A DNA stretch of 32,000 nucleotides from NCBI RefSeq assembly GCF_001545095.1, contig NZ_CP013213.1, positions 1,710,001 through 1,742,000 on the forward strand, written 5' to 3'. The notes below the pieces were generated by a model. It was not told the origin of the DNA. It did no database searches and worked only from the letters and a program-made list of their open reading frames with translations. Positions within the stretch are counted from its first letter, which is position 1; each line of letters starts with the position of its first letter. Below, in pieces: positions 1 through 32,000 of this stretch. The stretch is from Erysipelothrix larvae (lineage in GTDB: Bacteria > Bacillota_I > Bacilli_A > Erysipelotrichales > Erysipelotrichaceae). A program made the position numbers and the translations under genes.

Positions 1-1802
1 ACACGATAATAACCATCACTTTGTGTAACTTCAAGCAGATAGTAATTACCGGTGGGAAGTCCACTGAGAATTAAGGTTCCATTTCCACCAGTTTCTACTT
101 GTTTGAATGATCCGCTATTTGAATAGACGTATTTATTACCATCTTTATTGAAGTTCATTTGGACGTTGTCTGAGGTTCTATACACTTCAAAGACTGTATT
201 AGAAATCAGTCCTTCATACGATTCGACACCTTCAGTGTAGGTGTTCTCATACAATGAATCCGATTTATATACCACAACATCTCCTTTAGTCGCAGTAAGT
301 TTTATGCTGTCATTCCAGAAGTTATCTTGCTTCTTTTCGTAAGTGAATTTTTCACATCCGGTCTCAATATTTACCCGATTGGTTACATAGGGTTCATTGA
401 TGGTTTCAAGGTCTTGGTATTTAATCCCTGTAGTTACGGTAAGTTGAAGATCATAGAGATAGGGCCCAATGTATTTGCCTTCACCATCTGTTTGAGCGTA
501 ATAATCTATCGATTTTCGATACACTTCCGACATGTTTTCCCAGGTTTCAAGGGTATAGCTGTCGTTGTATTTCCCTACAATGATATCACTGTTTTGTTTG
601 CCTTCTTGGTGCGCAGTTTCGATGATCTCATTGACATAATCATAGGATTGAATCATTTGATCGACAATTTCTTTATAATAAGAATAGTTAACATCCGTAT
701 AACGGAGTCCTGTTGAACCAATTGCACCCAGGTTCATCACTAGGCGTTCACGTGTTCGTGATGGATTTTCTGGATCTGCTTCAAGGACGATTGCATACGA
801 TCGGGGGGTGTTTTTAACTGCTTCAAGAACTGTATCATTACTCTTCTCTGAAGATGATAGATTTGTAAGAAGATCATATAACCGCGTTTGTTTGGAATAA
901 GGGTAACGGATTGCAGTTGTCCCATTAAAATCATCGGAATACAGGTAGATTGGGGTTTCTAAGTTAATAATTTTTGCGTTAGCTGACGTTGTGAAAGAAA
1001 GATTTGAATCTAAGATTTCTTCGATAATCAAATCATCATATTTACTGTTTTCATAATTATCTTCAAAGTCAGTGAATTGATTTGAAAGGTAATTATTAAT
1101 GGTGATTTTCCATGTTATGGTGTTTTGATTTTGACTGTATGAATTCAGTGTCTTCCCCATTTTCACAACTTGACTTGGTTTGATGACTGAGATTGATGTT
1201 TCGGCAGTTGAGGGTTGTGTGACGTTTACTTTCGCAATCAGCTCATCATTATAGTAAAACTCTGAATGCTCTCCCACTTTATTCCCAGAAAAGTTAGCAC
1301 TTCCGTATAGTGTACCTGAGATATCTACTTTATTTTCAATCCCTTCAGTAAAGACAATCCGATAGGATAGTTTTGTATGGGTATCATCGATGGGGGTCAC
1401 AATGAGTGTTGCTTTTCCAATCACGGAGTTATCAAAGGTTAGTGTGCGTTCATGTGAAAGATTCGTAAAGGTTGTGGTATCATTTCCAACTGCTATCAAT
1501 AAGTCAAATTCGATATAATCTCCTTGATGAAATGTGTCTTTATTTTGATCGATGACTGACCACGCTAAATTGATTGATAACGTTTGTGATGTTCCCGTAT
1601 AATCAATTTCTGAAGGCCCTGTTTTGCCAGATTCATCATAGACAGTCTTGCCTGCAATTGTGATGTTCATCGAATCGATTTGGAAATCTTCCGTGACATT
1701 ATTTCCTGTTTGTGTGTCATTATTTGTATCCGCTTGAATGACCAAATTACCTACGATGAGTGTAAAAATGCAGGTAAGGATGAGAATTGATTTTTTAAGC
1801 AT
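1..1802 (-). CDS. Surface adhesin, N-terminal ~600 aa: Sec signal peptide, collagen-binding/MSCRAMM-like A region, then the start of a SpaA/Cna-B prealbumin-fold repeat. The 3' end runs off the window.
   Basis: Absent from the ORF track because no stop lies in the window. My translation of the minus strand starts at ATG 1802..1800 (GGAGG at 1808-1812, 5 nt spacer). It reads MLKKSILILTCIFTLIVGNLVIQADTNNDTQ... and stays open to position 3, ending ...NGTLILSGLPTGNYYLLEVTQSDGYYRV. Internal NTITWKITINNY and GDYIEFDL resemble MSCRAMM A-domain motifs. The C-terminal motif matches SpaA-type repeats. Confidence 0.8.
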   Translation of the reverse strand, partial: MLKKSILILTCIFTLIVGNLVIQADTNNDTQTGNNVTEDFQIDSMNITIAGKTVYDESGKTGPSEIDYTGTSQTLSINLAWSVIDQNKDTFHQGDYIEFDLLIAVGNDTTTFTNLSHERTLTFDNSVIGKATLIVTPIDDTHTKLSYRIVFTEGIENKVDISGTLYGSANFSGNKVGEHSEFYYNDELIAKVNVTQPSTAETSISVIKPSQVVKMGKTLNSYSQNQNTITWKITINNYLSNQFTDFEDNYENSKYDDLIIEEILDSNLSFTTSANAKIINLETPIYLYSDDFNGTTAIRYPYSKQTRLYDLLTNLSSSEKSNDTVLEAVKNTPRSYAIVLEADPENPSRTRERLVMNLGAIGSTGLRYTDVNYSYYKEIVDQMIQSYDYVNEIIETAHQEGKQNSDIIVGKYNDSYTLETWENMSEVYRKSIDYYAQTDGEGKYIGPYLYDLQLTVTTGIKYQDLETINEPYVTNRVNIETGCEKFTYEKKQDNFWNDSIKLTATKGDVVVYKSDSLYENTYTEGVESYEGLISNTVFEVYRTSDNVQMNFNKDGNKYVYSNSGSFKQVETGGNGTLILSGLPTGNYYLLEVTQSDGYYR

Positions 1803-2029
1803 GTGCGCCTCCTGTGCTGTCTTCTGTACTTCGTTTTTCCAACAAAAAAAATCAACCAATTAATTGAAACGGAAGATTTTATTCGTGAACCTTTGCTTTA
1901 TTCTTTTGGCGAACCCCTCGCTTATCGTAATGTGTGTTTTTCAGGGTGATAAAAGGGCGTAATTCGCTTTAAACTTCTCAAACGTCGCTTACTATTTTAG
2001 GTATATAAGTACAGCTTTTATCTGCCCAT

Positions 2030-2038
2030 ATTATACCA
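2030..2038 (-). promoter_or_regulatory. Candidate extended -10 promoter (TGGTATAAT) for the adhesin gene
   Basis: The minus strand reads gaTTGGTATAATatg. This is the same TTGnTAnnAT shape as the promoters of the four secreted-protein paralogs. There is no good -35. It implies a ~227-nt leader. Confidence 0.4.
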
Positions 2039-2449
2039 ATCTGTACTATCGATAATTTCTATATCTTTGAGGGAGGTAACTTGAATTTATTATCAATTTG
2101 AGATGGTTATCCAATTTATAATTAAGTTTAATCCTTCACGACAATTTTGTATTTAAAAGTAGGGATCTTTGGGGTGTTTTTTGAAATGATGATCAACGAG
2201 CCCAATTCATCCATCTATTTTTTGTATCGTGGTATTGGTTTTGGCATAAATCTCCTCATGTATTTTATTGGAAGGATAATATTTCTTCCAGATACCGAAA
2301 ATTTTCATGTTGTTTTTTCAATATGAGCGTACATCTGCATCTTTTTTTCCCATTTGTTTACTTTTTTCTTGTTCACAAAGAAAACGGAATTTTTATGGCG
2401 AAAGAATATTCTAGAATTCTATTATCAGATGGTGTAAAGGAGTGTAACT

Positions 2450-3913
2450 ATGCATAACAAACGACTATTTTTTTCTTTAAATATCGATAAGCAATTCAGT
2501 AGGCAAGTTCAAGCACTTGAATTTTTGAGTGCTCAACAAACTGCTGTGAGTATTCATGAACTTGCGACACGCATTGGATGCTCAATTCCTACCTTAAGAA
2601 GTGACTTACAAGAGCTCAATAACAATTTACCAATTAACATTGAAATTCGATCGATGGGAAAAGATGGGTACATCTTAATTTATCCTCCGGGTATATCAAT
2701 TCCTGCATTAATTATGGAACTGGCGAAGGAAACGGATGTCTTCAGAATCCTTGATGCACTTTTCCACAATGATTCATATACTTTTGATGAATTAGTTGCG
2801 GAGTTATTTGTGAACCCAAGTACCTTGCGAAAAATATTGACACATATTAATCAAGTCATTACTGAATTTGGTGTATCTTTGTCTAAGTCTCCGATTCGAT
2901 TTATAGGAAGTGAAACGAATATCCGACTCTTCTTATATAATTTCTATTATGACTTTAATGATTATTTTACCGTTGACTGTGATTTTGAGAAAAACTACGA
3001 AGCGTATAAAACGATTATTGATGGAACCAGAAATAGTCTGTCCTTTCCATTACGATTCAGTTACTTCAGAGTTACCTTGTGGATAATGATCATTCGAAGG
3101 CGTATTCAGTCGAAGTGTTTTGTGGAACTGGACGATTCAATCAGACAGCGAATCCTTAATGAGGCTGATTTTGTTGAGTTTCAGTATTCATTCACCCATA
3201 CATTTGCAGAAAAGTTTTTGATTTATAAACCTCCCCTTGATGATATTATTTGGGCGTATACAATTTTCCTGCATTGCATCTCTTATAGTGAAATGGAACC
3301 GTTGGAGCAATCTGAGGATGTTAATGAATTGTATGTCTATCAGAACAGTGATCCACGACATCTTGAATCCATCAATAATTTTCTGAGTCTTGAGTTTGAG
3401 CCTTCGGTAATTGATGGTCCTCACTTACACAAAATGCGTACGTTTTTATTGAATCTTTCGATGTTGACCCATCTCTCTACACAGTTTCAACGAATTTCTG
3501 CTCTTACACGGATTTCTCTGAAAGAATCCTTAAATGAGTATTTTATGATTTGGATGCGTCACCTGTATTCAAAAGAGAGCCAGCGCATGTTTAACATTGA
3601 GTATCGTGAAGATATTGCGATTTCTTTGGCAATGATGCATTATTCAACTTTGACGCATTTAAAAAAACACAGCATTCGTGTGCTCTTTGCGTTTCAGGGT
3701 GAACCTGGCTATGATGATTTCTTAACCCAACAGACACAGTTTATGATTCCACAAAACATTGTGCCTCATTTCTCTTTTGATGAACCCATCTCTGAGGAAA
3801 TGATTTCGAGAACACAAGCTGAACTTGTTGTTACAAATTATGATTCACCTGAGTTTAATGATTTGAGTTGTGATATTGTGCGTTTATCCTATGTTCCAAG
3901 TAAGGGATATTAA
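2450..3913 (+). CDS. Mga/AtxA-family (PRD-containing virulence regulator-like) transcriptional regulator; native C-terminus replaced by GY-stop through IS insertion
   Basis: AAAGGAG RBS. N-terminal wHTH (VSIHELATRIGCSIPTLRSDLQELN), second Mga-type HTH (YTFDELVAELFVNPSTLRKILTHIN...IGSETNIRLF) and a C-terminal EIIB-like region (VLFAFQGEPGYDDF...LVVTNYD). It aligns end to end with the ORFs at 16918 and 24182 until codon 485, then diverges at the IS junction. Confidence 0.8.
   Translation: MHNKRLFFSLNIDKQFSRQVQALEFLSAQQTAVSIHELATRIGCSIPTLRSDLQELNNNLPINIEIRSMGKDGYILIYPPGISIPALIMELAKETDVFRILDALFHNDSYTFDELVAELFVNPSTLRKILTHINQVITEFGVSLSKSPIRFIGSETNIRLFLYNFYYDFNDYFTVDCDFEKNYEAYKTIIDGTRNSLSFPLRFSYFRVTLWIMIIRRRIQSKCFVELDDSIRQRILNEADFVEFQYSFTHTFAEKFLIYKPPLDDIIWAYTIFLHCISYSEMEPLEQSEDVNELYVYQNSDPRHLESINNFLSLEFEPSVIDGPHLHKMRTFLLNLSMLTHLSTQFQRISALTRISLKESLNEYFMIWMRHLYSKESQRMFNIEYREDIAISLAMMHYSTLTHLKKHSIRVLFAFQGEPGYDDFLTQQTQFMIPQNIVPHFSFDEPISEEMISRTQAELVVTNYDSPEFNDLSCDIVRLSYVPSKGY
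3897..3904. repeat. Left copy of the 8-bp target-site duplication CAAGTAAG
   Basis: The identical octamer occurs at 6430-6437, immediately outside the two IS ends. Confidence 0.85.
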
Positions 3914-4036
3914 ACTTTACTTGGGGTTTTCACTCGCAACACTATTTCTTGGGGTGAGGTAATCTTGCTCTAGCCTCTGTCTTTAAAGAAGTTTGGGGAT
4001 TTCTGTTGTAAACTGATTATCTTAGACCAGCAGAAT

Positions 4037-4090
4037 AAAAAATCACTTTACTTTATGCACAATTAAGTGCTGTATTAAAGTGATTTTTTT
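4037..4090 (+). terminator. Rho-independent terminator just inside the IS left end
   Basis: AAAAAATCACTTTA ... TAAAGTGATTTTTTTT: a long stem with an inner GCAC/GTGC pairing, followed by a T8 run. It is positioned to stop read-through from the interrupted regulator gene. Confidence 0.7.
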
Positions 4091-4189
4091 TGTATTATTA
4101 GTTTAACGAGGTTAATAAAATGGTAGAAACCCCAAGTTTCCAGACCTAAGTTTCTACCAATCCAATACCTCCTATAAAGGAGTAAGAAT

Positions 4190-4660
4190 ATGATAACAGT
4201 TTTCTCAAACACATTCAATAATAAACAGTTTTCTCAAAAGGAATATTACAAATTTCTCAATTCAATTAATCCAAAAACAATACCTTGTCCGTGCTGTTCA
4301 AAAACAGATACACTGATTCGTTATGGATACTATCCGAAAACCATAATTACTGGGCGATTAACCATTGTCGTAGAAATCGCACGTTTCTTTTGTAATCAAT
4401 GTAAGAGAACTCATGCAATAATACCAAGTAACTTACTTCCCTATTTTCAACTGTCTGTACCCACAATTGAAATAATATTAACCCATGAACTTGATAGCAC
4501 GCTTTTAACTGATATTGATGAATCAACATATATTCGGATAAAAATACGTTTTAACGATTATGAATCGGTGAGACATTTAAGTTATTTGGAACGATTGAAT
4601 TACTTCATATTATCCACAAAACGGAATATCTATCATTCCGCCATTACTTCACCAACATGA
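4190..4660 (+). CDS. Cys-rich (CPCC...CNQC) zinc-ribbon-like IS accessory protein, possibly DUF6431-like
   Basis: AAAGGAG RBS. 156 aa with IPCPCCSKTD...FFCNQCKRTH cysteine pairs. It lies inside the IS, upstream of the transposase and on the same strand. The family assignment is from memory only. Confidence 0.55.
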   Translation: MITVFSNTFNNKQFSQKEYYKFLNSINPKTIPCPCCSKTDTLIRYGYYPKTIITGRLTIVVEIARFFCNQCKRTHAIIPSNLLPYFQLSVPTIEIILTHELDSTLLTDIDESTYIRIKIRFNDYESVRHLSYLERLNYFILSTKRNIYHSAITSPT

Positions 4661-4793
4661 GAAAAATAGTTTTAACTCCTCAGATTGAATATAATGAAGA
4701 TGGTTATTTAAATAACAGACAATCATTTTTATATTTAGGAGCAAGATACATAATGAAACCTTATCAAAATAGTCAAAGAGAGGCAGGGTTTCT

Positions 4794-6269
4794 ATGAACG
4801 CTAATGCCACTCTTTTAAGTAACGAAAAAATTCTTGAATTATTTAACTTAGAACACCATCAAGTCCAGAAGATTGATATCAAAGGTCAAAGTGACGCATT
4901 GAATGTGTACATTACGCTTCAGGTAGAGGAACAAACATGCCCAATTTGTGAAAGCAAAACATCCACAATCAAAGATTATTCTGAAAAGAAGCTTCTCCAC
5001 TCACTGGTAACACATATACCCTGTTACATTCGTTACCGTGCACGACGTTATAAATGCACAACGTGTAATAAATGCTTTTTTGAACACAATCCATTTGCGT
5101 ATCGAAATATGAAGATTACTCAGCTGACCGTATATAATGTCCTGAATGATCTTAAATCGCCACATGAAACGTTTACCACAGTTGCCAATAGATATCGGTT
5201 ATCTCCCACTACAGTATCATCTATTTTCGATTCCCACGTTTCTGTCTCCAGACAAAAACTACCCGCTTATCTGCTTATTGATGAATGTTATGCGTACCAC
5301 AGTGATCGCAGTGATTATGTATGCGTTCTTATTGATGCAATGACAAAGAATATCGTAGATATATTACCGTCCCGTAAGAAACAAGACTTAGTCGCGTATT
5401 TTAGCCAAATCCCCCTTGAAGAACGCAAAGGAGTCTTAGGTATTGGAATCGACATGTGGTATAGCTATAGAGTCGTCGCAAAACAATTCCTTCCAAACGC
5501 GTTTATCAGTGTTGATCGTTTTCATGTTTATAGTGATTTAATGAAACGTATCGACTCTATTAGGGTAGACACTATGAAGAAACTAAAACCTCCTAAGAAC
5601 TGGAAGCAAACAGAAGATAAAGTCAAAAGACAAGAATATTATAAGCGTGACCAGCAATACTATCTGCTTAAAAAGTTCAACTGGTTACTCTATAAAAACC
5701 CCAAAGCAACAACCACAGTTAAAGATAAGAAATACAATATATTTGATCCAAATGTACCGAAACAACGCAATAAGAAATTGGGAAAGTTTCTAAACCTTTA
5801 CGACATAATAGACCTAATTCTTCAAACGAGCAATGGCCTTGAAGATGCATATAACATGAAGTTCTTACTCGATCAATTCTTCAATGAATCAAAAGCTGAG
5901 AATGCACACGAGAATCTGAACACACTCATCAGAGTGATGGCTCAGAGTAGAGTTGCATCAATCGTTGATTTTAGCCGAACTTTAGGAAAGTGGAAAAATG
6001 AAATTGTCGCAACTTTCAATAAAGTAGAAAAATGCACAAAGGTCACAAATAAGAAAACAGGAGAAACCCATTATGAAGTTTCCATAACACACATAAACAG
6101 TGCGTTGATTGAGAATCGAAATCGCATAATCAAGCAAATAAAAAACAATGCAAGTGGCTATCGTAATTGGGAGCGGTTTAGGAATCGTGTGTTGTATGTG
6201 CTTAATGAAGACGCAACATATCGAATTAACCCAATAATTAAAACAACCTATGACAAAGGACTCTCTTAA
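4794..6269 (+). CDS. ISL3-family DDE transposase
   Basis: N-terminal zf-ISL3-like CPICES...YKCTTCNKCF. The catalytic core LLIDECYAY...VCVLIDAMT...IGIDMWYSYRVVAKQFLPNAFISVDRFHV is typical of DDE_Tnp_ISL3. Confidence 0.9.
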   Translation: MNANATLLSNEKILELFNLEHHQVQKIDIKGQSDALNVYITLQVEEQTCPICESKTSTIKDYSEKKLLHSLVTHIPCYIRYRARRYKCTTCNKCFFEHNPFAYRNMKITQLTVYNVLNDLKSPHETFTTVANRYRLSPTTVSSIFDSHVSVSRQKLPAYLLIDECYAYHSDRSDYVCVLIDAMTKNIVDILPSRKKQDLVAYFSQIPLEERKGVLGIGIDMWYSYRVVAKQFLPNAFISVDRFHVYSDLMKRIDSIRVDTMKKLKPPKNWKQTEDKVKRQEYYKRDQQYYLLKKFNWLLYKNPKATTTVKDKKYNIFDPNVPKQRNKKLGKFLNLYDIIDLILQTSNGLEDAYNMKFLLDQFFNESKAENAHENLNTLIRVMAQSRVASIVDFSRTLGKWKNEIVATFNKVEKCTKVTNKKTGETHYEVSITHINSALIENRNRIIKQIKNNASGYRNWERFRNRVLYVLNEDATYRINPIIKTTYDKGLS

Positions 6270-6429
6270 GAAATGACTCATTATTGATATACTATAACAA
6301 AAAGAGGGAAGCTATAGTCATGTGCGACTACGCTTCCCTTTGGTCTTTAACAAACTTGTTTGGGGTAACTTACTCCCCAAGTTATTTTATATCATTTTCT
6401 GAATTATCCCCAAGTTATTTCAGACCGCC

Positions 6430-6437
6430 CAAGTAAG
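6430..6437. repeat. Right copy of the 8-bp target-site duplication CAAGTAAG
   Basis: Identical to 3897-3904. Confidence 0.85.
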
Positions 6438-6497
6438 ACTGAGTGGGATTCCTTGGGAAGTATCATCTTAACGCTCTCTGCAACGAATAATCGTTAA
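6438..6497 (+). pseudogene. Displaced 3' end (19 codons plus stop) of the regulator gene at 2450
   Basis: In frame after the duplicated ...AGT AAG it reads TEWDSLGSIILTLSATNNR-stop. This aligns with the paralog C-terminus SEWSTLSNIILSLSTTDKYA (24182 ORF). The restored protein would be 504 aa, against 505 aa for that paralog. Confidence 0.85.
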
Positions 6498-6507
6498 ACT
6501 TTCGCAT

Positions 6508-6535
6508 AAAAAAGACGATGCTGTCATCGTCTTTT
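6508..6535. terminator. Bidirectional rho-independent terminator
   Basis: AAAAAAGACGATG-CTGT-CATCGTCTTTT has an A-run on one side and a T-run on the other. It lies between the ancestral regulator stop (6497) and the convergent 549-aa gene stop (6541). Confidence 0.8.
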
Positions 6536-6540
6536 GTTTG

Positions 6541-8190
6541 TTATTTGGTTTGGATCCATAATGCAGGTGCAAATGCAGTTTTTAAATCAGAGAAATGTTC
6601 GCGCCATATTGTACCATTCGATTCGATTGTTCCAGCGAAGTTTACAAAGAAGGAAGGGCTTCGAAGCCAGTATCTACTAGACTTCACCAGTAATTCTTCA
6701 GATAATCCATATGCATTTACATCCGACATACTGAGTGAAAATGCTGTTTTTTCTCCTTTTTTGTCAACTAATGTAGGTGCATCTGTTCTTTTATAACAGT
6801 CGGCGTTACCAGTCATGGGAACTTCTACATCCCATGATACAGGAAGTACTGATTCATGATCAGTATGATTTTTGATAATTTTATCATAGAACGCTTGATC
6901 AACAATCTTTAAGTAACTGTCGTTATAAATTGCTGGTTCACTAGTATTTGTAGCATGGCTATATGGAAATTTTTCATTTCCATTCACTGCAAGAATTTCC
7001 ATGGAGTTTAGCACTTCCATAGATACAACATCCTTGGTCATAATAAGTGCTGCTTTTGTGGTTTGATCAATATACAAGATAATAAACGATTGATCCGCAA
7101 ATGTGATGGTATCGCCAACTGTTTTGCCTTGAAGGTCAAACTCTATTGTTTCAGTGTCATCATTGGATCCTTTCAACATTCCGAGAATGTCTTGATTGGC
7201 ATCGGTCCAAAGGTCTAAATCTTCATAGGACACTGCATCCAAGTAAACGTTAATATCATAGTTTGCTTTACCGTTAGGTTGTTTTACAAGACTTACGGAT
7301 TCTAAGAAGTTAGATGTCATGGTTGTTGGAACCGTAGCGGTTGTACTATGCTCAAGTGGTTGTCCCCAATACACCCAGCCCTCTTCGCTGTGTGTATCAA
7401 TAATCCACTTGGAAACAGGTTGTAGACCATCTTGTATCCATTCATCTACGGTGATTACCTGGGAGCCAAGTTGCCATGCTACGTACTCATCAAAGACCCG
7501 ATCAGTGTCTGTCCATGTTTTGATGGTATAGTTGTGTTCATTGTTGTTTTCTGGCAGCGCGTCATGTTGTGAATCACTCTGTGCTGAATTGGATTGATTC
7601 GTTTGACCTTCCACTAAAGAAACTGGATTGAGATACTCAACATCCATTACAAGAAATTTGCCGTATTGACCGTTAGGATCATGTGCGTCGGTTCGTATGT
7701 AAACATACTCTTGGGCATCAAAGGCAGTTTTAATTGTTTCCAAGATATTCATACACGATGATCCACTAGAGGTGCATGAATGTTTGATTGATTGTAAGTA
7801 TCCTACAGCTTGAGATGATGAAGTAAATTTCATAATATCGCCTTTTTCATCCACCATATAGCGATGGTCACTGTATATGTATTTCTGCTCACTGATTTCC
7901 ATAAATTCTCTGAATTGGATGCGTACGTAGGCATCATCATAGATTAGGGCATTATCATCTGCTTTATCACCATTACGCACTGCGACACTTTTCGTAATCT
8001 GTTGATCTATGCCCCATTGTGTGACTTCTGAGAAATTCTCAACAAGTGTGACATTATGGTGTGCTACTTCAGTACTGAATTGATTGGTCTTATGTTGGTT
8101 GATATCGCGCCAAGCGTAGGAACCTGTTAACAAGAGTGATATTGCTAATAGAATCGGTGTGAATGATTTTTTCTTAAACATTTTTTTCAT
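6541..8190 (-). CDS. Secreted protein, paralog 1 of 4: SipW-class leader, conserved N-domain, DUF6273-like C-domain
   Basis: AAGGAG RBS 8 nt upstream. Leader MKKMFKKKSFTPILLAISLLLTGSYAWRDINQHKTNQFST. C-terminus ...TAFSLSMSDVNAYG...RYWLRSP...APALWIQTK. It aligns throughout with the 12415, 14860 and 21887 ORFs. Confidence 0.8.
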   Translation of the reverse strand: MKKMFKKKSFTPILLAISLLLTGSYAWRDINQHKTNQFSTEVAHHNVTLVENFSEVTQWGIDQQITKSVAVRNGDKADDNALIYDDAYVRIQFREFMEISEQKYIYSDHRYMVDEKGDIMKFTSSSQAVGYLQSIKHSCTSSGSSCMNILETIKTAFDAQEYVYIRTDAHDPNGQYGKFLVMDVEYLNPVSLVEGQTNQSNSAQSDSQHDALPENNNEHNYTIKTWTDTDRVFDEYVAWQLGSQVITVDEWIQDGLQPVSKWIIDTHSEEGWVYWGQPLEHSTTATVPTTMTSNFLESVSLVKQPNGKANYDINVYLDAVSYEDLDLWTDANQDILGMLKGSNDDTETIEFDLQGKTVGDTITFADQSFIILYIDQTTKAALIMTKDVVSMEVLNSMEILAVNGNEKFPYSHATNTSEPAIYNDSYLKIVDQAFYDKIIKNHTDHESVLPVSWDVEVPMTGNADCYKRTDAPTLVDKKGEKTAFSLSMSDVNAYGLSEELLVKSSRYWLRSPSFFVNFAGTIESNGTIWREHFSDLKTAFAPALWIQTK

Positions 8191-8230
8191 CGTATATTCT
8201 CCTTAATCGGTTACCCTTTTTTCTACTAAC

Positions 8231-8239
8231 ATTGTACCA
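8231..8239 (-). promoter_or_regulatory. Extended -10 promoter TGGTACAAT for paralog 1
   Basis: The minus strand reads aaaTTGGTACAATgtt, 40 nt upstream of the ATG. The -35 position is AAAAGA, which is poor, so the promoter is likely activator dependent. Confidence 0.5.
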
Positions 8240-8356
8240 ATTTATAGCGGGTGTCTTTTTTGTATATTTTTATCAAGTTGAAAAATGACATCGTTTGTTT
8301 ATGAATGATGAAAATACGATGGATTTCTTCGTGGTGGGATTTGTAAATGAGGCATA

Positions 8357-8388
8357 TAAAAAAACTGAGTTTATTAGGCTCAGTTTTT
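8357..8388 (-). terminator. adhE rho-independent terminator
   Basis: The minus strand reads AAAAACTGAG-CCTAATAAA-CTCAGTTTTTTT, directly after the adhE stop at 8400. Confidence 0.75.
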
Positions 8389-8399
8389 GTTAAAGCTAT

Positions 8400-11036
8400 T
8401 TATTTTGCTTTTGGTTTTGCATAATATGATTTGTTTAAAATTTCAATCATATCTGTAACAATTGGCAAGCGTGGGTTACATGGTGAACATTGATCCTCGT
8501 ATGCAAGGTATGCAACTTCTTCCTTGTGTGCTTCGAAGTCTTCAACAGCAATTCCTTGTTCTTGAAGGTTCATCACAATTCCACAACGCTCTGCAAGGTC
8601 ATGACATGCTTTTGCATAGCTTTCAACACCTTCTTCAACAGTGTCTGCTTTGAGTCCTAAGATACGTGCTAACTCAGCATAGCGCTCATTTGCACGGTAT
8701 ACATTGTACTTAGGCCATAGTGATGGTTTTTCTGGTTGTGTTCCGTTGTAACGAATTACATGAGGCATCAAGATTGCATTGATACGTCCGTGAGGTACAT
8801 GCCAACGTCCACCGATCTTATGTGCAAGTGAGTGGTTGATTCCTAAGAATGCGTTCCCAAACGCCATCCCTGCAAGTGTTGATGCATTATGCATTTTTTC
8901 ACGTGCTTCAAGATCGTTTTTACCATCTTTAACTGCGCGCTCTAAGTATTCAAATACCATCTTAACAGCTTGAACGCAGAGTCCATCTGTAAAGTCGCTT
9001 GCGAAGTTTGAAACAAATGCTTCAGTAGCATGTGTTAATACGTCTAACCCTGTATCTGCAGTTACAGATGCTGGTAGGTTTGTGGTAAAGATTGGGTCTA
9101 CGATTGCGATTTGAGGTACCATAGCGTAGTCAGCCAATGGATACTTCTTGTTTTCTTTCTTGTCTGTGATAACAGCAAATGGTGTTACTTCACTACCTGT
9201 ACCAGATGTTGTTGGGATACATACCATTTTCGCTTTACGCCCAAGTTCAGGATATTTGAATGCACGTTTACGGATATCGATGAATTTTTGTTTTAGATCA
9301 TTGAAGTCGATATCTGGTTGTTCATAGAAGATCCACATACCCTTCGCAGCATCCATTGGTGATCCACCACCAAGTGCGATGATTGTATCTGGTTTAAATG
9401 ATTGCATCATTTCGAATCCTTTACGTACTGTTTCGATTGATGGATCTGGTTCAACATCTGTAAACAATTGGATGGATACAGCGTCTCTACGTTTGTTGAG
9501 TTGATCAATGATCACGTTTGTGAATCCTAAGTTAACCATTGATTGGTCTGCTACGATGAATACACGTTCAACATCAACCATTTCTGTTAGGTAACGAATT
9601 GAGTTTCTTTCGAAGTAAATCTTTTGTGGAACTTTGAACCATTGCATATTGTTGTTACGTCTCCCTATCTTCTTAATGTTTAATAAGTGAACTGCACTAA
9701 CATTATCGCCAACTGAGTTATGACCATATGATCCACAACCAAGTGTTAATGAAGGGATGAATTCGTTGTATACGTTTCCGATTCCACCAAATGTTGATGG
9801 TGAGTTCCAGATAATACGAATTGCAGGTACTGCTTTACCAAAACGCTCTGAGATTTCTTTTGATTTTGTATGAACTGCTGCAGAGTGTCCTAGTCCATTA
9901 AATTCAACCATTTCTTTTGAAAGGCGAATTCCATCGTCGGTATCCTTCGCTTGGATTACTGCTAATACTGGAGAAAGTTTTTCACGAGTGAGTACTTCTT
10001 GAGGTCCAACAGACTTACATTCTGCAGCAAGAATTGATGTATTTGCAGGAACTGTGATTCCAGCTTGTTCAGCAAGCCATGTTGCATCGCGTCCTACGAT
10101 TGCAGGATTCAATACAGCATCTTTAAAGTTTTCGTCAACTGAAGCAACTCCGAATAGGAAGCGTTCGAGTTTCGCTTTTTCTTCTTTATTTACAAAGTAT
10201 ACGCCATACTTCTTAAGACCATCGCATACTTGTTTGTACACTTCTTTATCAGCGATTACAGCTTGTTCAGAAGCACAGATCATCCCGTTATCAAATGCTT
10301 TTGATAATGCGATATCGTTCACTGCTTGGGCGATGTCTGCAGATTTTTCGATGTATGCAGGTACGTTACCAGCTCCAACTCCAAGTGCAGGTTTACCACA
10401 TGAGTAAGCAGCGTGTACCATTGCGTTACCACCTGTTGCAAGAATTGTCGCAACGCCTTCATGTTTCATTAATTGGTCTGTTTTTTCTTTTGATCCACGT
10501 TCAATCCATTGCACACAGTTTTCAGGAGCACCTGCTTTAACCGCAGCATCTAATACTACTTTTGCAGCAGCAACTGAACATTGTTGTGCAGATGGGTGGA
10601 ATGAGAAGATAATTGGGTTACGTGTCTTTAAACAAATTAGAGATTTAAAGATTGCTGTTGATGTTGGGTTTGTTACTGGAGTAATACCACATACAACACC
10701 AACTGGTTCAGCGATTTGAGTAATTCCTGTTACTTCATCTTCATGAATGATTCCAACAGTTTTTAAGTTACGCATATTATTTGTTACGTATTCAGTAGCA
10801 AACATGTTTTTTGTCGCTTTATCTTCGAATACACCACGTTTTGTTTCTTCAACTGCTAACTTAGCAAGTGTTCCGTGGGCATCAATCGCAGCGATACATG
10901 CCTTAGCTACAATGTAATCTATTTTCTCTTGATCGAGCTCCATGAACTCTTGGAGGGCTTTTTGACCCTTCTCAACGAGTACATCGACTTCGTTATCAAT
11001 TTTTACTTCTTGTACTTTATCTACTTTTTTCGTCAT
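8400..11036 (-). CDS. adhE: Bifunctional acetaldehyde-CoA/alcohol dehydrogenase
   Basis: 878 aa. N-terminal aldehyde dehydrogenase half (ATGGNAMV, CASEQ active-site Cys context). C-terminal iron-type ADH half (GGGSPMDAAK, His-rich metal site HSLAHKIGGRWHVPHG). AAGGAG RBS. Confidence 0.97.
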   Translation of the reverse strand: MTKKVDKVQEVKIDNEVDVLVEKGQKALQEFMELDQEKIDYIVAKACIAAIDAHGTLAKLAVEETKRGVFEDKATKNMFATEYVTNNMRNLKTVGIIHEDEVTGITQIAEPVGVVCGITPVTNPTSTAIFKSLICLKTRNPIIFSFHPSAQQCSVAAAKVVLDAAVKAGAPENCVQWIERGSKEKTDQLMKHEGVATILATGGNAMVHAAYSCGKPALGVGAGNVPAYIEKSADIAQAVNDIALSKAFDNGMICASEQAVIADKEVYKQVCDGLKKYGVYFVNKEEKAKLERFLFGVASVDENFKDAVLNPAIVGRDATWLAEQAGITVPANTSILAAECKSVGPQEVLTREKLSPVLAVIQAKDTDDGIRLSKEMVEFNGLGHSAAVHTKSKEISERFGKAVPAIRIIWNSPSTFGGIGNVYNEFIPSLTLGCGSYGHNSVGDNVSAVHLLNIKKIGRRNNNMQWFKVPQKIYFERNSIRYLTEMVDVERVFIVADQSMVNLGFTNVIIDQLNKRRDAVSIQLFTDVEPDPSIETVRKGFEMMQSFKPDTIIALGGGSPMDAAKGMWIFYEQPDIDFNDLKQKFIDIRKRAFKYPELGRKAKMVCIPTTSGTGSEVTPFAVITDKKENKKYPLADYAMVPQIAIVDPIFTTNLPASVTADTGLDVLTHATEAFVSNFASDFTDGLCVQAVKMVFEYLERAVKDGKNDLEAREKMHNASTLAGMAFGNAFLGINHSLAHKIGGRWHVPHGRINAILMPHVIRYNGTQPEKPSLWPKYNVYRANERYAELARILGLKADTVEEGVESYAKACHDLAERCGIVMNLQEQGIAVEDFEAHKEEVAYLAYEDQCSPCNPRLPIVTDMIEILNKSYYAKPKAK

Positions 11037-11218
11037 ACTTTGTCTCCTTGTTAATCAATTCACTAGTATCATATCAGTTATTATTTTTTTCACAAATAAT
11101 ATATGCAAATTAATTCGCATATTTTTTACAATTTTTTCCATGTAAGAATTGTAACCGCTTTGCTTGTGAAAAATATCACTTGTTTTGTTATTCTTTATGT
11201 TTTCATCACAGAAATCAT

Positions 11219-12052
11219 TTATACCTCAATGGTAGTACTCCAATTTTTTTGTGATTGTGGCTCAATCTTTTCAATACCAAATTTATGATTTAGGATTTTA
11301 TCATGATCGATCCGATCCCCAAATCCTGCCCATGGTTCCAAGCAAACAAACGGTGCTTGGGTTCCATCTTCAAGGGTTGGTGTCCAAATTCCAAGATGTG
11401 GATATGAGCGTACATCCATCGCAAGCTTACGTTTTCCATCATGAAGGATTACACGGTGTACTTCTTCAAATACCAAGGTCATGTTTTCATACGTCATCAT
11501 ATCAAAATCAACACGATACCCATCGAATTCAGTTTCACCATTACAATACGGTCCATCAAAGGTATATTGTTTAAATGGCTTAGGTCCTTGTAATTCAATA
11601 TATGCGTCTTTTGATTCGACGATAAATGCCGGATGATATCCAAAGCTGTAATACATATCTGTTTCCCCTGCGTTAACAATGGTCGCATCGATTAATAAAT
11701 TTCTTCCCAATAATGTATAGGCTATAATCACCTCAAAATCAAAAGGATATACTTCACGGGTCTTATCATTACTCATGAATTTTAGTGTACATGCTGTTTC
11801 AGTTTGATCCTCTACGCTAAAATCACTGTCTCGTAGGAACCCGTGTTGAGATAATGGGTAGGTTTTCCCGTCAACACTGTATTCATTATCTAGAAGACGT
11901 CCTACAATCGGAAATAAAAATGGTGCCACACGATTCCACCATGTTGCATCTTTATTCCATAAAATCGATTTCCCATCCACTGTAATGGATTCCAAACTTG
12001 CACCTTTAACAGTAATTTCTGCGATTACTTCATTATTTCTAATTTTAATCAT
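11219..12052 (-). CDS. Aldose 1-epimerase family protein (LacX/YihR-like)
   Basis: 277 aa. The motifs FLFPIVGRL, YPLSQHGFLR, FGYHPAF and CLEPW are characteristic of the small aldose-epimerase family. AAGGAGG RBS. Confidence 0.85.
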   Translation of the reverse strand: MIKIRNNEVIAEITVKGASLESITVDGKSILWNKDATWWNRVAPFLFPIVGRLLDNEYSVDGKTYPLSQHGFLRDSDFSVEDQTETACTLKFMSNDKTREVYPFDFEVIIAYTLLGRNLLIDATIVNAGETDMYYSFGYHPAFIVESKDAYIELQGPKPFKQYTFDGPYCNGETEFDGYRVDFDMMTYENMTLVFEEVHRVILHDGKRKLAMDVRSYPHLGIWTPTLEDGTQAPFVCLEPWAGFGDRIDHDKILNHKFGIEKIEPQSQKNWSTTIEV

Positions 12053-12246
12053 TGGTTCCTCCTTATATATTCACAATTATAATTATATAGGAATTACCTA
12101 GGTAACACTATGGTTTTCATAAACTCTTCACGATGATTCACAAAGATTTCGTATACATTTCAAGTAATTTTATGATACAGAAAAAAAATATTCACACTTT
12201 TGTTTATATCGAGATAATTTCATAAATGATGAGTTCTTCATAATAT

Positions 12247-12320
12247 CCTTACAGGAATTGCCTTATTCAAATAAAAATGAATACACTAAACAACAGATAA
12301 ACAAGGCAATTCTTATAAAG
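12247..12320. repeat. Inverted-repeat element, copy A: arms CCTTACAGGAATTGCCTT / AAGGCAATTCTTATAAAG around a ~38-nt loop
   Basis: The arms are complementary over ~14-17 bp. A second copy with near-identical arms and an unrelated loop is at 21699-21766. Both lie just downstream of a paralog gene and its terminator. Confidence 0.7.
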
Positions 12321-12347
12321 ACACTATAGACCTATTTGGGATAAAAC

Positions 12348-12387
12348 AATAAAGGAGCATAGTAGAAATCTAGTATGCTCCTTTATT
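12348..12387 (-). terminator. Terminator of paralog 2
   Basis: AATAAAGGAGCAT...ATGCTCCTTTATT stem followed, on the minus strand, by T-rich TTTATTGTTTTAT. It is homologous to the weaker hairpin at 21829-21851. Confidence 0.7.
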
Positions 12388-12414
12388 GATTAATGCTTTT
12401 TGATGATTGTTGTA

Positions 12415-14283
12415 TTAATCGCCAATTGAGATCCAAAGTCCTGGACGAACATAGCAAGGCTGATCATACGGTTTACTACTTCCTGGTTTACCATCACTAT
12501 AGATATTTGCGGCAACGAACGAGCTATTAGCTGGGCTTCGCAACCATGAAGACAATCCATCAACGATAGTCGCAGGAGCTATTTCATAATAATTTATATC
12601 TGAAACACTCAGAGCAAATGCAGTCTTAGTACCTGTTTGGCTAACATAAGAGTATGCGTAATCCTTAGTTTTCCAATCGGTGTATATACCCTCATCTTCT
12701 TCTACTTCATAATTTGCTGGAAGAACATAAGCATTGTCTGTATGACTCTTGATGTAATTGTTGTAATACTTTTCATTTACTTCTTCAAGATATGAACCCT
12801 CATAACCTTGATAATTAGCGCCTGTTTTGTTGAATCGAACTTTTCCACTAGAGTGCTCAAATCCCATGGATTGGATAACACTTGCTGAGAGAATATCACC
12901 GAGTAAAAGCGCAGTCTTATTTTGGGCATCAACATACACTATTGTATATATATGTCCAGCGAAGTTAATTGAATCTCCGACTTTCTTGTTTCCAAGATCA
13001 AAACCAGGTGCTTCAGCTTTTGGTTCGACATTTTTAATTGCATCTTCAAGGTCTTCAATCGCTTTGATAACATCTTCGATTGTTGTATTTGGATTATCAT
13101 ATGTGTTTTCGCCATTTTCGATAGCATTTTGAAGTTTATCACCAGACTCATCCGTTAATGTATCTTGATCAATTAGTTTTGCTTCATCAAGAAGGTCTTG
13201 AAGTTCTTGAAGTAAGTCTTCTAAGGTTTTGTTGTTAGAAGATCCTGGTGTTTTGATGTCTTCAAGCATATCGATGATATCAGAGTTTCCATCGGTCCAT
13301 AGTTTCAAGTCGTCTTGAGATACTGCATCCATTGATACATTGATTTGGTAGTTAGCAGTTCCTGTAGGTTGTTTTACAAGAGTTACACTTTCCAAGAAAT
13401 TTGGTGTCATTGTACTTGGTATTTTCGCAACATTACTGTGTTCAAGTGCTTGTCCCCAATAAACATATCCTTGATCACTAGTTGTGTCGATAATCCATTT
13501 CGCAACAGGTTGTTTTCCACCAGCAACCCATTCTTGAAGTGTGATTACTTCGCTACCCAATTGCCACTTAACATACTCATCAAATGGTGATTCAACGCCA
13601 TCCCACTTCTTAATTGTATATGTGCTTTGATCATTTTGCGCTGGTTTAACATCATGTTGTTTATCAGTGCGTGAAGAATCTGCATGATTTTCAACACCGT
13701 CTACAATTGATGTCATATCATCACCAGTTATTCCAGTTACAATATAGTTACCATATTGTCCATTAGGATCATGAGCTTGTGTTCTAATATAGTAGTATTC
13801 TTGCTTGTCAAAGTAACCTTTTAGTTTCTCAATGCGTTGATCATCTTCAAGATCATAATCATGATCGGTTAGATTCAAGGTCGCAAGGAATGCTTCTGCA
13901 GCTTCCTTTGTATCAAAACGATAGAAGTTCCCTTGAGTATCAATCATATAACGATGTCTTGTATAGACATACTCACGGCTTCCAATTTCCATGTACTCTT
14001 TGAATTGAAGACGAATAAATCCATCTTGATAAATTGCGTTGGTGTCGTTATTGTCTTCACCGTTTCGAACAGCAACACTCTTTGTAACTGCTTCACCTTT
14101 CTTCCAATTTGTAACCTCTTTAAAGTTCTCTACAAGAACAATATGATGTTCAAAATCAGCGGTACTAAAGCTGTTATTTTTATGCTGATCAAGGTTTTGC
14201 CATGCAAGTGACCCTGACAACAACAACGCGATAGCGATAGCGCCTGTCGTAAAGGTCGCTTTCTTTTTACGTGTTAGTTTCAT
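12415..14283 (-). CDS. Secreted protein, paralog 2 of 4: SipW-class leader, N-domain, FIVAR-like helical module, DUF6273-like C-domain
   Basis: The ORF track starts at GTG 14301, but that extension (GTGTTAAGGAGGAGAAAG) is itself the SD sequence. I call ATG 14283 (MKLTRKKKATFTTGAIAIALLLSGSLAWQNLDQHKNNSFST). C-terminus ...TAFALSVSDINYYE...SSWLRSP...VRPGLWISIGD. Confidence 0.85.
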   Translation of the reverse strand: MKLTRKKKATFTTGAIAIALLLSGSLAWQNLDQHKNNSFSTADFEHHIVLVENFKEVTNWKKGEAVTKSVAVRNGEDNNDTNAIYQDGFIRLQFKEYMEIGSREYVYTRHRYMIDTQGNFYRFDTKEAAEAFLATLNLTDHDYDLEDDQRIEKLKGYFDKQEYYYIRTQAHDPNGQYGNYIVTGITGDDMTSIVDGVENHADSSRTDKQHDVKPAQNDQSTYTIKKWDGVESPFDEYVKWQLGSEVITLQEWVAGGKQPVAKWIIDTTSDQGYVYWGQALEHSNVAKIPSTMTPNFLESVTLVKQPTGTANYQINVSMDAVSQDDLKLWTDGNSDIIDMLEDIKTPGSSNNKTLEDLLQELQDLLDEAKLIDQDTLTDESGDKLQNAIENGENTYDNPNTTIEDVIKAIEDLEDAIKNVEPKAEAPGFDLGNKKVGDSINFAGHIYTIVYVDAQNKTALLLGDILSASVIQSMGFEHSSGKVRFNKTGANYQGYEGSYLEEVNEKYYNNYIKSHTDNAYVLPANYEVEEDEGIYTDWKTKDYAYSYVSQTGTKTAFALSVSDINYYEIAPATIVDGLSSWLRSPANSSFVAANIYSDGKPGSSKPYDQPCYVRPGLWISIGD

Positions 14284-14367
14284 CTTTCTCCTCCTTAACA
14301 CTGGTACTGCTGGACGTGTCCTGCAAGTAAAACCATCTTACCAAGTGCATGATTTGAAAAAATAATA
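13264..14367. repeat. Tandem direct repeat, copy A (~1.1 kb; 5' two-thirds of paralog 2 plus leader and promoter)
   Basis: It aligns without gaps to 15463-16566 at a constant offset of 2,199 bp. The encoded ~340 aa differ at 9 positions by my count. Identity collapses outside these bounds. Confidence 0.9.
14335..14343 (-). promoter_or_regulatory. Extended -10 promoter TGGTAAGAT for paralog 2
   Basis: The minus strand reads acTTGGTAAGATgg, exactly 51 nt upstream of ATG 14283. The same element sits at 16534-16542. Confidence 0.55.
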
Positions 14368-14780
14368 AAAATTATTCCAGAGGAAAATATGCGTTGGATT
14401 TCGTTTGAGTACAATCATGAACGCTATTTTCTAATATTATTTCTAAATTTGGGAAATTTATATATTTTATTGATTCACTATGAAACTTACGTTATCATTC
14501 TTAACTCAAACTAAATAAATAGAGTTATACAGAGTTAATTATTCAGAAGTCGATGTTATCTATATACAGTAAATTACGTTTGTTTTTCTTATTTCAATTG
14601 ATTAATTTCAATCAATATATAACTTCTACGCAACAGTTTACTGGTACAAATCATTGTAAACTAGCGTTTGGCATCACATCATAATCAGAATACTATCCTA
14701 TTTATAAATTTGTTGCATCTCTTTTATATTATTCAACTGGCTTGTTATAACTGTAGCTATTTTCCCCCATTCAAAATAAT

Positions 14781-14828
14781 AAAAAAGGTTCTAGCGAGAA
14801 GAGAATCATTATCCCATTCGCTACAACC
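14781..14828 (-). terminator. Terminator of paralog 3, separating the two tandem genes
   Basis: GGTTCTAGCGAG (14787-14798) pairs with TTCGCTACAACC (14817-14828) with one mismatch. On the minus strand it is followed by TTTTTTATTATTTT. Confidence 0.65.
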
Positions 14829-14859
14829 TCATATTTATTAAGAAATAGTTAATCCGTAA

Positions 14860-16482
14860 TTATCTGTCAATTGAAATCCAAAGTGCGGGACGAACCAGGT
14901 TTATGTGATTAAACACTTGTCCTGCATATAGCTTACCATCCGTGTATATAGTTCCAGCTTGATCAACATCGCCACCCGGACTGCGAAGCCACGAACCAGT
15001 ACCATCTGCGAGATATACATCAGTCATTTTATAATAATTTATGTCCGAAACTGCTAATGCAAATGCAGTTTTTAGACCATTTTCGTGAATGTAAGAAAAC
15101 TTATCGTTCTTCACATTCCAATTACTTGGGTCGAATCCTTCTACTTGAAATATAGCTGGAAGAACGAATACATTGTCTTCGTGTGTAGAAACCTTCACCT
15201 CATAAAATTTGTCGATAACTTGTTTCAAATAAGATTCTTCGTACCCATCATATTCATCATTCGTTAGAATGTAACGGATTTCTCCACCATAATTGATAAT
15301 ATTCATCTCATTAAGAATATTCCCAGGGATAAAATCTCCTAAGATTAAGGCCGTTCTGTTTTTTTCGTCTATATATTCAATTGTGTATTCATGATCCGCA
15401 AAGATTATTTTATCACCTACACCCTTATCATCAATACTAAACCCTGGTGTTTGGTCTCCCCCAAGCATATCAATGATATCAGGATTTCCATCTATCCATA
15501 GTTTCAAGTCATCTTGAGATACTGCATCCATTGATACATTGATTTGGTAGTTAGCAGTTCCTGTAGGTTGTTTTACAAGTGTTACACTTTCCAAGAAATT
15601 TGGTGTCATTGTACTTGGTATTTTCGCAACATTACTGTGTTCAAGTGCTTGTCCCCAATAAACATATCCTTGATCACTATTTGTGTCGATAATCCATTTC
15701 GCAACAGGTTGTTTTCCACCAGCAATCCATTCTTGAAGTGTGATTACTTCGCTACCCAATTGCCACTTAACATACTCATCAAATGGTGATTCAACGCCAT
15801 CCCACTTCTTAATTGTATATGTGCTTTGATCATTTTGCGCTGGTTTAACATCATGTTGTTTATCAGTGCGTGAAGAATCTGCATGATTTTCAACACCGTC
15901 TACAATTGATGTCATATCATCACCAGTTATTCCAGTTACAATATAGTTACCATATTGTCCATTAGGATCATGAGCTTGTGTTCTAATATAGTAGTATTCT
16001 TGCTTGTCAAAGTAACCTTTTAGTTTCTCAATGCGTTGATCATCTTCAAGATCATAATCATGATCGGTTAGATTCAAGGTCGCAAGGAATGATTCTGCAG
16101 CTTCCTTTGTATCAAAACGATAGAAGTTCCCTTGAGTATCAATCATATAACGATGTCTTGTGTAGACATACTCACGGCTTCCAATTTCCATGTACTCTTT
16201 GAATTGAAGACGAATAAATCCATCTTGATAAATTGCGTTGGTGTCGTTATTGTCTTCACCGTTTCGAACAGCAACACTCTTTGTAACTGCTTCACCTTTC
16301 TTCCAATTTGTAACCTCTGTAAAGTTCTCTACAAGAACAATATGATGTTCAAAATTAGCAGTGCTAAAGCTGTTGTTTTTATGCTGATTAAGGTTTTGCC
16401 ATGCAAGTGACCCTGACAACAACAACGCGATAGCGATAGCGCCTGTCGTAAAGGTCGCTTTCTTTTTACGTGTTAGTATCAT
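14860..16482 (-). CDS. Secreted protein, paralog 3 of 4: SipW-class leader, N-domain, DUF6273-like C-domain, no helical module
   Basis: Start corrected from GTG 16500 to ATG 16482 (MILTRKKKATF...). The N-terminal ~340 aa are near-identical to paralog 2. C-terminus ...TAFALAVSDINYYK...GSWLRSPGG...VRPALWISIDR. Confidence 0.85.
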   Translation of the reverse strand: MILTRKKKATFTTGAIAIALLLSGSLAWQNLNQHKNNSFSTANFEHHIVLVENFTEVTNWKKGEAVTKSVAVRNGEDNNDTNAIYQDGFIRLQFKEYMEIGSREYVYTRHRYMIDTQGNFYRFDTKEAAESFLATLNLTDHDYDLEDDQRIEKLKGYFDKQEYYYIRTQAHDPNGQYGNYIVTGITGDDMTSIVDGVENHADSSRTDKQHDVKPAQNDQSTYTIKKWDGVESPFDEYVKWQLGSEVITLQEWIAGGKQPVAKWIIDTNSDQGYVYWGQALEHSNVAKIPSTMTPNFLESVTLVKQPTGTANYQINVSMDAVSQDDLKLWIDGNPDIIDMLGGDQTPGFSIDDKGVGDKIIFADHEYTIEYIDEKNRTALILGDFIPGNILNEMNIINYGGEIRYILTNDEYDGYEESYLKQVIDKFYEVKVSTHEDNVFVLPAIFQVEGFDPSNWNVKNDKFSYIHENGLKTAFALAVSDINYYKMTDVYLADGTGSWLRSPGGDVDQAGTIYTDGKLYAGQVFNHINLVRPALWISIDR

Positions 16483-16566
16483 CTTTCTCCTCCTTAACAC
16501 TAATACTGCTGGACGTGTCCTGCAAGTAAATCCATCTTACCAAGTGAATGATTCGAAAAAATAATA
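15463..16566. repeat. Tandem direct repeat, copy B
   Basis: Partner of 13264-14367. Confidence 0.9.
16534..16542 (-). promoter_or_regulatory. Extended -10 promoter TGGTAAGAT for paralog 3
   Basis: Same sequence and the same 51-nt spacing to the ATG as at 14335-14343. Confidence 0.55.
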
Positions 16567-16833
16567 TTTGTTATTTATGTTTGAAAAAAGAACGATTCAT
16601 ATTTCAAAAATAGAAAAATTAATGGTCAAAATTTGTTTGATATTTACCTTTATGGTAAGTTCCGTAGTTTTCTTTACTTATGATATGTGCTTATCTTCAA
16701 ACCTTGTCTTGAAACTAACATGAAACCCAATTTACAAGTGACATATTGTACATAATTAAGTGTTAAATAAGGAAGGCAGCAAAAAATTACGTAAAAATAG
16801 AAATTTCTAACACCAAATTGGACCTTACAATAA

Positions 16834-16842
16834 TGTTATAAT
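16834..16842 (+). promoter_or_regulatory. Candidate extended -10 promoter TGTTATAAT for regulator 2
   Basis: aaTGtTATAATc lies ~75 nt upstream of ATG 16918. No clear -35. Confidence 0.4.
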
Positions 16843-16917
16843 CTAAATATATAAAATAAATTGATATCTTTTACCTTAAGTACGATTTTAAATTGCAAAT
16901 AACAAAAGGAGATGGCG

Positions 16918-18468
16918 ATGCAAAATCATCTATTTTTTGCTTTAAATAATAATAAACAATTGTGTAGGCAAATTAAAACATTGACCTATATGCGCTCTCA
17001 CGACAGCCCAATGAGTATTAATGAACTGGTACAACATGTGGGATGCTCTATCCCAACAATGCGTCAAGACATCAATAACCTCAATGATGAGCTTATGGGC
17101 TATTTGAAAATTGTATCCAACGATAAAGATGGGTATACATTATCATTGGATACGATGAGTATGGATGCGATTTTGGTGAAGATGGCTAAAGAGAGTGATG
17201 TTTTTCGTATTATTGATGACATTTTCCATCATGAAATCCATACCTTTGATGAATTACTTGCAGATTTATACCTATCGCCAACTAAACTAAGGAAAACATT
17301 AAATCATATAAACACCGTGCTTGTTTCTTATAATATTGCGCTTTCCACACGATATGTTGATCTTATTGGATGTGAATCGGATATCCGTTACTTCTTCTTT
17401 GCCTTCTACAGTGATTTTAATGATTTTTTCACCATTGATAGTAACTTTGATCGGAGGGAGTATATTTATCAGGTGTTTCATGAACGCGCAATTCAGAGTA
17501 TCATCCCTCATTTTCACTTAAGCAACTTTAGAATGACCTTATGGAGTATAATCATCCATAATCGTATTAAACACCAAAGATTTGTAAGGGTTGACGATCA
17601 TCTTAAAGAGGAATTGCAAGTTTTTGTTTCGTTTGAAAAGTTTAAAGAAGCGTTTATCGATGTGTATCGCAATGCATTCTTAATTCATAACCCTCCCCTT
17701 GATGATATTATCTGGGCGTATGCCATGCTTTTACATAGTGTATCCTACAGCGGACCCAGCCATAGCATTTTTAGTCACTACATCAAGGATTATACACACC
17801 TTGAAACGATTCCTTTGGAATTATCGCAGCGTGTTGAATCCTTATTAATGCATCAATTTGATGAACCAACGATTCACAGTACAGCAATTGATCCGGTTCG
17901 TTCTTATTTGATTAACCTTTCAATTCTTACACGTATTTCACCACAACTTCAACGCGTGTCGAAGTCTTTTAAGCTCTTTGCACACGAGACCATTGATGAT
18001 TTAGTCATCCTTTGGATGAACCATCTCGAGACCCCTGAAGCAAAAGGGTTATTACCAATTGTCTTCAAGGAAGATGTTGCGTGTTCATTAGCAATGCTTC
18101 ATTTCTCTTTTATCAGCCACCAAAAGGATTTTGACCTCTGTGTTCTGTTTGCTTTTCATGGTGAACCTGGATATGATGACTTTCTCATGTATCTATCGCA
18201 ATTTATGATTCCTAAAAATGTAACAACTGCGTTTTTGTTTGACAAGCCAATCACACATGATATCTTGAATCTTGTAAACACTGATTTGGTTGTAACAAAT
18301 TATGACTTACCCGATGCACATAAGATGCAGTGTGATGTCATTCAATTATCCTACATACCCAGTATGGCTGAATGGACTTCACTTCGAAATGCAATTCTCA
18401 ATTTGGCTGCTTCAAAGCATTCGCGAAGTAAACCCGATGAAGACATGGATTCACATTCTTTCTCATAA
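16918..18468 (+). CDS. Mga/AtxA-family (PCVR-like) transcriptional regulator, paralog 2
   Basis: The ORF track starts at 16912, directly abutting AAGGAG. The second ATG (16918) gives MQNHLFFALNNNKQLCRQI, which matches the MHNKRLFFSLN / MQSKRLFFLLN starts of the paralogs. Same HTH, Mga and EIIB-like blocks (VLFAFHGEPGYDDF...LVVTNYD). Confidence 0.8.
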   Translation: MQNHLFFALNNNKQLCRQIKTLTYMRSHDSPMSINELVQHVGCSIPTMRQDINNLNDELMGYLKIVSNDKDGYTLSLDTMSMDAILVKMAKESDVFRIIDDIFHHEIHTFDELLADLYLSPTKLRKTLNHINTVLVSYNIALSTRYVDLIGCESDIRYFFFAFYSDFNDFFTIDSNFDRREYIYQVFHERAIQSIIPHFHLSNFRMTLWSIIIHNRIKHQRFVRVDDHLKEELQVFVSFEKFKEAFIDVYRNAFLIHNPPLDDIIWAYAMLLHSVSYSGPSHSIFSHYIKDYTHLETIPLELSQRVESLLMHQFDEPTIHSTAIDPVRSYLINLSILTRISPQLQRVSKSFKLFAHETIDDLVILWMNHLETPEAKGLLPIVFKEDVACSLAMLHFSFISHQKDFDLCVLFAFHGEPGYDDFLMYLSQFMIPKNVTTAFLFDKPITHDILNLVNTDLVVTNYDLPDAHKMQCDVIQLSYIPSMAEWTSLRNAILNLAASKHSRSKPDEDMDSHSFS

Positions 18469-18474
18469 AACTCA

Positions 18475-18498
18475 AAAGGAGTCACTGACTCCTTTTTA
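18475..18498. terminator. Bidirectional terminator between regulator 2 and the LPETG gene
   Basis: AAAAGGAGT-CACTG-ACTCCTTTTT, flanked by A and T runs, in the 35-bp convergent gap. Confidence 0.75.
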
Positions 18499-18503
18499 AG
18501 TGT

Positions 18504-21080
18504 TTATGAATTGGATTCGTTGTGTGATCCTTTTTTCAAGTGTGCAAAGCGTCTTAACTCTTGTAATGCAAAGGTTAATCCTCCAAGACAGACGAGTAAG
18601 AATCCTATAAATGCAGTGTTTCTATGCTCAGTTCCGGTTTCTGGTAGATCTGGTTTTGATGGTTTAACCGGTTTAGGTTCTTCATCAATGCGTTTTTCAT
18701 ACGTGTTGGTGAAGGTAATTGAATCCACAATTTGTCCGGCTTTTGTATAAGTAACCTGATCAACTACAAGTTTCAGTCTTTGTTCACTGACACTTACTTG
18801 AACTGTAACAGGGTCCATATCATATTCATACTCAGAAGTTCGATCGACGATTTCTCGAATGACATAGGTATAAGTGCCTACTTTGGTAAAGGTAATTTCT
18901 CCAAAGGATGCACTCCCTTCCCCATTTATGAGTACAGTGCTTGTATCTTGAACGGGTGCGTTGTTCATCCCCGTCAGTTTAAATGCAAAGGTTTCATCGG
19001 GTGCATTTCCATCGGATTTGATAATCTTACTAATATCAAATTGAAGGCTTGTTGGGACACGGTATGTGAGCTTAATGACATAATTGTCTAAGTATTCGAT
19101 TTCAAAATGTTCGCGGTCTTTTGTTCTGACATAATACTCGATTTCATTGCCATCTTTATCATACTTCGGCACTTCAAACTCAAACTTCCAATCCTGGTCT
19201 TTGTTTGTGGTTGTACATGCAATTTCAACACCATCGCCATTATAAACACACACTTCAATTTCATCTGGAATCACATGATCATAGCCATCTGGAACATTCC
19301 AAATCACTTCCCCTTCAATGATATTGTTGATGATTGATTTATCAAAGGTGTTGACCGCTTTAACATGCGTCGTCGTTCCTTCAACTGCATTCCCTTTTCC
19401 ATTGAATAGATTTAGAATATACCCCTCTTGCTGATAGTCTTTTTCTTTAACTTCATAGTGTGCTCCAGGTTTTACTTCAATCGTTTTAGATTGACCATGT
19501 TTCAACGTGAATGACTCTGTAACACCATCGATTGTGAGTGTAAACTCAAATGCTTTATTTAAGTCTCCTTCACCAACTACTTCTTTTCTTATTTCTAGAA
19601 GCGTTTTTTGTGGTTCAGGTATGAAACGGTTTTTAAAGGTTACAGTTGTATCCTTACGATCCACCACTCCACTCACTGTATTAACAAGTTCTTGATATGT
19701 TTCAAGATCTTGTTCATGGATTTCGTAGGTTGTGCCATAGGGAATGTTCTCAAATACAGCAGTTGAATTTGCTGGGATTTGAAGTGTTGACCCTTCATCA
19801 TACTTCACAGGATTTCCACCGTCAATTGACACAGTAAGTTCTTCAATATGTTCACTAAATGATACGGTAAATGTGAAACTGTCTTTAAGCGTGGTTCCCA
19901 CAACATCTTTTTTAACAATAAGCGATCCCGTCTTTGCTTCAGGTGTATCGTTTAGATAGGTATTGGTCACGACATATTCCATCACTGTATCGCGTGATGT
20001 TGTCCCTTGGATCTCATTGTGTGAACTACTATATCCTTGATTGCTTGCATCAGTTTCCTTGATTGTGTACTTCAAATTGTCTTTGTGTGTCTGTACCACA
20101 AGGGTGTCATAATGTTTGAGCATAATTGTGTCTCCACTTGCGAGTTCAAATGGGATCGAACCATTTAACGATGCAAAGTAGGTCATGCCGTCTTCAAATG
20201 TAATGGTAAATTCAAATTCAGTCAGAAGTTGGTCTAAGGATAATTGTGAACCATCCCGATTCACAACGTGCTTTGTGAGAATAAACGATCCATCCCCTTT
20301 TTCTTCATCAATTACATGAGTAATGGTTACATCATCATGCCCTTTAAGAATTCCTGTAACATCTGTGATATCGGGTGTGTAGCCTTCTTTAGGAATGGTT
20401 TGTATAGAGTATTCAAGACCACATGGAAGGTTTTCGAAAAGAATGGATTCAAGGTGTTTCAAAAAGACTGAACCTGTTCCATCAATCACACCGCTTTGAT
20501 TACTTCCTGTAAAGGTATATGGATAGGATTTTCCATCACTAAATGTAATCACGTACTCAAACTCAAGATTGCGTTGATCATCACTGAGCATGGTGCCATT
20601 ACTGTTTTTCACGATATTCAACAGTTCAAGTGAACATGTATTACATACACTATAGGTTTGAACTAATACATACTTTTTGAGACTACAATCAACACTAAAT
20701 TCAAACTTGAGTGGGTCTTCTAACTGTTCATCAAGATAAAAATCATATCCAGAAGGCGGCATAATTCCCTTGAAGTAATAGTCCCCTGATTCAAGATGCA
20801 GGGTAACTTCTCCTGATTCATTTGTTGTGTAAATATCACCGATACGTTCATCTCCAAGCTCGTTTTTACGGTACAATTCAAAGCTTGCACCTTCTAACAT
20901 TTTACTTGTATTCAGTTCTGAATTATCAAGAATAACAACACATTGATTAAACTCTGTTCCAAAGTTTGCGGTTTTGTGTTGCGTATCATCATACCAAGCA
21001 CTGAGTGTTGAGATTGTAAGGAGCATGACAAATAATGCAATGACCCCCGATTTGATTTTCTTATACGCTCGTTTTCTCAT
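18504..21080 (-). CDS. LPETG cell-wall-anchored multi-domain surface protein: SpaA/Cna-B prealbumin folds and a Spy0128/FctA-like pilin isopeptide domain, with a SipW-class leader
   Basis: Leader MRKRAYKKIKSGVIALFVMLLTISTLSAWYDDTQHKTANFGTE. SpaA-type block FELYRKNE...NESGEVTLHLESGDYYFKGIMPPSGY. Cna-B-like block IEGEVIWNVPDG...DWKFEFEVPKYDKDGNEIEYYV. FctA-like block ETFAFKLTG...GEITFTKVGTYTYVIREI...ITFTNTY. C-terminal LPETG, hydrophobic segment and basic tail. Confidence 0.9.
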   Translation of the reverse strand: MRKRAYKKIKSGVIALFVMLLTISTLSAWYDDTQHKTANFGTEFNQCVVILDNSELNTSKMLEGASFELYRKNELGDERIGDIYTTNESGEVTLHLESGDYYFKGIMPPSGYDFYLDEQLEDPLKFEFSVDCSLKKYVLVQTYSVCNTCSLELLNIVKNSNGTMLSDDQRNLEFEYVITFSDGKSYPYTFTGSNQSGVIDGTGSVFLKHLESILFENLPCGLEYSIQTIPKEGYTPDITDVTGILKGHDDVTITHVIDEEKGDGSFILTKHVVNRDGSQLSLDQLLTEFEFTITFEDGMTYFASLNGSIPFELASGDTIMLKHYDTLVVQTHKDNLKYTIKETDASNQGYSSSHNEIQGTTSRDTVMEYVVTNTYLNDTPEAKTGSLIVKKDVVGTTLKDSFTFTVSFSEHIEELTVSIDGGNPVKYDEGSTLQIPANSTAVFENIPYGTTYEIHEQDLETYQELVNTVSGVVDRKDTTVTFKNRFIPEPQKTLLEIRKEVVGEGDLNKAFEFTLTIDGVTESFTLKHGQSKTIEVKPGAHYEVKEKDYQQEGYILNLFNGKGNAVEGTTTHVKAVNTFDKSIINNIIEGEVIWNVPDGYDHVIPDEIEVCVYNGDGVEIACTTTNKDQDWKFEFEVPKYDKDGNEIEYYVRTKDREHFEIEYLDNYVIKLTYRVPTSLQFDISKIIKSDGNAPDETFAFKLTGMNNAPVQDTSTVLINGEGSASFGEITFTKVGTYTYVIREIVDRTSEYEYDMDPVTVQVSVSEQRLKLVVDQVTYTKAGQIVDSITFTNTYEKRIDEEPKPVKPSKPDLPETGTEHRNTAFIGFLLVCLGGLTFALQELRRFAHLKKGSHNESNS
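18507..18647 (-). other. Sortase sorting signal: LPETG (18633-18647), TM segment, charged tail
   Basis: The minus strand reads GAT CTA CCA GAA ACC GGA ACT = DLPETGT. This is followed by AFIGFLLVCLGGLTFAL and QELRRFAHLKKGSHNESNS. Confidence 0.9.
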
Positions 21081-21679
21081 AAATCAATAACGTTCTTCCT
21101 TTCTTTTTTCAATTCTTTCAAATAATCACTTGCTGAATTTTTAAATGCAATGATGAGAATAACAATAACACCACTTAGGATATAGTTCTCTTTAATGTAA
21201 GAAATATAGATTCCCAACTGAGGAACGGTTAGTTTTACTTCTCCGATCACATTGGCAGCATAGACTTTTTCTTTGTCAATCTCATCGTTATCAACACCTT
21301 TTGTACTGAAAGCAAGTCCATTGCCTTCATAGTTGTCAATCACTTCAACGATTTCGTGGGTAACAATACTCACCTTGCCATTGATTTTGGTGTAATAGGT
21401 GATGTATTCACCCACCTCTAAGGTTTCAGGATCATCTCGATGTGTTACAATGAGGGACCCTCTTGGCATGACTGAACGCATTGAATCGGTTTGAATGTAG
21501 AAGATTGAGGTATCAAAGAGTGTCTTTGCTTCATCTGGACGCTGGTTTTGCAATACAACCAAAACAATAATAAGTCCAATTAACGCATAGAACAGTATCT
21601 CAGAAAGCGACTTCATGACGCTTGAAATTCGATGTTTTTTTATGGGTTTCAATGTTTCGTTCGTTTGGTTTTCATTCAT
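21077..21679 (-). CDS. sipW: Signal peptidase I, ER/archaeal type (SipW-like, S26B)
   Basis: 200 aa with N- and C-terminal TM segments. TDSMRSVMPRGSLIV, VTHEIVEV and TKGVDND line up with SipW SGSMEP, THRI and KGDNN, so the Ser and His are retained. AAGGAAG RBS. The stop overlaps the ATG of the 858-aa ORF (ATGA). Confidence 0.85.
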   Translation of the reverse strand: MNENQTNETLKPIKKHRISSVMKSLSEILFYALIGLIIVLVVLQNQRPDEAKTLFDTSIFYIQTDSMRSVMPRGSLIVTHRDDPETLEVGEYITYYTKINGKVSIVTHEIVEVIDNYEGNGLAFSTKGVDNDEIDKEKVYAANVIGEVKLTVPQLGIYISYIKENYILSGVIVILIIAFKNSASDYLKELKKERKNVIDL

Positions 21680-21698
21680 GGCTATCTTCCTTATCTAT

Positions 21699-21766
21699 CC
21701 TTATAGGAATTGCCTTGTACAAGAATTTGGCTGGCGGAATAGGTTCACAAGGCAATTCTTATAAAG
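21699..21766. repeat. Inverted-repeat element, copy B: arms CCTTATAGGAATTGCCTTG / CAAGGCAATTCTTATAAAG around a ~30-nt loop
   Basis: Near-identical arms to copy A (12247-12320) with an unrelated loop. It ends 20 nt upstream of the sipW ATG, just 5' of its RBS. Confidence 0.7.
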
Positions 21767-21886
21767 ATAACTCATAATTAATTGAGTTGTCTTTATGTCA
21801 TAGTTAATGGTTTACAAACAAGGATCAAGGAGACATACTCAAGTATGCTCCATTGATCGTGTTATTAACTAATATTTGTACTCGTT

Positions 21887-23743
21887 TTATTTAGTAATCG
21901 AAATCCAAAGTGCAGGGCGTAATGCATTAGTGCCTGTTGTACCATTAGCAGTTGTTAATCTTCCTTGGCTGTTTACGATTGCTACATTTACGTTTCCATT
22001 TGCAGGTGTTCTCAACCATACTTCTGTATTTGCATCCAAGATAGTATTTGATATACCATAACGATTTACATCAGATACACTGAGTGAGAATGCTGTTTTT
22101 GTTCCATTTTCATCTACAGTTGTTGGTGTCGCACTTGAAGAATTCCAGTTTGTACTTGCTGATTCAGCTGGTAGGTTTACAGCTAACACAAACTCACTAT
22201 CTTGTTTTCCATTAATAAATGTATTATAGAATGCTGTATCAGCAGTCTTTAGATATGATCCAGAGTAAGCGGTTCTTGAAGTGCCATTATTTTGGTATCG
22301 CACTTGATTGCTCAATATTCCGTGATTAATATCTGCAGTATTCAGATCCGAGTATGATAATACATCAGATAGAATCAATGCAGTGTTCGCTGCTTCATCA
22401 ATATAAGCGATTGTGAAAGTACGGTTAGCAAATTGAATCTTATCCCCTACTTTTTTACCTGTGATGTCAAAACCTGTTGCTTTTACAACAAGGTTATCCA
22501 TAACATCTTGAAGGTTATCAATTGCATTTTGCACTTCTTCAGCTGTTACACCTGATTTATCATGAACTGTTTCACCATTATTGATTGCATCAAGTAAGTC
22601 TTGAGCTGATGCATCTTCTAGTGTAGTTGAGTCAATGAGTTTTGCTTCATCGATGAGATCTTGAAGTTCTTGTAGAAGTTCTTTAAGTTGAGTGTCCTCA
22701 ACAGGTGCTGATCCCTCACTGCCTTTTAACATATTCACGATGTCTTTGTTTCCATTAACCCATAGGTCAAGGTCTTCAATGGATACTGCATCCATAACTA
22801 CATTAATTTGGTAGAATGCTGTACCATTAGGTTGTTCAATCAATGTTACAGTTTCTAAGAAGTTTGGAGTAAGTGTTTCAGGAACTGAAGCAGTCTTGCT
22901 GTGTGCAAGTGCTTGACCCCAATATACCCAACCTTCATCACTCGTTGTATCAATGATCCACTTCGCTACTGGTTGTTTTCCACCTTCAATCCATTGTTCC
23001 AATGTAATGACATCTTCTCCTAATTGCCATTCAACATATTTTTCAAATGCTGAAGTTGAATCATCCCATGTTTTCACAGTGTATTGTGATTCATTATTAT
23101 CTGCAGGATTTTCATCGTGTTGTTTATCATTACGTGCTGATTCAGATTGGTTTGTTTGACCATCAATAATTGATTTCATTTCTTCTTCAACATCAAGGAT
23201 TACAAACTTACCATATTGTCCATTTGGATCATGTGCTTGGGTACGGATGTAGAAATATGCTTGGTCATCAAAGTATCCTTTTTGCGAAACAATACGATCT
23301 TGTGGATCTAGATCAGAATCATAATCTTTTTGGTCTAGTGTTGCTAAGAACGCTTCTGCTTCTGCTTGAGTTGAAAAACGGTAGAAGTTTCCATCTGTAT
23401 CGATCATATAACGATTTTCGCTATATACATAGGTACGTTCGCCAATTTCCATATACTCTTTAAATTGTAAACGGATGTATGCATCCTTATATATAGATTT
23501 AGCTGTGTCAGCGTCTTCACCATTTCTTACAGAAACAGCTTTAACGATTGCTTGACCTTTTTCCCATTCACTTACTTCTTCAAAGTCTTCAATCAATGTT
23601 ACATTGAAGTCTACTGTTTTCGTTGTGAAATTGTTGGTCTTGTGCTGTGTATAATCATGCCACGCAAGTGACCCAGATAATAGTAAGGCGATTGCCAGAG
23701 CACCCGTTGTTACGGTTGCTTTCTTTTTATGTGTTAATTTCAT
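21887..23743 (-). CDS. Secreted protein, paralog 4 of 4: SipW-class leader, N-domain, FIVAR-like helical module, DUF6273-like C-domain
   Basis: Start corrected from GTG 23761 to ATG 23743 (MKLTHKKKATVTTGALAIALLLSGSLAWHDYTQHKTNNFTT). C-terminus ...TAFSLSVSDVNRYG...EVWLRTP...LRPALWISITK. Confidence 0.85.
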   Translation of the reverse strand: MKLTHKKKATVTTGALAIALLLSGSLAWHDYTQHKTNNFTTKTVDFNVTLIEDFEEVSEWEKGQAIVKAVSVRNGEDADTAKSIYKDAYIRLQFKEYMEIGERTYVYSENRYMIDTDGNFYRFSTQAEAEAFLATLDQKDYDSDLDPQDRIVSQKGYFDDQAYFYIRTQAHDPNGQYGKFVILDVEEEMKSIIDGQTNQSESARNDKQHDENPADNNESQYTVKTWDDSTSAFEKYVEWQLGEDVITLEQWIEGGKQPVAKWIIDTTSDEGWVYWGQALAHSKTASVPETLTPNFLETVTLIEQPNGTAFYQINVVMDAVSIEDLDLWVNGNKDIVNMLKGSEGSAPVEDTQLKELLQELQDLIDEAKLIDSTTLEDASAQDLLDAINNGETVHDKSGVTAEEVQNAIDNLQDVMDNLVVKATGFDITGKKVGDKIQFANRTFTIAYIDEAANTALILSDVLSYSDLNTADINHGILSNQVRYQNNGTSRTAYSGSYLKTADTAFYNTFINGKQDSEFVLAVNLPAESASTNWNSSSATPTTVDENGTKTAFSLSVSDVNRYGISNTILDANTEVWLRTPANGNVNVAIVNSQGRLTTANGTTGTNALRPALWISITK

Positions 23744-23794
23744 CTTTCTCCTCCTTAACACTGTATTGCAAGGTAACCTCCTGCAACTACTTTG

Positions 23795-23803
23795 ATTTTA
23801 GCA
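23795..23803 (-). promoter_or_regulatory. Extended -10 promoter TGCTAAAAT for paralog 4 and possibly the sipW operon
   Basis: The minus strand reads aaaTTGCTAAAATcaa, exactly 51 nt upstream of ATG 23743. This is the same spacing as paralogs 2 and 3. The last 20 nt of the leader are identical in all three. Confidence 0.5.
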
Positions 23804-24181
23804 ATTTACAAGCCTATAATTTTCATCACTATTTGTCGACCTTTTAAGAAAACCAATCTCATTTTTCAATTTGAAATAACTTACAAGAATTTGTCAATTT
23901 AAGAAAATTTTTCGTAAATAAAGAAATAATTTTGAATGTGTTTAAGGGTCAAAAATTGAATAAAAATCTCGACAACAGGAATACTACAGTCATTTTTAAT
24001 GAAATAATTCATTTTCGTTTCAAGAACGACCCAAAAAATCAAGTTGAATTGTGAAATATCCATAGAATTAAAAAAATATTACACGTTTTTTCGAAAGTTA
24101 GGAAAAAACTATTGAAATTTCTTATCTATCAATATTTTAAAATTTTATTATCTAGAGAAATAAGATGAAGGAGACTCCTGT

Positions 24182-25699
24182 ATGCAAAGCAAACGTTTAT
24201 TCTTTCTATTGAACTTTGATAAGCAATTTAGTCGGCAAATACAGACAATTGAATATTTAAGTTCACTTAAAACGCCCATTAGTATTAACGATCTTTCGAT
24301 AAAAATTGGTTGTTCTATGCCGACAATGCGTAGTGATATTAACGCCTTAAACAATGAACTTCCAAACACTGTTCAAATTGAAGCACAAGGAAAAGATGGT
24401 TATGTATTACGTGCACCGGATGGGATATCCATGCCATCGATTATTATGGATTTAGCGAAAGAAACGGATGTTTTTCGAATCATTGATTCGCTCTTCAACA
24501 ATCAAGTCTATACCTTCGATGAGATGGTATCAGAATTGTTTATTAATCCCTGTACCCTTCGAAATATCTTGGCCCACATTAATTCAATTATTAAGCATTT
24601 TAACATCTCTATTTCGACCTCTCCGGTAACCTTCATTGGTTCTGAAACAGATATTCGTTTGTTCTTTTATAAATTCTATTATGATTTTAATGATTACTAT
24701 ACGGTTGATCCTGAATTTAATAAGAACTACAATGCCTATATTTCTATCATTAGTGATTCAAAAGAAAGCATTACCCCTCGAATTCATGTGAGTCATTTTA
24801 GAGCAACACTTTGGATTATGATTATTCGACAACGGATTCAAGCGAAATTGTATGTGGAGTTGGATGATGCCTTCAAACATCAAATTATGGCAAATGAAGA
24901 TTTCGAATGTTTCAAACAATCCTTTACGGCTGCTTTCGCAAGTTCTTTCTATATATATAAACCACCCCTCGATGACATCATCTGGGCGTATGTTGCACTT
25001 TTACACTGCATATCCTATAGTGAGCCATCCCGTAACCTATTTACAGACGATAAATATGAGTATGTGTTGCACCGGTGTGTTAGTCAAGATTTAATCGATC
25101 GTGTCAATGACTTTTTGGCTCTTGAGTTTGATATGGAAACCGTAAAAAGTCCATACCTTGATAAGATGCGGGCTTACCTGATTAATTTATCGATGTTAAC
25201 GAATTTGTCTCCTCAGTTTCAAAGTTTATCCGTCACAACACGTCTATTTGTTACCGAGTCGCTCAATGAATACTATATGATCTGGATGAAAAATTTGTAT
25301 TCAAAAGAAGGACAAGCATTGTTCCCTATTATTTGCCGTGATGATATTGCACTCGCACTTGCGATGCTTTATTATTCTGTATTAAGCAATTTAAGAAAAC
25401 ACGACATTCGCATTCTCTTTTGCTTTCAAGGGGGTGTTGGCTATGACGATTTTCTAGTCCAACAGACTCGAAGCATGATTCCGCAAAATGTCGTTCCATT
25501 CTATGTTTTTGATCAAATCATTACTGAAGATATCTTTAAGAAAACAAATGCTGACCTTGTAGTTGTGAATTATGACTCTCCTGAATTTAATAATTTATCC
25601 ACACGCGTGATTCATTTTTCATACATTCCAACCATGTCGGAATGGTCCACATTGAGTAATATTATCTTGAGTCTATCCACTACCGATAAATACGCCTAA
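24182..25699 (+). CDS. Mga/AtxA-family (PCVR-like) transcriptional regulator, paralog 3
   Basis: GAAGGAG RBS. 505 aa. ISINDLSIKIGCSMPTMRSDINALN, YTFDEMVSELFINPCTLRNILAHIN...IGSETDIRLF, ILFCFQGGVGYDDF...LVVVNYD. It is the closest paralog of the 2450 ORF. Confidence 0.8.
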   Translation: MQSKRLFFLLNFDKQFSRQIQTIEYLSSLKTPISINDLSIKIGCSMPTMRSDINALNNELPNTVQIEAQGKDGYVLRAPDGISMPSIIMDLAKETDVFRIIDSLFNNQVYTFDEMVSELFINPCTLRNILAHINSIIKHFNISISTSPVTFIGSETDIRLFFYKFYYDFNDYYTVDPEFNKNYNAYISIISDSKESITPRIHVSHFRATLWIMIIRQRIQAKLYVELDDAFKHQIMANEDFECFKQSFTAAFASSFYIYKPPLDDIIWAYVALLHCISYSEPSRNLFTDDKYEYVLHRCVSQDLIDRVNDFLALEFDMETVKSPYLDKMRAYLINLSMLTNLSPQFQSLSVTTRLFVTESLNEYYMIWMKNLYSKEGQALFPIICRDDIALALAMLYYSVLSNLRKHDIRILFCFQGGVGYDDFLVQQTRSMIPQNVVPFYVFDQIITEDIFKKTNADLVVVNYDSPEFNNLSTRVIHFSYIPTMSEWSTLSNIILSLSTTDKYA

Positions 25700-25778
25700 A
25701 CCTTGCCTAAATTTAAGACCACATTACTTTACTTTATAGTACTTTATGTTTACGATAAAGGTACAAGGAGGCTCAAAT

Positions 25779-26414
25779 ATGAAATTAGGAATTATTGGTG
25801 CAACCGGTAAATTGGGGACGCTTTTAATGGATGAAGCATTGAAACGACATCTTGATGTAACTGCAATCATTCGTAACCCTAAAAAACTGATTCAAGCTGC
25901 ACCTTATATTGAAAAGGATATACTCGCATTGACTCATGAAGATATTACACAATTTGATGTTGTTATATCTGCGTTTGGAGCACCTCAAAATGATCCAGCA
26001 TTGTTTGATGATGTAACCGATCATCTTATTGATATATTTACCAATGCTTCAACCCGTCTTATTATTGTAGGCGGTGCATCCAGTCTTTATACTGATGAGA
26101 CGTTGACGATTCAACTCATCGATACCCCACAAATTCCCGACTTTCTCAAAGTCTTTGCATCACCAATGGTAAATGCACTGGATAAGTATCGAAACAGTGA
26201 CATCAATTGGACATTTTTTAGTCCTTCGCTTAAATTTGATGCAAAAGGACCATTCTCACATAATATTCGTCTGGGACAAGATGTTGTGTTAACCAATACA
26301 CAGGGCAACAGTATCTTAACCTACCCGGATGCTGCACAGCTTCTCATCGATGAAGCACTTGAGAATAAGTATCATAAAAAGCGGTTCACTGCTGTGAGTA
26401 ATCTCAATACATAA
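25779..26414 (+). CDS. NAD(P)H-binding oxidoreductase (atypical SDR, YwnB-like)
   Basis: I call ATG 25779 (AAGGAGG 7 nt upstream), giving MKLGIIGATGKLGTLLMDEAL, a Rossmann GxxGxxG at the N-terminus. The track's upstream start at 25746 lacks an RBS. Confidence 0.8.
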   Translation: MKLGIIGATGKLGTLLMDEALKRHLDVTAIIRNPKKLIQAAPYIEKDILALTHEDITQFDVVISAFGAPQNDPALFDDVTDHLIDIFTNASTRLIIVGGASSLYTDETLTIQLIDTPQIPDFLKVFASPMVNALDKYRNSDINWTFFSPSLKFDAKGPFSHNIRLGQDVVLTNTQGNSILTYPDAAQLLIDEALENKYHKKRFTAVSNLNT

Positions 26415-26416
26415 AC

Positions 26417-26442
26417 AAACAGGTTCACGTGAACCTGTTTTC
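26417..26442. terminator. Bidirectional terminator
   Basis: AAACAGGTTCAC/GTGAACCTGTTT perfect palindrome plus TTTCTT, between convergent stops at 26414 and 26443. Confidence 0.8.
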
Positions 26443-27543
26443 TTATGCTTCAATATCAAAGGTTGAAACGATGCTGGTATGGGAGAGGCGTTCATAGAAG
26501 AAATTATTGTGTTGGGTGCTGATTTCCCATAGGATATGAGCACCTAAGACACCAAGATACGAAAGACTCATTAGCACAATCGAAACATCCATGACGACAT
26601 CAACAACTTCTTGAGAATTTACATAGATGATGAGTTGATTGAACGCTTCAGGTACGAGTAAGACAAATACCACAAACATAAGGGTTCTGATAAGGGCTTG
26701 ATAACGCAAGTTTTCCTTATCTGAAGTAAACGTAATATTAGTAAGACGCATTCCAATGGTCGAGCCATTGAGTAGCATAATCATGCAGGATGCATAGACA
26801 AGATAACCTAGTGCAATCCATACATCTTGGTTTACATTGAAAACAACACTCAATGAGACACTCACGATGAATCGATCCACACTCAGTGCCACAAACCGTC
26901 TCAGTATGCTGACATGCGATGCACGGCTTTGCGCGGTATTAATCATGGTTTCTTTTGAGATAAAAAGCACTTTGAATAGAGGCGCAATGGCATATCCCAT
27001 CATCCCACCCAACGTATTCAACATCAAATCATCCACATCAAACAATCGATATGGGCGGGGATAAATACCATAGAGTCCTGAAAGCTGGGTAAGTTCAAAA
27101 AATAAAGCACATAAGAAACTACACAGAACCGTCTTTTTATAGTCAAGGTTGAATAAATAACGCATAAAGATACCAAAGGGTACCGTTAAAAGTAGGTTGA
27201 AAATTGGCTGTGTAAAAACGCCTTGTTTGAGTGCAGGCCAATAGGTGCTTGGGTCAAGGATTCTTAGAACACTGTGTGTAAATAAATCAAAAAGCACACT
27301 AAATGGCATGAGTTGCATGGTTGGTCCTGTCATATTCGAAACATCTTCAACAGATGGTAAGGGTAAGATTACCATAAAATACGCACAGATTGCATAAAAA
27401 ATGAATGCATATACCAAGAATGCACGGTTCCATACGATACTGCCATACTTATAATAATTAAATGCTAAGTATGGGATTGTAAGAACTAAAGCTGTGACTC
27501 CAAATATTAATATCCCAACATAAATATTGTGAATATAGCCCAT
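26443..27543 (-). CDS. VanZ-family membrane protein with a C-terminal RDD-like domain
   Basis: Multi-pass hydrophobic protein. FFELTQLSG...FDVDDLMLNTLGGMMGYAIAPLF is the VanZ signature. After ~residue 210, RRFVALSVDRFIVSV plus three more TM segments resembles RDD. Confidence 0.7.
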   Translation of the reverse strand: MGYIHNIYVGILIFGVTALVLTIPYLAFNYYKYGSIVWNRAFLVYAFIFYAICAYFMVILPLPSVEDVSNMTGPTMQLMPFSVLFDLFTHSVLRILDPSTYWPALKQGVFTQPIFNLLLTVPFGIFMRYLFNLDYKKTVLCSFLCALFFELTQLSGLYGIYPRPYRLFDVDDLMLNTLGGMMGYAIAPLFKVLFISKETMINTAQSRASHVSILRRFVALSVDRFIVSVSLSVVFNVNQDVWIALGYLVYASCMIMLLNGSTIGMRLTNITFTSDKENLRYQALIRTLMFVVFVLLVPEAFNQLIIYVNSQEVVDVVMDVSIVLMSLSYLGVLGAHILWEISTQHNNFFYERLSHTSIVSTFDIEA

Positions 27544-27562
27544 AAATTCCCCTTTTTATTTT

Positions 27563-27571
27563 ATTCTACCA
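27563..27571 (-). promoter_or_regulatory. Candidate extended -10 promoter TGGTAGAAT for the VanZ-like gene
   Basis: The minus strand reads cttaTGGTAGAATaaa, ~20 nt upstream of the ATG. Confidence 0.4.
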
Positions 27572-27612
27572 TAAGGTACGTGACGTAAAATACACCATTT
27601 TTTTCACATTTA

Positions 27613-27636
27613 TAAAAAAACTGTCCAAAGACAGTC
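27613..27636 (-). terminator. Terminator of the 153-aa lipoprotein gene
   Basis: The minus strand reads ACTGTC-TTTG-GACAGT followed by TTTTTTT. Confidence 0.7.
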
Positions 27637-27669
27637 TTAAATCGTTGATTTGATGATTTTACCACCTAA

Positions 27670-28131
27670 CTAATCATCACAGGTATACCCTGATTCCTTT
27701 AAGTTCTTCAGTGTTAAGTCTAACGCAATGTATTCATAGTCTTCTGAATCAAGATAACCAATATCTGCAAGGTAGGTAAAAGAAACCGTATTATAGTCAA
27801 AGTGTATCGTCTCAACAACAAATGCATCATCCATGGTATAGCTGTAATCCAATCCATCAATGCCATCATAAACCACAGCATCACGATAATTATATTCTTC
27901 TTGGATTTCTTCTTTTGTTAATTGACCACTTGCGACATCGGGTGCATAGTCACGAAGAATCACAATATCGTTGGTTTGAACTTTATTATCTACTGAGACA
28001 AAGGTTTCCTGATAGGTATCCCCAATCTCATCTGTATAGCTACAATTCACCGTTGTATCTAGGTTACTGGTAGCACTACATCCACTCAACAATCCAAATA
28101 GTATCCCCCCTATTATCACATGTTTTCGCAT
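27670..28131 (-). CDS. Lipoprotein, possibly DUF1307/YehR-like
   Basis: MRKHVIIGGILFGLLSGCSAT has an LSGC lipobox. It is a small acidic protein ending ...TLKNLKESGYTCDD. AAAGGAG RBS. Confidence 0.65.
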   Translation of the reverse strand: MRKHVIIGGILFGLLSGCSATSNLDTTVNCSYTDEIGDTYQETFVSVDNKVQTNDIVILRDYAPDVASGQLTKEEIQEEYNYRDAVVYDGIDGLDYSYTMDDAFVVETIHFDYNTVSFTYLADIGYLDSEDYEYIALDLTLKNLKESGYTCDD

Positions 28132-28735
28132 GAGGTTTTGTCTCCTTTGCTTATAAATAGTGTACCATTATTCATCCTACACCTGCATTCATATGCCTTA
28201 AATTAACCCACTTCACAAACTAATCATTACGATACAACGCGAGCTTTCGTATACGCTTGATACGATGTCTATGAGGTTTAGTTATTATGAATAATCGACT
28301 CATTATGCACATTGATTTTCATCATTACGATCTACAATTTATAGAGATGGTATCTATTGGTCGTAAAACCAAACCGAAGCTCAATCACGTGGGTATTTAT
28401 GCTATTGGTGATCGTACCTTAGGTGATGAAAACATAGTTTGATCTGTGATATCGATATCCCTTTGGTCAACTGAACTTAATGGATTTACACAATAACACA
28501 AAACTTTGTTCCAAAACACAGGGTCATAATCTATCCAGCCTACAATCAAGACTTTGACTTAACTCAAAATTCTGAAAATCAAATTCTTATAATGCGTGAA
28601 TCTGCTTACTCAATATGTAATTTATGAAACCTTACACCAAAAAGGTGAATTTTAAAGGAATCTATCTTGAAACTTGAGCTGATTTCTGACATAGTGTACT
28701 CATTAAGTTTAAGTCTAAATATAAGGAGGATGACA

Positions 28736-29296
28736 ATGGAACAGCTTGTAAATCGTATTAAAACAGAAGCCATTATAAAAAATGAGAAAATATTGGATGT
28801 ATCGGGTTTTTTCAACACCCGCATTGACCCACAGTTAATGCATGCACTCGGACATGACTTTCACGATCATTTTCAATCTCTTGAGTTTGATCTTTATGTT
28901 ACTGTCGAAAGTTCAGGTATTGCACCGACACTGAGTGCAAGCATAGCATCACAAAAACCCATGGTAGTTATAAAGAAAGAAATGACATCAAAACAATCGG
29001 ATGATATCGTTCAGATCCCCTGTTATTCCTATACAAAAGATCATACCTTTTATCTCACAGTACAGCGTCTCCACATCGCAGGAAAGCGGATTGTCTTGAT
29101 TGATGATTTTCTTGCAGATGGCAATGTACTCGATGCAACAATCGCCCTCCTTCACCAAAGTGGTGCTCAGGTTTGTGGACTTGGAATATGCATTGCGAAA
29201 ACCTTCCAAAAGGGATATGAAAAAGCACTGAATCTTCACATACCTTTAGTCCTTCAAGCAAAAGTTTTATCATTAAGTCCATTAGTAGTAGAATAA
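28736..29296 (+). CDS. xpt: Xanthine phosphoribosyltransferase
   Basis: MEQLVNRIKTEAII...ILDVSGFFNTRIDPQLM...VTVESSGIAP...VLIDDFLADGN aligns with Bacillus Xpt, including the PRPP-binding loop. I prefer ATG 28736 (AGGAGG 6 nt upstream) over the track's 28667 start. Confidence 0.9.
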   Translation: MEQLVNRIKTEAIIKNEKILDVSGFFNTRIDPQLMHALGHDFHDHFQSLEFDLYVTVESSGIAPTLSASIASQKPMVVIKKEMTSKQSDDIVQIPCYSYTKDHTFYLTVQRLHIAGKRIVLIDDFLADGNVLDATIALLHQSGAQVCGLGICIAKTFQKGYEKALNLHIPLVLQAKVLSLSPLVVE

Positions 29297-29366
29297 GTGA
29301 AAATGATGATTGAAATTTTTTTTAAAAGGAGTACTATTAGATGGTATAGAAAGAGGTTTGAAATCA

Positions 29367-31352
29367 GTGGAGAAACATACAGTCAATAAAAAAGCACTTG
29401 GAGGAATCTTAGTTGCTTTAGGGGTTGTTTATGGTGATATTGGAACATCACCACTTTACGTTATGAAAGCAATGCTTGAAGGAAACGGGGGCATCCAATA
29501 TGTCGATGAAACATATATTTTAGGGGCAGTATCCTTAGTATTTTGGACTCTCACTTTATTAACAACAATCAAATATGTACTTATAGCATTAAAGGCAGAT
29601 AACCACGGGGAGGGTGGGATATTTGCTTTATTTACATTAGTAAAAAAACGCATGCGTTGGCTGATTATCCCTGCAATGCTTGGGGGAGCAGCACTGCTTG
29701 CTGATGGTATTTTAACACCTGCCGTAACCGTTACAACTGCAATTGAAGGACTTCGAAGTGCCTTATCAACGCATGTGGGTCATACCATGTCTCAAAACAC
29801 AATTATCATCATTGTAATTGTGATTATCAGTACGTTATTTGCTTTCCAACGATTTGGCACAGAAAAAGTAGGACGTGTCTTTGGACCTGTCATGTTTGTT
29901 TGGTTTACAACACTTGCCGTCTTTGGTATCTATAACTTATCCAAAGACTTTACAATTATTCGTGCGTTATCGCCAACATATGCATTACAAGTGTTATTCT
30001 CACCATCCAACAAAAGTGGTATCTTAATCTTGGGTATGGTCTTCCTCTCCACAACTGGAGCAGAAGCCCTTTATTCTGATATGGGACATGTTGGACGTAA
30101 AAACATATACTTCACATGGCCTTATGTCAAAGTATGTCTTGTCTTGAATTACTTAGGCCAAGCAGCATGGATTTTATCCGCATCAAAAATGCCAGCATAT
30201 TATGAGATTGAAGCATTGAATCCATTTTATGAGATGGTACCACACAGCTTAGTCTTTGCGATGGTAATTCTCTCAACAACTGCAGCAATCATTGCATCAC
30301 AATCTTTAATTACTGGATCATACACCTTAGTATCTGAAGCCATTAAGCTCAACATGCTACCACGTATGAACATTCAATATCCAACCGACAACAAAGGTCA
30401 AGTTTATATCCCTGCGGTAAATACCATGTTATGGATCAGTTGTGTTGCCTGTGTTCTTTACTTTAGAACATCTGCCCACATGGAAGCTGCGTACGGGTTA
30501 TCCATCACAGTCACCATGTTAATGACAACCATCTTGCTTTACCAATACATGCGTCTTAAAAACCACAGTGTGCTTGTTTCGGGACTACTTATCGGATTTT
30601 TTGGATTGATTGAAACACTCTTCTTTATTTCAAGTCTCTCGAAATTCTTCCACGGTGGATTTGTTGCAGCATTTATGGCTTTAGCAATCTATGCAGTGAT
30701 GTACATTTGGACACGTGGAAACCTAGTCATGAAAAAAGCAGCGCGAGCTGTGAAGATACCAGACTATATTGATCAAATTGACCTGTTAAGAAATGATAAG
30801 AGTTTACCTTTAGTCAATACAAACCTTGTTTACCTCACATCAAACAGTACAACTGATGAAGTAGACTATAAGATTATGTATTCACTATTAGACCGTAAAC
30901 CAAAACGTGCGAAAGTTTATTGGTTTGTGAATATCGAAGTAACGGATAAACCATATGGTGCACAATACCATGTTGATACCTTTGATACTAATTATGTCTT
31001 TAAGGTTCACCTTTACTTAGGATTCAGAATGAAACAACACATCAATGTATACTTACGTGAAATTGTTCAAGAACTCATGGAACAAGGTACAATTGATACA
31101 CAACCTCAAGAATACACGACTGTTAAGGGACGCGAAGTGGGTGACTTTGCCTTTATTCTACTTCGCGATGAATTATCCGTGGAATCGGGTCTCTCTAAGT
31201 TTGAACAATTTATCATGAGTACAAAAATCGCCATTAAACGAAGAACTGTACTTCCTGAGAAGTGGTTTGGCATTCAATACAGTGAAACAACAACAGAGAT
31301 TGTGCCAATTGCGATTCGCAAACCCCAACACATCGAGATTACCCAAGTATAA
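29367..31352 (+). CDS. kup: KUP/HAK/KT potassium uptake transporter
   Basis: ALGVVYGDIGTSPLYVMKA, the DNHGEGGIFAL signature and ~12 TM segments plus a cytoplasmic C-domain. The start is uncertain. The track's TTG 29310 has no RBS, whereas GTG 29367 follows AAGAGG by ~9 nt and gives a typical ~20-aa N-terminus. Confidence 0.9.
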   Translation: MEKHTVNKKALGGILVALGVVYGDIGTSPLYVMKAMLEGNGGIQYVDETYILGAVSLVFWTLTLLTTIKYVLIALKADNHGEGGIFALFTLVKKRMRWLIIPAMLGGAALLADGILTPAVTVTTAIEGLRSALSTHVGHTMSQNTIIIIVIVIISTLFAFQRFGTEKVGRVFGPVMFVWFTTLAVFGIYNLSKDFTIIRALSPTYALQVLFSPSNKSGILILGMVFLSTTGAEALYSDMGHVGRKNIYFTWPYVKVCLVLNYLGQAAWILSASKMPAYYEIEALNPFYEMVPHSLVFAMVILSTTAAIIASQSLITGSYTLVSEAIKLNMLPRMNIQYPTDNKGQVYIPAVNTMLWISCVACVLYFRTSAHMEAAYGLSITVTMLMTTILLYQYMRLKNHSVLVSGLLIGFFGLIETLFFISSLSKFFHGGFVAAFMALAIYAVMYIWTRGNLVMKKAARAVKIPDYIDQIDLLRNDKSLPLVNTNLVYLTSNSTTDEVDYKIMYSLLDRKPKRAKVYWFVNIEVTDKPYGAQYHVDTFDTNYVFKVHLYLGFRMKQHINVYLREIVQELMEQGTIDTQPQEYTTVKGREVGDFAFILLRDELSVESGLSKFEQFIMSTKIAIKRRTVLPEKWFGIQYSETTTEIVPIAIRKPQHIEITQV

Positions 31353-31358
31353 CAAAAC

Positions 31359-31397
31359 AAGGTTGAGTCCTCTTAGAGGCTTCAACCTTTTCTTTTG
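31359..31397. terminator. kup terminator, possibly bidirectional
   Basis: AAGGTTGAG-TCCTCTTAGAGGC-TTCAACCTT followed by TTCTTTTG. It lies in the convergent gap before the lipoprotein stop at 31437. Confidence 0.7.
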
Positions 31398-31436
31398 TAT
31401 CAAGTCTTATAAATGTATTCAAATTATGATGTCGGA

Positions 31437-31982
31437 TTATCTGAAGCTCATAAAGAACATCACAGTTTCAATCATATTCAGTTGGTTATTTTGAAACTTC
31501 ATATAGCTTACTTGTATCGTATAAACCGTATCCTTGCTGATGTTATTCAAGTCGATTTGAACATGATCACCATCAACCCATTCATAAGGTATTATAAGTT
31601 CTCTTTCACTATCAGAAATGATAATGTGTACAGAAACAGGCAGCTCAAATTGTTTATTCAAGTATAGAGTAACAACACCATCTGATTCTAATACATTAAT
31701 TTTTGTGTCCAACTCTTTCTTTTGATTTATAAAATTTTCCATAAGTGTTGAGTCAACTTTTTCAGCAGTGATTGTGTTAGTGACTAAACTCGAATTATCA
31801 ATCATTTTATGTGAGATGATTGGGTACAAATCATTTTGATACATCATATAGATGCCTTGATTGGCTTGTAGGGTTATAGTGTTCTCTTCCTGTTTGGTAC
31901 TGGTACATCCTGTAAACATGCCGAGCAACACTAATGCTAGCACTAAAATACGCGCTTTGGACACAATATTATGTTTCTTCAT
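31437..31982 (-). CDS. Lipoprotein of unknown function
   Basis: I call ATG 31982 (AAAGGAGAG upstream), giving MKKHNIVSKARILVLALVLLGMFTGCTST with an FTGC lipobox. The track's ATG at 32000 overlaps the RBS. Confidence 0.6.
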   Translation of the reverse strand: MKKHNIVSKARILVLALVLLGMFTGCTSTKQEENTITLQANQGIYMMYQNDLYPIISHKMIDNSSLVTNTITAEKVDSTLMENFINQKKELDTKINVLESDGVVTLYLNKQFELPVSVHIIISDSERELIIPYEWVDGDHVQIDLNNISKDTVYTIQVSYMKFQNNQLNMIETVMFFMSFR

Positions 31983-32000
31983 GAATTCTCTCCTTTTCAT

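Follow-up and report, generated by a model that had tools for sequence, protein, structure and literature searches.

Four paralogs of Erysipelothrix larvae as candidate subunits of a SipW-dependent surface fibre with DUF6273-like heads

The four paralogs and their divergence

Which surface structure, if any, do four related secreted proteins of Erysipelothrix larvae build or decorate? Their genes had been recognized as a family from the letters of a single stretch of DNA (32,000 nucleotides of contig NZ_CP013213.1; in the following, the window), and this family proved to be real. The proteins, designated A to D, align end to end with 66% mean column identity, the tblastn matches between them (E 1e-107 to 0) are far past chance, and the motifs listed in the original prediction were recovered. 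They have a common layout of leader, N-domain (~310 aa), hinge, and C-domain (~195 aa), and none of the four contains an LPXTG or pilin motif.

6541–8190, minus strand: paralog A, 549 aa; N-domain and leader ~7165–8190, DUF6273-like C-domain 6544–7146; partial TIGR04090 match
12415–14283, minus strand: paralog B, 622 aa from ATG; N part 13267–14283, FIVAR-like helical linker 13012–13266, C-domain 12418–13011
14860–16482, minus strand: paralog C, 540 aa from ATG; signal peptide 16402–16482, putative donor strand 16357–16401, N-domain core 15466–16356, C-domain 14863–15450
21887–23743, minus strand: paralog D, 618 aa from ATG; N part 22730–23743, linker 22484–22729, C-domain 21890–22483

The open reading frames of B, C, and D had at first been listed from a GTG (12415–14301, 14860–16500, and 21887–23761, respectively, all on the minus strand), which is spurious as a start. 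In the common start region, GTG TTA AGG AGG AGA AAG ATG, a perfect AGGAGG Shine–Dalgarno sequence is located 6 nt before the ATG; the real proteins thus comprise 622, 540, and 618 aa, and position 23743, with which the original prediction ended, is the ATG of D. An additional helical linker of ~85 aa in B and D, weakly matching FIVAR, had not been listed before. The leader of every paralog is of the Sec type, ends in G-S-L/Y-A, and is directly followed by a conserved W-x-D/N-x-x-Q-H-K-x-N-x-F segment. A promoter scan returned fewer sites than were found in shuffled sequence.

The C-domain had been described as rapidly diverging. Divergence is indeed not uniform along the proteins, as amino acid identity is 34–44% in the C-domain compared with 51–60% in the N-domain (97% for the B/C pair). 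However, “rapidly” is not supported, because dS has reached saturation in N- and C-domain alike for every pair, with the sole exception of the B/C N-domain, and dN/dS is 0.17–0.33 throughout. The paralogs diverged long ago, with purifying selection acting on them and recombination contributing to the pattern. The sharp contrast between N- and C-domain identity in the B/C pair is due to a gene-conversion tract of ~1.07 kb:

13275–14341, minus strand: gene-conversion tract in B, partner of 15475–16540 in C
15475–16540, minus strand: gene-conversion tract in C, partner of 13275–14341 in B

Nucleotide identity is 98–100% within the tract and 40–60% in its flanks. Its upstream edge lies ~40 nt ahead of the listed GTG and ~58 nt ahead of the true ATG, its other edge at the end of the N-domain, and dS between B and C is 0.05 inside it versus >2 in the C-domain.

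Relationships of the two domains

That the C-domain is DUF6273-like, as had been proposed, agrees with both profile and fold comparisons. Pfam PF19789 matched the C-domains of D (21.4 bits), C (17.6 bits), and B (16.7 bits), all under the cut-off of 23.5, and the Pfam scan gave no such match in A. When the C-domain profile was aligned to P0022 with hhalign, the probability was 97.4% (E 1.3e-11, 180 columns), P0022 itself barely clearing the DUF6273 cut-off (23.7 versus 23.5 bits). In BFVD, the AlphaFold model was best matched by phage proteins named “DUF6273 domain-containing” (E 2.9e-7 to 4e-4; target-normalised TM up to 0.58), and relatives with the same architecture matched PF19789 with E-values as good as 3.4e-21. 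Together, these profile and fold matches support the C-domain being a divergent DUF6273, a fold described as C-type-lectin-like and receptor-binding (PMC10743442; bioRxiv 10.1101/2024.10.15.618418). The gut-phage receptor-binding proteins with this domain (“tentaclins,” Mtd-like DGR targets; PMC10743442), which the C-domain resembles in fold, also have the motifs tAF.LS..D, WLRSP, and vRPALW in common with it, and a ligand-binding role is likely for both. In contrast to the phage proteins, those described here belong to a cellular host, lack a DGR, and score below the Pfam threshold; furthermore, DUF6273 follows Ig-like tail domains in the phages but is C-terminal to a fibre-subunit domain in the paralogs.

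The N-domain matches no Pfam family. It had been suggested to be a TasA/camelysin-like scaffold, and its beginning conforms to this idea. TIGR04090 (BsaA family) matched residues 13–83 (E 1.5e-11) and, after removal of the signal peptide, still did so over profile positions 28–68 (28.3 bits, E 1.4e-6); the match extends over the leader and the first ~45 mature residues, is found in 46 of 53 members of the N-domain family, and coincides with sub-threshold matches to Peptidase_M73 (camelysin). All matches to TasA, BsaA, and camelysin models are under the curated cut-offs and do not go beyond the first ~70 positions of profiles that are 241 (or 196) positions long. In a full-length structure model of C (pLDDT 87.9), residues 32–48 are disordered (below 50), as was reported for the donor strand of the BsaA monomer (PMC11580942), and the best PDB fold match in Foldseek was the TasA fibre 8AUR. 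However, the latter is not significant (E 0.054, TM 0.30), and TasA was not among the fold matches of a first, poorer model. Alignment of the N-domain profile to TasA with hhalign found nothing (Prob 0.6%), a PDB sequence search with the N-domain retrieved no TasA-family chain, and adding the last N-domain strands did not lengthen the TIGR04090 match. The domain is also larger (~310 aa) than known subunits (~170–230 aa). The scaffold idea is partly supported: as judged from sequence, the first strands of this ~300-aa, beta-rich domain are shown to be homologous to the BsaA family.

Three residues of the N-domain, N43, E58, and K74 in GTG numbering (N37, E52, and K68 from the ATG), are retained by 91%, 90%, and 92.5%, respectively, of the 160 members compared, 135 of which have all three; loss of one tends to go with loss of the others (Fisher p 1e-4 to 6e-7). 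They are putative equivalents of N35/E56/K74 in BsaA, equated by the N-x-F motif and spacing only, the spacing being 15 and 16 here versus 21 and 18 there.

Neighbouring genes and related loci

Further features of the window are the following:

21077–21679, minus strand: SipW-type (archaeal/ER-type) signal peptidase I; TIGR02228 66.4 bits versus a cut-off of 51.85, NF046067 SipW E 4e-16
18504–21080, minus strand: LPETG cell-wall-anchored stalk protein, 858 aa, with SpaA, four DUF7601, DUF5979, Cna_B, and FctA isopeptide domains
18474–18496, minus strand: terminator-like hairpin just 3′ of the stalk gene (consensus scan only)
16912–18468, plus strand: Mga/AcpB/EbpR/MafR-family regulator, divergent from C; NF053736 170 bits versus a cut-off of 130, Pfam Mga
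24182–25699, plus strand: Mga/AcpB/EbpR/MafR-family regulator, divergent from D; NF053736 181 bits
2450–3913, plus strand: third regulator of this family; the gene divergent from it, at the left window edge, encodes an MSCRAMM-like adhesin

The sipW and stalk genes overlap by 4 nt; D is likely the first gene of a D-sipW-stalk operon, with the hairpin as its likely end. A, B, and C lie outside this operon, and no sortase gene is present in the window. The N-terminus of the stalk has the leader and the donor-strand motif AW..(D)TQHKt.NF.T in common with the paralogs (42% identity to residues 2–57 of D, E 6e-4).

At E<=1e-30 the N-domain family comprises 224 clusters, with many different C-terminal modules; many members are headless, consisting of the N-domain only (~320–370 aa), and an LPXTG motif is absent in 156 of 156 N-domain proteins. 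A sipW gene adjoins the N-domain gene in 23 of 29 independent related loci, in 22 of these 23 directly upstream and on the same strand. Nine related loci contain two to four tandem N-domain genes and at least 10 a SpaA/Cna_B stalk gene, which in L013 and L001 has the architecture observed here and lies downstream of the N-domain genes. The set of N-domain, SipW, and LPETG stalk genes was found again in distant Clostridia, and leader plus donor motif are common to the N-domain proteins, stalk proteins, and small Pro/Thr-rich proteins of the related loci. The closest full-architecture relative from the first homolog search, P0005, has no sipW within 10 kb.

A putative fibre and its alternatives

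On balance, we consider it moderately probable that A to D are secreted and serve as subunits of a surface fibre or adhesin system that depends on SipW and is of the TasA/BsaA superfamily type. The locus looks like a new form of a known Gram-positive way of building adhesive fibres, and we infer that each paralog is a little-known TasA/BsaA relative joined to its own, different lectin-like head. SipW would cleave off residues 1–27 and expose the N-terminal segment as a donor strand, which, by analogy with TasA, BsaA, and AbpX, would enter the beta-sandwich of the next subunit, resulting in a polymer. An intermolecular isopeptide bond from the strand Asn (N37 from the ATG) to K68, catalysed by E52, might lock this arrangement, in parallel to N35/E56/K74 of BsaA. 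The stalk would start the fibre with its own strand and, via LPETG, attach it to peptidoglycan, a role like that of TapA, for which a donor-strand function is described (PMC9674648); loci of the TasA superfamily have also been described in which LPXTG anchors are predicted to be joined through donor-strand complementation (bioRxiv 10.64898/2026.01.04.697558; PMC11580942). Because their donor strands and N-domains are similar, the paralogs could co-assemble and show four different lectin-like DUF6273 heads for different ligands, those of B and D being carried by FIVAR-type spacers. The Mga/EbpR-type regulators beside C and D probably control expression.

The same genes could be read differently. 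Each paralog could be an interchangeable tip adhesin, that is, a single head accepting the donor strand of the LPETG stalk, with its own N-terminal segment as SipW recognition site only. The stalk, having a donor-like N-terminus and no acceptor domain, would fit such an arrangement, as would the large subunits (540–622 aa) with a binding head, and predicted “tip proteins” are known in TasA-superfamily loci (bioRxiv 10.64898/2026.01.04.697558). We nevertheless regard it as unlikely: the post-cleavage Q-H-K-x-N-x-F is equally conserved in subunits and stalks, the strand Asn co-varies with E58 and K74 of the same proteins, which is hard to explain for a strand without partner, and headless family members are many. 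The tight linkage of sipW, N-domain, and stalk genes over distant taxa, the BsaA-family homology of the first strands, the N-terminal strand being disordered in the monomer model, and a leader common to the paralogs and an LPXTG protein render it quite improbable that the paralogs are soluble or loosely attached secreted lectins, with a non-polymerising N-domain, SipW as a dedicated peptidase only, and no strand exchange, despite the fact that most of the N-domain has no significant fold or sequence match and that A, B, C, and P0005 are not adjacent to sipW.

Very improbable, in our view, is an enzymatic N-domain (camelysin-like metalloprotease or glycoside-active) targeted to its substrate by DUF6273. 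The weak Peptidase_M73 matches and several invariant polar residues (R97, E102, D178-x-N-G-Q-Y-G184, and D272) could be taken to indicate it, but the former are confined to the leader and first strands, CalY is considered to have been wrongly labelled “camelysin peptidase” (PMC11580942), and no enzyme family or fold was matched. Antigenic variation through C-domains diversified by a DGR or by cassette switching comes to mind as gut-phage DUF6273 domains are DGR targets (PMC10743442; bioRxiv 10.1101/2024.10.15.618418), B and C share a conversion tract, and 15 of 43 SNPs between this and a second strain cluster in 373 bp of the D C-domain. However, these 15 SNPs are 12 synonymous and 3 non-synonymous, and dN/dS between the paralogs is 0.2–0.3, which resembles ordinary recombination with purifying selection, and the tract homogenises the N-domain, not the variable head. 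The window contains neither a reverse transcriptase nor a template/variable repeat pair, which largely refutes a DGR within it, and inverted repeats and invertible promoters were searched with none found; programmed variation is hence extremely improbable.

The proposed fibre system resembles the bsa operon of Clostridium perfringens (TIGR04090; PMC11580942, PMC7395162) in being SipW-linked, in the 27-residue leader with an N-x-F donor-strand motif behind it, in the homologous first strands (TIGR04090 significant though sub-cutoff), in the putative Asn/Glu/Lys set, and in having several paralogs with LPXTG and SpaA-domain partners nearby. In contrast to BsaA, the N-domain has large insertions, only its first ~70 residues fit the model, and FIVAR and DUF6273 modules are fused to it; type IV pilus genes, a VWA protein, and an adjacent sortase are lacking here. 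TasA/TapA/SipW of Bacillus subtilis (PDB 8AUR, 5OF1; PMC9674648, PMC10151520) likewise has a dedicated SipW and a beta-sandwich subunit whose N-terminal strand starts with an aromatic and an acidic residue, and the LPETG stalk may be the analog of TapA, whose N-terminus mimics a donor strand. Sequence similarity to TasA is not detectable, though, and the structural match is weak; the subunit has twice the size and an additional binding domain, and in place of TapA there is an anchor with isopeptide domains that is a substrate of sortase. AbpX-like Bacillota loci with LPXTG/SLH anchors (bioRxiv 10.64898/2026.01.04.697558) also combine a signal peptidase I with major and minor subunits and with an LPXTG anchor for which attachment by donor-strand complementation is predicted, and the strand again starts with aromatic and acidic residues, but their peptidases have ten transmembrane helices whereas the one here is of the 200-aa SipW type, and lectin heads, present here as lectin-like DUF6273, are not described for them. 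Compared with sortase-assembled pili (e.g., Ebp of Enterococcus, with EbpR), a pilus-specific sortase is missing from the window, and polymerisation, if any, would proceed by strand exchange instead; SpaA/Cna_B/FctA isopeptide domains with LPETG, as in the stalk, and AcpB/EbpR/MafR-family regulators beside the structural genes are common to both.

Paralogs A to D and the unequal divergence of their domains

The four minus-strand ORFs A to D, originally described as one protein family, indeed align end to end and contain all the motifs named for them; compared with each other by tblastn, they yielded E-values from 1e-107 to 0.

Paralog ORFs (window positions)
6541-8190, minus strand: paralog A, long ORF
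12415-14301, minus strand: paralog B, long ORF, listed start GTG
14860-16500, minus strand: paralog C, long ORF, listed start GTG
21887-23761, minus strand: paralog D, long ORF, listed start GTG

For B, C, and D, the listed GTG start is an artifact: a perfect AGGAGG ribosome-binding site is located 6 nt 5′ of an ATG (within GTG TTA AGG AGG AGA AAG ATG). Translation from the ATG results in proteins of 622, 540, and 618 aa, respectively, which are also the lengths given by gene callers. In each paralog, a leader of 27 residues precedes a conserved post-cleavage segment, which is followed by the N-domain of ∼300 aa, a hinge, and the C-domain of ∼195 aa; in B and D, the hinge is a helical linker of ∼85 aa with a weak match to FIVAR. 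Neither a fifth paralog nor remnants of one were found in the window. An Rfam scan of the window returned 0 matches, and promoter-like sites were rarer there than in shuffled sequence (genome GC, ∼36%).

The C-domains, as had been predicted, diverge more than the N-domains: amino-acid identity was 34–44% for all C-domain pairs versus 51–60% for most N-domain pairs (97% for B/C). The claim that the C-domain is "rapidly diverging", however, was not borne out, as there was no sign of fast or positive evolution, but of old divergence together with gene conversion. In the C-domain, dN/dS ranged between 0.22 and 0.33 with dS saturated (>2 for B/C); in the N-domain, where dS was likewise saturated for most pairs, dN/dS was 0.17 for B/D and C/D, 0.21 for B/C (dS 0.05), and undefined for pairs including A. 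That the contrast between the domains is sharpest for B versus C is due to a near-identical tract of ∼1.07 kb (13275-14341 vs 15475-16540; 98–100% identical). Its start precedes the listed GTG by ∼40 nt and the true ATG by ∼58 nt, it ends exactly where the N-domain does, and its flanks are only 40–60% identical. Such a pattern is characteristic of gene conversion or of a recent partial duplication rather than of unequal substitution rates. Over 15.5 kb, a second strain (Logan SRR6161627, locus L030) shows 99.7% identity and 43 SNPs. Of these, 15 are crowded into a 373-bp stretch of the D C-domain (12 synonymous, 3 nonsynonymous) and 2 lie in the D N-domain, with none in the stalk, sipW, and regulator genes (6 kb); the cluster has the appearance of a recombination patch that was imported and is subject to purifying selection. 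SNPs are also clustered at 25998-27463 (14 in a VanZ-like gene and 5 in an NAD-binding gene), a distribution suggestive of several small recombination patches beyond that in D.

Assignment of the C-domain to DUF6273 had been predicted and proved right in substance, even though PF19789 (DUF6273) scored below the Pfam gathering threshold (23.5 bits) for D (21.4), C (17.6), and B (16.7), did not match A, and was limited to profile positions 114–171 and to the last ∼50 residues. A search with a profile of the four C-domains picked up the homologous protein P0022, itself barely above the DUF6273 cut-off (23.7 vs 23.5 bits), and aligning both with hhalign gave a probability of 97.4% (E 1.3e-11, 180 columns). 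The C-domain HMM matched the C-termini in ∼20 of the 150 listed relatives sharing the N-domain, and, in a separate scan, PF19789 matched 13 of 61 multidomain relatives (best E 3.4e-21). When the full-length AlphaFold model (pLDDT 87.9) was searched against BFVD, most of the best matches were phage proteins with the annotation "DUF6273 domain-containing", which had a probability of 1.0, E-values of 2.9e-7 to 4e-4, and, for single-domain targets, a target-normalized TM of 0.47–0.58. Profile comparison, PF19789-bearing relatives, and predicted fold thus together identify the C-domain as a divergent DUF6273. According to published work, DUF6273 has a C-type-lectin-like fold that gut phages employ to bind receptors, with retroelements often diversifying it (PMC10743442; bioRxiv 10.1101/2024.10.15.618418). 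In a fold search of the model against the PDB, no solved C-lectin, Mtd, or FGE domain was matched.

The N-domain family and its possible likeness to TasA

No Pfam family covered the N-domain region in the 61 relatives scanned. Searching PDB sequences with N-domain profiles revealed no relatives of the N-domain among solved structures and no TasA-family chain, the matches being confined to Big_2 parts of relatives. With TIGR04090 of NCBIfam ("BsaA family SipW-dependent biofilm matrix protein"), the leader and first strands yield a match of E 1.5e-11, albeit with 27.5–44.5 bits, below the curated cut-off of 60, and PF12389 (camelysin/Peptidase_M73) matches the same region weakly (≤20.6 bits vs a cut-off of 22.5). 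The TIGR04090 match reflects more than the signal peptide, as the mature fragment alone still matches positions 28–68 (28.3 bits, E 1.4e-6); it is present in 46 of 53 relatives and covers only profile positions 1–72, stopping at ∼72. Both edges of the N-domain had been held to be TasA-like; in chimeras joining the first to the last strands, with the internal 180 residues removed, the match stayed within position 72.

A first N-domain model, based on an alignment of 21 sequences (pLDDT 74.7), had no meaningful fold match in the PDB, 8AUR (the TasA fiber structure) being absent. For the model of pLDDT 87.9 a deeper alignment was needed, and its top match among 350,000 PDB chains was 8AUR_A, but not significantly so (E 0.054, probability 0.41, target-normalized TM 0.30); hhalign detected no similarity between the N-domain profile and TasA (sequence verified against 8AUR). 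A TasA-like jelly roll with insertions is therefore plausible for the N-domain but not demonstrated at the fold level. Of the original prediction, the link to TasA thus stands for the system (sipW linkage) and for the N-terminus (TIGR04090), while it is unproven for the fold.

SipW-linked sets of TasA/BsaA-like paralogs with LPXTG/SpaA partners have been described already; what is undescribed is a large N-domain clade, without a curated model, which carries diverse C-terminal modules and is fused to DUF6273. A word-indexed search found only 21 N-domain homologs, an exhaustive profile search 1,130 representative clusters (E ≤ 1e-3), 224 of them at E ≤ 1e-30, mainly from termite-gut and human-gut Oscillospiraceae/Ruminococcaceae MAGs. 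The domain sits N-terminally in nearly every match listed (proteins of 235–1,886 aa). The sole exception seen is P0029, the top match of the profile search (1407 aa), in which four stretches match the N-domain profile, the best from residue 405; this could be a tandem/fused arrangement or a miscalled gene. Cargo at the C-terminus of 61 relatives comprised Big_2 (23), DUF6273 (13), and FIVAR (10), further Glug, Listeria-Bacteroides repeats, CBM5/12, and CBM20; dockerin is also present among relatives, and about a fifth of those among the matches listed consist of the N-domain alone.

The closest relative of full architecture in the first homolog search was P0005 (N-domain, FIVAR-like linker, DUF6273-like domain; 43% identity), encoded at 10001-12133 of an ENA ERZ17811656 contig (L031). 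Its gene is solitary near dnaA/dnaN, with no sipW within 10 kb, and the situation of paralogs A to C is much alike. Searching with the N-terminal profile also led to a sister family of short proteins from metagenome fragments (P0173-P0185), which begin with GGTFAWQSISQxALNE...RLHDDF..NKDVYVENF..FARVRLDEYMEIG; they retain the Asn, R-x-x-x-x-E-Y-M-E-I, and the K-x-V-x-V-x-N strand, while Q-H-K is replaced.

Genomic neighborhood of the paralogs and of related loci

Features beside the paralogs (window positions; strand where noted)
21077-21679: sipW, SipW-type signal peptidase gene directly downstream of D, TIGR02228 above cut-off
18504-21080: stalk gene overlapping sipW by 4 nt, encoding 858 aa with LPETG and SpaA, DUF7601, DUF5979, Cna_B, and FctA isopeptide domains
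3-1802, minus strand: large ORF running off the left window edge, MSCRAMM-like adhesin with signal peptide, Big_8, and SpaA
2450-3913: first Mga-like regulator
4190-4660, plus strand: DUF6431 protein of an insertion sequence
4794-6269, plus strand: ISL3-family transposase of the same insertion sequence
8400-12052, minus strand: housekeeping-type adhE (878 aa) and aldose 1-epimerase (277 aa)

A terminator-like hairpin follows 3′ of the stalk gene, whose product is the only one with LPETG. The N-terminus of the stalk protein (LSAWYDDTQHKTANFGT) resembles that of the paralogs (LAWQNLNQHKNNSFST), with 42% identity over 57 residues in the case of D. Twenty-nine related loci were compared, most of them from Oscillospiraceae/Ruminococcaceae MAGs of the termite or human gut. 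A SipW gene adjoins an N-domain gene in 23; in four of the remaining six, the available upstream sequence is shorter than 3 kb. Tandem N-domain genes (2–4) occur in nine of the 29, a stalk-type gene in at least 10. In one (L013), sipW, four N-domain genes, and a stalk gene lie together, the stalk having the domain order of that in the window; the best related locus among species representatives is 39% identical.

N-domain proteins, stalk proteins, and small Pro/Thr-rich proteins of related loci have the motif G-[TS]-x-A-W-x-D-x-x-Q-H-K-[TS]-N in common. The small proteins (∼140–250 aa) have a SipW-type leader and the Q-H-K-T-N strand, beyond which there is only a Pro/Thr-rich tail; possible roles are those of an alternative "strand-only" primer, cap, or wall-spanning anchor.

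Genes of small Pro/Thr-tail proteins (positions in the related locus)
L005: 8293-8943
L006: 8208-8906
L009: 9370-10221
L014: 8356-8946
L022: 3877-4629

The window has three regulators of the Mga/AcpB/EbpR/MafR family, two of which are oriented divergently from C and D. The first is divergent from the MSCRAMM-like adhesin ORF, so that all three are head-to-head with a surface-protein gene. The insertion sequence (4190-6269) lies between this first regulator and A, and may have separated A from its original neighbors. Since adhE and the aldose 1-epimerase gene are interleaved between A and B, the paralog family is scattered, not organized as one operon as in L013.

A candidate donor strand and a model of fiber assembly

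When TasA polymerizes, the N-terminal strand (residues 28–38) of one subunit completes the β-sandwich of the next, and TapA, the N-terminus of which resembles this strand, is the proposed supplier of the first (PMC9674648). BsaA exchanges strands in the same way and is then locked by an isopeptide bond between N35 of the strand and K74, with E56 being catalytic; mutants in N35, E56, or K74 lose oligomers, and the donor strand is disordered in models of the monomer (PMC11580942). Loci of the TasA superfamily in Bacillota often contain LPXTG anchors predicted to join by strand complementation (bioRxiv 10.64898/2026.01.04.697558).

In the family described here, a motif A-W-x-D-x-x-Q-H-K-x-N-x-F is conserved after the SipW-type leader, and residues 32–48, following the predicted cleavage site, are the sole low-confidence part of the otherwise confident model. 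By motif, this segment can be likened to BsaA (N-x-F as in V33-x-N35-x-F37), and N37/E52/K68 (numbered from the ATG; N43/E58/K74 from the GTG) are candidate counterparts of N35/E56/K74. Across 160 members, the strand Asn is conserved in 91%, the Glu of the next strand in 90%, and the Lys of the K-x-V-x-V-x-N-x-G strand in 92.5%, and 135 members have all three; their losses are correlated (Fisher p 1e-4 to 6e-7, uncorrected for phylogeny and with a few fragments included).

By homology and synteny, SipW would cleave the leader of the paralogs, and the stalk protein, which has the strand but no acceptor domain, would act as primer and wall anchor. Subunits would then exchange donor strands, possibly locked by isopeptide bonds, and A to D would coassemble and show four different DUF6273 heads. 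It is possible, if rather doubtful, that the system constitutes a third kind of Gram-positive fiber: a strand-exchanged, isopeptide-locked heteropolymer of large TasA-superfamily subunits, rooted by a strand-donating, sortase-anchored stalk and bearing along its length mixed, interchangeable lectin-like DUF6273 heads, their fold being the one diversified by phages to bind receptors (a modular, multivalent "lectin fiber"), with the N-domain (at least 224 clusters, E ≤ 1e-30) as an undescribed polymerization module, which in gut Clostridia also bears cargo of the Big_2, CBM, Glug, and dockerin types. If the assembly model holds, donor-strand fibers of the TasA/BsaA type would extend from small matrix subunits to large cargo-carrying ones, Gram-positive gut bacteria would be seen to display many different binding modules on a single scaffold that assembles itself and needs no pilus sortase, and a family of 1,130 clusters (E ≤ 1e-3) without a Pfam model would gain a testable function. 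The conserved Asn/Glu/Lys would be a candidate for a second natural intermolecular "exchange-and-lock" isopeptide, of interest to protein engineering, and through the DUF6273 heads, a fold so far known chiefly from receptor-binding proteins of phages would be connected with bacterial adhesion.

The paralogs could instead be single tip adhesins on the stalk, or secreted lectins that do not polymerize; against both argue the conserved, covarying strand residues in the subunits themselves and the many family members without a head. They could also be variation cassettes, but purifying selection and the lack of a retroelement in the window speak against it: within the 32 kb, variation by a DGR or by cassette switching was rejected, as there is neither a reverse transcriptase ORF nor a template/variable repeat matching a target 3′ end, nor were inverted repeats found. 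That they could be enzymes is backed by the family name alone, which is regarded as a misnomer (PMC11580942). Sortase-polymerized pilins were likewise rejected, with an LPXTG sorting signal in 0 of 156 N-domain proteins and no sortase ORF in the window.

Beside the proposed strand-exchange residues, the N-domain contains a loop, H-D-P-N-G-Q-Y-G (residues 176–184 of C, window ∼15949-15975, with equivalents in A, B, and D), which is almost invariant across the 160 members (D178 84%, G181 97%, G184 98%). Together with the invariant R97, E102, and D272, it might form a putative metal (calcium?) site like that described for AbpX fibers.

Follow-up and report, generated by a model that had tools for sequence, protein, structure and literature searches.

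Gene organisation of the locus

Our analysis covers a stretch of 32,000 nucleotides from Erysipelothrix larvae (hereafter, the window), with features listed in Table 1. The window contains four paralogous genes, named A, B, C and D, of which C and D are additional to an earlier note on this DNA. Each paralog encodes a SipW-type signal peptide, then an N-domain of ~310 amino acids, and finally a C-terminal DUF6273 (C-type-lectin-like) domain. As claimed previously, A also carries a module of 80 amino acids that is absent from B. This module, at residues 341-423, matches FIVAR weakly (E 3e-4). A and B, which form the repeat pair described below, are both on the minus strand, an observation that we add to the earlier note.

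The extended -10-like element TGGTAAGAT is positioned 51 nt 5' of the ATG in both A and B. Hence, the two genes do appear to share an extended -10 and 51-nt leader, as reported, the element being putative and a sequence match only. A promoter scan did not list TGGTAAGAT as a candidate, because the -35 element is poor. Alignment of the four paralogs shows that TTGnTAAnAT is common to all.

The products of A and B are secreted surface proteins that probably form fibres. Their functional meaning comes from C, D, sipW, the LPETG protein and the regulators, which were overlooked in the earlier note. At its N-terminus, the LPETG protein has a SipW-type signal followed by AW..D.QHK..NF, as found in A-D.

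Table 1. Positions, strands and properties of features in the window
Feature	Position	Strand	Description
Third Mga-family regulator	2450..3913	+	Mga family
Paralog D	6541..8190	-	549 aa
Terminator-like hairpin after A	12341..12394	-	-23.2 kcal/mol, z -6.2
Gene A	12415..14283	-	622 aa from ATG, AGGAGG upstream; SipW-type signal, N-domain, FIVAR-like 80-aa linker, DUF6273-like C-domain
C-terminal cassette of A	12415..13011	-	Residues 425-622; C-type-lectin-like DUF6273 fold (AF2 model, Foldseek, sub-threshold Pfam)
FIVAR-like helical linker of A	13012..13263	-	Residues 341-424; shared with C but not with B or D
Repeat copy 1	13264..14367	-	Promoter-like region, leader, signal peptide and complete N-domain (codons 1-340) of gene A
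Extended -10-like TGGTAAGAT	14335..14343 (A), 16534-16542 (B)	-	Sequence and alignment match
Terminator-like hairpin and U-run after B	14785..14830	-	-20.3 kcal/mol, z -3.8
Gene B	14860..16482	-	540 aa; N-module as in A, without linker, divergent DUF6273-like C-domain
C-terminal cassette of B	14860..15462	-	Diverged from that of A (see text)
Repeat copy 2	15463..16566	-	Same module, gene B; junctions also in second strain
Mga/AcpB/EbpR/MafR-family regulator	16912..18468	+	Divergent from B; NF053736, 170 bits
LPETG-anchored stalk protein	18504..21080	-	858 aa; SpaA, Cna_B, FctA and DUF7601 domains
sipW	21077..21679	-	SipW-type (archaeal-type) signal peptidase I; TIGR02228, 66 bits, above cut-off
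Paralog C	21887..23743	-	618 aa; first gene of C-sipW-LPETG operon
Second Mga/EbpR-family regulator	24182..25699	+	Divergent from C

A and B share a near-identical 5' module with sharp edges

The two repeat copies align without gaps at a fixed offset of 2,199, as first described, with 23 mismatches in 1,104 nt (97.9% identity). By BLAST, the block is wider (13244-14367 and 15443-16566, 97.3%). All nine amino-acid differences named in the earlier note are correct (K2I, D32N, D43N, K55T, A131S, V253I, T268N, T330I, and S334P). The same note called this a 2,199-bp tandem duplication. There is indeed a repeat, but near-identity extends over only 1.1 kb of each 2.2-kb unit.

Identity changes as a step, rather than by gradual decay, at both ends of the block. 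Thus, in 30-nt windows, identity moves from 0.27-0.53 to 0.83-1.0 at position ~13260, and from 0.87 to 0.37 at ~14368; the drop to background takes ~30 nt at either end. The upstream stop is at the minus-strand sequence TATTATTTTTT, where the earlier note had placed it, 84 nt 5' of the ATG. Note that these 84 noncoding nt fall inside the near-identical block. At the 3' end, similarity beyond the block is distant, again as described: identity in the A-B codon alignment is at least 0.90 through amino-acid column 340 and 0.43-0.70 thereafter. Codon 340 is also the end of the N-domain, judged by stand-alone family members of 343-353 amino acids.

Mismatches are unevenly distributed. The clustering noted before is real (6 of the 23 are in 13273-13312, next to the DIIDML codons), but is not the only instance. 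Another 5 are clustered in 65 nt at the upstream edge, and codons 32-55 form an internal patch with 6 in 71 nt (scan p 0.006). Overall, mismatches make up 9.6% of the outer 50 and 65 nt versus 1.2% of the interior (Fisher p 4.5e-6; edge windows chosen post hoc).

The repeat is present in a second strain

The comparison strain, which shows the same arrangement at 99.7% identity, is represented by the Logan assembly SRR6161627, derived from short reads. It is the only close relative; a scan of species-representative genomes returned just two distant loci, with 35-38% identity. The SRR6161627 contigs end at window positions 16517 (L003), 13342 (L004) and 15541/14318 (L005). Each end is exactly 30 nt (k-1) past the last base that tells the two copies apart. 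For L005, the positions were predicted from the k-1 rule beforehand, and the prediction held. Since contigs break k-1 = 30 nt inside each repeat edge, the repeat is not an artefact of assembly. All four repeat junctions, and the repeat itself, are therefore seen in an independent read set. The earlier note had raised the concern of an artefact; the independent assembly supports both copies.

It is thus extremely improbable that the near-identity reflects a false duplication or collapsed contig, or that it is kept by purifying selection alone. Repeats carry a general assembly risk, and nothing further speaks for the former. Against it, the copies differ at 23 sites and every edge variant is tied to its own unique flank in the independent assembly. 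Purifying selection alone fails because synonymous and noncoding sites are homogenised as well. In particular, with 84 noncoding nt inside the block, selection at the protein level cannot account for the identity.

Between the two strains there are 43 SNPs in 15.5 kb. Of these, 15 are at 22100-22472, in the C-domain of paralog C, and ~12 of the 15 are synonymous. The cluster shows that alleles of Erysipelothrix larvae also exchange cassettes. For A and for B, the cassette is the same in both strains (100% identity).

Gene conversion is the likely origin of the A-B mosaic

The core inference of the earlier note is borne out by divergence estimates, which show a young shared 5' module joined to anciently diverged C-terminal cassettes. 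Over codons 29-340, A and B have dS 0.05 and dN 0.011. For the C-domains, pS is 0.71 and dS exceeds 2, so is saturated. The ratio of N-domain dN to C-domain dN is 0.02 for A-B and 0.47-0.61 in other paralog pairs. Hence, synonymous and noncoding divergence changes abruptly, and residual divergence within the block is non-uniform (edge windows post hoc), both of which are marks of gene conversion.

Two origins had been proposed: duplication followed by cassette replacement, and gene conversion. Our analysis favours the second of these over the first, on the basis of the edge mismatches, the C-domain relationships and the block ends. We infer conversion as the mechanism behind the mosaic and consider it likely that A and B are old tandem paralogs, with promoter and N-domain homogenised in this way. 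Briefly, a recent intragenomic event of non-reciprocal homologous recombination, or several overlapping events, would have copied the promoter core, leader, signal peptide and whole N-domain of one gene over those of the other. The tract would be limited to the stretch where A and B were still similar enough for pairing. Because pairing needs remaining similarity, it would stop at the promoter core and at the boundary between N-domain and linker. The lectin-like DUF6273 cassettes would have escaped, retaining their ancient divergence. Tandem paralogs of the same family in other organisms have 66-82% nucleotide identity, which is roughly the state expected of A and B before conversion.

Several observations bear on this choice. 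Enrichment of mismatches at the edges, together with the internal patch, is expected of repeated tracts that seldom reach the edges, and not of one clean duplication. The C-domain of B has 43.8% amino-acid identity to that of A versus 34-38% to those of C and D. C-domain and N-domain relationships therefore agree, with A and B closest, then C and D; an old A/B duplication fits and a foreign cassette is unnecessary. Since the -10-like element and ribosome-binding region are common to all four paralogs, ancestral homology reached both. The block ends coincide with the end of ancestral homology, at a domain boundary and the promoter core, which favours conversion. Counting against conversion, much the same pattern would be left if the 5' module had been duplicated and had then recombined, and the SNP cluster in C shows that cassettes are also exchanged between alleles.

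In the alternative origin, a recent duplication of the 2.2-kb unit was followed by homologous recombination with a divergent allele, imported from another strain, that replaced the C-cassette and downstream flank of one copy. The pattern at the ends would be identical to that from conversion, and imported patches do reach these cassettes, as the 15 of 43 SNPs in C attest. Even so, we regard this as unlikely. Two events are required, plus an unseen donor that happened to resemble the cassette of A most. The accumulation of mismatches at both block edges is left without a reason, self-comparison of the window finds no residual similarity beyond the stop codons of the two genes, and neither cassette differs in the second strain.

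Gene conversion is known to drive concerted evolution between bacterial paralogs. Examples are tufA/tufB in Salmonella, the opa genes of Neisseria, and the tandem emm-like genes under Mga in Streptococcus pyogenes. As in such systems, a segment that is near-identical, including at synonymous and noncoding sites, has anciently diverged flanks, and tandem surface-protein genes adjoin a Mga-family regulator. What is homogenised here, unlike there, is an N-terminal assembly module with its promoter, and what has diverged is a lectin-like domain at the C-terminus. Note that repetition of events is read here from one locus in two near-identical strains. The process itself is well known; a fairly ordinary mechanism would be at work in a poorly characterised surface-fibre system. 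With that reading, the locus is a clean, independently confirmed case of segmental gene conversion whose limits, in this family of surface proteins, follow a domain boundary.

The repeats might also be a programmed device, in which RecA-dependent deletion, amplification or cassette shuffling alters the displayed tip, as for pilE/pilS. Direct repeats of 1.1 kb with 98% identity are good substrates for recombination, and such variation is frequent among surface adhesin families. RecA-mediated deletion or amplification between them, as the earlier note anticipated, is a plausible expectation. Since these events could only lose or multiply the B cassette, they do not constitute a reversible switch, and a deletion would remove that cassette irreversibly. 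Moreover, both genes are complete, with a separate promoter-like element and a separate terminator-like hairpin for each. We found no silent cassettes and no promoterless partial donors, both copies being full ORFs, so we rejected antigenic variation of the pilE/pilS type. The two-copy junctions are alike in both strains, and near-identical repeats are missing from the other loci of the family. A programmed device is, in our assessment, very improbable.

The N-domain defines a large family with partial similarity to BsaA and TasA

The larger value of the locus is its context. The N-domain is at the N-terminus of ~1,000 protein clusters (50% identity; 235-1886 amino acids), with C-terminal additions that include Big_2, DUF6273, FIVAR and CBM domains. 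Hence, the constant scaffold and variable tip proposed for A and B hold family-wide. This ~310-amino-acid domain has no Pfam model and no significant fold match in the PDB. For the AF2 model (pLDDT 79.6), the best PDB E-value is 0.09; the TasA fibre, 8aur, ranks sixth (E 0.63, TM 0.15-0.21). An hhalign comparison with a TasA sequence gave a probability of 15%, covering residues 13-78 only.

BsaA (Clostridium perfringens), TasA (Bacillus subtilis) and CalY are SipW-dependent proteins of biofilm fibres that polymerise through donor-strand exchange at the N-terminus. In BsaA, an intermolecular N35-K74 isopeptide, formed with E56 as catalyst, provides an additional lock, and loci of its family are reported to have several paralogs and an LPXTG/SpaA-domain neighbour (PMC11580942, PMC9674648, PMC7395162). 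Our locus similarly has several paralogs with SipW-type signals, an adjacent sipW, and an LPXTG/SpaA-domain neighbour; sipW is also adjacent in the distant loci, L001 and L002. Residues 7-77 of A-D match positions 1-69 of TIGR04090 (E 1e-11 to 5e-9), and the same partial match occurs in 46 of 63 family members. Scores over these residues, at 27.5-44.6 bits (36-45 for A, B and C; 27.5 for D), do not reach the cut-off of 60. Peptidase_M73 (PF12389) is matched in C only, below its cut-off (20.6 versus 22.5). Within the matched region, N37, E52 and K68 are kept in at least 90% of 101 diverse family members, and are candidate equivalents of BsaA N35/E56/K74. The LPETG protein of the window has Ala37/Asn38.

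There are also differences from BsaA, TasA and CalY. The TIGR04090 match is below cut-off and spans just the first ~70 residues, the N-domain has ~310 rather than ~200 amino acids, and the C-terminal domains here are large. For A-D, polymerisation is a prediction. Overall, the family appears to join an assembly module of BsaA/TasA type, in enlarged form, to binding domains that are interchangeable.

C-terminal domains and a possible surface fibre

Matches to DUF6273 (PF19789) score 16.8, 17.6 and 21.4 bits over the last ~50 residues, and so miss the gathering score of 23.5. Among 63 other family members, 10 have DUF6273 matches, up to E 3e-21. With an AF2 model of the A C-domain (pLDDT 72 only), Foldseek matched 9qa6 (E 9e-4, probability 1.0), in which the N-terminal domain is DUF6273. 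Several phage 'DUF6273 domain-containing' proteins were also matched (E 5e-5 to 6e-3, TM 0.45-0.55). Hence, at pLDDT 72, the modelled fold is similar to known DUF6273 domains. Binding domains with this C-type-lectin fold occur in phage receptor-binding proteins and at the N-terminus of the Thomasclavelia ramosa IgA protease (PMC10743442, PMC12402451). The C-domain of A shares their fold and the WLRSP...RPALW motif; the differences are Pfam scores below the gathering threshold and diversity that, here, comes from diverged paralogs. We also considered a diversity-generating retroelement target, and rejected it: the scanned ORFs have no RT domain and self-BLAST of the window gave no matching repeat.

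Homology and gene context suggest roles for each part. The N-module may be a polymerisation or attachment module, the LPETG protein a wall anchor, and the C-domains ligand-binding tips. An N-terminal donor strand would enter the next subunit, where an Asn-Lys isopeptide bond might lock it. Compared with SpaA/Ebp-type sortase pili, the locus likewise has an LPETG-anchored protein with multiple Ig domains, including isopeptide-type domains, and EbpR-family regulators. The differences are the lack of a pilin-specific sortase in the window and, in A-D, the absence of LPXTG and predicted processing by SipW. We rejected a sortase-assembled pilus: no sortase is encoded among the window ORFs and LPETG is found on the 858-amino-acid protein only. 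An LPXTG-like tail was found in 0 of 141 family representatives.

We tentatively propose, as a possibility short of an even chance, an undescribed Gram-positive surface fibre made of LPETG stalk, SipW-processed subunits and lectin-like tips. The sortase-anchored stalk would carry only a BsaA-type N-terminal donor strand, which would plug into the large N-domain of the subunits; these may also chain, and each would end in a different C-type-lectin-like tip. Conversion would keep the part of A and B that docks and polymerises identical, leaving different tips interchangeable on one fibre. In a distant termite-gut Bacillota genome (L001), sipW and N-domain genes occur with an LPETG protein starting AW.DYSQHKTNEF, the same pairing. 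The family occurs alongside sipW; two distant genomes also have an LPXTG protein with this N-terminal strand. If true, the donor-strand anchor would link sortase anchoring with TasA-type polymerisation.

The close relative is from a rhinoceros-beetle sample, and those distant loci with a named source are from termite-gut genomes. Given these sources, the tips may mediate attachment in insect guts.

Genes A and B share a near-identical 5' block with abrupt ends

Four paralogous genes, A to D, are found in the window (see table). Each encodes a secreted protein with a SipW-type signal, an N-domain of ~310 amino acids, and a DUF6273-like C-domain, or cassette. The earlier note described a gapless block, repeated at an offset of 2,199 bp. 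It covers the promoter-like region, leader, signal peptide and N-domain of A and B (codons 1-340). A repeat finder, an ungapped scan and self-BLAST of the window all recovered this block, in which 23 of 1,104 nt differ between the copies. Similarity extends, more weakly, for a further 20 nt to position 13244. In 30-nt windows, identity changes in an abrupt step at both edges: from background (0.2-0.5) to 0.83-1.0 at ~13260, and from 0.87 to 0.37 at ~14368. As previously noted, upstream identity ends at TATTATTTTTT, mismatches cluster at the DIIDML codons, and an 80-aa module in A is absent from B. All nine amino acid differences listed in that note are correct. Its overall reading is essentially right, and the feature is real.

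Coordinates of features in the window
Feature	Position	Strand	Comment
First Mga-like regulator	2450-3913		
ISL3 element	4190-6269	plus	491-aa transposase of the ISL3 family; a DUF6431 ORF precedes it
Paralog D	6541-8190		
adhE and aldose 1-epimerase	8400-12052	minus	housekeeping-type
Gene A	12415-14283	minus	ATG start with AGGAGG upstream
Repeat block, A copy	13264-14367		
Gene B	14860-16482	minus	
Repeat block, B copy	15463-16566		
858-aa LPETG protein	18504-21080	minus	SpaA, Cna_B, FctA and DUF7601 domains; LPETG sorting signal
sipW	21077-21679		overlaps start of LPETG protein gene
Paralog C	21887-23743		
C-terminal loop of C	21890-22000		Asn/Thr-rich
SNP cluster in C	22100-22472		15 of 43 SNPs
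SNP cluster in NAD-binding/VanZ genes	25998-27463		19 of 43 SNPs

In both A and B, TGGTAAGAT forms a putative extended -10 element, 51 nt upstream of the ATG. Because the -35 is poor, this was not listed by a consensus promoter and terminator scan, which likewise missed the hairpins. RNA folding places a terminator-like hairpin after each gene; hence, A and B appear to be transcribed separately. The family alignment makes the GTG at 14301, which the ORF tool lists for A, a less likely start. No RNA family in Rfam was matched anywhere in the window.

The repeat is present in an independent assembly

Via the protein cluster of paralog C, we reached Logan assembly SRR6161627, for which a rhinoceros beetle infected with nudivirus had been sequenced (PMC10485680). 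Contig L003 matches 16517-32000 with 99.72% identity, and ends at 16517. For contig L004, which ends at 13342, identity to 9200-13342 is 100%. Note that each end is exactly 30 nt beyond the last base telling the two copies apart, which is the behaviour of a k=31 graph at a true repeat. On this basis we predicted, beforehand, a middle contig that would span 14318-15541 and encode a partial product of 226 aa. A look-up of the product retrieved contig L005, and its 100% identity covers exactly the predicted interval. All four repeat/unique junctions are present in this independent data set, ruling out an assembly artefact.

One A/B difference (16531 in the B copy, 14332 in the A copy) is 3 nt downstream of the -10-like element. 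In the beetle-sample strain both copies have T, so B carries the A-type base. Hence, the strains have undergone at least one change since their divergence. This is either a new mutation in the window strain or micro-conversion in the second strain.

Origin of the mosaic

Substitution rates (Nei-Gojobori) differ sharply between the two parts of A and B. For the N-domain, dS is 0.05 and dN is 0.011. For the C-domain, pS is 0.71, such that dS is saturated (>2), and dN is 0.49. The ratio of N-domain to C-domain dN is about half in other paralog pairs and about 2% for A and B. Amino acid identities are compared below.

Amino acid identity between paralogs
Pair	N-domain	C-domain
A-B	97.4%	43.8%
A-C	62.8%	38.3%
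A-D	51.6%	35.1%
C-D	54.4%	38.7%

The 84 noncoding nucleotides upstream are also homogenised between A and B, so protein-level selection is not the cause. Together with the low N-domain dS, this rules out purifying selection alone. The remaining mismatches are unevenly distributed. Of the 23, 11 are in the outermost 50 nt and 65 nt (9.6% versus 1.2% inside, Fisher p 4.5e-6) and 6 more fall within 71 nt, at codons 32-55. When this internal patch and the other A/B differences were compared with C and D, no consistent donor pattern emerged, and neither paralog was accepted as their source.

The downstream end of the block is the N-domain boundary, as set by stand-alone family members, and the upstream end is the conserved promoter core. 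The block ends coincide with the limits of ancestral similarity. The closest cassette to that of B remains that of A. Identity among tandem genes of the family elsewhere is 66-82%, plausibly the state of A and B before conversion.

The earlier note had offered either gene conversion of the 5' part or duplication with cassette replacement. Conversion of old tandem paralogs is favoured by the dS contrast, the homogenised noncoding DNA, the edge-rich mismatches, the block ends, and the mutual closeness of the A and B cassettes. A and B would have started as old tandem paralogs, with their 5' module converted recently, and we consider this probable. Such segmental conversion between tandem paralogous genes for surface proteins is already known as a mechanism.

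The main alternative is that A and B arose by recent duplication, after which a cassette was imported. Comparison with the beetle-sample strain is relevant here. We counted 43 SNPs in 15.5 kb, strongly clustered in the DUF6273 cassette of C (mostly synonymous, with 3 amino acid changes) and in NAD-binding/VanZ genes. Both clusters look like imported recombination patches. Hence, allelic recombination does reach these cassettes, which gives import some support. We regard import as unlikely. Across the A and B regions, the two strains are 100% identical.

Conversion aside, recombination between the repeats could have two outcomes. In one, deletion would remove the B cassette and leave the A cassette beside the regulator, behind the B upstream region. 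In the other, additional B-type units would arise. Neither is a reversible switch.

The N-domain defines a large family

The N-termini of A to D match TIGR04090 (BsaA family, SipW-dependent biofilm matrix proteins) at residues 7-77 only, under the family cut-off. Paralog C also touches Peptidase_M73/camelysin. No Pfam model covers the N-domain. In an exhaustive profile search, 1,036 cluster representatives matched at E<=1e-3, 224 of them at E<=1e-30. The 150 best matches listed are proteins of 235-1886 aa in which the domain is nearly always N-terminal. The same partial TIGR04090 match occurs in 46 of 63 family members. C-terminal additions in these 63 include Big_2 (21), DUF6273 (10) and FIVAR (8), as well as Glug, Flg_new and CBM domains. 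Species-representative genomes, scanned for relatives of A, yielded only two distant loci, with 35-38% identity.

Foldseek comparison of the N-domain AF2 model (pLDDT 79.6) with the PDB found no significant neighbour; the TasA fibre 8aur ranked sixth (E 0.63). Using hhalign, TasA gave a weak match, which is a lead only. When searched against PDB sequences, the family profile matched only Big_2 parts of homologs and nothing for the N-domain. The best-scoring database relative, P0037 (1407 aa), has four separate N-domain profile matches, preceded by a ~400-aa acidic leader, and its N-domain may be repeated internally.

C-domain cassettes

The AF2 model of the A C-domain (pLDDT 72) matches structure 9qa6 (E 9e-4), the IgA protease of T. 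ramosa, which has DUF6273 as its N-terminal domain, and many phage DUF6273 or receptor-binding proteins. DUF6273 has been described as C-type-lectin-like (PMC10743442). A word-indexed homolog search gave zero matches for the A C-domain alone, and only 4 with a 7-sequence C-domain profile; hence, the model is built on a shallow alignment. The Asn/Thr-rich loop of C, between WLRTP and LRPALW (ANGNVNVAIVNSQGRLTTANGTTGTNA), is at the site where diversity-generating retroelements mutate C-lectin folds. Neither a reverse transcriptase nor a template repeat was found in the window.

Neighbouring genes and a possible assembly pathway

The LPETG protein N-terminus (…LSAWYDDTQHKTANF…) has the same signal-plus-strand motif as A to D. 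Of three Mga/AcpB/EbpR-family regulators in the window, two are divergent, from B and from C. In distant termite-gut genomes (loci L001 and L002), family genes are directly downstream of sipW. L001 also encodes an LPETG protein, with N-terminus AWRDYSQHKTNEF. BsaA is reported to polymerise by N-terminal donor-strand exchange, with an N35-K74 isopeptide lock and catalytic E56, and BsaA family neighbourhoods contain many LPXTG and SpaA proteins, and multiple paralogs (PMC11580942). Across 101 N-domain family members, N37, E52 and K68 are each at least 90% conserved. From homology and gene context, we infer that the N-module would serve for assembly and docking, the LPETG protein as wall anchor, and the DUF6273 domains as binding tips. 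This gene family, with its sipW/LPETG context, is poorly characterised and a more interesting lead than the conversion mechanism.

The LPETG proteins of the window and L001 (15635-17053), from two very distant genomes, share the SipW-type signal and an AW.D.QHK..NF strand. Both are without the N-domain itself. In the window protein, the conserved Asn is displaced by one position (QHKTANF). On the termite-gut Oscillospiraceae contig L002, three tandem N-domain-only genes (5483-8477; 75-82% nucleotide identity) directly follow sipW. The sipW-like ORFs are long, encoding 418 aa in L001 (8680-9936) and 377 aa in L002 (4200-5333). The ~190-230 extra N-terminal residues may reflect either genuine fusion or the way the ORFs were called.

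The ISL3 element, for which no match was found among plasmids, lies between the first Mga-like regulator and paralog D, and may have separated them. Between D and A, adhE and the aldose 1-epimerase gene, in the same orientation, split the adhesin cluster.

Follow-up and report, generated by a model that had tools for sequence, protein, structure and literature searches.

The window analysed here is a 32,000-nucleotide stretch of the Erysipelothrix larvae genome (contig NZ_CP013213.1, positions 1,710,001 to 1,742,000). It carries a gene for a SipW-like signal peptidase, flanked on the same strand by genes for two large exported proteins: a 624-aa protein with three further paralogs in the window, and an 858-aa protein bearing an LPETG sortase motif (Table 1). 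These open reading frames lie where the original prediction had placed them. The sipW stop and the start of the LPETG gene share an ATGA sequence, confirming the overlap that had been claimed.

Between the stop of the 624-aa paralog gene and the sipW start is a 207-bp gap (21680-21886). Its size agrees with the earlier description. It folds into two strong hairpins (MFE of -54.2 kcal/mol; 0 of 200 shuffled sequences were equally stable). The first, with a U-rich run behind it, may act as a partial terminator. The second, a long hairpin, stops just short of the sipW ribosome binding site. The terminator-like hairpin directly after the LPETG gene would close the sipW-anchor transcription unit. 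Two regulators of the same family are encoded divergently, one from the 624-aa paralog gene (24182..25699) and the other from the 546-aa paralog gene (16912..18468). The adhesin encoded at 1-1802 (minus strand) has an ordinary leader (MLKKSILILTCIFTLIVGNLVIQA/DT, with the slash marking cleavage), in agreement with the Sec leader ascribed to it. Gene and profile searches found no sortase gene within the window.

Table 1. Features of the window; coordinates are counted from its first nucleotide.
Feature	Position	Strand	Details
Subunit paralog, 549 aa	6541..8190	-	motif AWRDINQHKTNQFST at 8071-8115
Subunit paralog, 628 aa	12415..14301	-	motif AWQNLDQHKNNSFST at 14161-14205
Subunit paralog, 546 aa	14860..16500	-	motif AWQNLNQHKNNSFST at 16360-16404
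Second regulator, Mga/AcpB/EbpR/MafR family	16912..18468	+	NF053736, 170 bits
Terminator-like hairpin and T run	18474..18496	-	directly after the LPETG gene
LPETG protein, anchor or initiator candidate, 858 aa	18504..21080	-	ORF list, domain matches
LPETG sortase motif, residues 812-816	18633..18647	-	TM segment and basic tail follow
Motif of the LPETG protein, AWYDDTQHKTANFGT	20955..20999	-	predicted cleavage A28/W29 and putative donor strand
sipW-like signal peptidase, 200 aa	21077..21679	-	ORF list, translation
Catalytic residues of the sipW product	Ser66 21482-21484; His108 21356-21358; Asp135 21275-21277	-	
Structured intergenic region, 207 bp	21680..21886	-	folding, z = -5.0
Subunit paralog	21887..23761	-	624 aa from GTG; 618 aa from ATG at 23743, the gene caller's start
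Motif of the 624-aa subunit, AWHDYTQHKTNNFTT	23621..23665	-	predicted cleavage A33/W34 and putative donor strand
Mga/AcpB/EbpR/MafR-family regulator	24182..25699	+	NF053736, 181 bits (above 130); Mga HTH

The SipW-like signal peptidase

Judged by its profile matches, the sipW product is an ER/archaeal-type signal peptidase I of the SipW class and not a P-type enzyme. Specifically, it scores 66.4 bits against TIGR02228 (cut-off 51.85) and matches none of the P-type signal peptidase models. Hydrophobic TM segments are visible at both termini, and the blocks TDSMRS, THEI and KGVDND begin at residues 64, 107 and 127. In an alignment with human SEC11A, Ser66 and His108 fall on the SGSM serine and the VHRV histidine, which we take to be Ser56 and His96. 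Residues S66, M67, T107, H108, G128, N131 and D135 are invariant in an alignment of 150 homologues. The ER-type assignment made in the original prediction from these blocks and the terminal TM segments is borne out by the TIGR02228 score and by the invariant serine and histidine. Its reading of KGVDND as equivalent to GDxN holds for the conserved glycine and asparagine within the block, but not for the acidic residue: Asp130 is variable among the 150 homologues, and the invariant Asp135 lies just past the block. The peptidase is not an orthologue of Bacillus SipW; its score against NF046067 is 59 bits where the cut-off is 190.

Exported proteins and their shared N-terminal motif

The 624-aa paralog comprises a signal peptide, a putative donor-strand motif, a BsaA-like N-domain of ~310 aa, a FIVAR-like helical linker and a DUF6273-like C-domain (Peptidase_M73, E = 4e-4; DUF6273, E = 2.5e-4). 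Residues 13-86 match the BsaA model TIGR04090 at 39.4 bits (E = 5.5e-10; cut-off 60). With 27-44 bits the four window paralogs all stay under the 60-bit cut-off, and their matches are confined to the first ~70-85 of the 241 model positions. Throughout the N-domain family all 20 members match TIGR04090 (best E = 1.3e-16), and with 61.1 bits the relative P0174 passes the cut-off. These matches suggest that the paralogs are distant relatives of the BsaA family. The AF2 model of the 624-aa paralog has a pLDDT of 76.9. The fold search against TasA/camelysin proposed in the original prediction gave no significant link to TasA: Foldseek ranks TasA (8aur) second at E = 0.26, hhalign of the subunit family against TasA gives E = 0.13, and a profile search of PDB sequences did not find TasA. 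The 628-aa and 546-aa paralogs are 96% identical in the N-domain but only 44% in the C-domain.

In the LPETG protein, a signal peptide and an N-terminal strand precede about nine Ig-like pilin-type domains, the LPETG motif, a TM segment and a basic tail. Pfam assigns SpaA, DUF7601 (four copies), DUF5979 (three copies), Cna_B and FctA domains, and TIGR03786 is matched at 49.6 bits (above 31.85). The sorting signal scores 13.5 bits against TIGR01167, just under the cut-off of 15.9. Foldseek finds likeness to the Streptococcus pyogenes pilin Spy0128 (E = 2.6e-11) in the first two domains.

A six-frame translation of the window contains the motif AWx4QHKx3FxT exactly five times, at the N-termini of the four paralogs and the LPETG protein; 200 shuffled windows do not contain it at all. 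In all five proteins it sits just after the signal h-region, as had been noticed from the sequence alone. The A/W pair is probably the SipW cleavage site of all five substrates. The motif had been called a SipW-class leader, and this description fits the A/W pair at the predicted cleavage site; however, QHKxNxFxT would stay on the mature protein. Furthermore, the expected match of the leaders to the SipW-cognate signal model TIGR04088 did not appear for any window protein. The four paralogs have the sub-cut-off TIGR04090 matches only, and the leader of the LPETG protein matches nothing.

Residues A33, W34, Q39, H40, K41, N43, E58 and K74 are conserved at 90% or more in the subunit family alignment. 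In AF2 monomer models the strand is unstructured in both kinds of protein. Residues 28-50 of the 624-aa subunit have pLDDT below 50, and predicted strands at 54-60 and 71-80 hold L56, E58 and F60, and K74, V78 and N80, respectively. In the LPETG protein residues 20-43 are disordered (pLDDT below 50) and form a flexible tail ahead of complete, confident beta domains that begin at residue 47. In BsaA, residues 28-38 serve as the donor strand in a published model, and oligomers no longer form when either N35A or K74A is introduced (PMC11580942). By analogy with this segment and with TasA and TapA (PMC10151520), the conserved stretch after A/W is most likely more than a leader feature, namely the N-terminus of the mature protein, which would serve as donor strand in a TasA/BsaA-type fibre. 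Asn43 of the 624-aa subunit is a candidate isopeptide residue. Where the subunit family reads KTNNF the LPETG protein reads KTANF, with Ala in place of Asn and the Asn shifted by one residue.

Related loci and known fibre systems

The linkage of sipW to the subunit family anticipated by the original prediction recurs widely: of 28 related loci, 22 have a sipW gene, which in 18 cases is no more than 600 bp away from a gene for a subunit. Thirteen loci, namely the window and twelve relatives, encode a sortase substrate that carries the same strand at its N-terminus. Some of these candidate anchors are long pilin-like stalks (L001, L003, L009 and L026). Others, of ~190-280 aa, consist only of leader, strand, Pro/Thr-rich linker and PxTGD signal (L011, L013, L014, L017 and L025). 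Class B sortases adjoin several of these loci. At the variable positions of the strand, an anchor is closer to the subunits of its own locus than to those from elsewhere (a value as high as the observed one arises in 19 of 20,000 shuffles). This matching speaks for joining in a fibre, but common ancestry or a common SipW specificity might explain it instead of a shared groove. The roles originally proposed, in which the paralogs polymerise as subunits and the LPETG protein forms the wall anchor or base, fit this comparative sequence evidence, minimal anchors included.

Comparable arrangements are known. BsaA and TasA genes occur in operons with LPxTG, SpaA-domain, sortase and signal-peptidase genes (PMC11580942). 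In the Clostridium perfringens sipW-bsaA-bsaB-bsaC operon, as in the window, a dedicated SipW adjoins TasA-like subunits and there are several paralogs per locus (PMC7395162, PMC11580942). BsaA secretion is SipW-dependent, and BsaA polymerises (PMC7395162). The N-terminus behind the SipW-type signal is modelled as the donor strand of the C. perfringens subunits; the same is proposed for the window paralogs, which match the BsaA model over leader, strand and first beta-strands. Unlike BsaA, they fall below the family cut-off, match over just the first ~72 of the model's 241 positions, and have a larger N-domain and big C-terminal DUF6273-like heads. The C. perfringens operon also has an adjacent sortase gene and a vWA protein (BsaC), both lacking in the window. 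Its speculative wall anchor is a BsaB-like LPXTG protein found in most strains (PMC11580942), whereas the window candidate is a nine-domain pilin-type stalk.

Bacillus subtilis tapA-sipW-tasA likewise combines an accessory substrate, SipW and a fibre subunit, with the accessory gene overlapping sipW (PMC10151520, PMC9674648). The original prediction called this synteny exactly the same; the substrate-peptidase-substrate arrangement and the overlapping anchor-like gene agree, but the order in the window is subunit, sipW, anchor. TapA, whose Ig fold is complete, lends its N-terminus to TasA and occurs only at the filament start (PMC10151520), where it is thought to tie fibres to the cell. We suggest the same place for the LPETG protein, which has the subunit's strand on a flexible N-terminus with a complete Ig fold behind, although it has no detectable sequence homology to TapA. 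Anchoring in the window would be covalent, through LPETG and a sortase, whereas TapA has no sorting signal. TasA also lacks an isopeptide triad, unlike the window subunits with their candidate triad.

AbpX biomatrix loci (bioRxiv 10.64898/2026.01.04.697558) similarly link TasA-superfamily fibre genes to signal peptidase I, sortases and LPXTG anchors, and AF3 predicts that the LPXTG anchor joins the AbpX fibre by donor-strand complementation. They differ from the window in subunit family and peptidase, which is described as a ten-TM form where the window enzyme has two TM segments, and no pilin-domain stalk has been described for AbpX. Anchoring is a prediction in both cases. The claim that no SipW-class leader was known on a sortase substrate built from pilin domains was overstated, as PMC11580942 and the AbpX preprint precede it. 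LPXTG anchors for such fibres have already been predicted in two preprints (2025, 2026), and the wall-tied strand-insertion design has so far only been predicted.

A putative wall-tethered fibre and its alternatives

Because five substrates share the N-terminal strand, the likeliest product of the locus is a strand-insertion surface fibre tied to the cell wall. We estimate a probability of about 60% that the locus builds a TasA/BsaA-type protein fibre, or a stalk-and-head adhesin, tethered in this way. Sec would export all five proteins and SipW would cut after the Ala of the A/W pair, releasing a ~15-residue N-terminal strand (Wx4QHKxNxFxT). The strand of each of the four paralogs is envisaged, by analogy, to enter the subunit that follows at its BsaA-like N-domain, in donor-strand exchange. 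An intermolecular isopeptide bond might lock the junction; Asn43, Glu58 and Lys74 are candidates because they are family-invariant and by their presumed correspondence to BsaA N35-E56-K74. A covalent lock to the E. larvae anchor is doubtful, given the Ala at the family Asn position. The divergent DUF6273-like domains would be shown outward as variable heads. Since the LPETG protein has only complete pilin-type Ig domains behind its strand, it can supply a strand but is probably unable to receive one. Like TapA in the TasA filament, it would serve as the initiator at one end of the fibre; unlike TapA, it would be fixed covalently to peptidoglycan by a sortase encoded outside the window.

The resemblance to the S. 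pyogenes FCT pilus (Spy0128/FctA, SipA/LepA, class B sortase) raises a different reading, in which the LPETG protein is a sortase-polymerised pilin and the peptidase homologue an assembly chaperone like SipA/LepA. The two systems share Spy0128-like isopeptide Ig domains (in the window, the first two of the LPETG protein), and each has an LPXTG-type sorting signal and encodes a signal-peptidase homologue. FCT islands require a signal-peptidase-like protein for pilus assembly, and class B sortases, the class that polymerises Spy0128, adjoin related loci. SipA/LepA, however, is a P-type homologue without catalytic residues, whereas the window enzyme is ER-type with its Ser, His and Asp invariant. 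FCT pili polymerise through sortase without BsaA/TasA-like subunits; the window has no sortase, a single sortase substrate and no second pilin, and the BsaA-like paralogs and minimal anchors would be left unexplained. We regard a sortase pilus as very improbable.

It is rather unlikely, in our view, that the motif is only a SipW recognition and cleavage determinant on five physically unconnected cargo proteins, four secreted DUF6273 proteins and one ordinary wall-anchored adhesin. The position of the motif directly after the h-region in five of five proteins would suit this explanation, and SipW-class substrates share conserved residues near the cleavage site (the TIGR04088/TIGR04090 concept, with the partial TIGR04090 matches). 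The matching of strands within a locus is also expected if one peptidase must fit all its substrates. Signal peptidases, however, read mainly -3/-1 and the h/c-region, which leaves a 15-residue mature-side block unexplained; minimal anchors that conserve only strand and sorting signal would be functionless; and the equivalent segment is a donor strand in BsaA, TasA and TapA.

The fibre reading must also be weighed against monomeric secreted or surface proteins, lectin- or enzyme-like, with a non-polymerising N-domain and an N-terminal segment that folds back or is a propeptide. The non-significant TasA match is compatible with this possibility, as is an N-domain that exceeds TasA in size with extra helical inserts, and a shallow 20-sequence alignment may be part of the reason for the strand's low pLDDT. 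We nevertheless consider it improbable, in view of the TIGR04090 matches across the whole family, the tight sipW linkage and the same strand on unrelated sortase substrates. Furthermore, near-identical N-domains beside divergent heads are expected of an assembly module.

Signal peptidase and shared N-terminal motif

The window originates from the Erysipelothrix larvae chromosome; AOC36_08020 and AOC36_08015 match its 200-aa and 858-aa products, respectively, at 100% identity. The ORF layout described in the original prediction, including the overlap of the sipW gene (encoding the 200-aa protein) with the LPETG gene (encoding the 858-aa protein), is present as listed in the table.

Features of the locus and of related loci (window positions, except for the minimal anchors, which are numbered in their own loci)
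Feature	Positions	Strand	Remarks
624-aa subunit ORF	21887-23761	minus	GTG start; 618 aa from the ATG chosen by the gene caller
Intergenic gap, 207 bp	21680-21886	minus	between the 624-aa paralog and sipW downstream; two strong hairpins, z = -5.0
sipW ORF, 200 aa	21077-21679	minus	
LPETG ORF, 858 aa	18504-21080	minus	overlaps sipW by ATGA
Terminator-like hairpin 3' of LPETG gene	18496-18474	minus	
546-aa paralog of the 624-aa protein	14860-16500	minus	
628-aa paralog of the 624-aa protein	12415-14301	minus	
549-aa paralog of the 624-aa protein	6541-8190	minus	
Three paralogous regulators, Mga/AcpB/EbpR/MafR family	2450-3913, 16912-18468, 24182-25699	plus	NF053736 170-181 bits
DUF6431 ORF, then ISL3-family transposase (491 aa)	4190-6269	plus	between the first regulator and the 549-aa paralog
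Adhesin	1-1802	minus	runs off the window
Minimal anchors	L011 8332-8946, L013 8235-8909, L017 9402-9983, L025 3943-4632, L014 9373-10224		

The sipW product matches TIGR02228, the model for archaeal/ER-type signal peptidase I, with 66.4 bits (cut-off 51.85), its residues 25-177 lying on model positions 3-148 of 158. No P-type signal peptidase model was matched in the NCBIfam scan, and the Pfam scan gave no match at E ≤ 0.1. Ser66 and His108 align with the serine of SGSM and the histidine of VHRV in human SEC11A, which we take to be the catalytic Ser56 and His96. Of 5,966 homologues, the 150 best show no variation at S66, M67, T107, H108, G128, N131 and D135, although D135 is one residue out of register with the catalytic Asp in the pairwise alignment. 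The protein carries a Ser and His catalytic pair with a conserved Asp, not the P-type Ser/Lys dyad, and sequence comparison assigns it to the ER/archaeal-type signal peptidases I of the SipW/Sec11 class, as had been proposed. In the KGVDND block singled out in that proposal, G128 and N131 are indeed invariant, but Asp130 varies; the acidic residue that stays invariant is Asp135, just past the block.

Against the Bacillus SipW equivalog NF046067 the protein scores 59 bits, under the cut-off of 190; by its sequence it belongs to the class of Bacillus SipW but is no orthologue. Its nearest relatives among the matches listed are metagenome-derived and about 40% identical. Some relatives of roughly 490-710 aa contain tandem double peptidase domains (L003 2045-3538; proteins P0013, P0014, P0018 and P0025), and in many others the N-terminus is extended by a long cytoplasmic part. 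At 200 aa, the E. larvae enzyme represents the minimal form.

Five exported proteins, the four paralogs and the LPETG protein, had been said to share the motif AW-x4-QHK-x3-F-x-T. A six-frame translation of the window contains it exactly five times, each directly after the hydrophobic core of a signal, and it occurs in 0 of 200 shuffled windows. The suggested check of these leaders against TIGR04088 returned no match for any of the five N-terminal 60-mers at E ≤ 10. TIGR04090 was the only model matched by those of the four paralogs, and the 60-mer of the LPETG leader matched no model at this threshold. A cut at A|W is favoured because it would leave Ala at -1 and Ser/Thr/Leu at -3, in keeping with the rule for these positions; a cut ahead of the motif Ala is disfavoured, since -1 would then be Leu or Tyr. 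By analogy, we infer that A|W is the cleavage site and that the following W-x4-QHK-x-N-x-F-x-T would be kept on the mature protein as a donor strand.

Subunit family and candidate anchor

The four paralogs have in common an N-domain of about 310 aa for which there is no Pfam model; only its first ~75 residues give a sub-threshold match to the TasA/camelysin family PF12389, Peptidase_M73 (20.6-21.3 bits, gathering score 22.5). The BsaA model TIGR04090 scores 27.5-44.5 bits with the window paralogs, below its cut-off of 60, over model positions 1-72 of 241. It matches 20 of 20 members of the family alignment, including one relative (P0174) that exceeds the cut-off with 61.1 bits; across the family, this match runs from the leader through the motif into the first beta-strands and no further (model positions 1-72 to 1-84 of 241). 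Because coverage is partial and the window scores fall below the cut-off, we regard the family, at the sequence level, as a distant relative of BsaA rather than a formal member.

At least 90% conservation is found in the family alignment for A33, W34, Q39, H40, K41, N43, E58 and K74 (numbering of the 624-aa paralog). In the AF2 model of the subunit monomer, which is mostly beta (pLDDT 76.9), the motif-bearing residues 28-50 are unstructured with pLDDT below 50, and E58 and K74 lie in predicted strands 54-60 and 71-80. The fold search against TasA and camelysin called for in the original prediction did not yield a significant link: Foldseek gave E 0.26 against TasA 8aur, hhalign of the family with 8aur_A aligned the K-x-V-x-V-x-N-G strand at E 0.13, and a family-profile search of PDB sequences retrieved no TasA, its one match being leader-like and attributable to chance.

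The 546-aa and 628-aa paralogs form a mosaic pair, 96% identical over residues 1-355 (DNA ~95%) but only 44% identical in their DUF6273-like C-domains, which fits an assembly module that is conserved while its cargo varies. For these tandem genes, the mosaic pattern points either to gene conversion in the N-domain or to heads that have diversified. Elsewhere, locus L028 encodes a 2,162-aa protein (9704-16192) with the subunit N-domain (E 1.5e-23).

The 858-aa protein contains SpaA, four DUF7601, three DUF5979, Cna_B and FctA domains, all above Pfam gathering scores, and matches TIGR03786 with 49.6 bits (threshold 31.85). Its C-terminus consists of LPETG (residues 812-816), the hydrophobic transmembrane segment FIGFLLVCLGGLTFAL and the basic tail RRFAHLKK; TIGR01167 scores 13.5 bits, just below 15.9. 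The AF2 model has an unstructured tail at residues 20-43 and, from residue 47, confident beta domains that match the S. pyogenes pilin Spy0128 (Foldseek E 2.6e-11). These sequence features identify it as a probable sortase-dependent LPXTG surface protein with pilin/adhesin-type Ig domains. NCBIfam and Pfam scans revealed no sequence similarity to TapA. TapA-like initiators are a functional class and not a sequence family, and the protein fits this class by its layout (the shared N-terminal motif, a flexible tail, then Ig domains) and by the ATGA overlap that couples its gene to sipW.

Metagenomic proteins 29-31% identical are its closest homologues among the matches listed. They begin with the same AW..QHKTN and end in xPxTGD-type sorting signals, and their genes lie in loci with the order sipW, BsaA-like subunit(s), pilin-like sortase substrate, some of which include a class B sortase. 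The E. larvae anchor reads KTANF where the family has KT-N-x-F, so that its Asn lies one position away. No sortase gene was found in the 32-kb window. The LPETG signal, as against xPxTGD in relatives with class B sortases, suggests that the E. larvae anchor may have moved to a housekeeping sortase.

Scanning species-representative genomes with the subunit alignment revealed 25 further loci, mostly in Oscillospiraceae MAGs, and 28 non-redundant loci were compared in total. The neighbourhood survey upholds the conserved linkage that had been postulated, as 22 of the 28 loci contain sipW, in 18 of them at a distance of less than 600 bp from a subunit gene. Relatives L007-L030 are almost all Oscillospiraceae/Clostridiales MAGs whose isolate names we take to be those of termite-gut bins; E. 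larvae itself comes from the gut of a beetle larva. The family may be typical of insect guts, and its apparent concentration in these presumed insect-gut MAGs hints at a possible role in colonising the gut.

A sortase substrate with the same N-terminal strand occurs in 13 loci (the window and 12 relatives). Five of these proteins are minimal anchors of ~190-280 aa, built of a leader, an AW..QHK[ST]N strand, a Pro/Thr/Ser-rich linker and a PxTGD signal, in which only strand and sorting signal are conserved; those of L011, L013 and L017 sit between sipW and the first subunit gene. At the variable positions of the strand, anchors share a mean of 4.35 of 14 identities with subunits of their own locus and 3.34 of 14 with those of other loci. 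Only 19 of 20,000 shuffles reach the observed value, in a control in which shared ancestry remains. By this measure, an anchor strand is closer to the subunits encoded beside it than to subunits from elsewhere.

A possible hybrid of pilus and matrix fibre

Secretion of BsaA is SipW-dependent, and its polymers are stable to heat and SDS (PMC7395162). The BsaA signal is of the SipW type and 27 residues long, residues 28-38 have been modelled as a donor strand, and N35 forms a bond, catalysed by E56, with K74 in the following subunit, oligomers being lost in N35A or K74A variants (PMC11580942). TasA fibres are built by donor-strand exchange, and TapA, whose homologous N-terminus is donated but whose Ig fold is complete, can be placed only at the filament start (PMC10151520).

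If SipW cuts at A|W, the N-terminal strand would stay on the mature proteins. The N-domains could then serve the paralogs for polymerisation or docking, leaving the divergent C-terminal heads exposed, possibly with an N43-K74 lock catalysed by E58, by analogy with N35, K74 and E56 of BsaA. The LPETG protein would give a strand but present only complete Ig domains, and might serve as both a TapA-like initiator and a covalent wall anchor. What was observed (the gene anatomy, the class of the peptidase, the shared motif, the synteny and a strand that is disordered in the monomer models) is consistent with a hybrid Gram-positive organelle, to which we assign a probability of about 0.5. In it, a sortase-anchored stalk made up of pilin domains with stabilising isopeptide bonds (a bare Pro/Thr linker in relatives) would join a TasA/BsaA-type fibre via its free N-terminal strand by donor-strand exchange, with a possible intermolecular isopeptide lock and interchangeable heads, and the ER-type peptidase would time assembly by releasing the strand.

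The motif might instead serve SipW recognition only, the five proteins being independent cargo. We consider this unlikely, as it leaves unexplained both the long conservation on the mature side and the minimal anchors. That the paralogs are simply monomeric secreted proteins seems to us quite improbable. A sortase pilus like those of FCT islands, with the peptidase as a chaperone, is barely credible. The SipA/LepA proteins of those islands have a P-type fold without catalytic residues, whereas the sipW product is ER-type; its model match and its invariant catalytic Ser and His contradict a SipA/LepA-type role in pilus assembly.

A hybrid organelle, if real, would bear on how TasA-like matrix fibres are attached to Gram-positive cells and would unite two assembly principles considered separate. 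The tie through TapA is non-covalent. BsaA/TasA genes often share operons with genes for LPxTG and SpaA-domain proteins, sortases and signal peptidases, and an LPXTG-bearing BsaB-like protein, found in most C. perfringens strains, might anchor the fibre, a link that is speculative there (PMC11580942). For AbpX loci, AF3 models predict donor-strand complementation between an LPXTG anchor and AbpX subunits (10.64898/2026.01.04.697558, a 2026 preprint). The statement that no such case had been described must therefore be narrowed: LPXTG anchors with BsaA/AbpX fibres had already been proposed, but a pilin stalk as candidate strand-donating anchor is new. Also new is the subunit family, which has large heads and no Pfam model and whose members are annotated as hypothetical or MucBP proteins. 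The anchors range from strand, linker and sorting signal to a nine-domain pilin stalk; this range, with its new series of minimal anchors, suggests that the element that matters for function is the N-terminal strand. Finally, E. larvae offers, as a further new point, a species that can be cultivated and has a single sipW, a single anchor and four subunits whose heads have diversified, which opens the idea to genetic tests.

Neighbouring genes and RNA features

The three regulator genes are each divergent from a gene for a surface protein, which is the adhesin (ending at 1802) for the first, the 546-aa paralog for the second and the 624-aa paralog for the third. This arrangement resembles ebpR-ebpABC. 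The adhesin, partial in the window, has the ordinary Sec leader that the original prediction ascribed to it, together with Big_8 and SpaA domains; in the longer contig L032 (1-2598) it reaches 866 aa and is incomplete there too. An ISL3-family transposase gene, preceded by the DUF6431 ORF, is also present. Within the gap upstream of sipW, the second hairpin is a long stem with almost perfect pairing, GAAUUGCCUUGU...ACAAGGCAAUUC, and stops only a few bases short of the ribosome-binding site of sipW. It could stabilise the RNA, mark a site of processing or act as a palindrome to which a protein binds.
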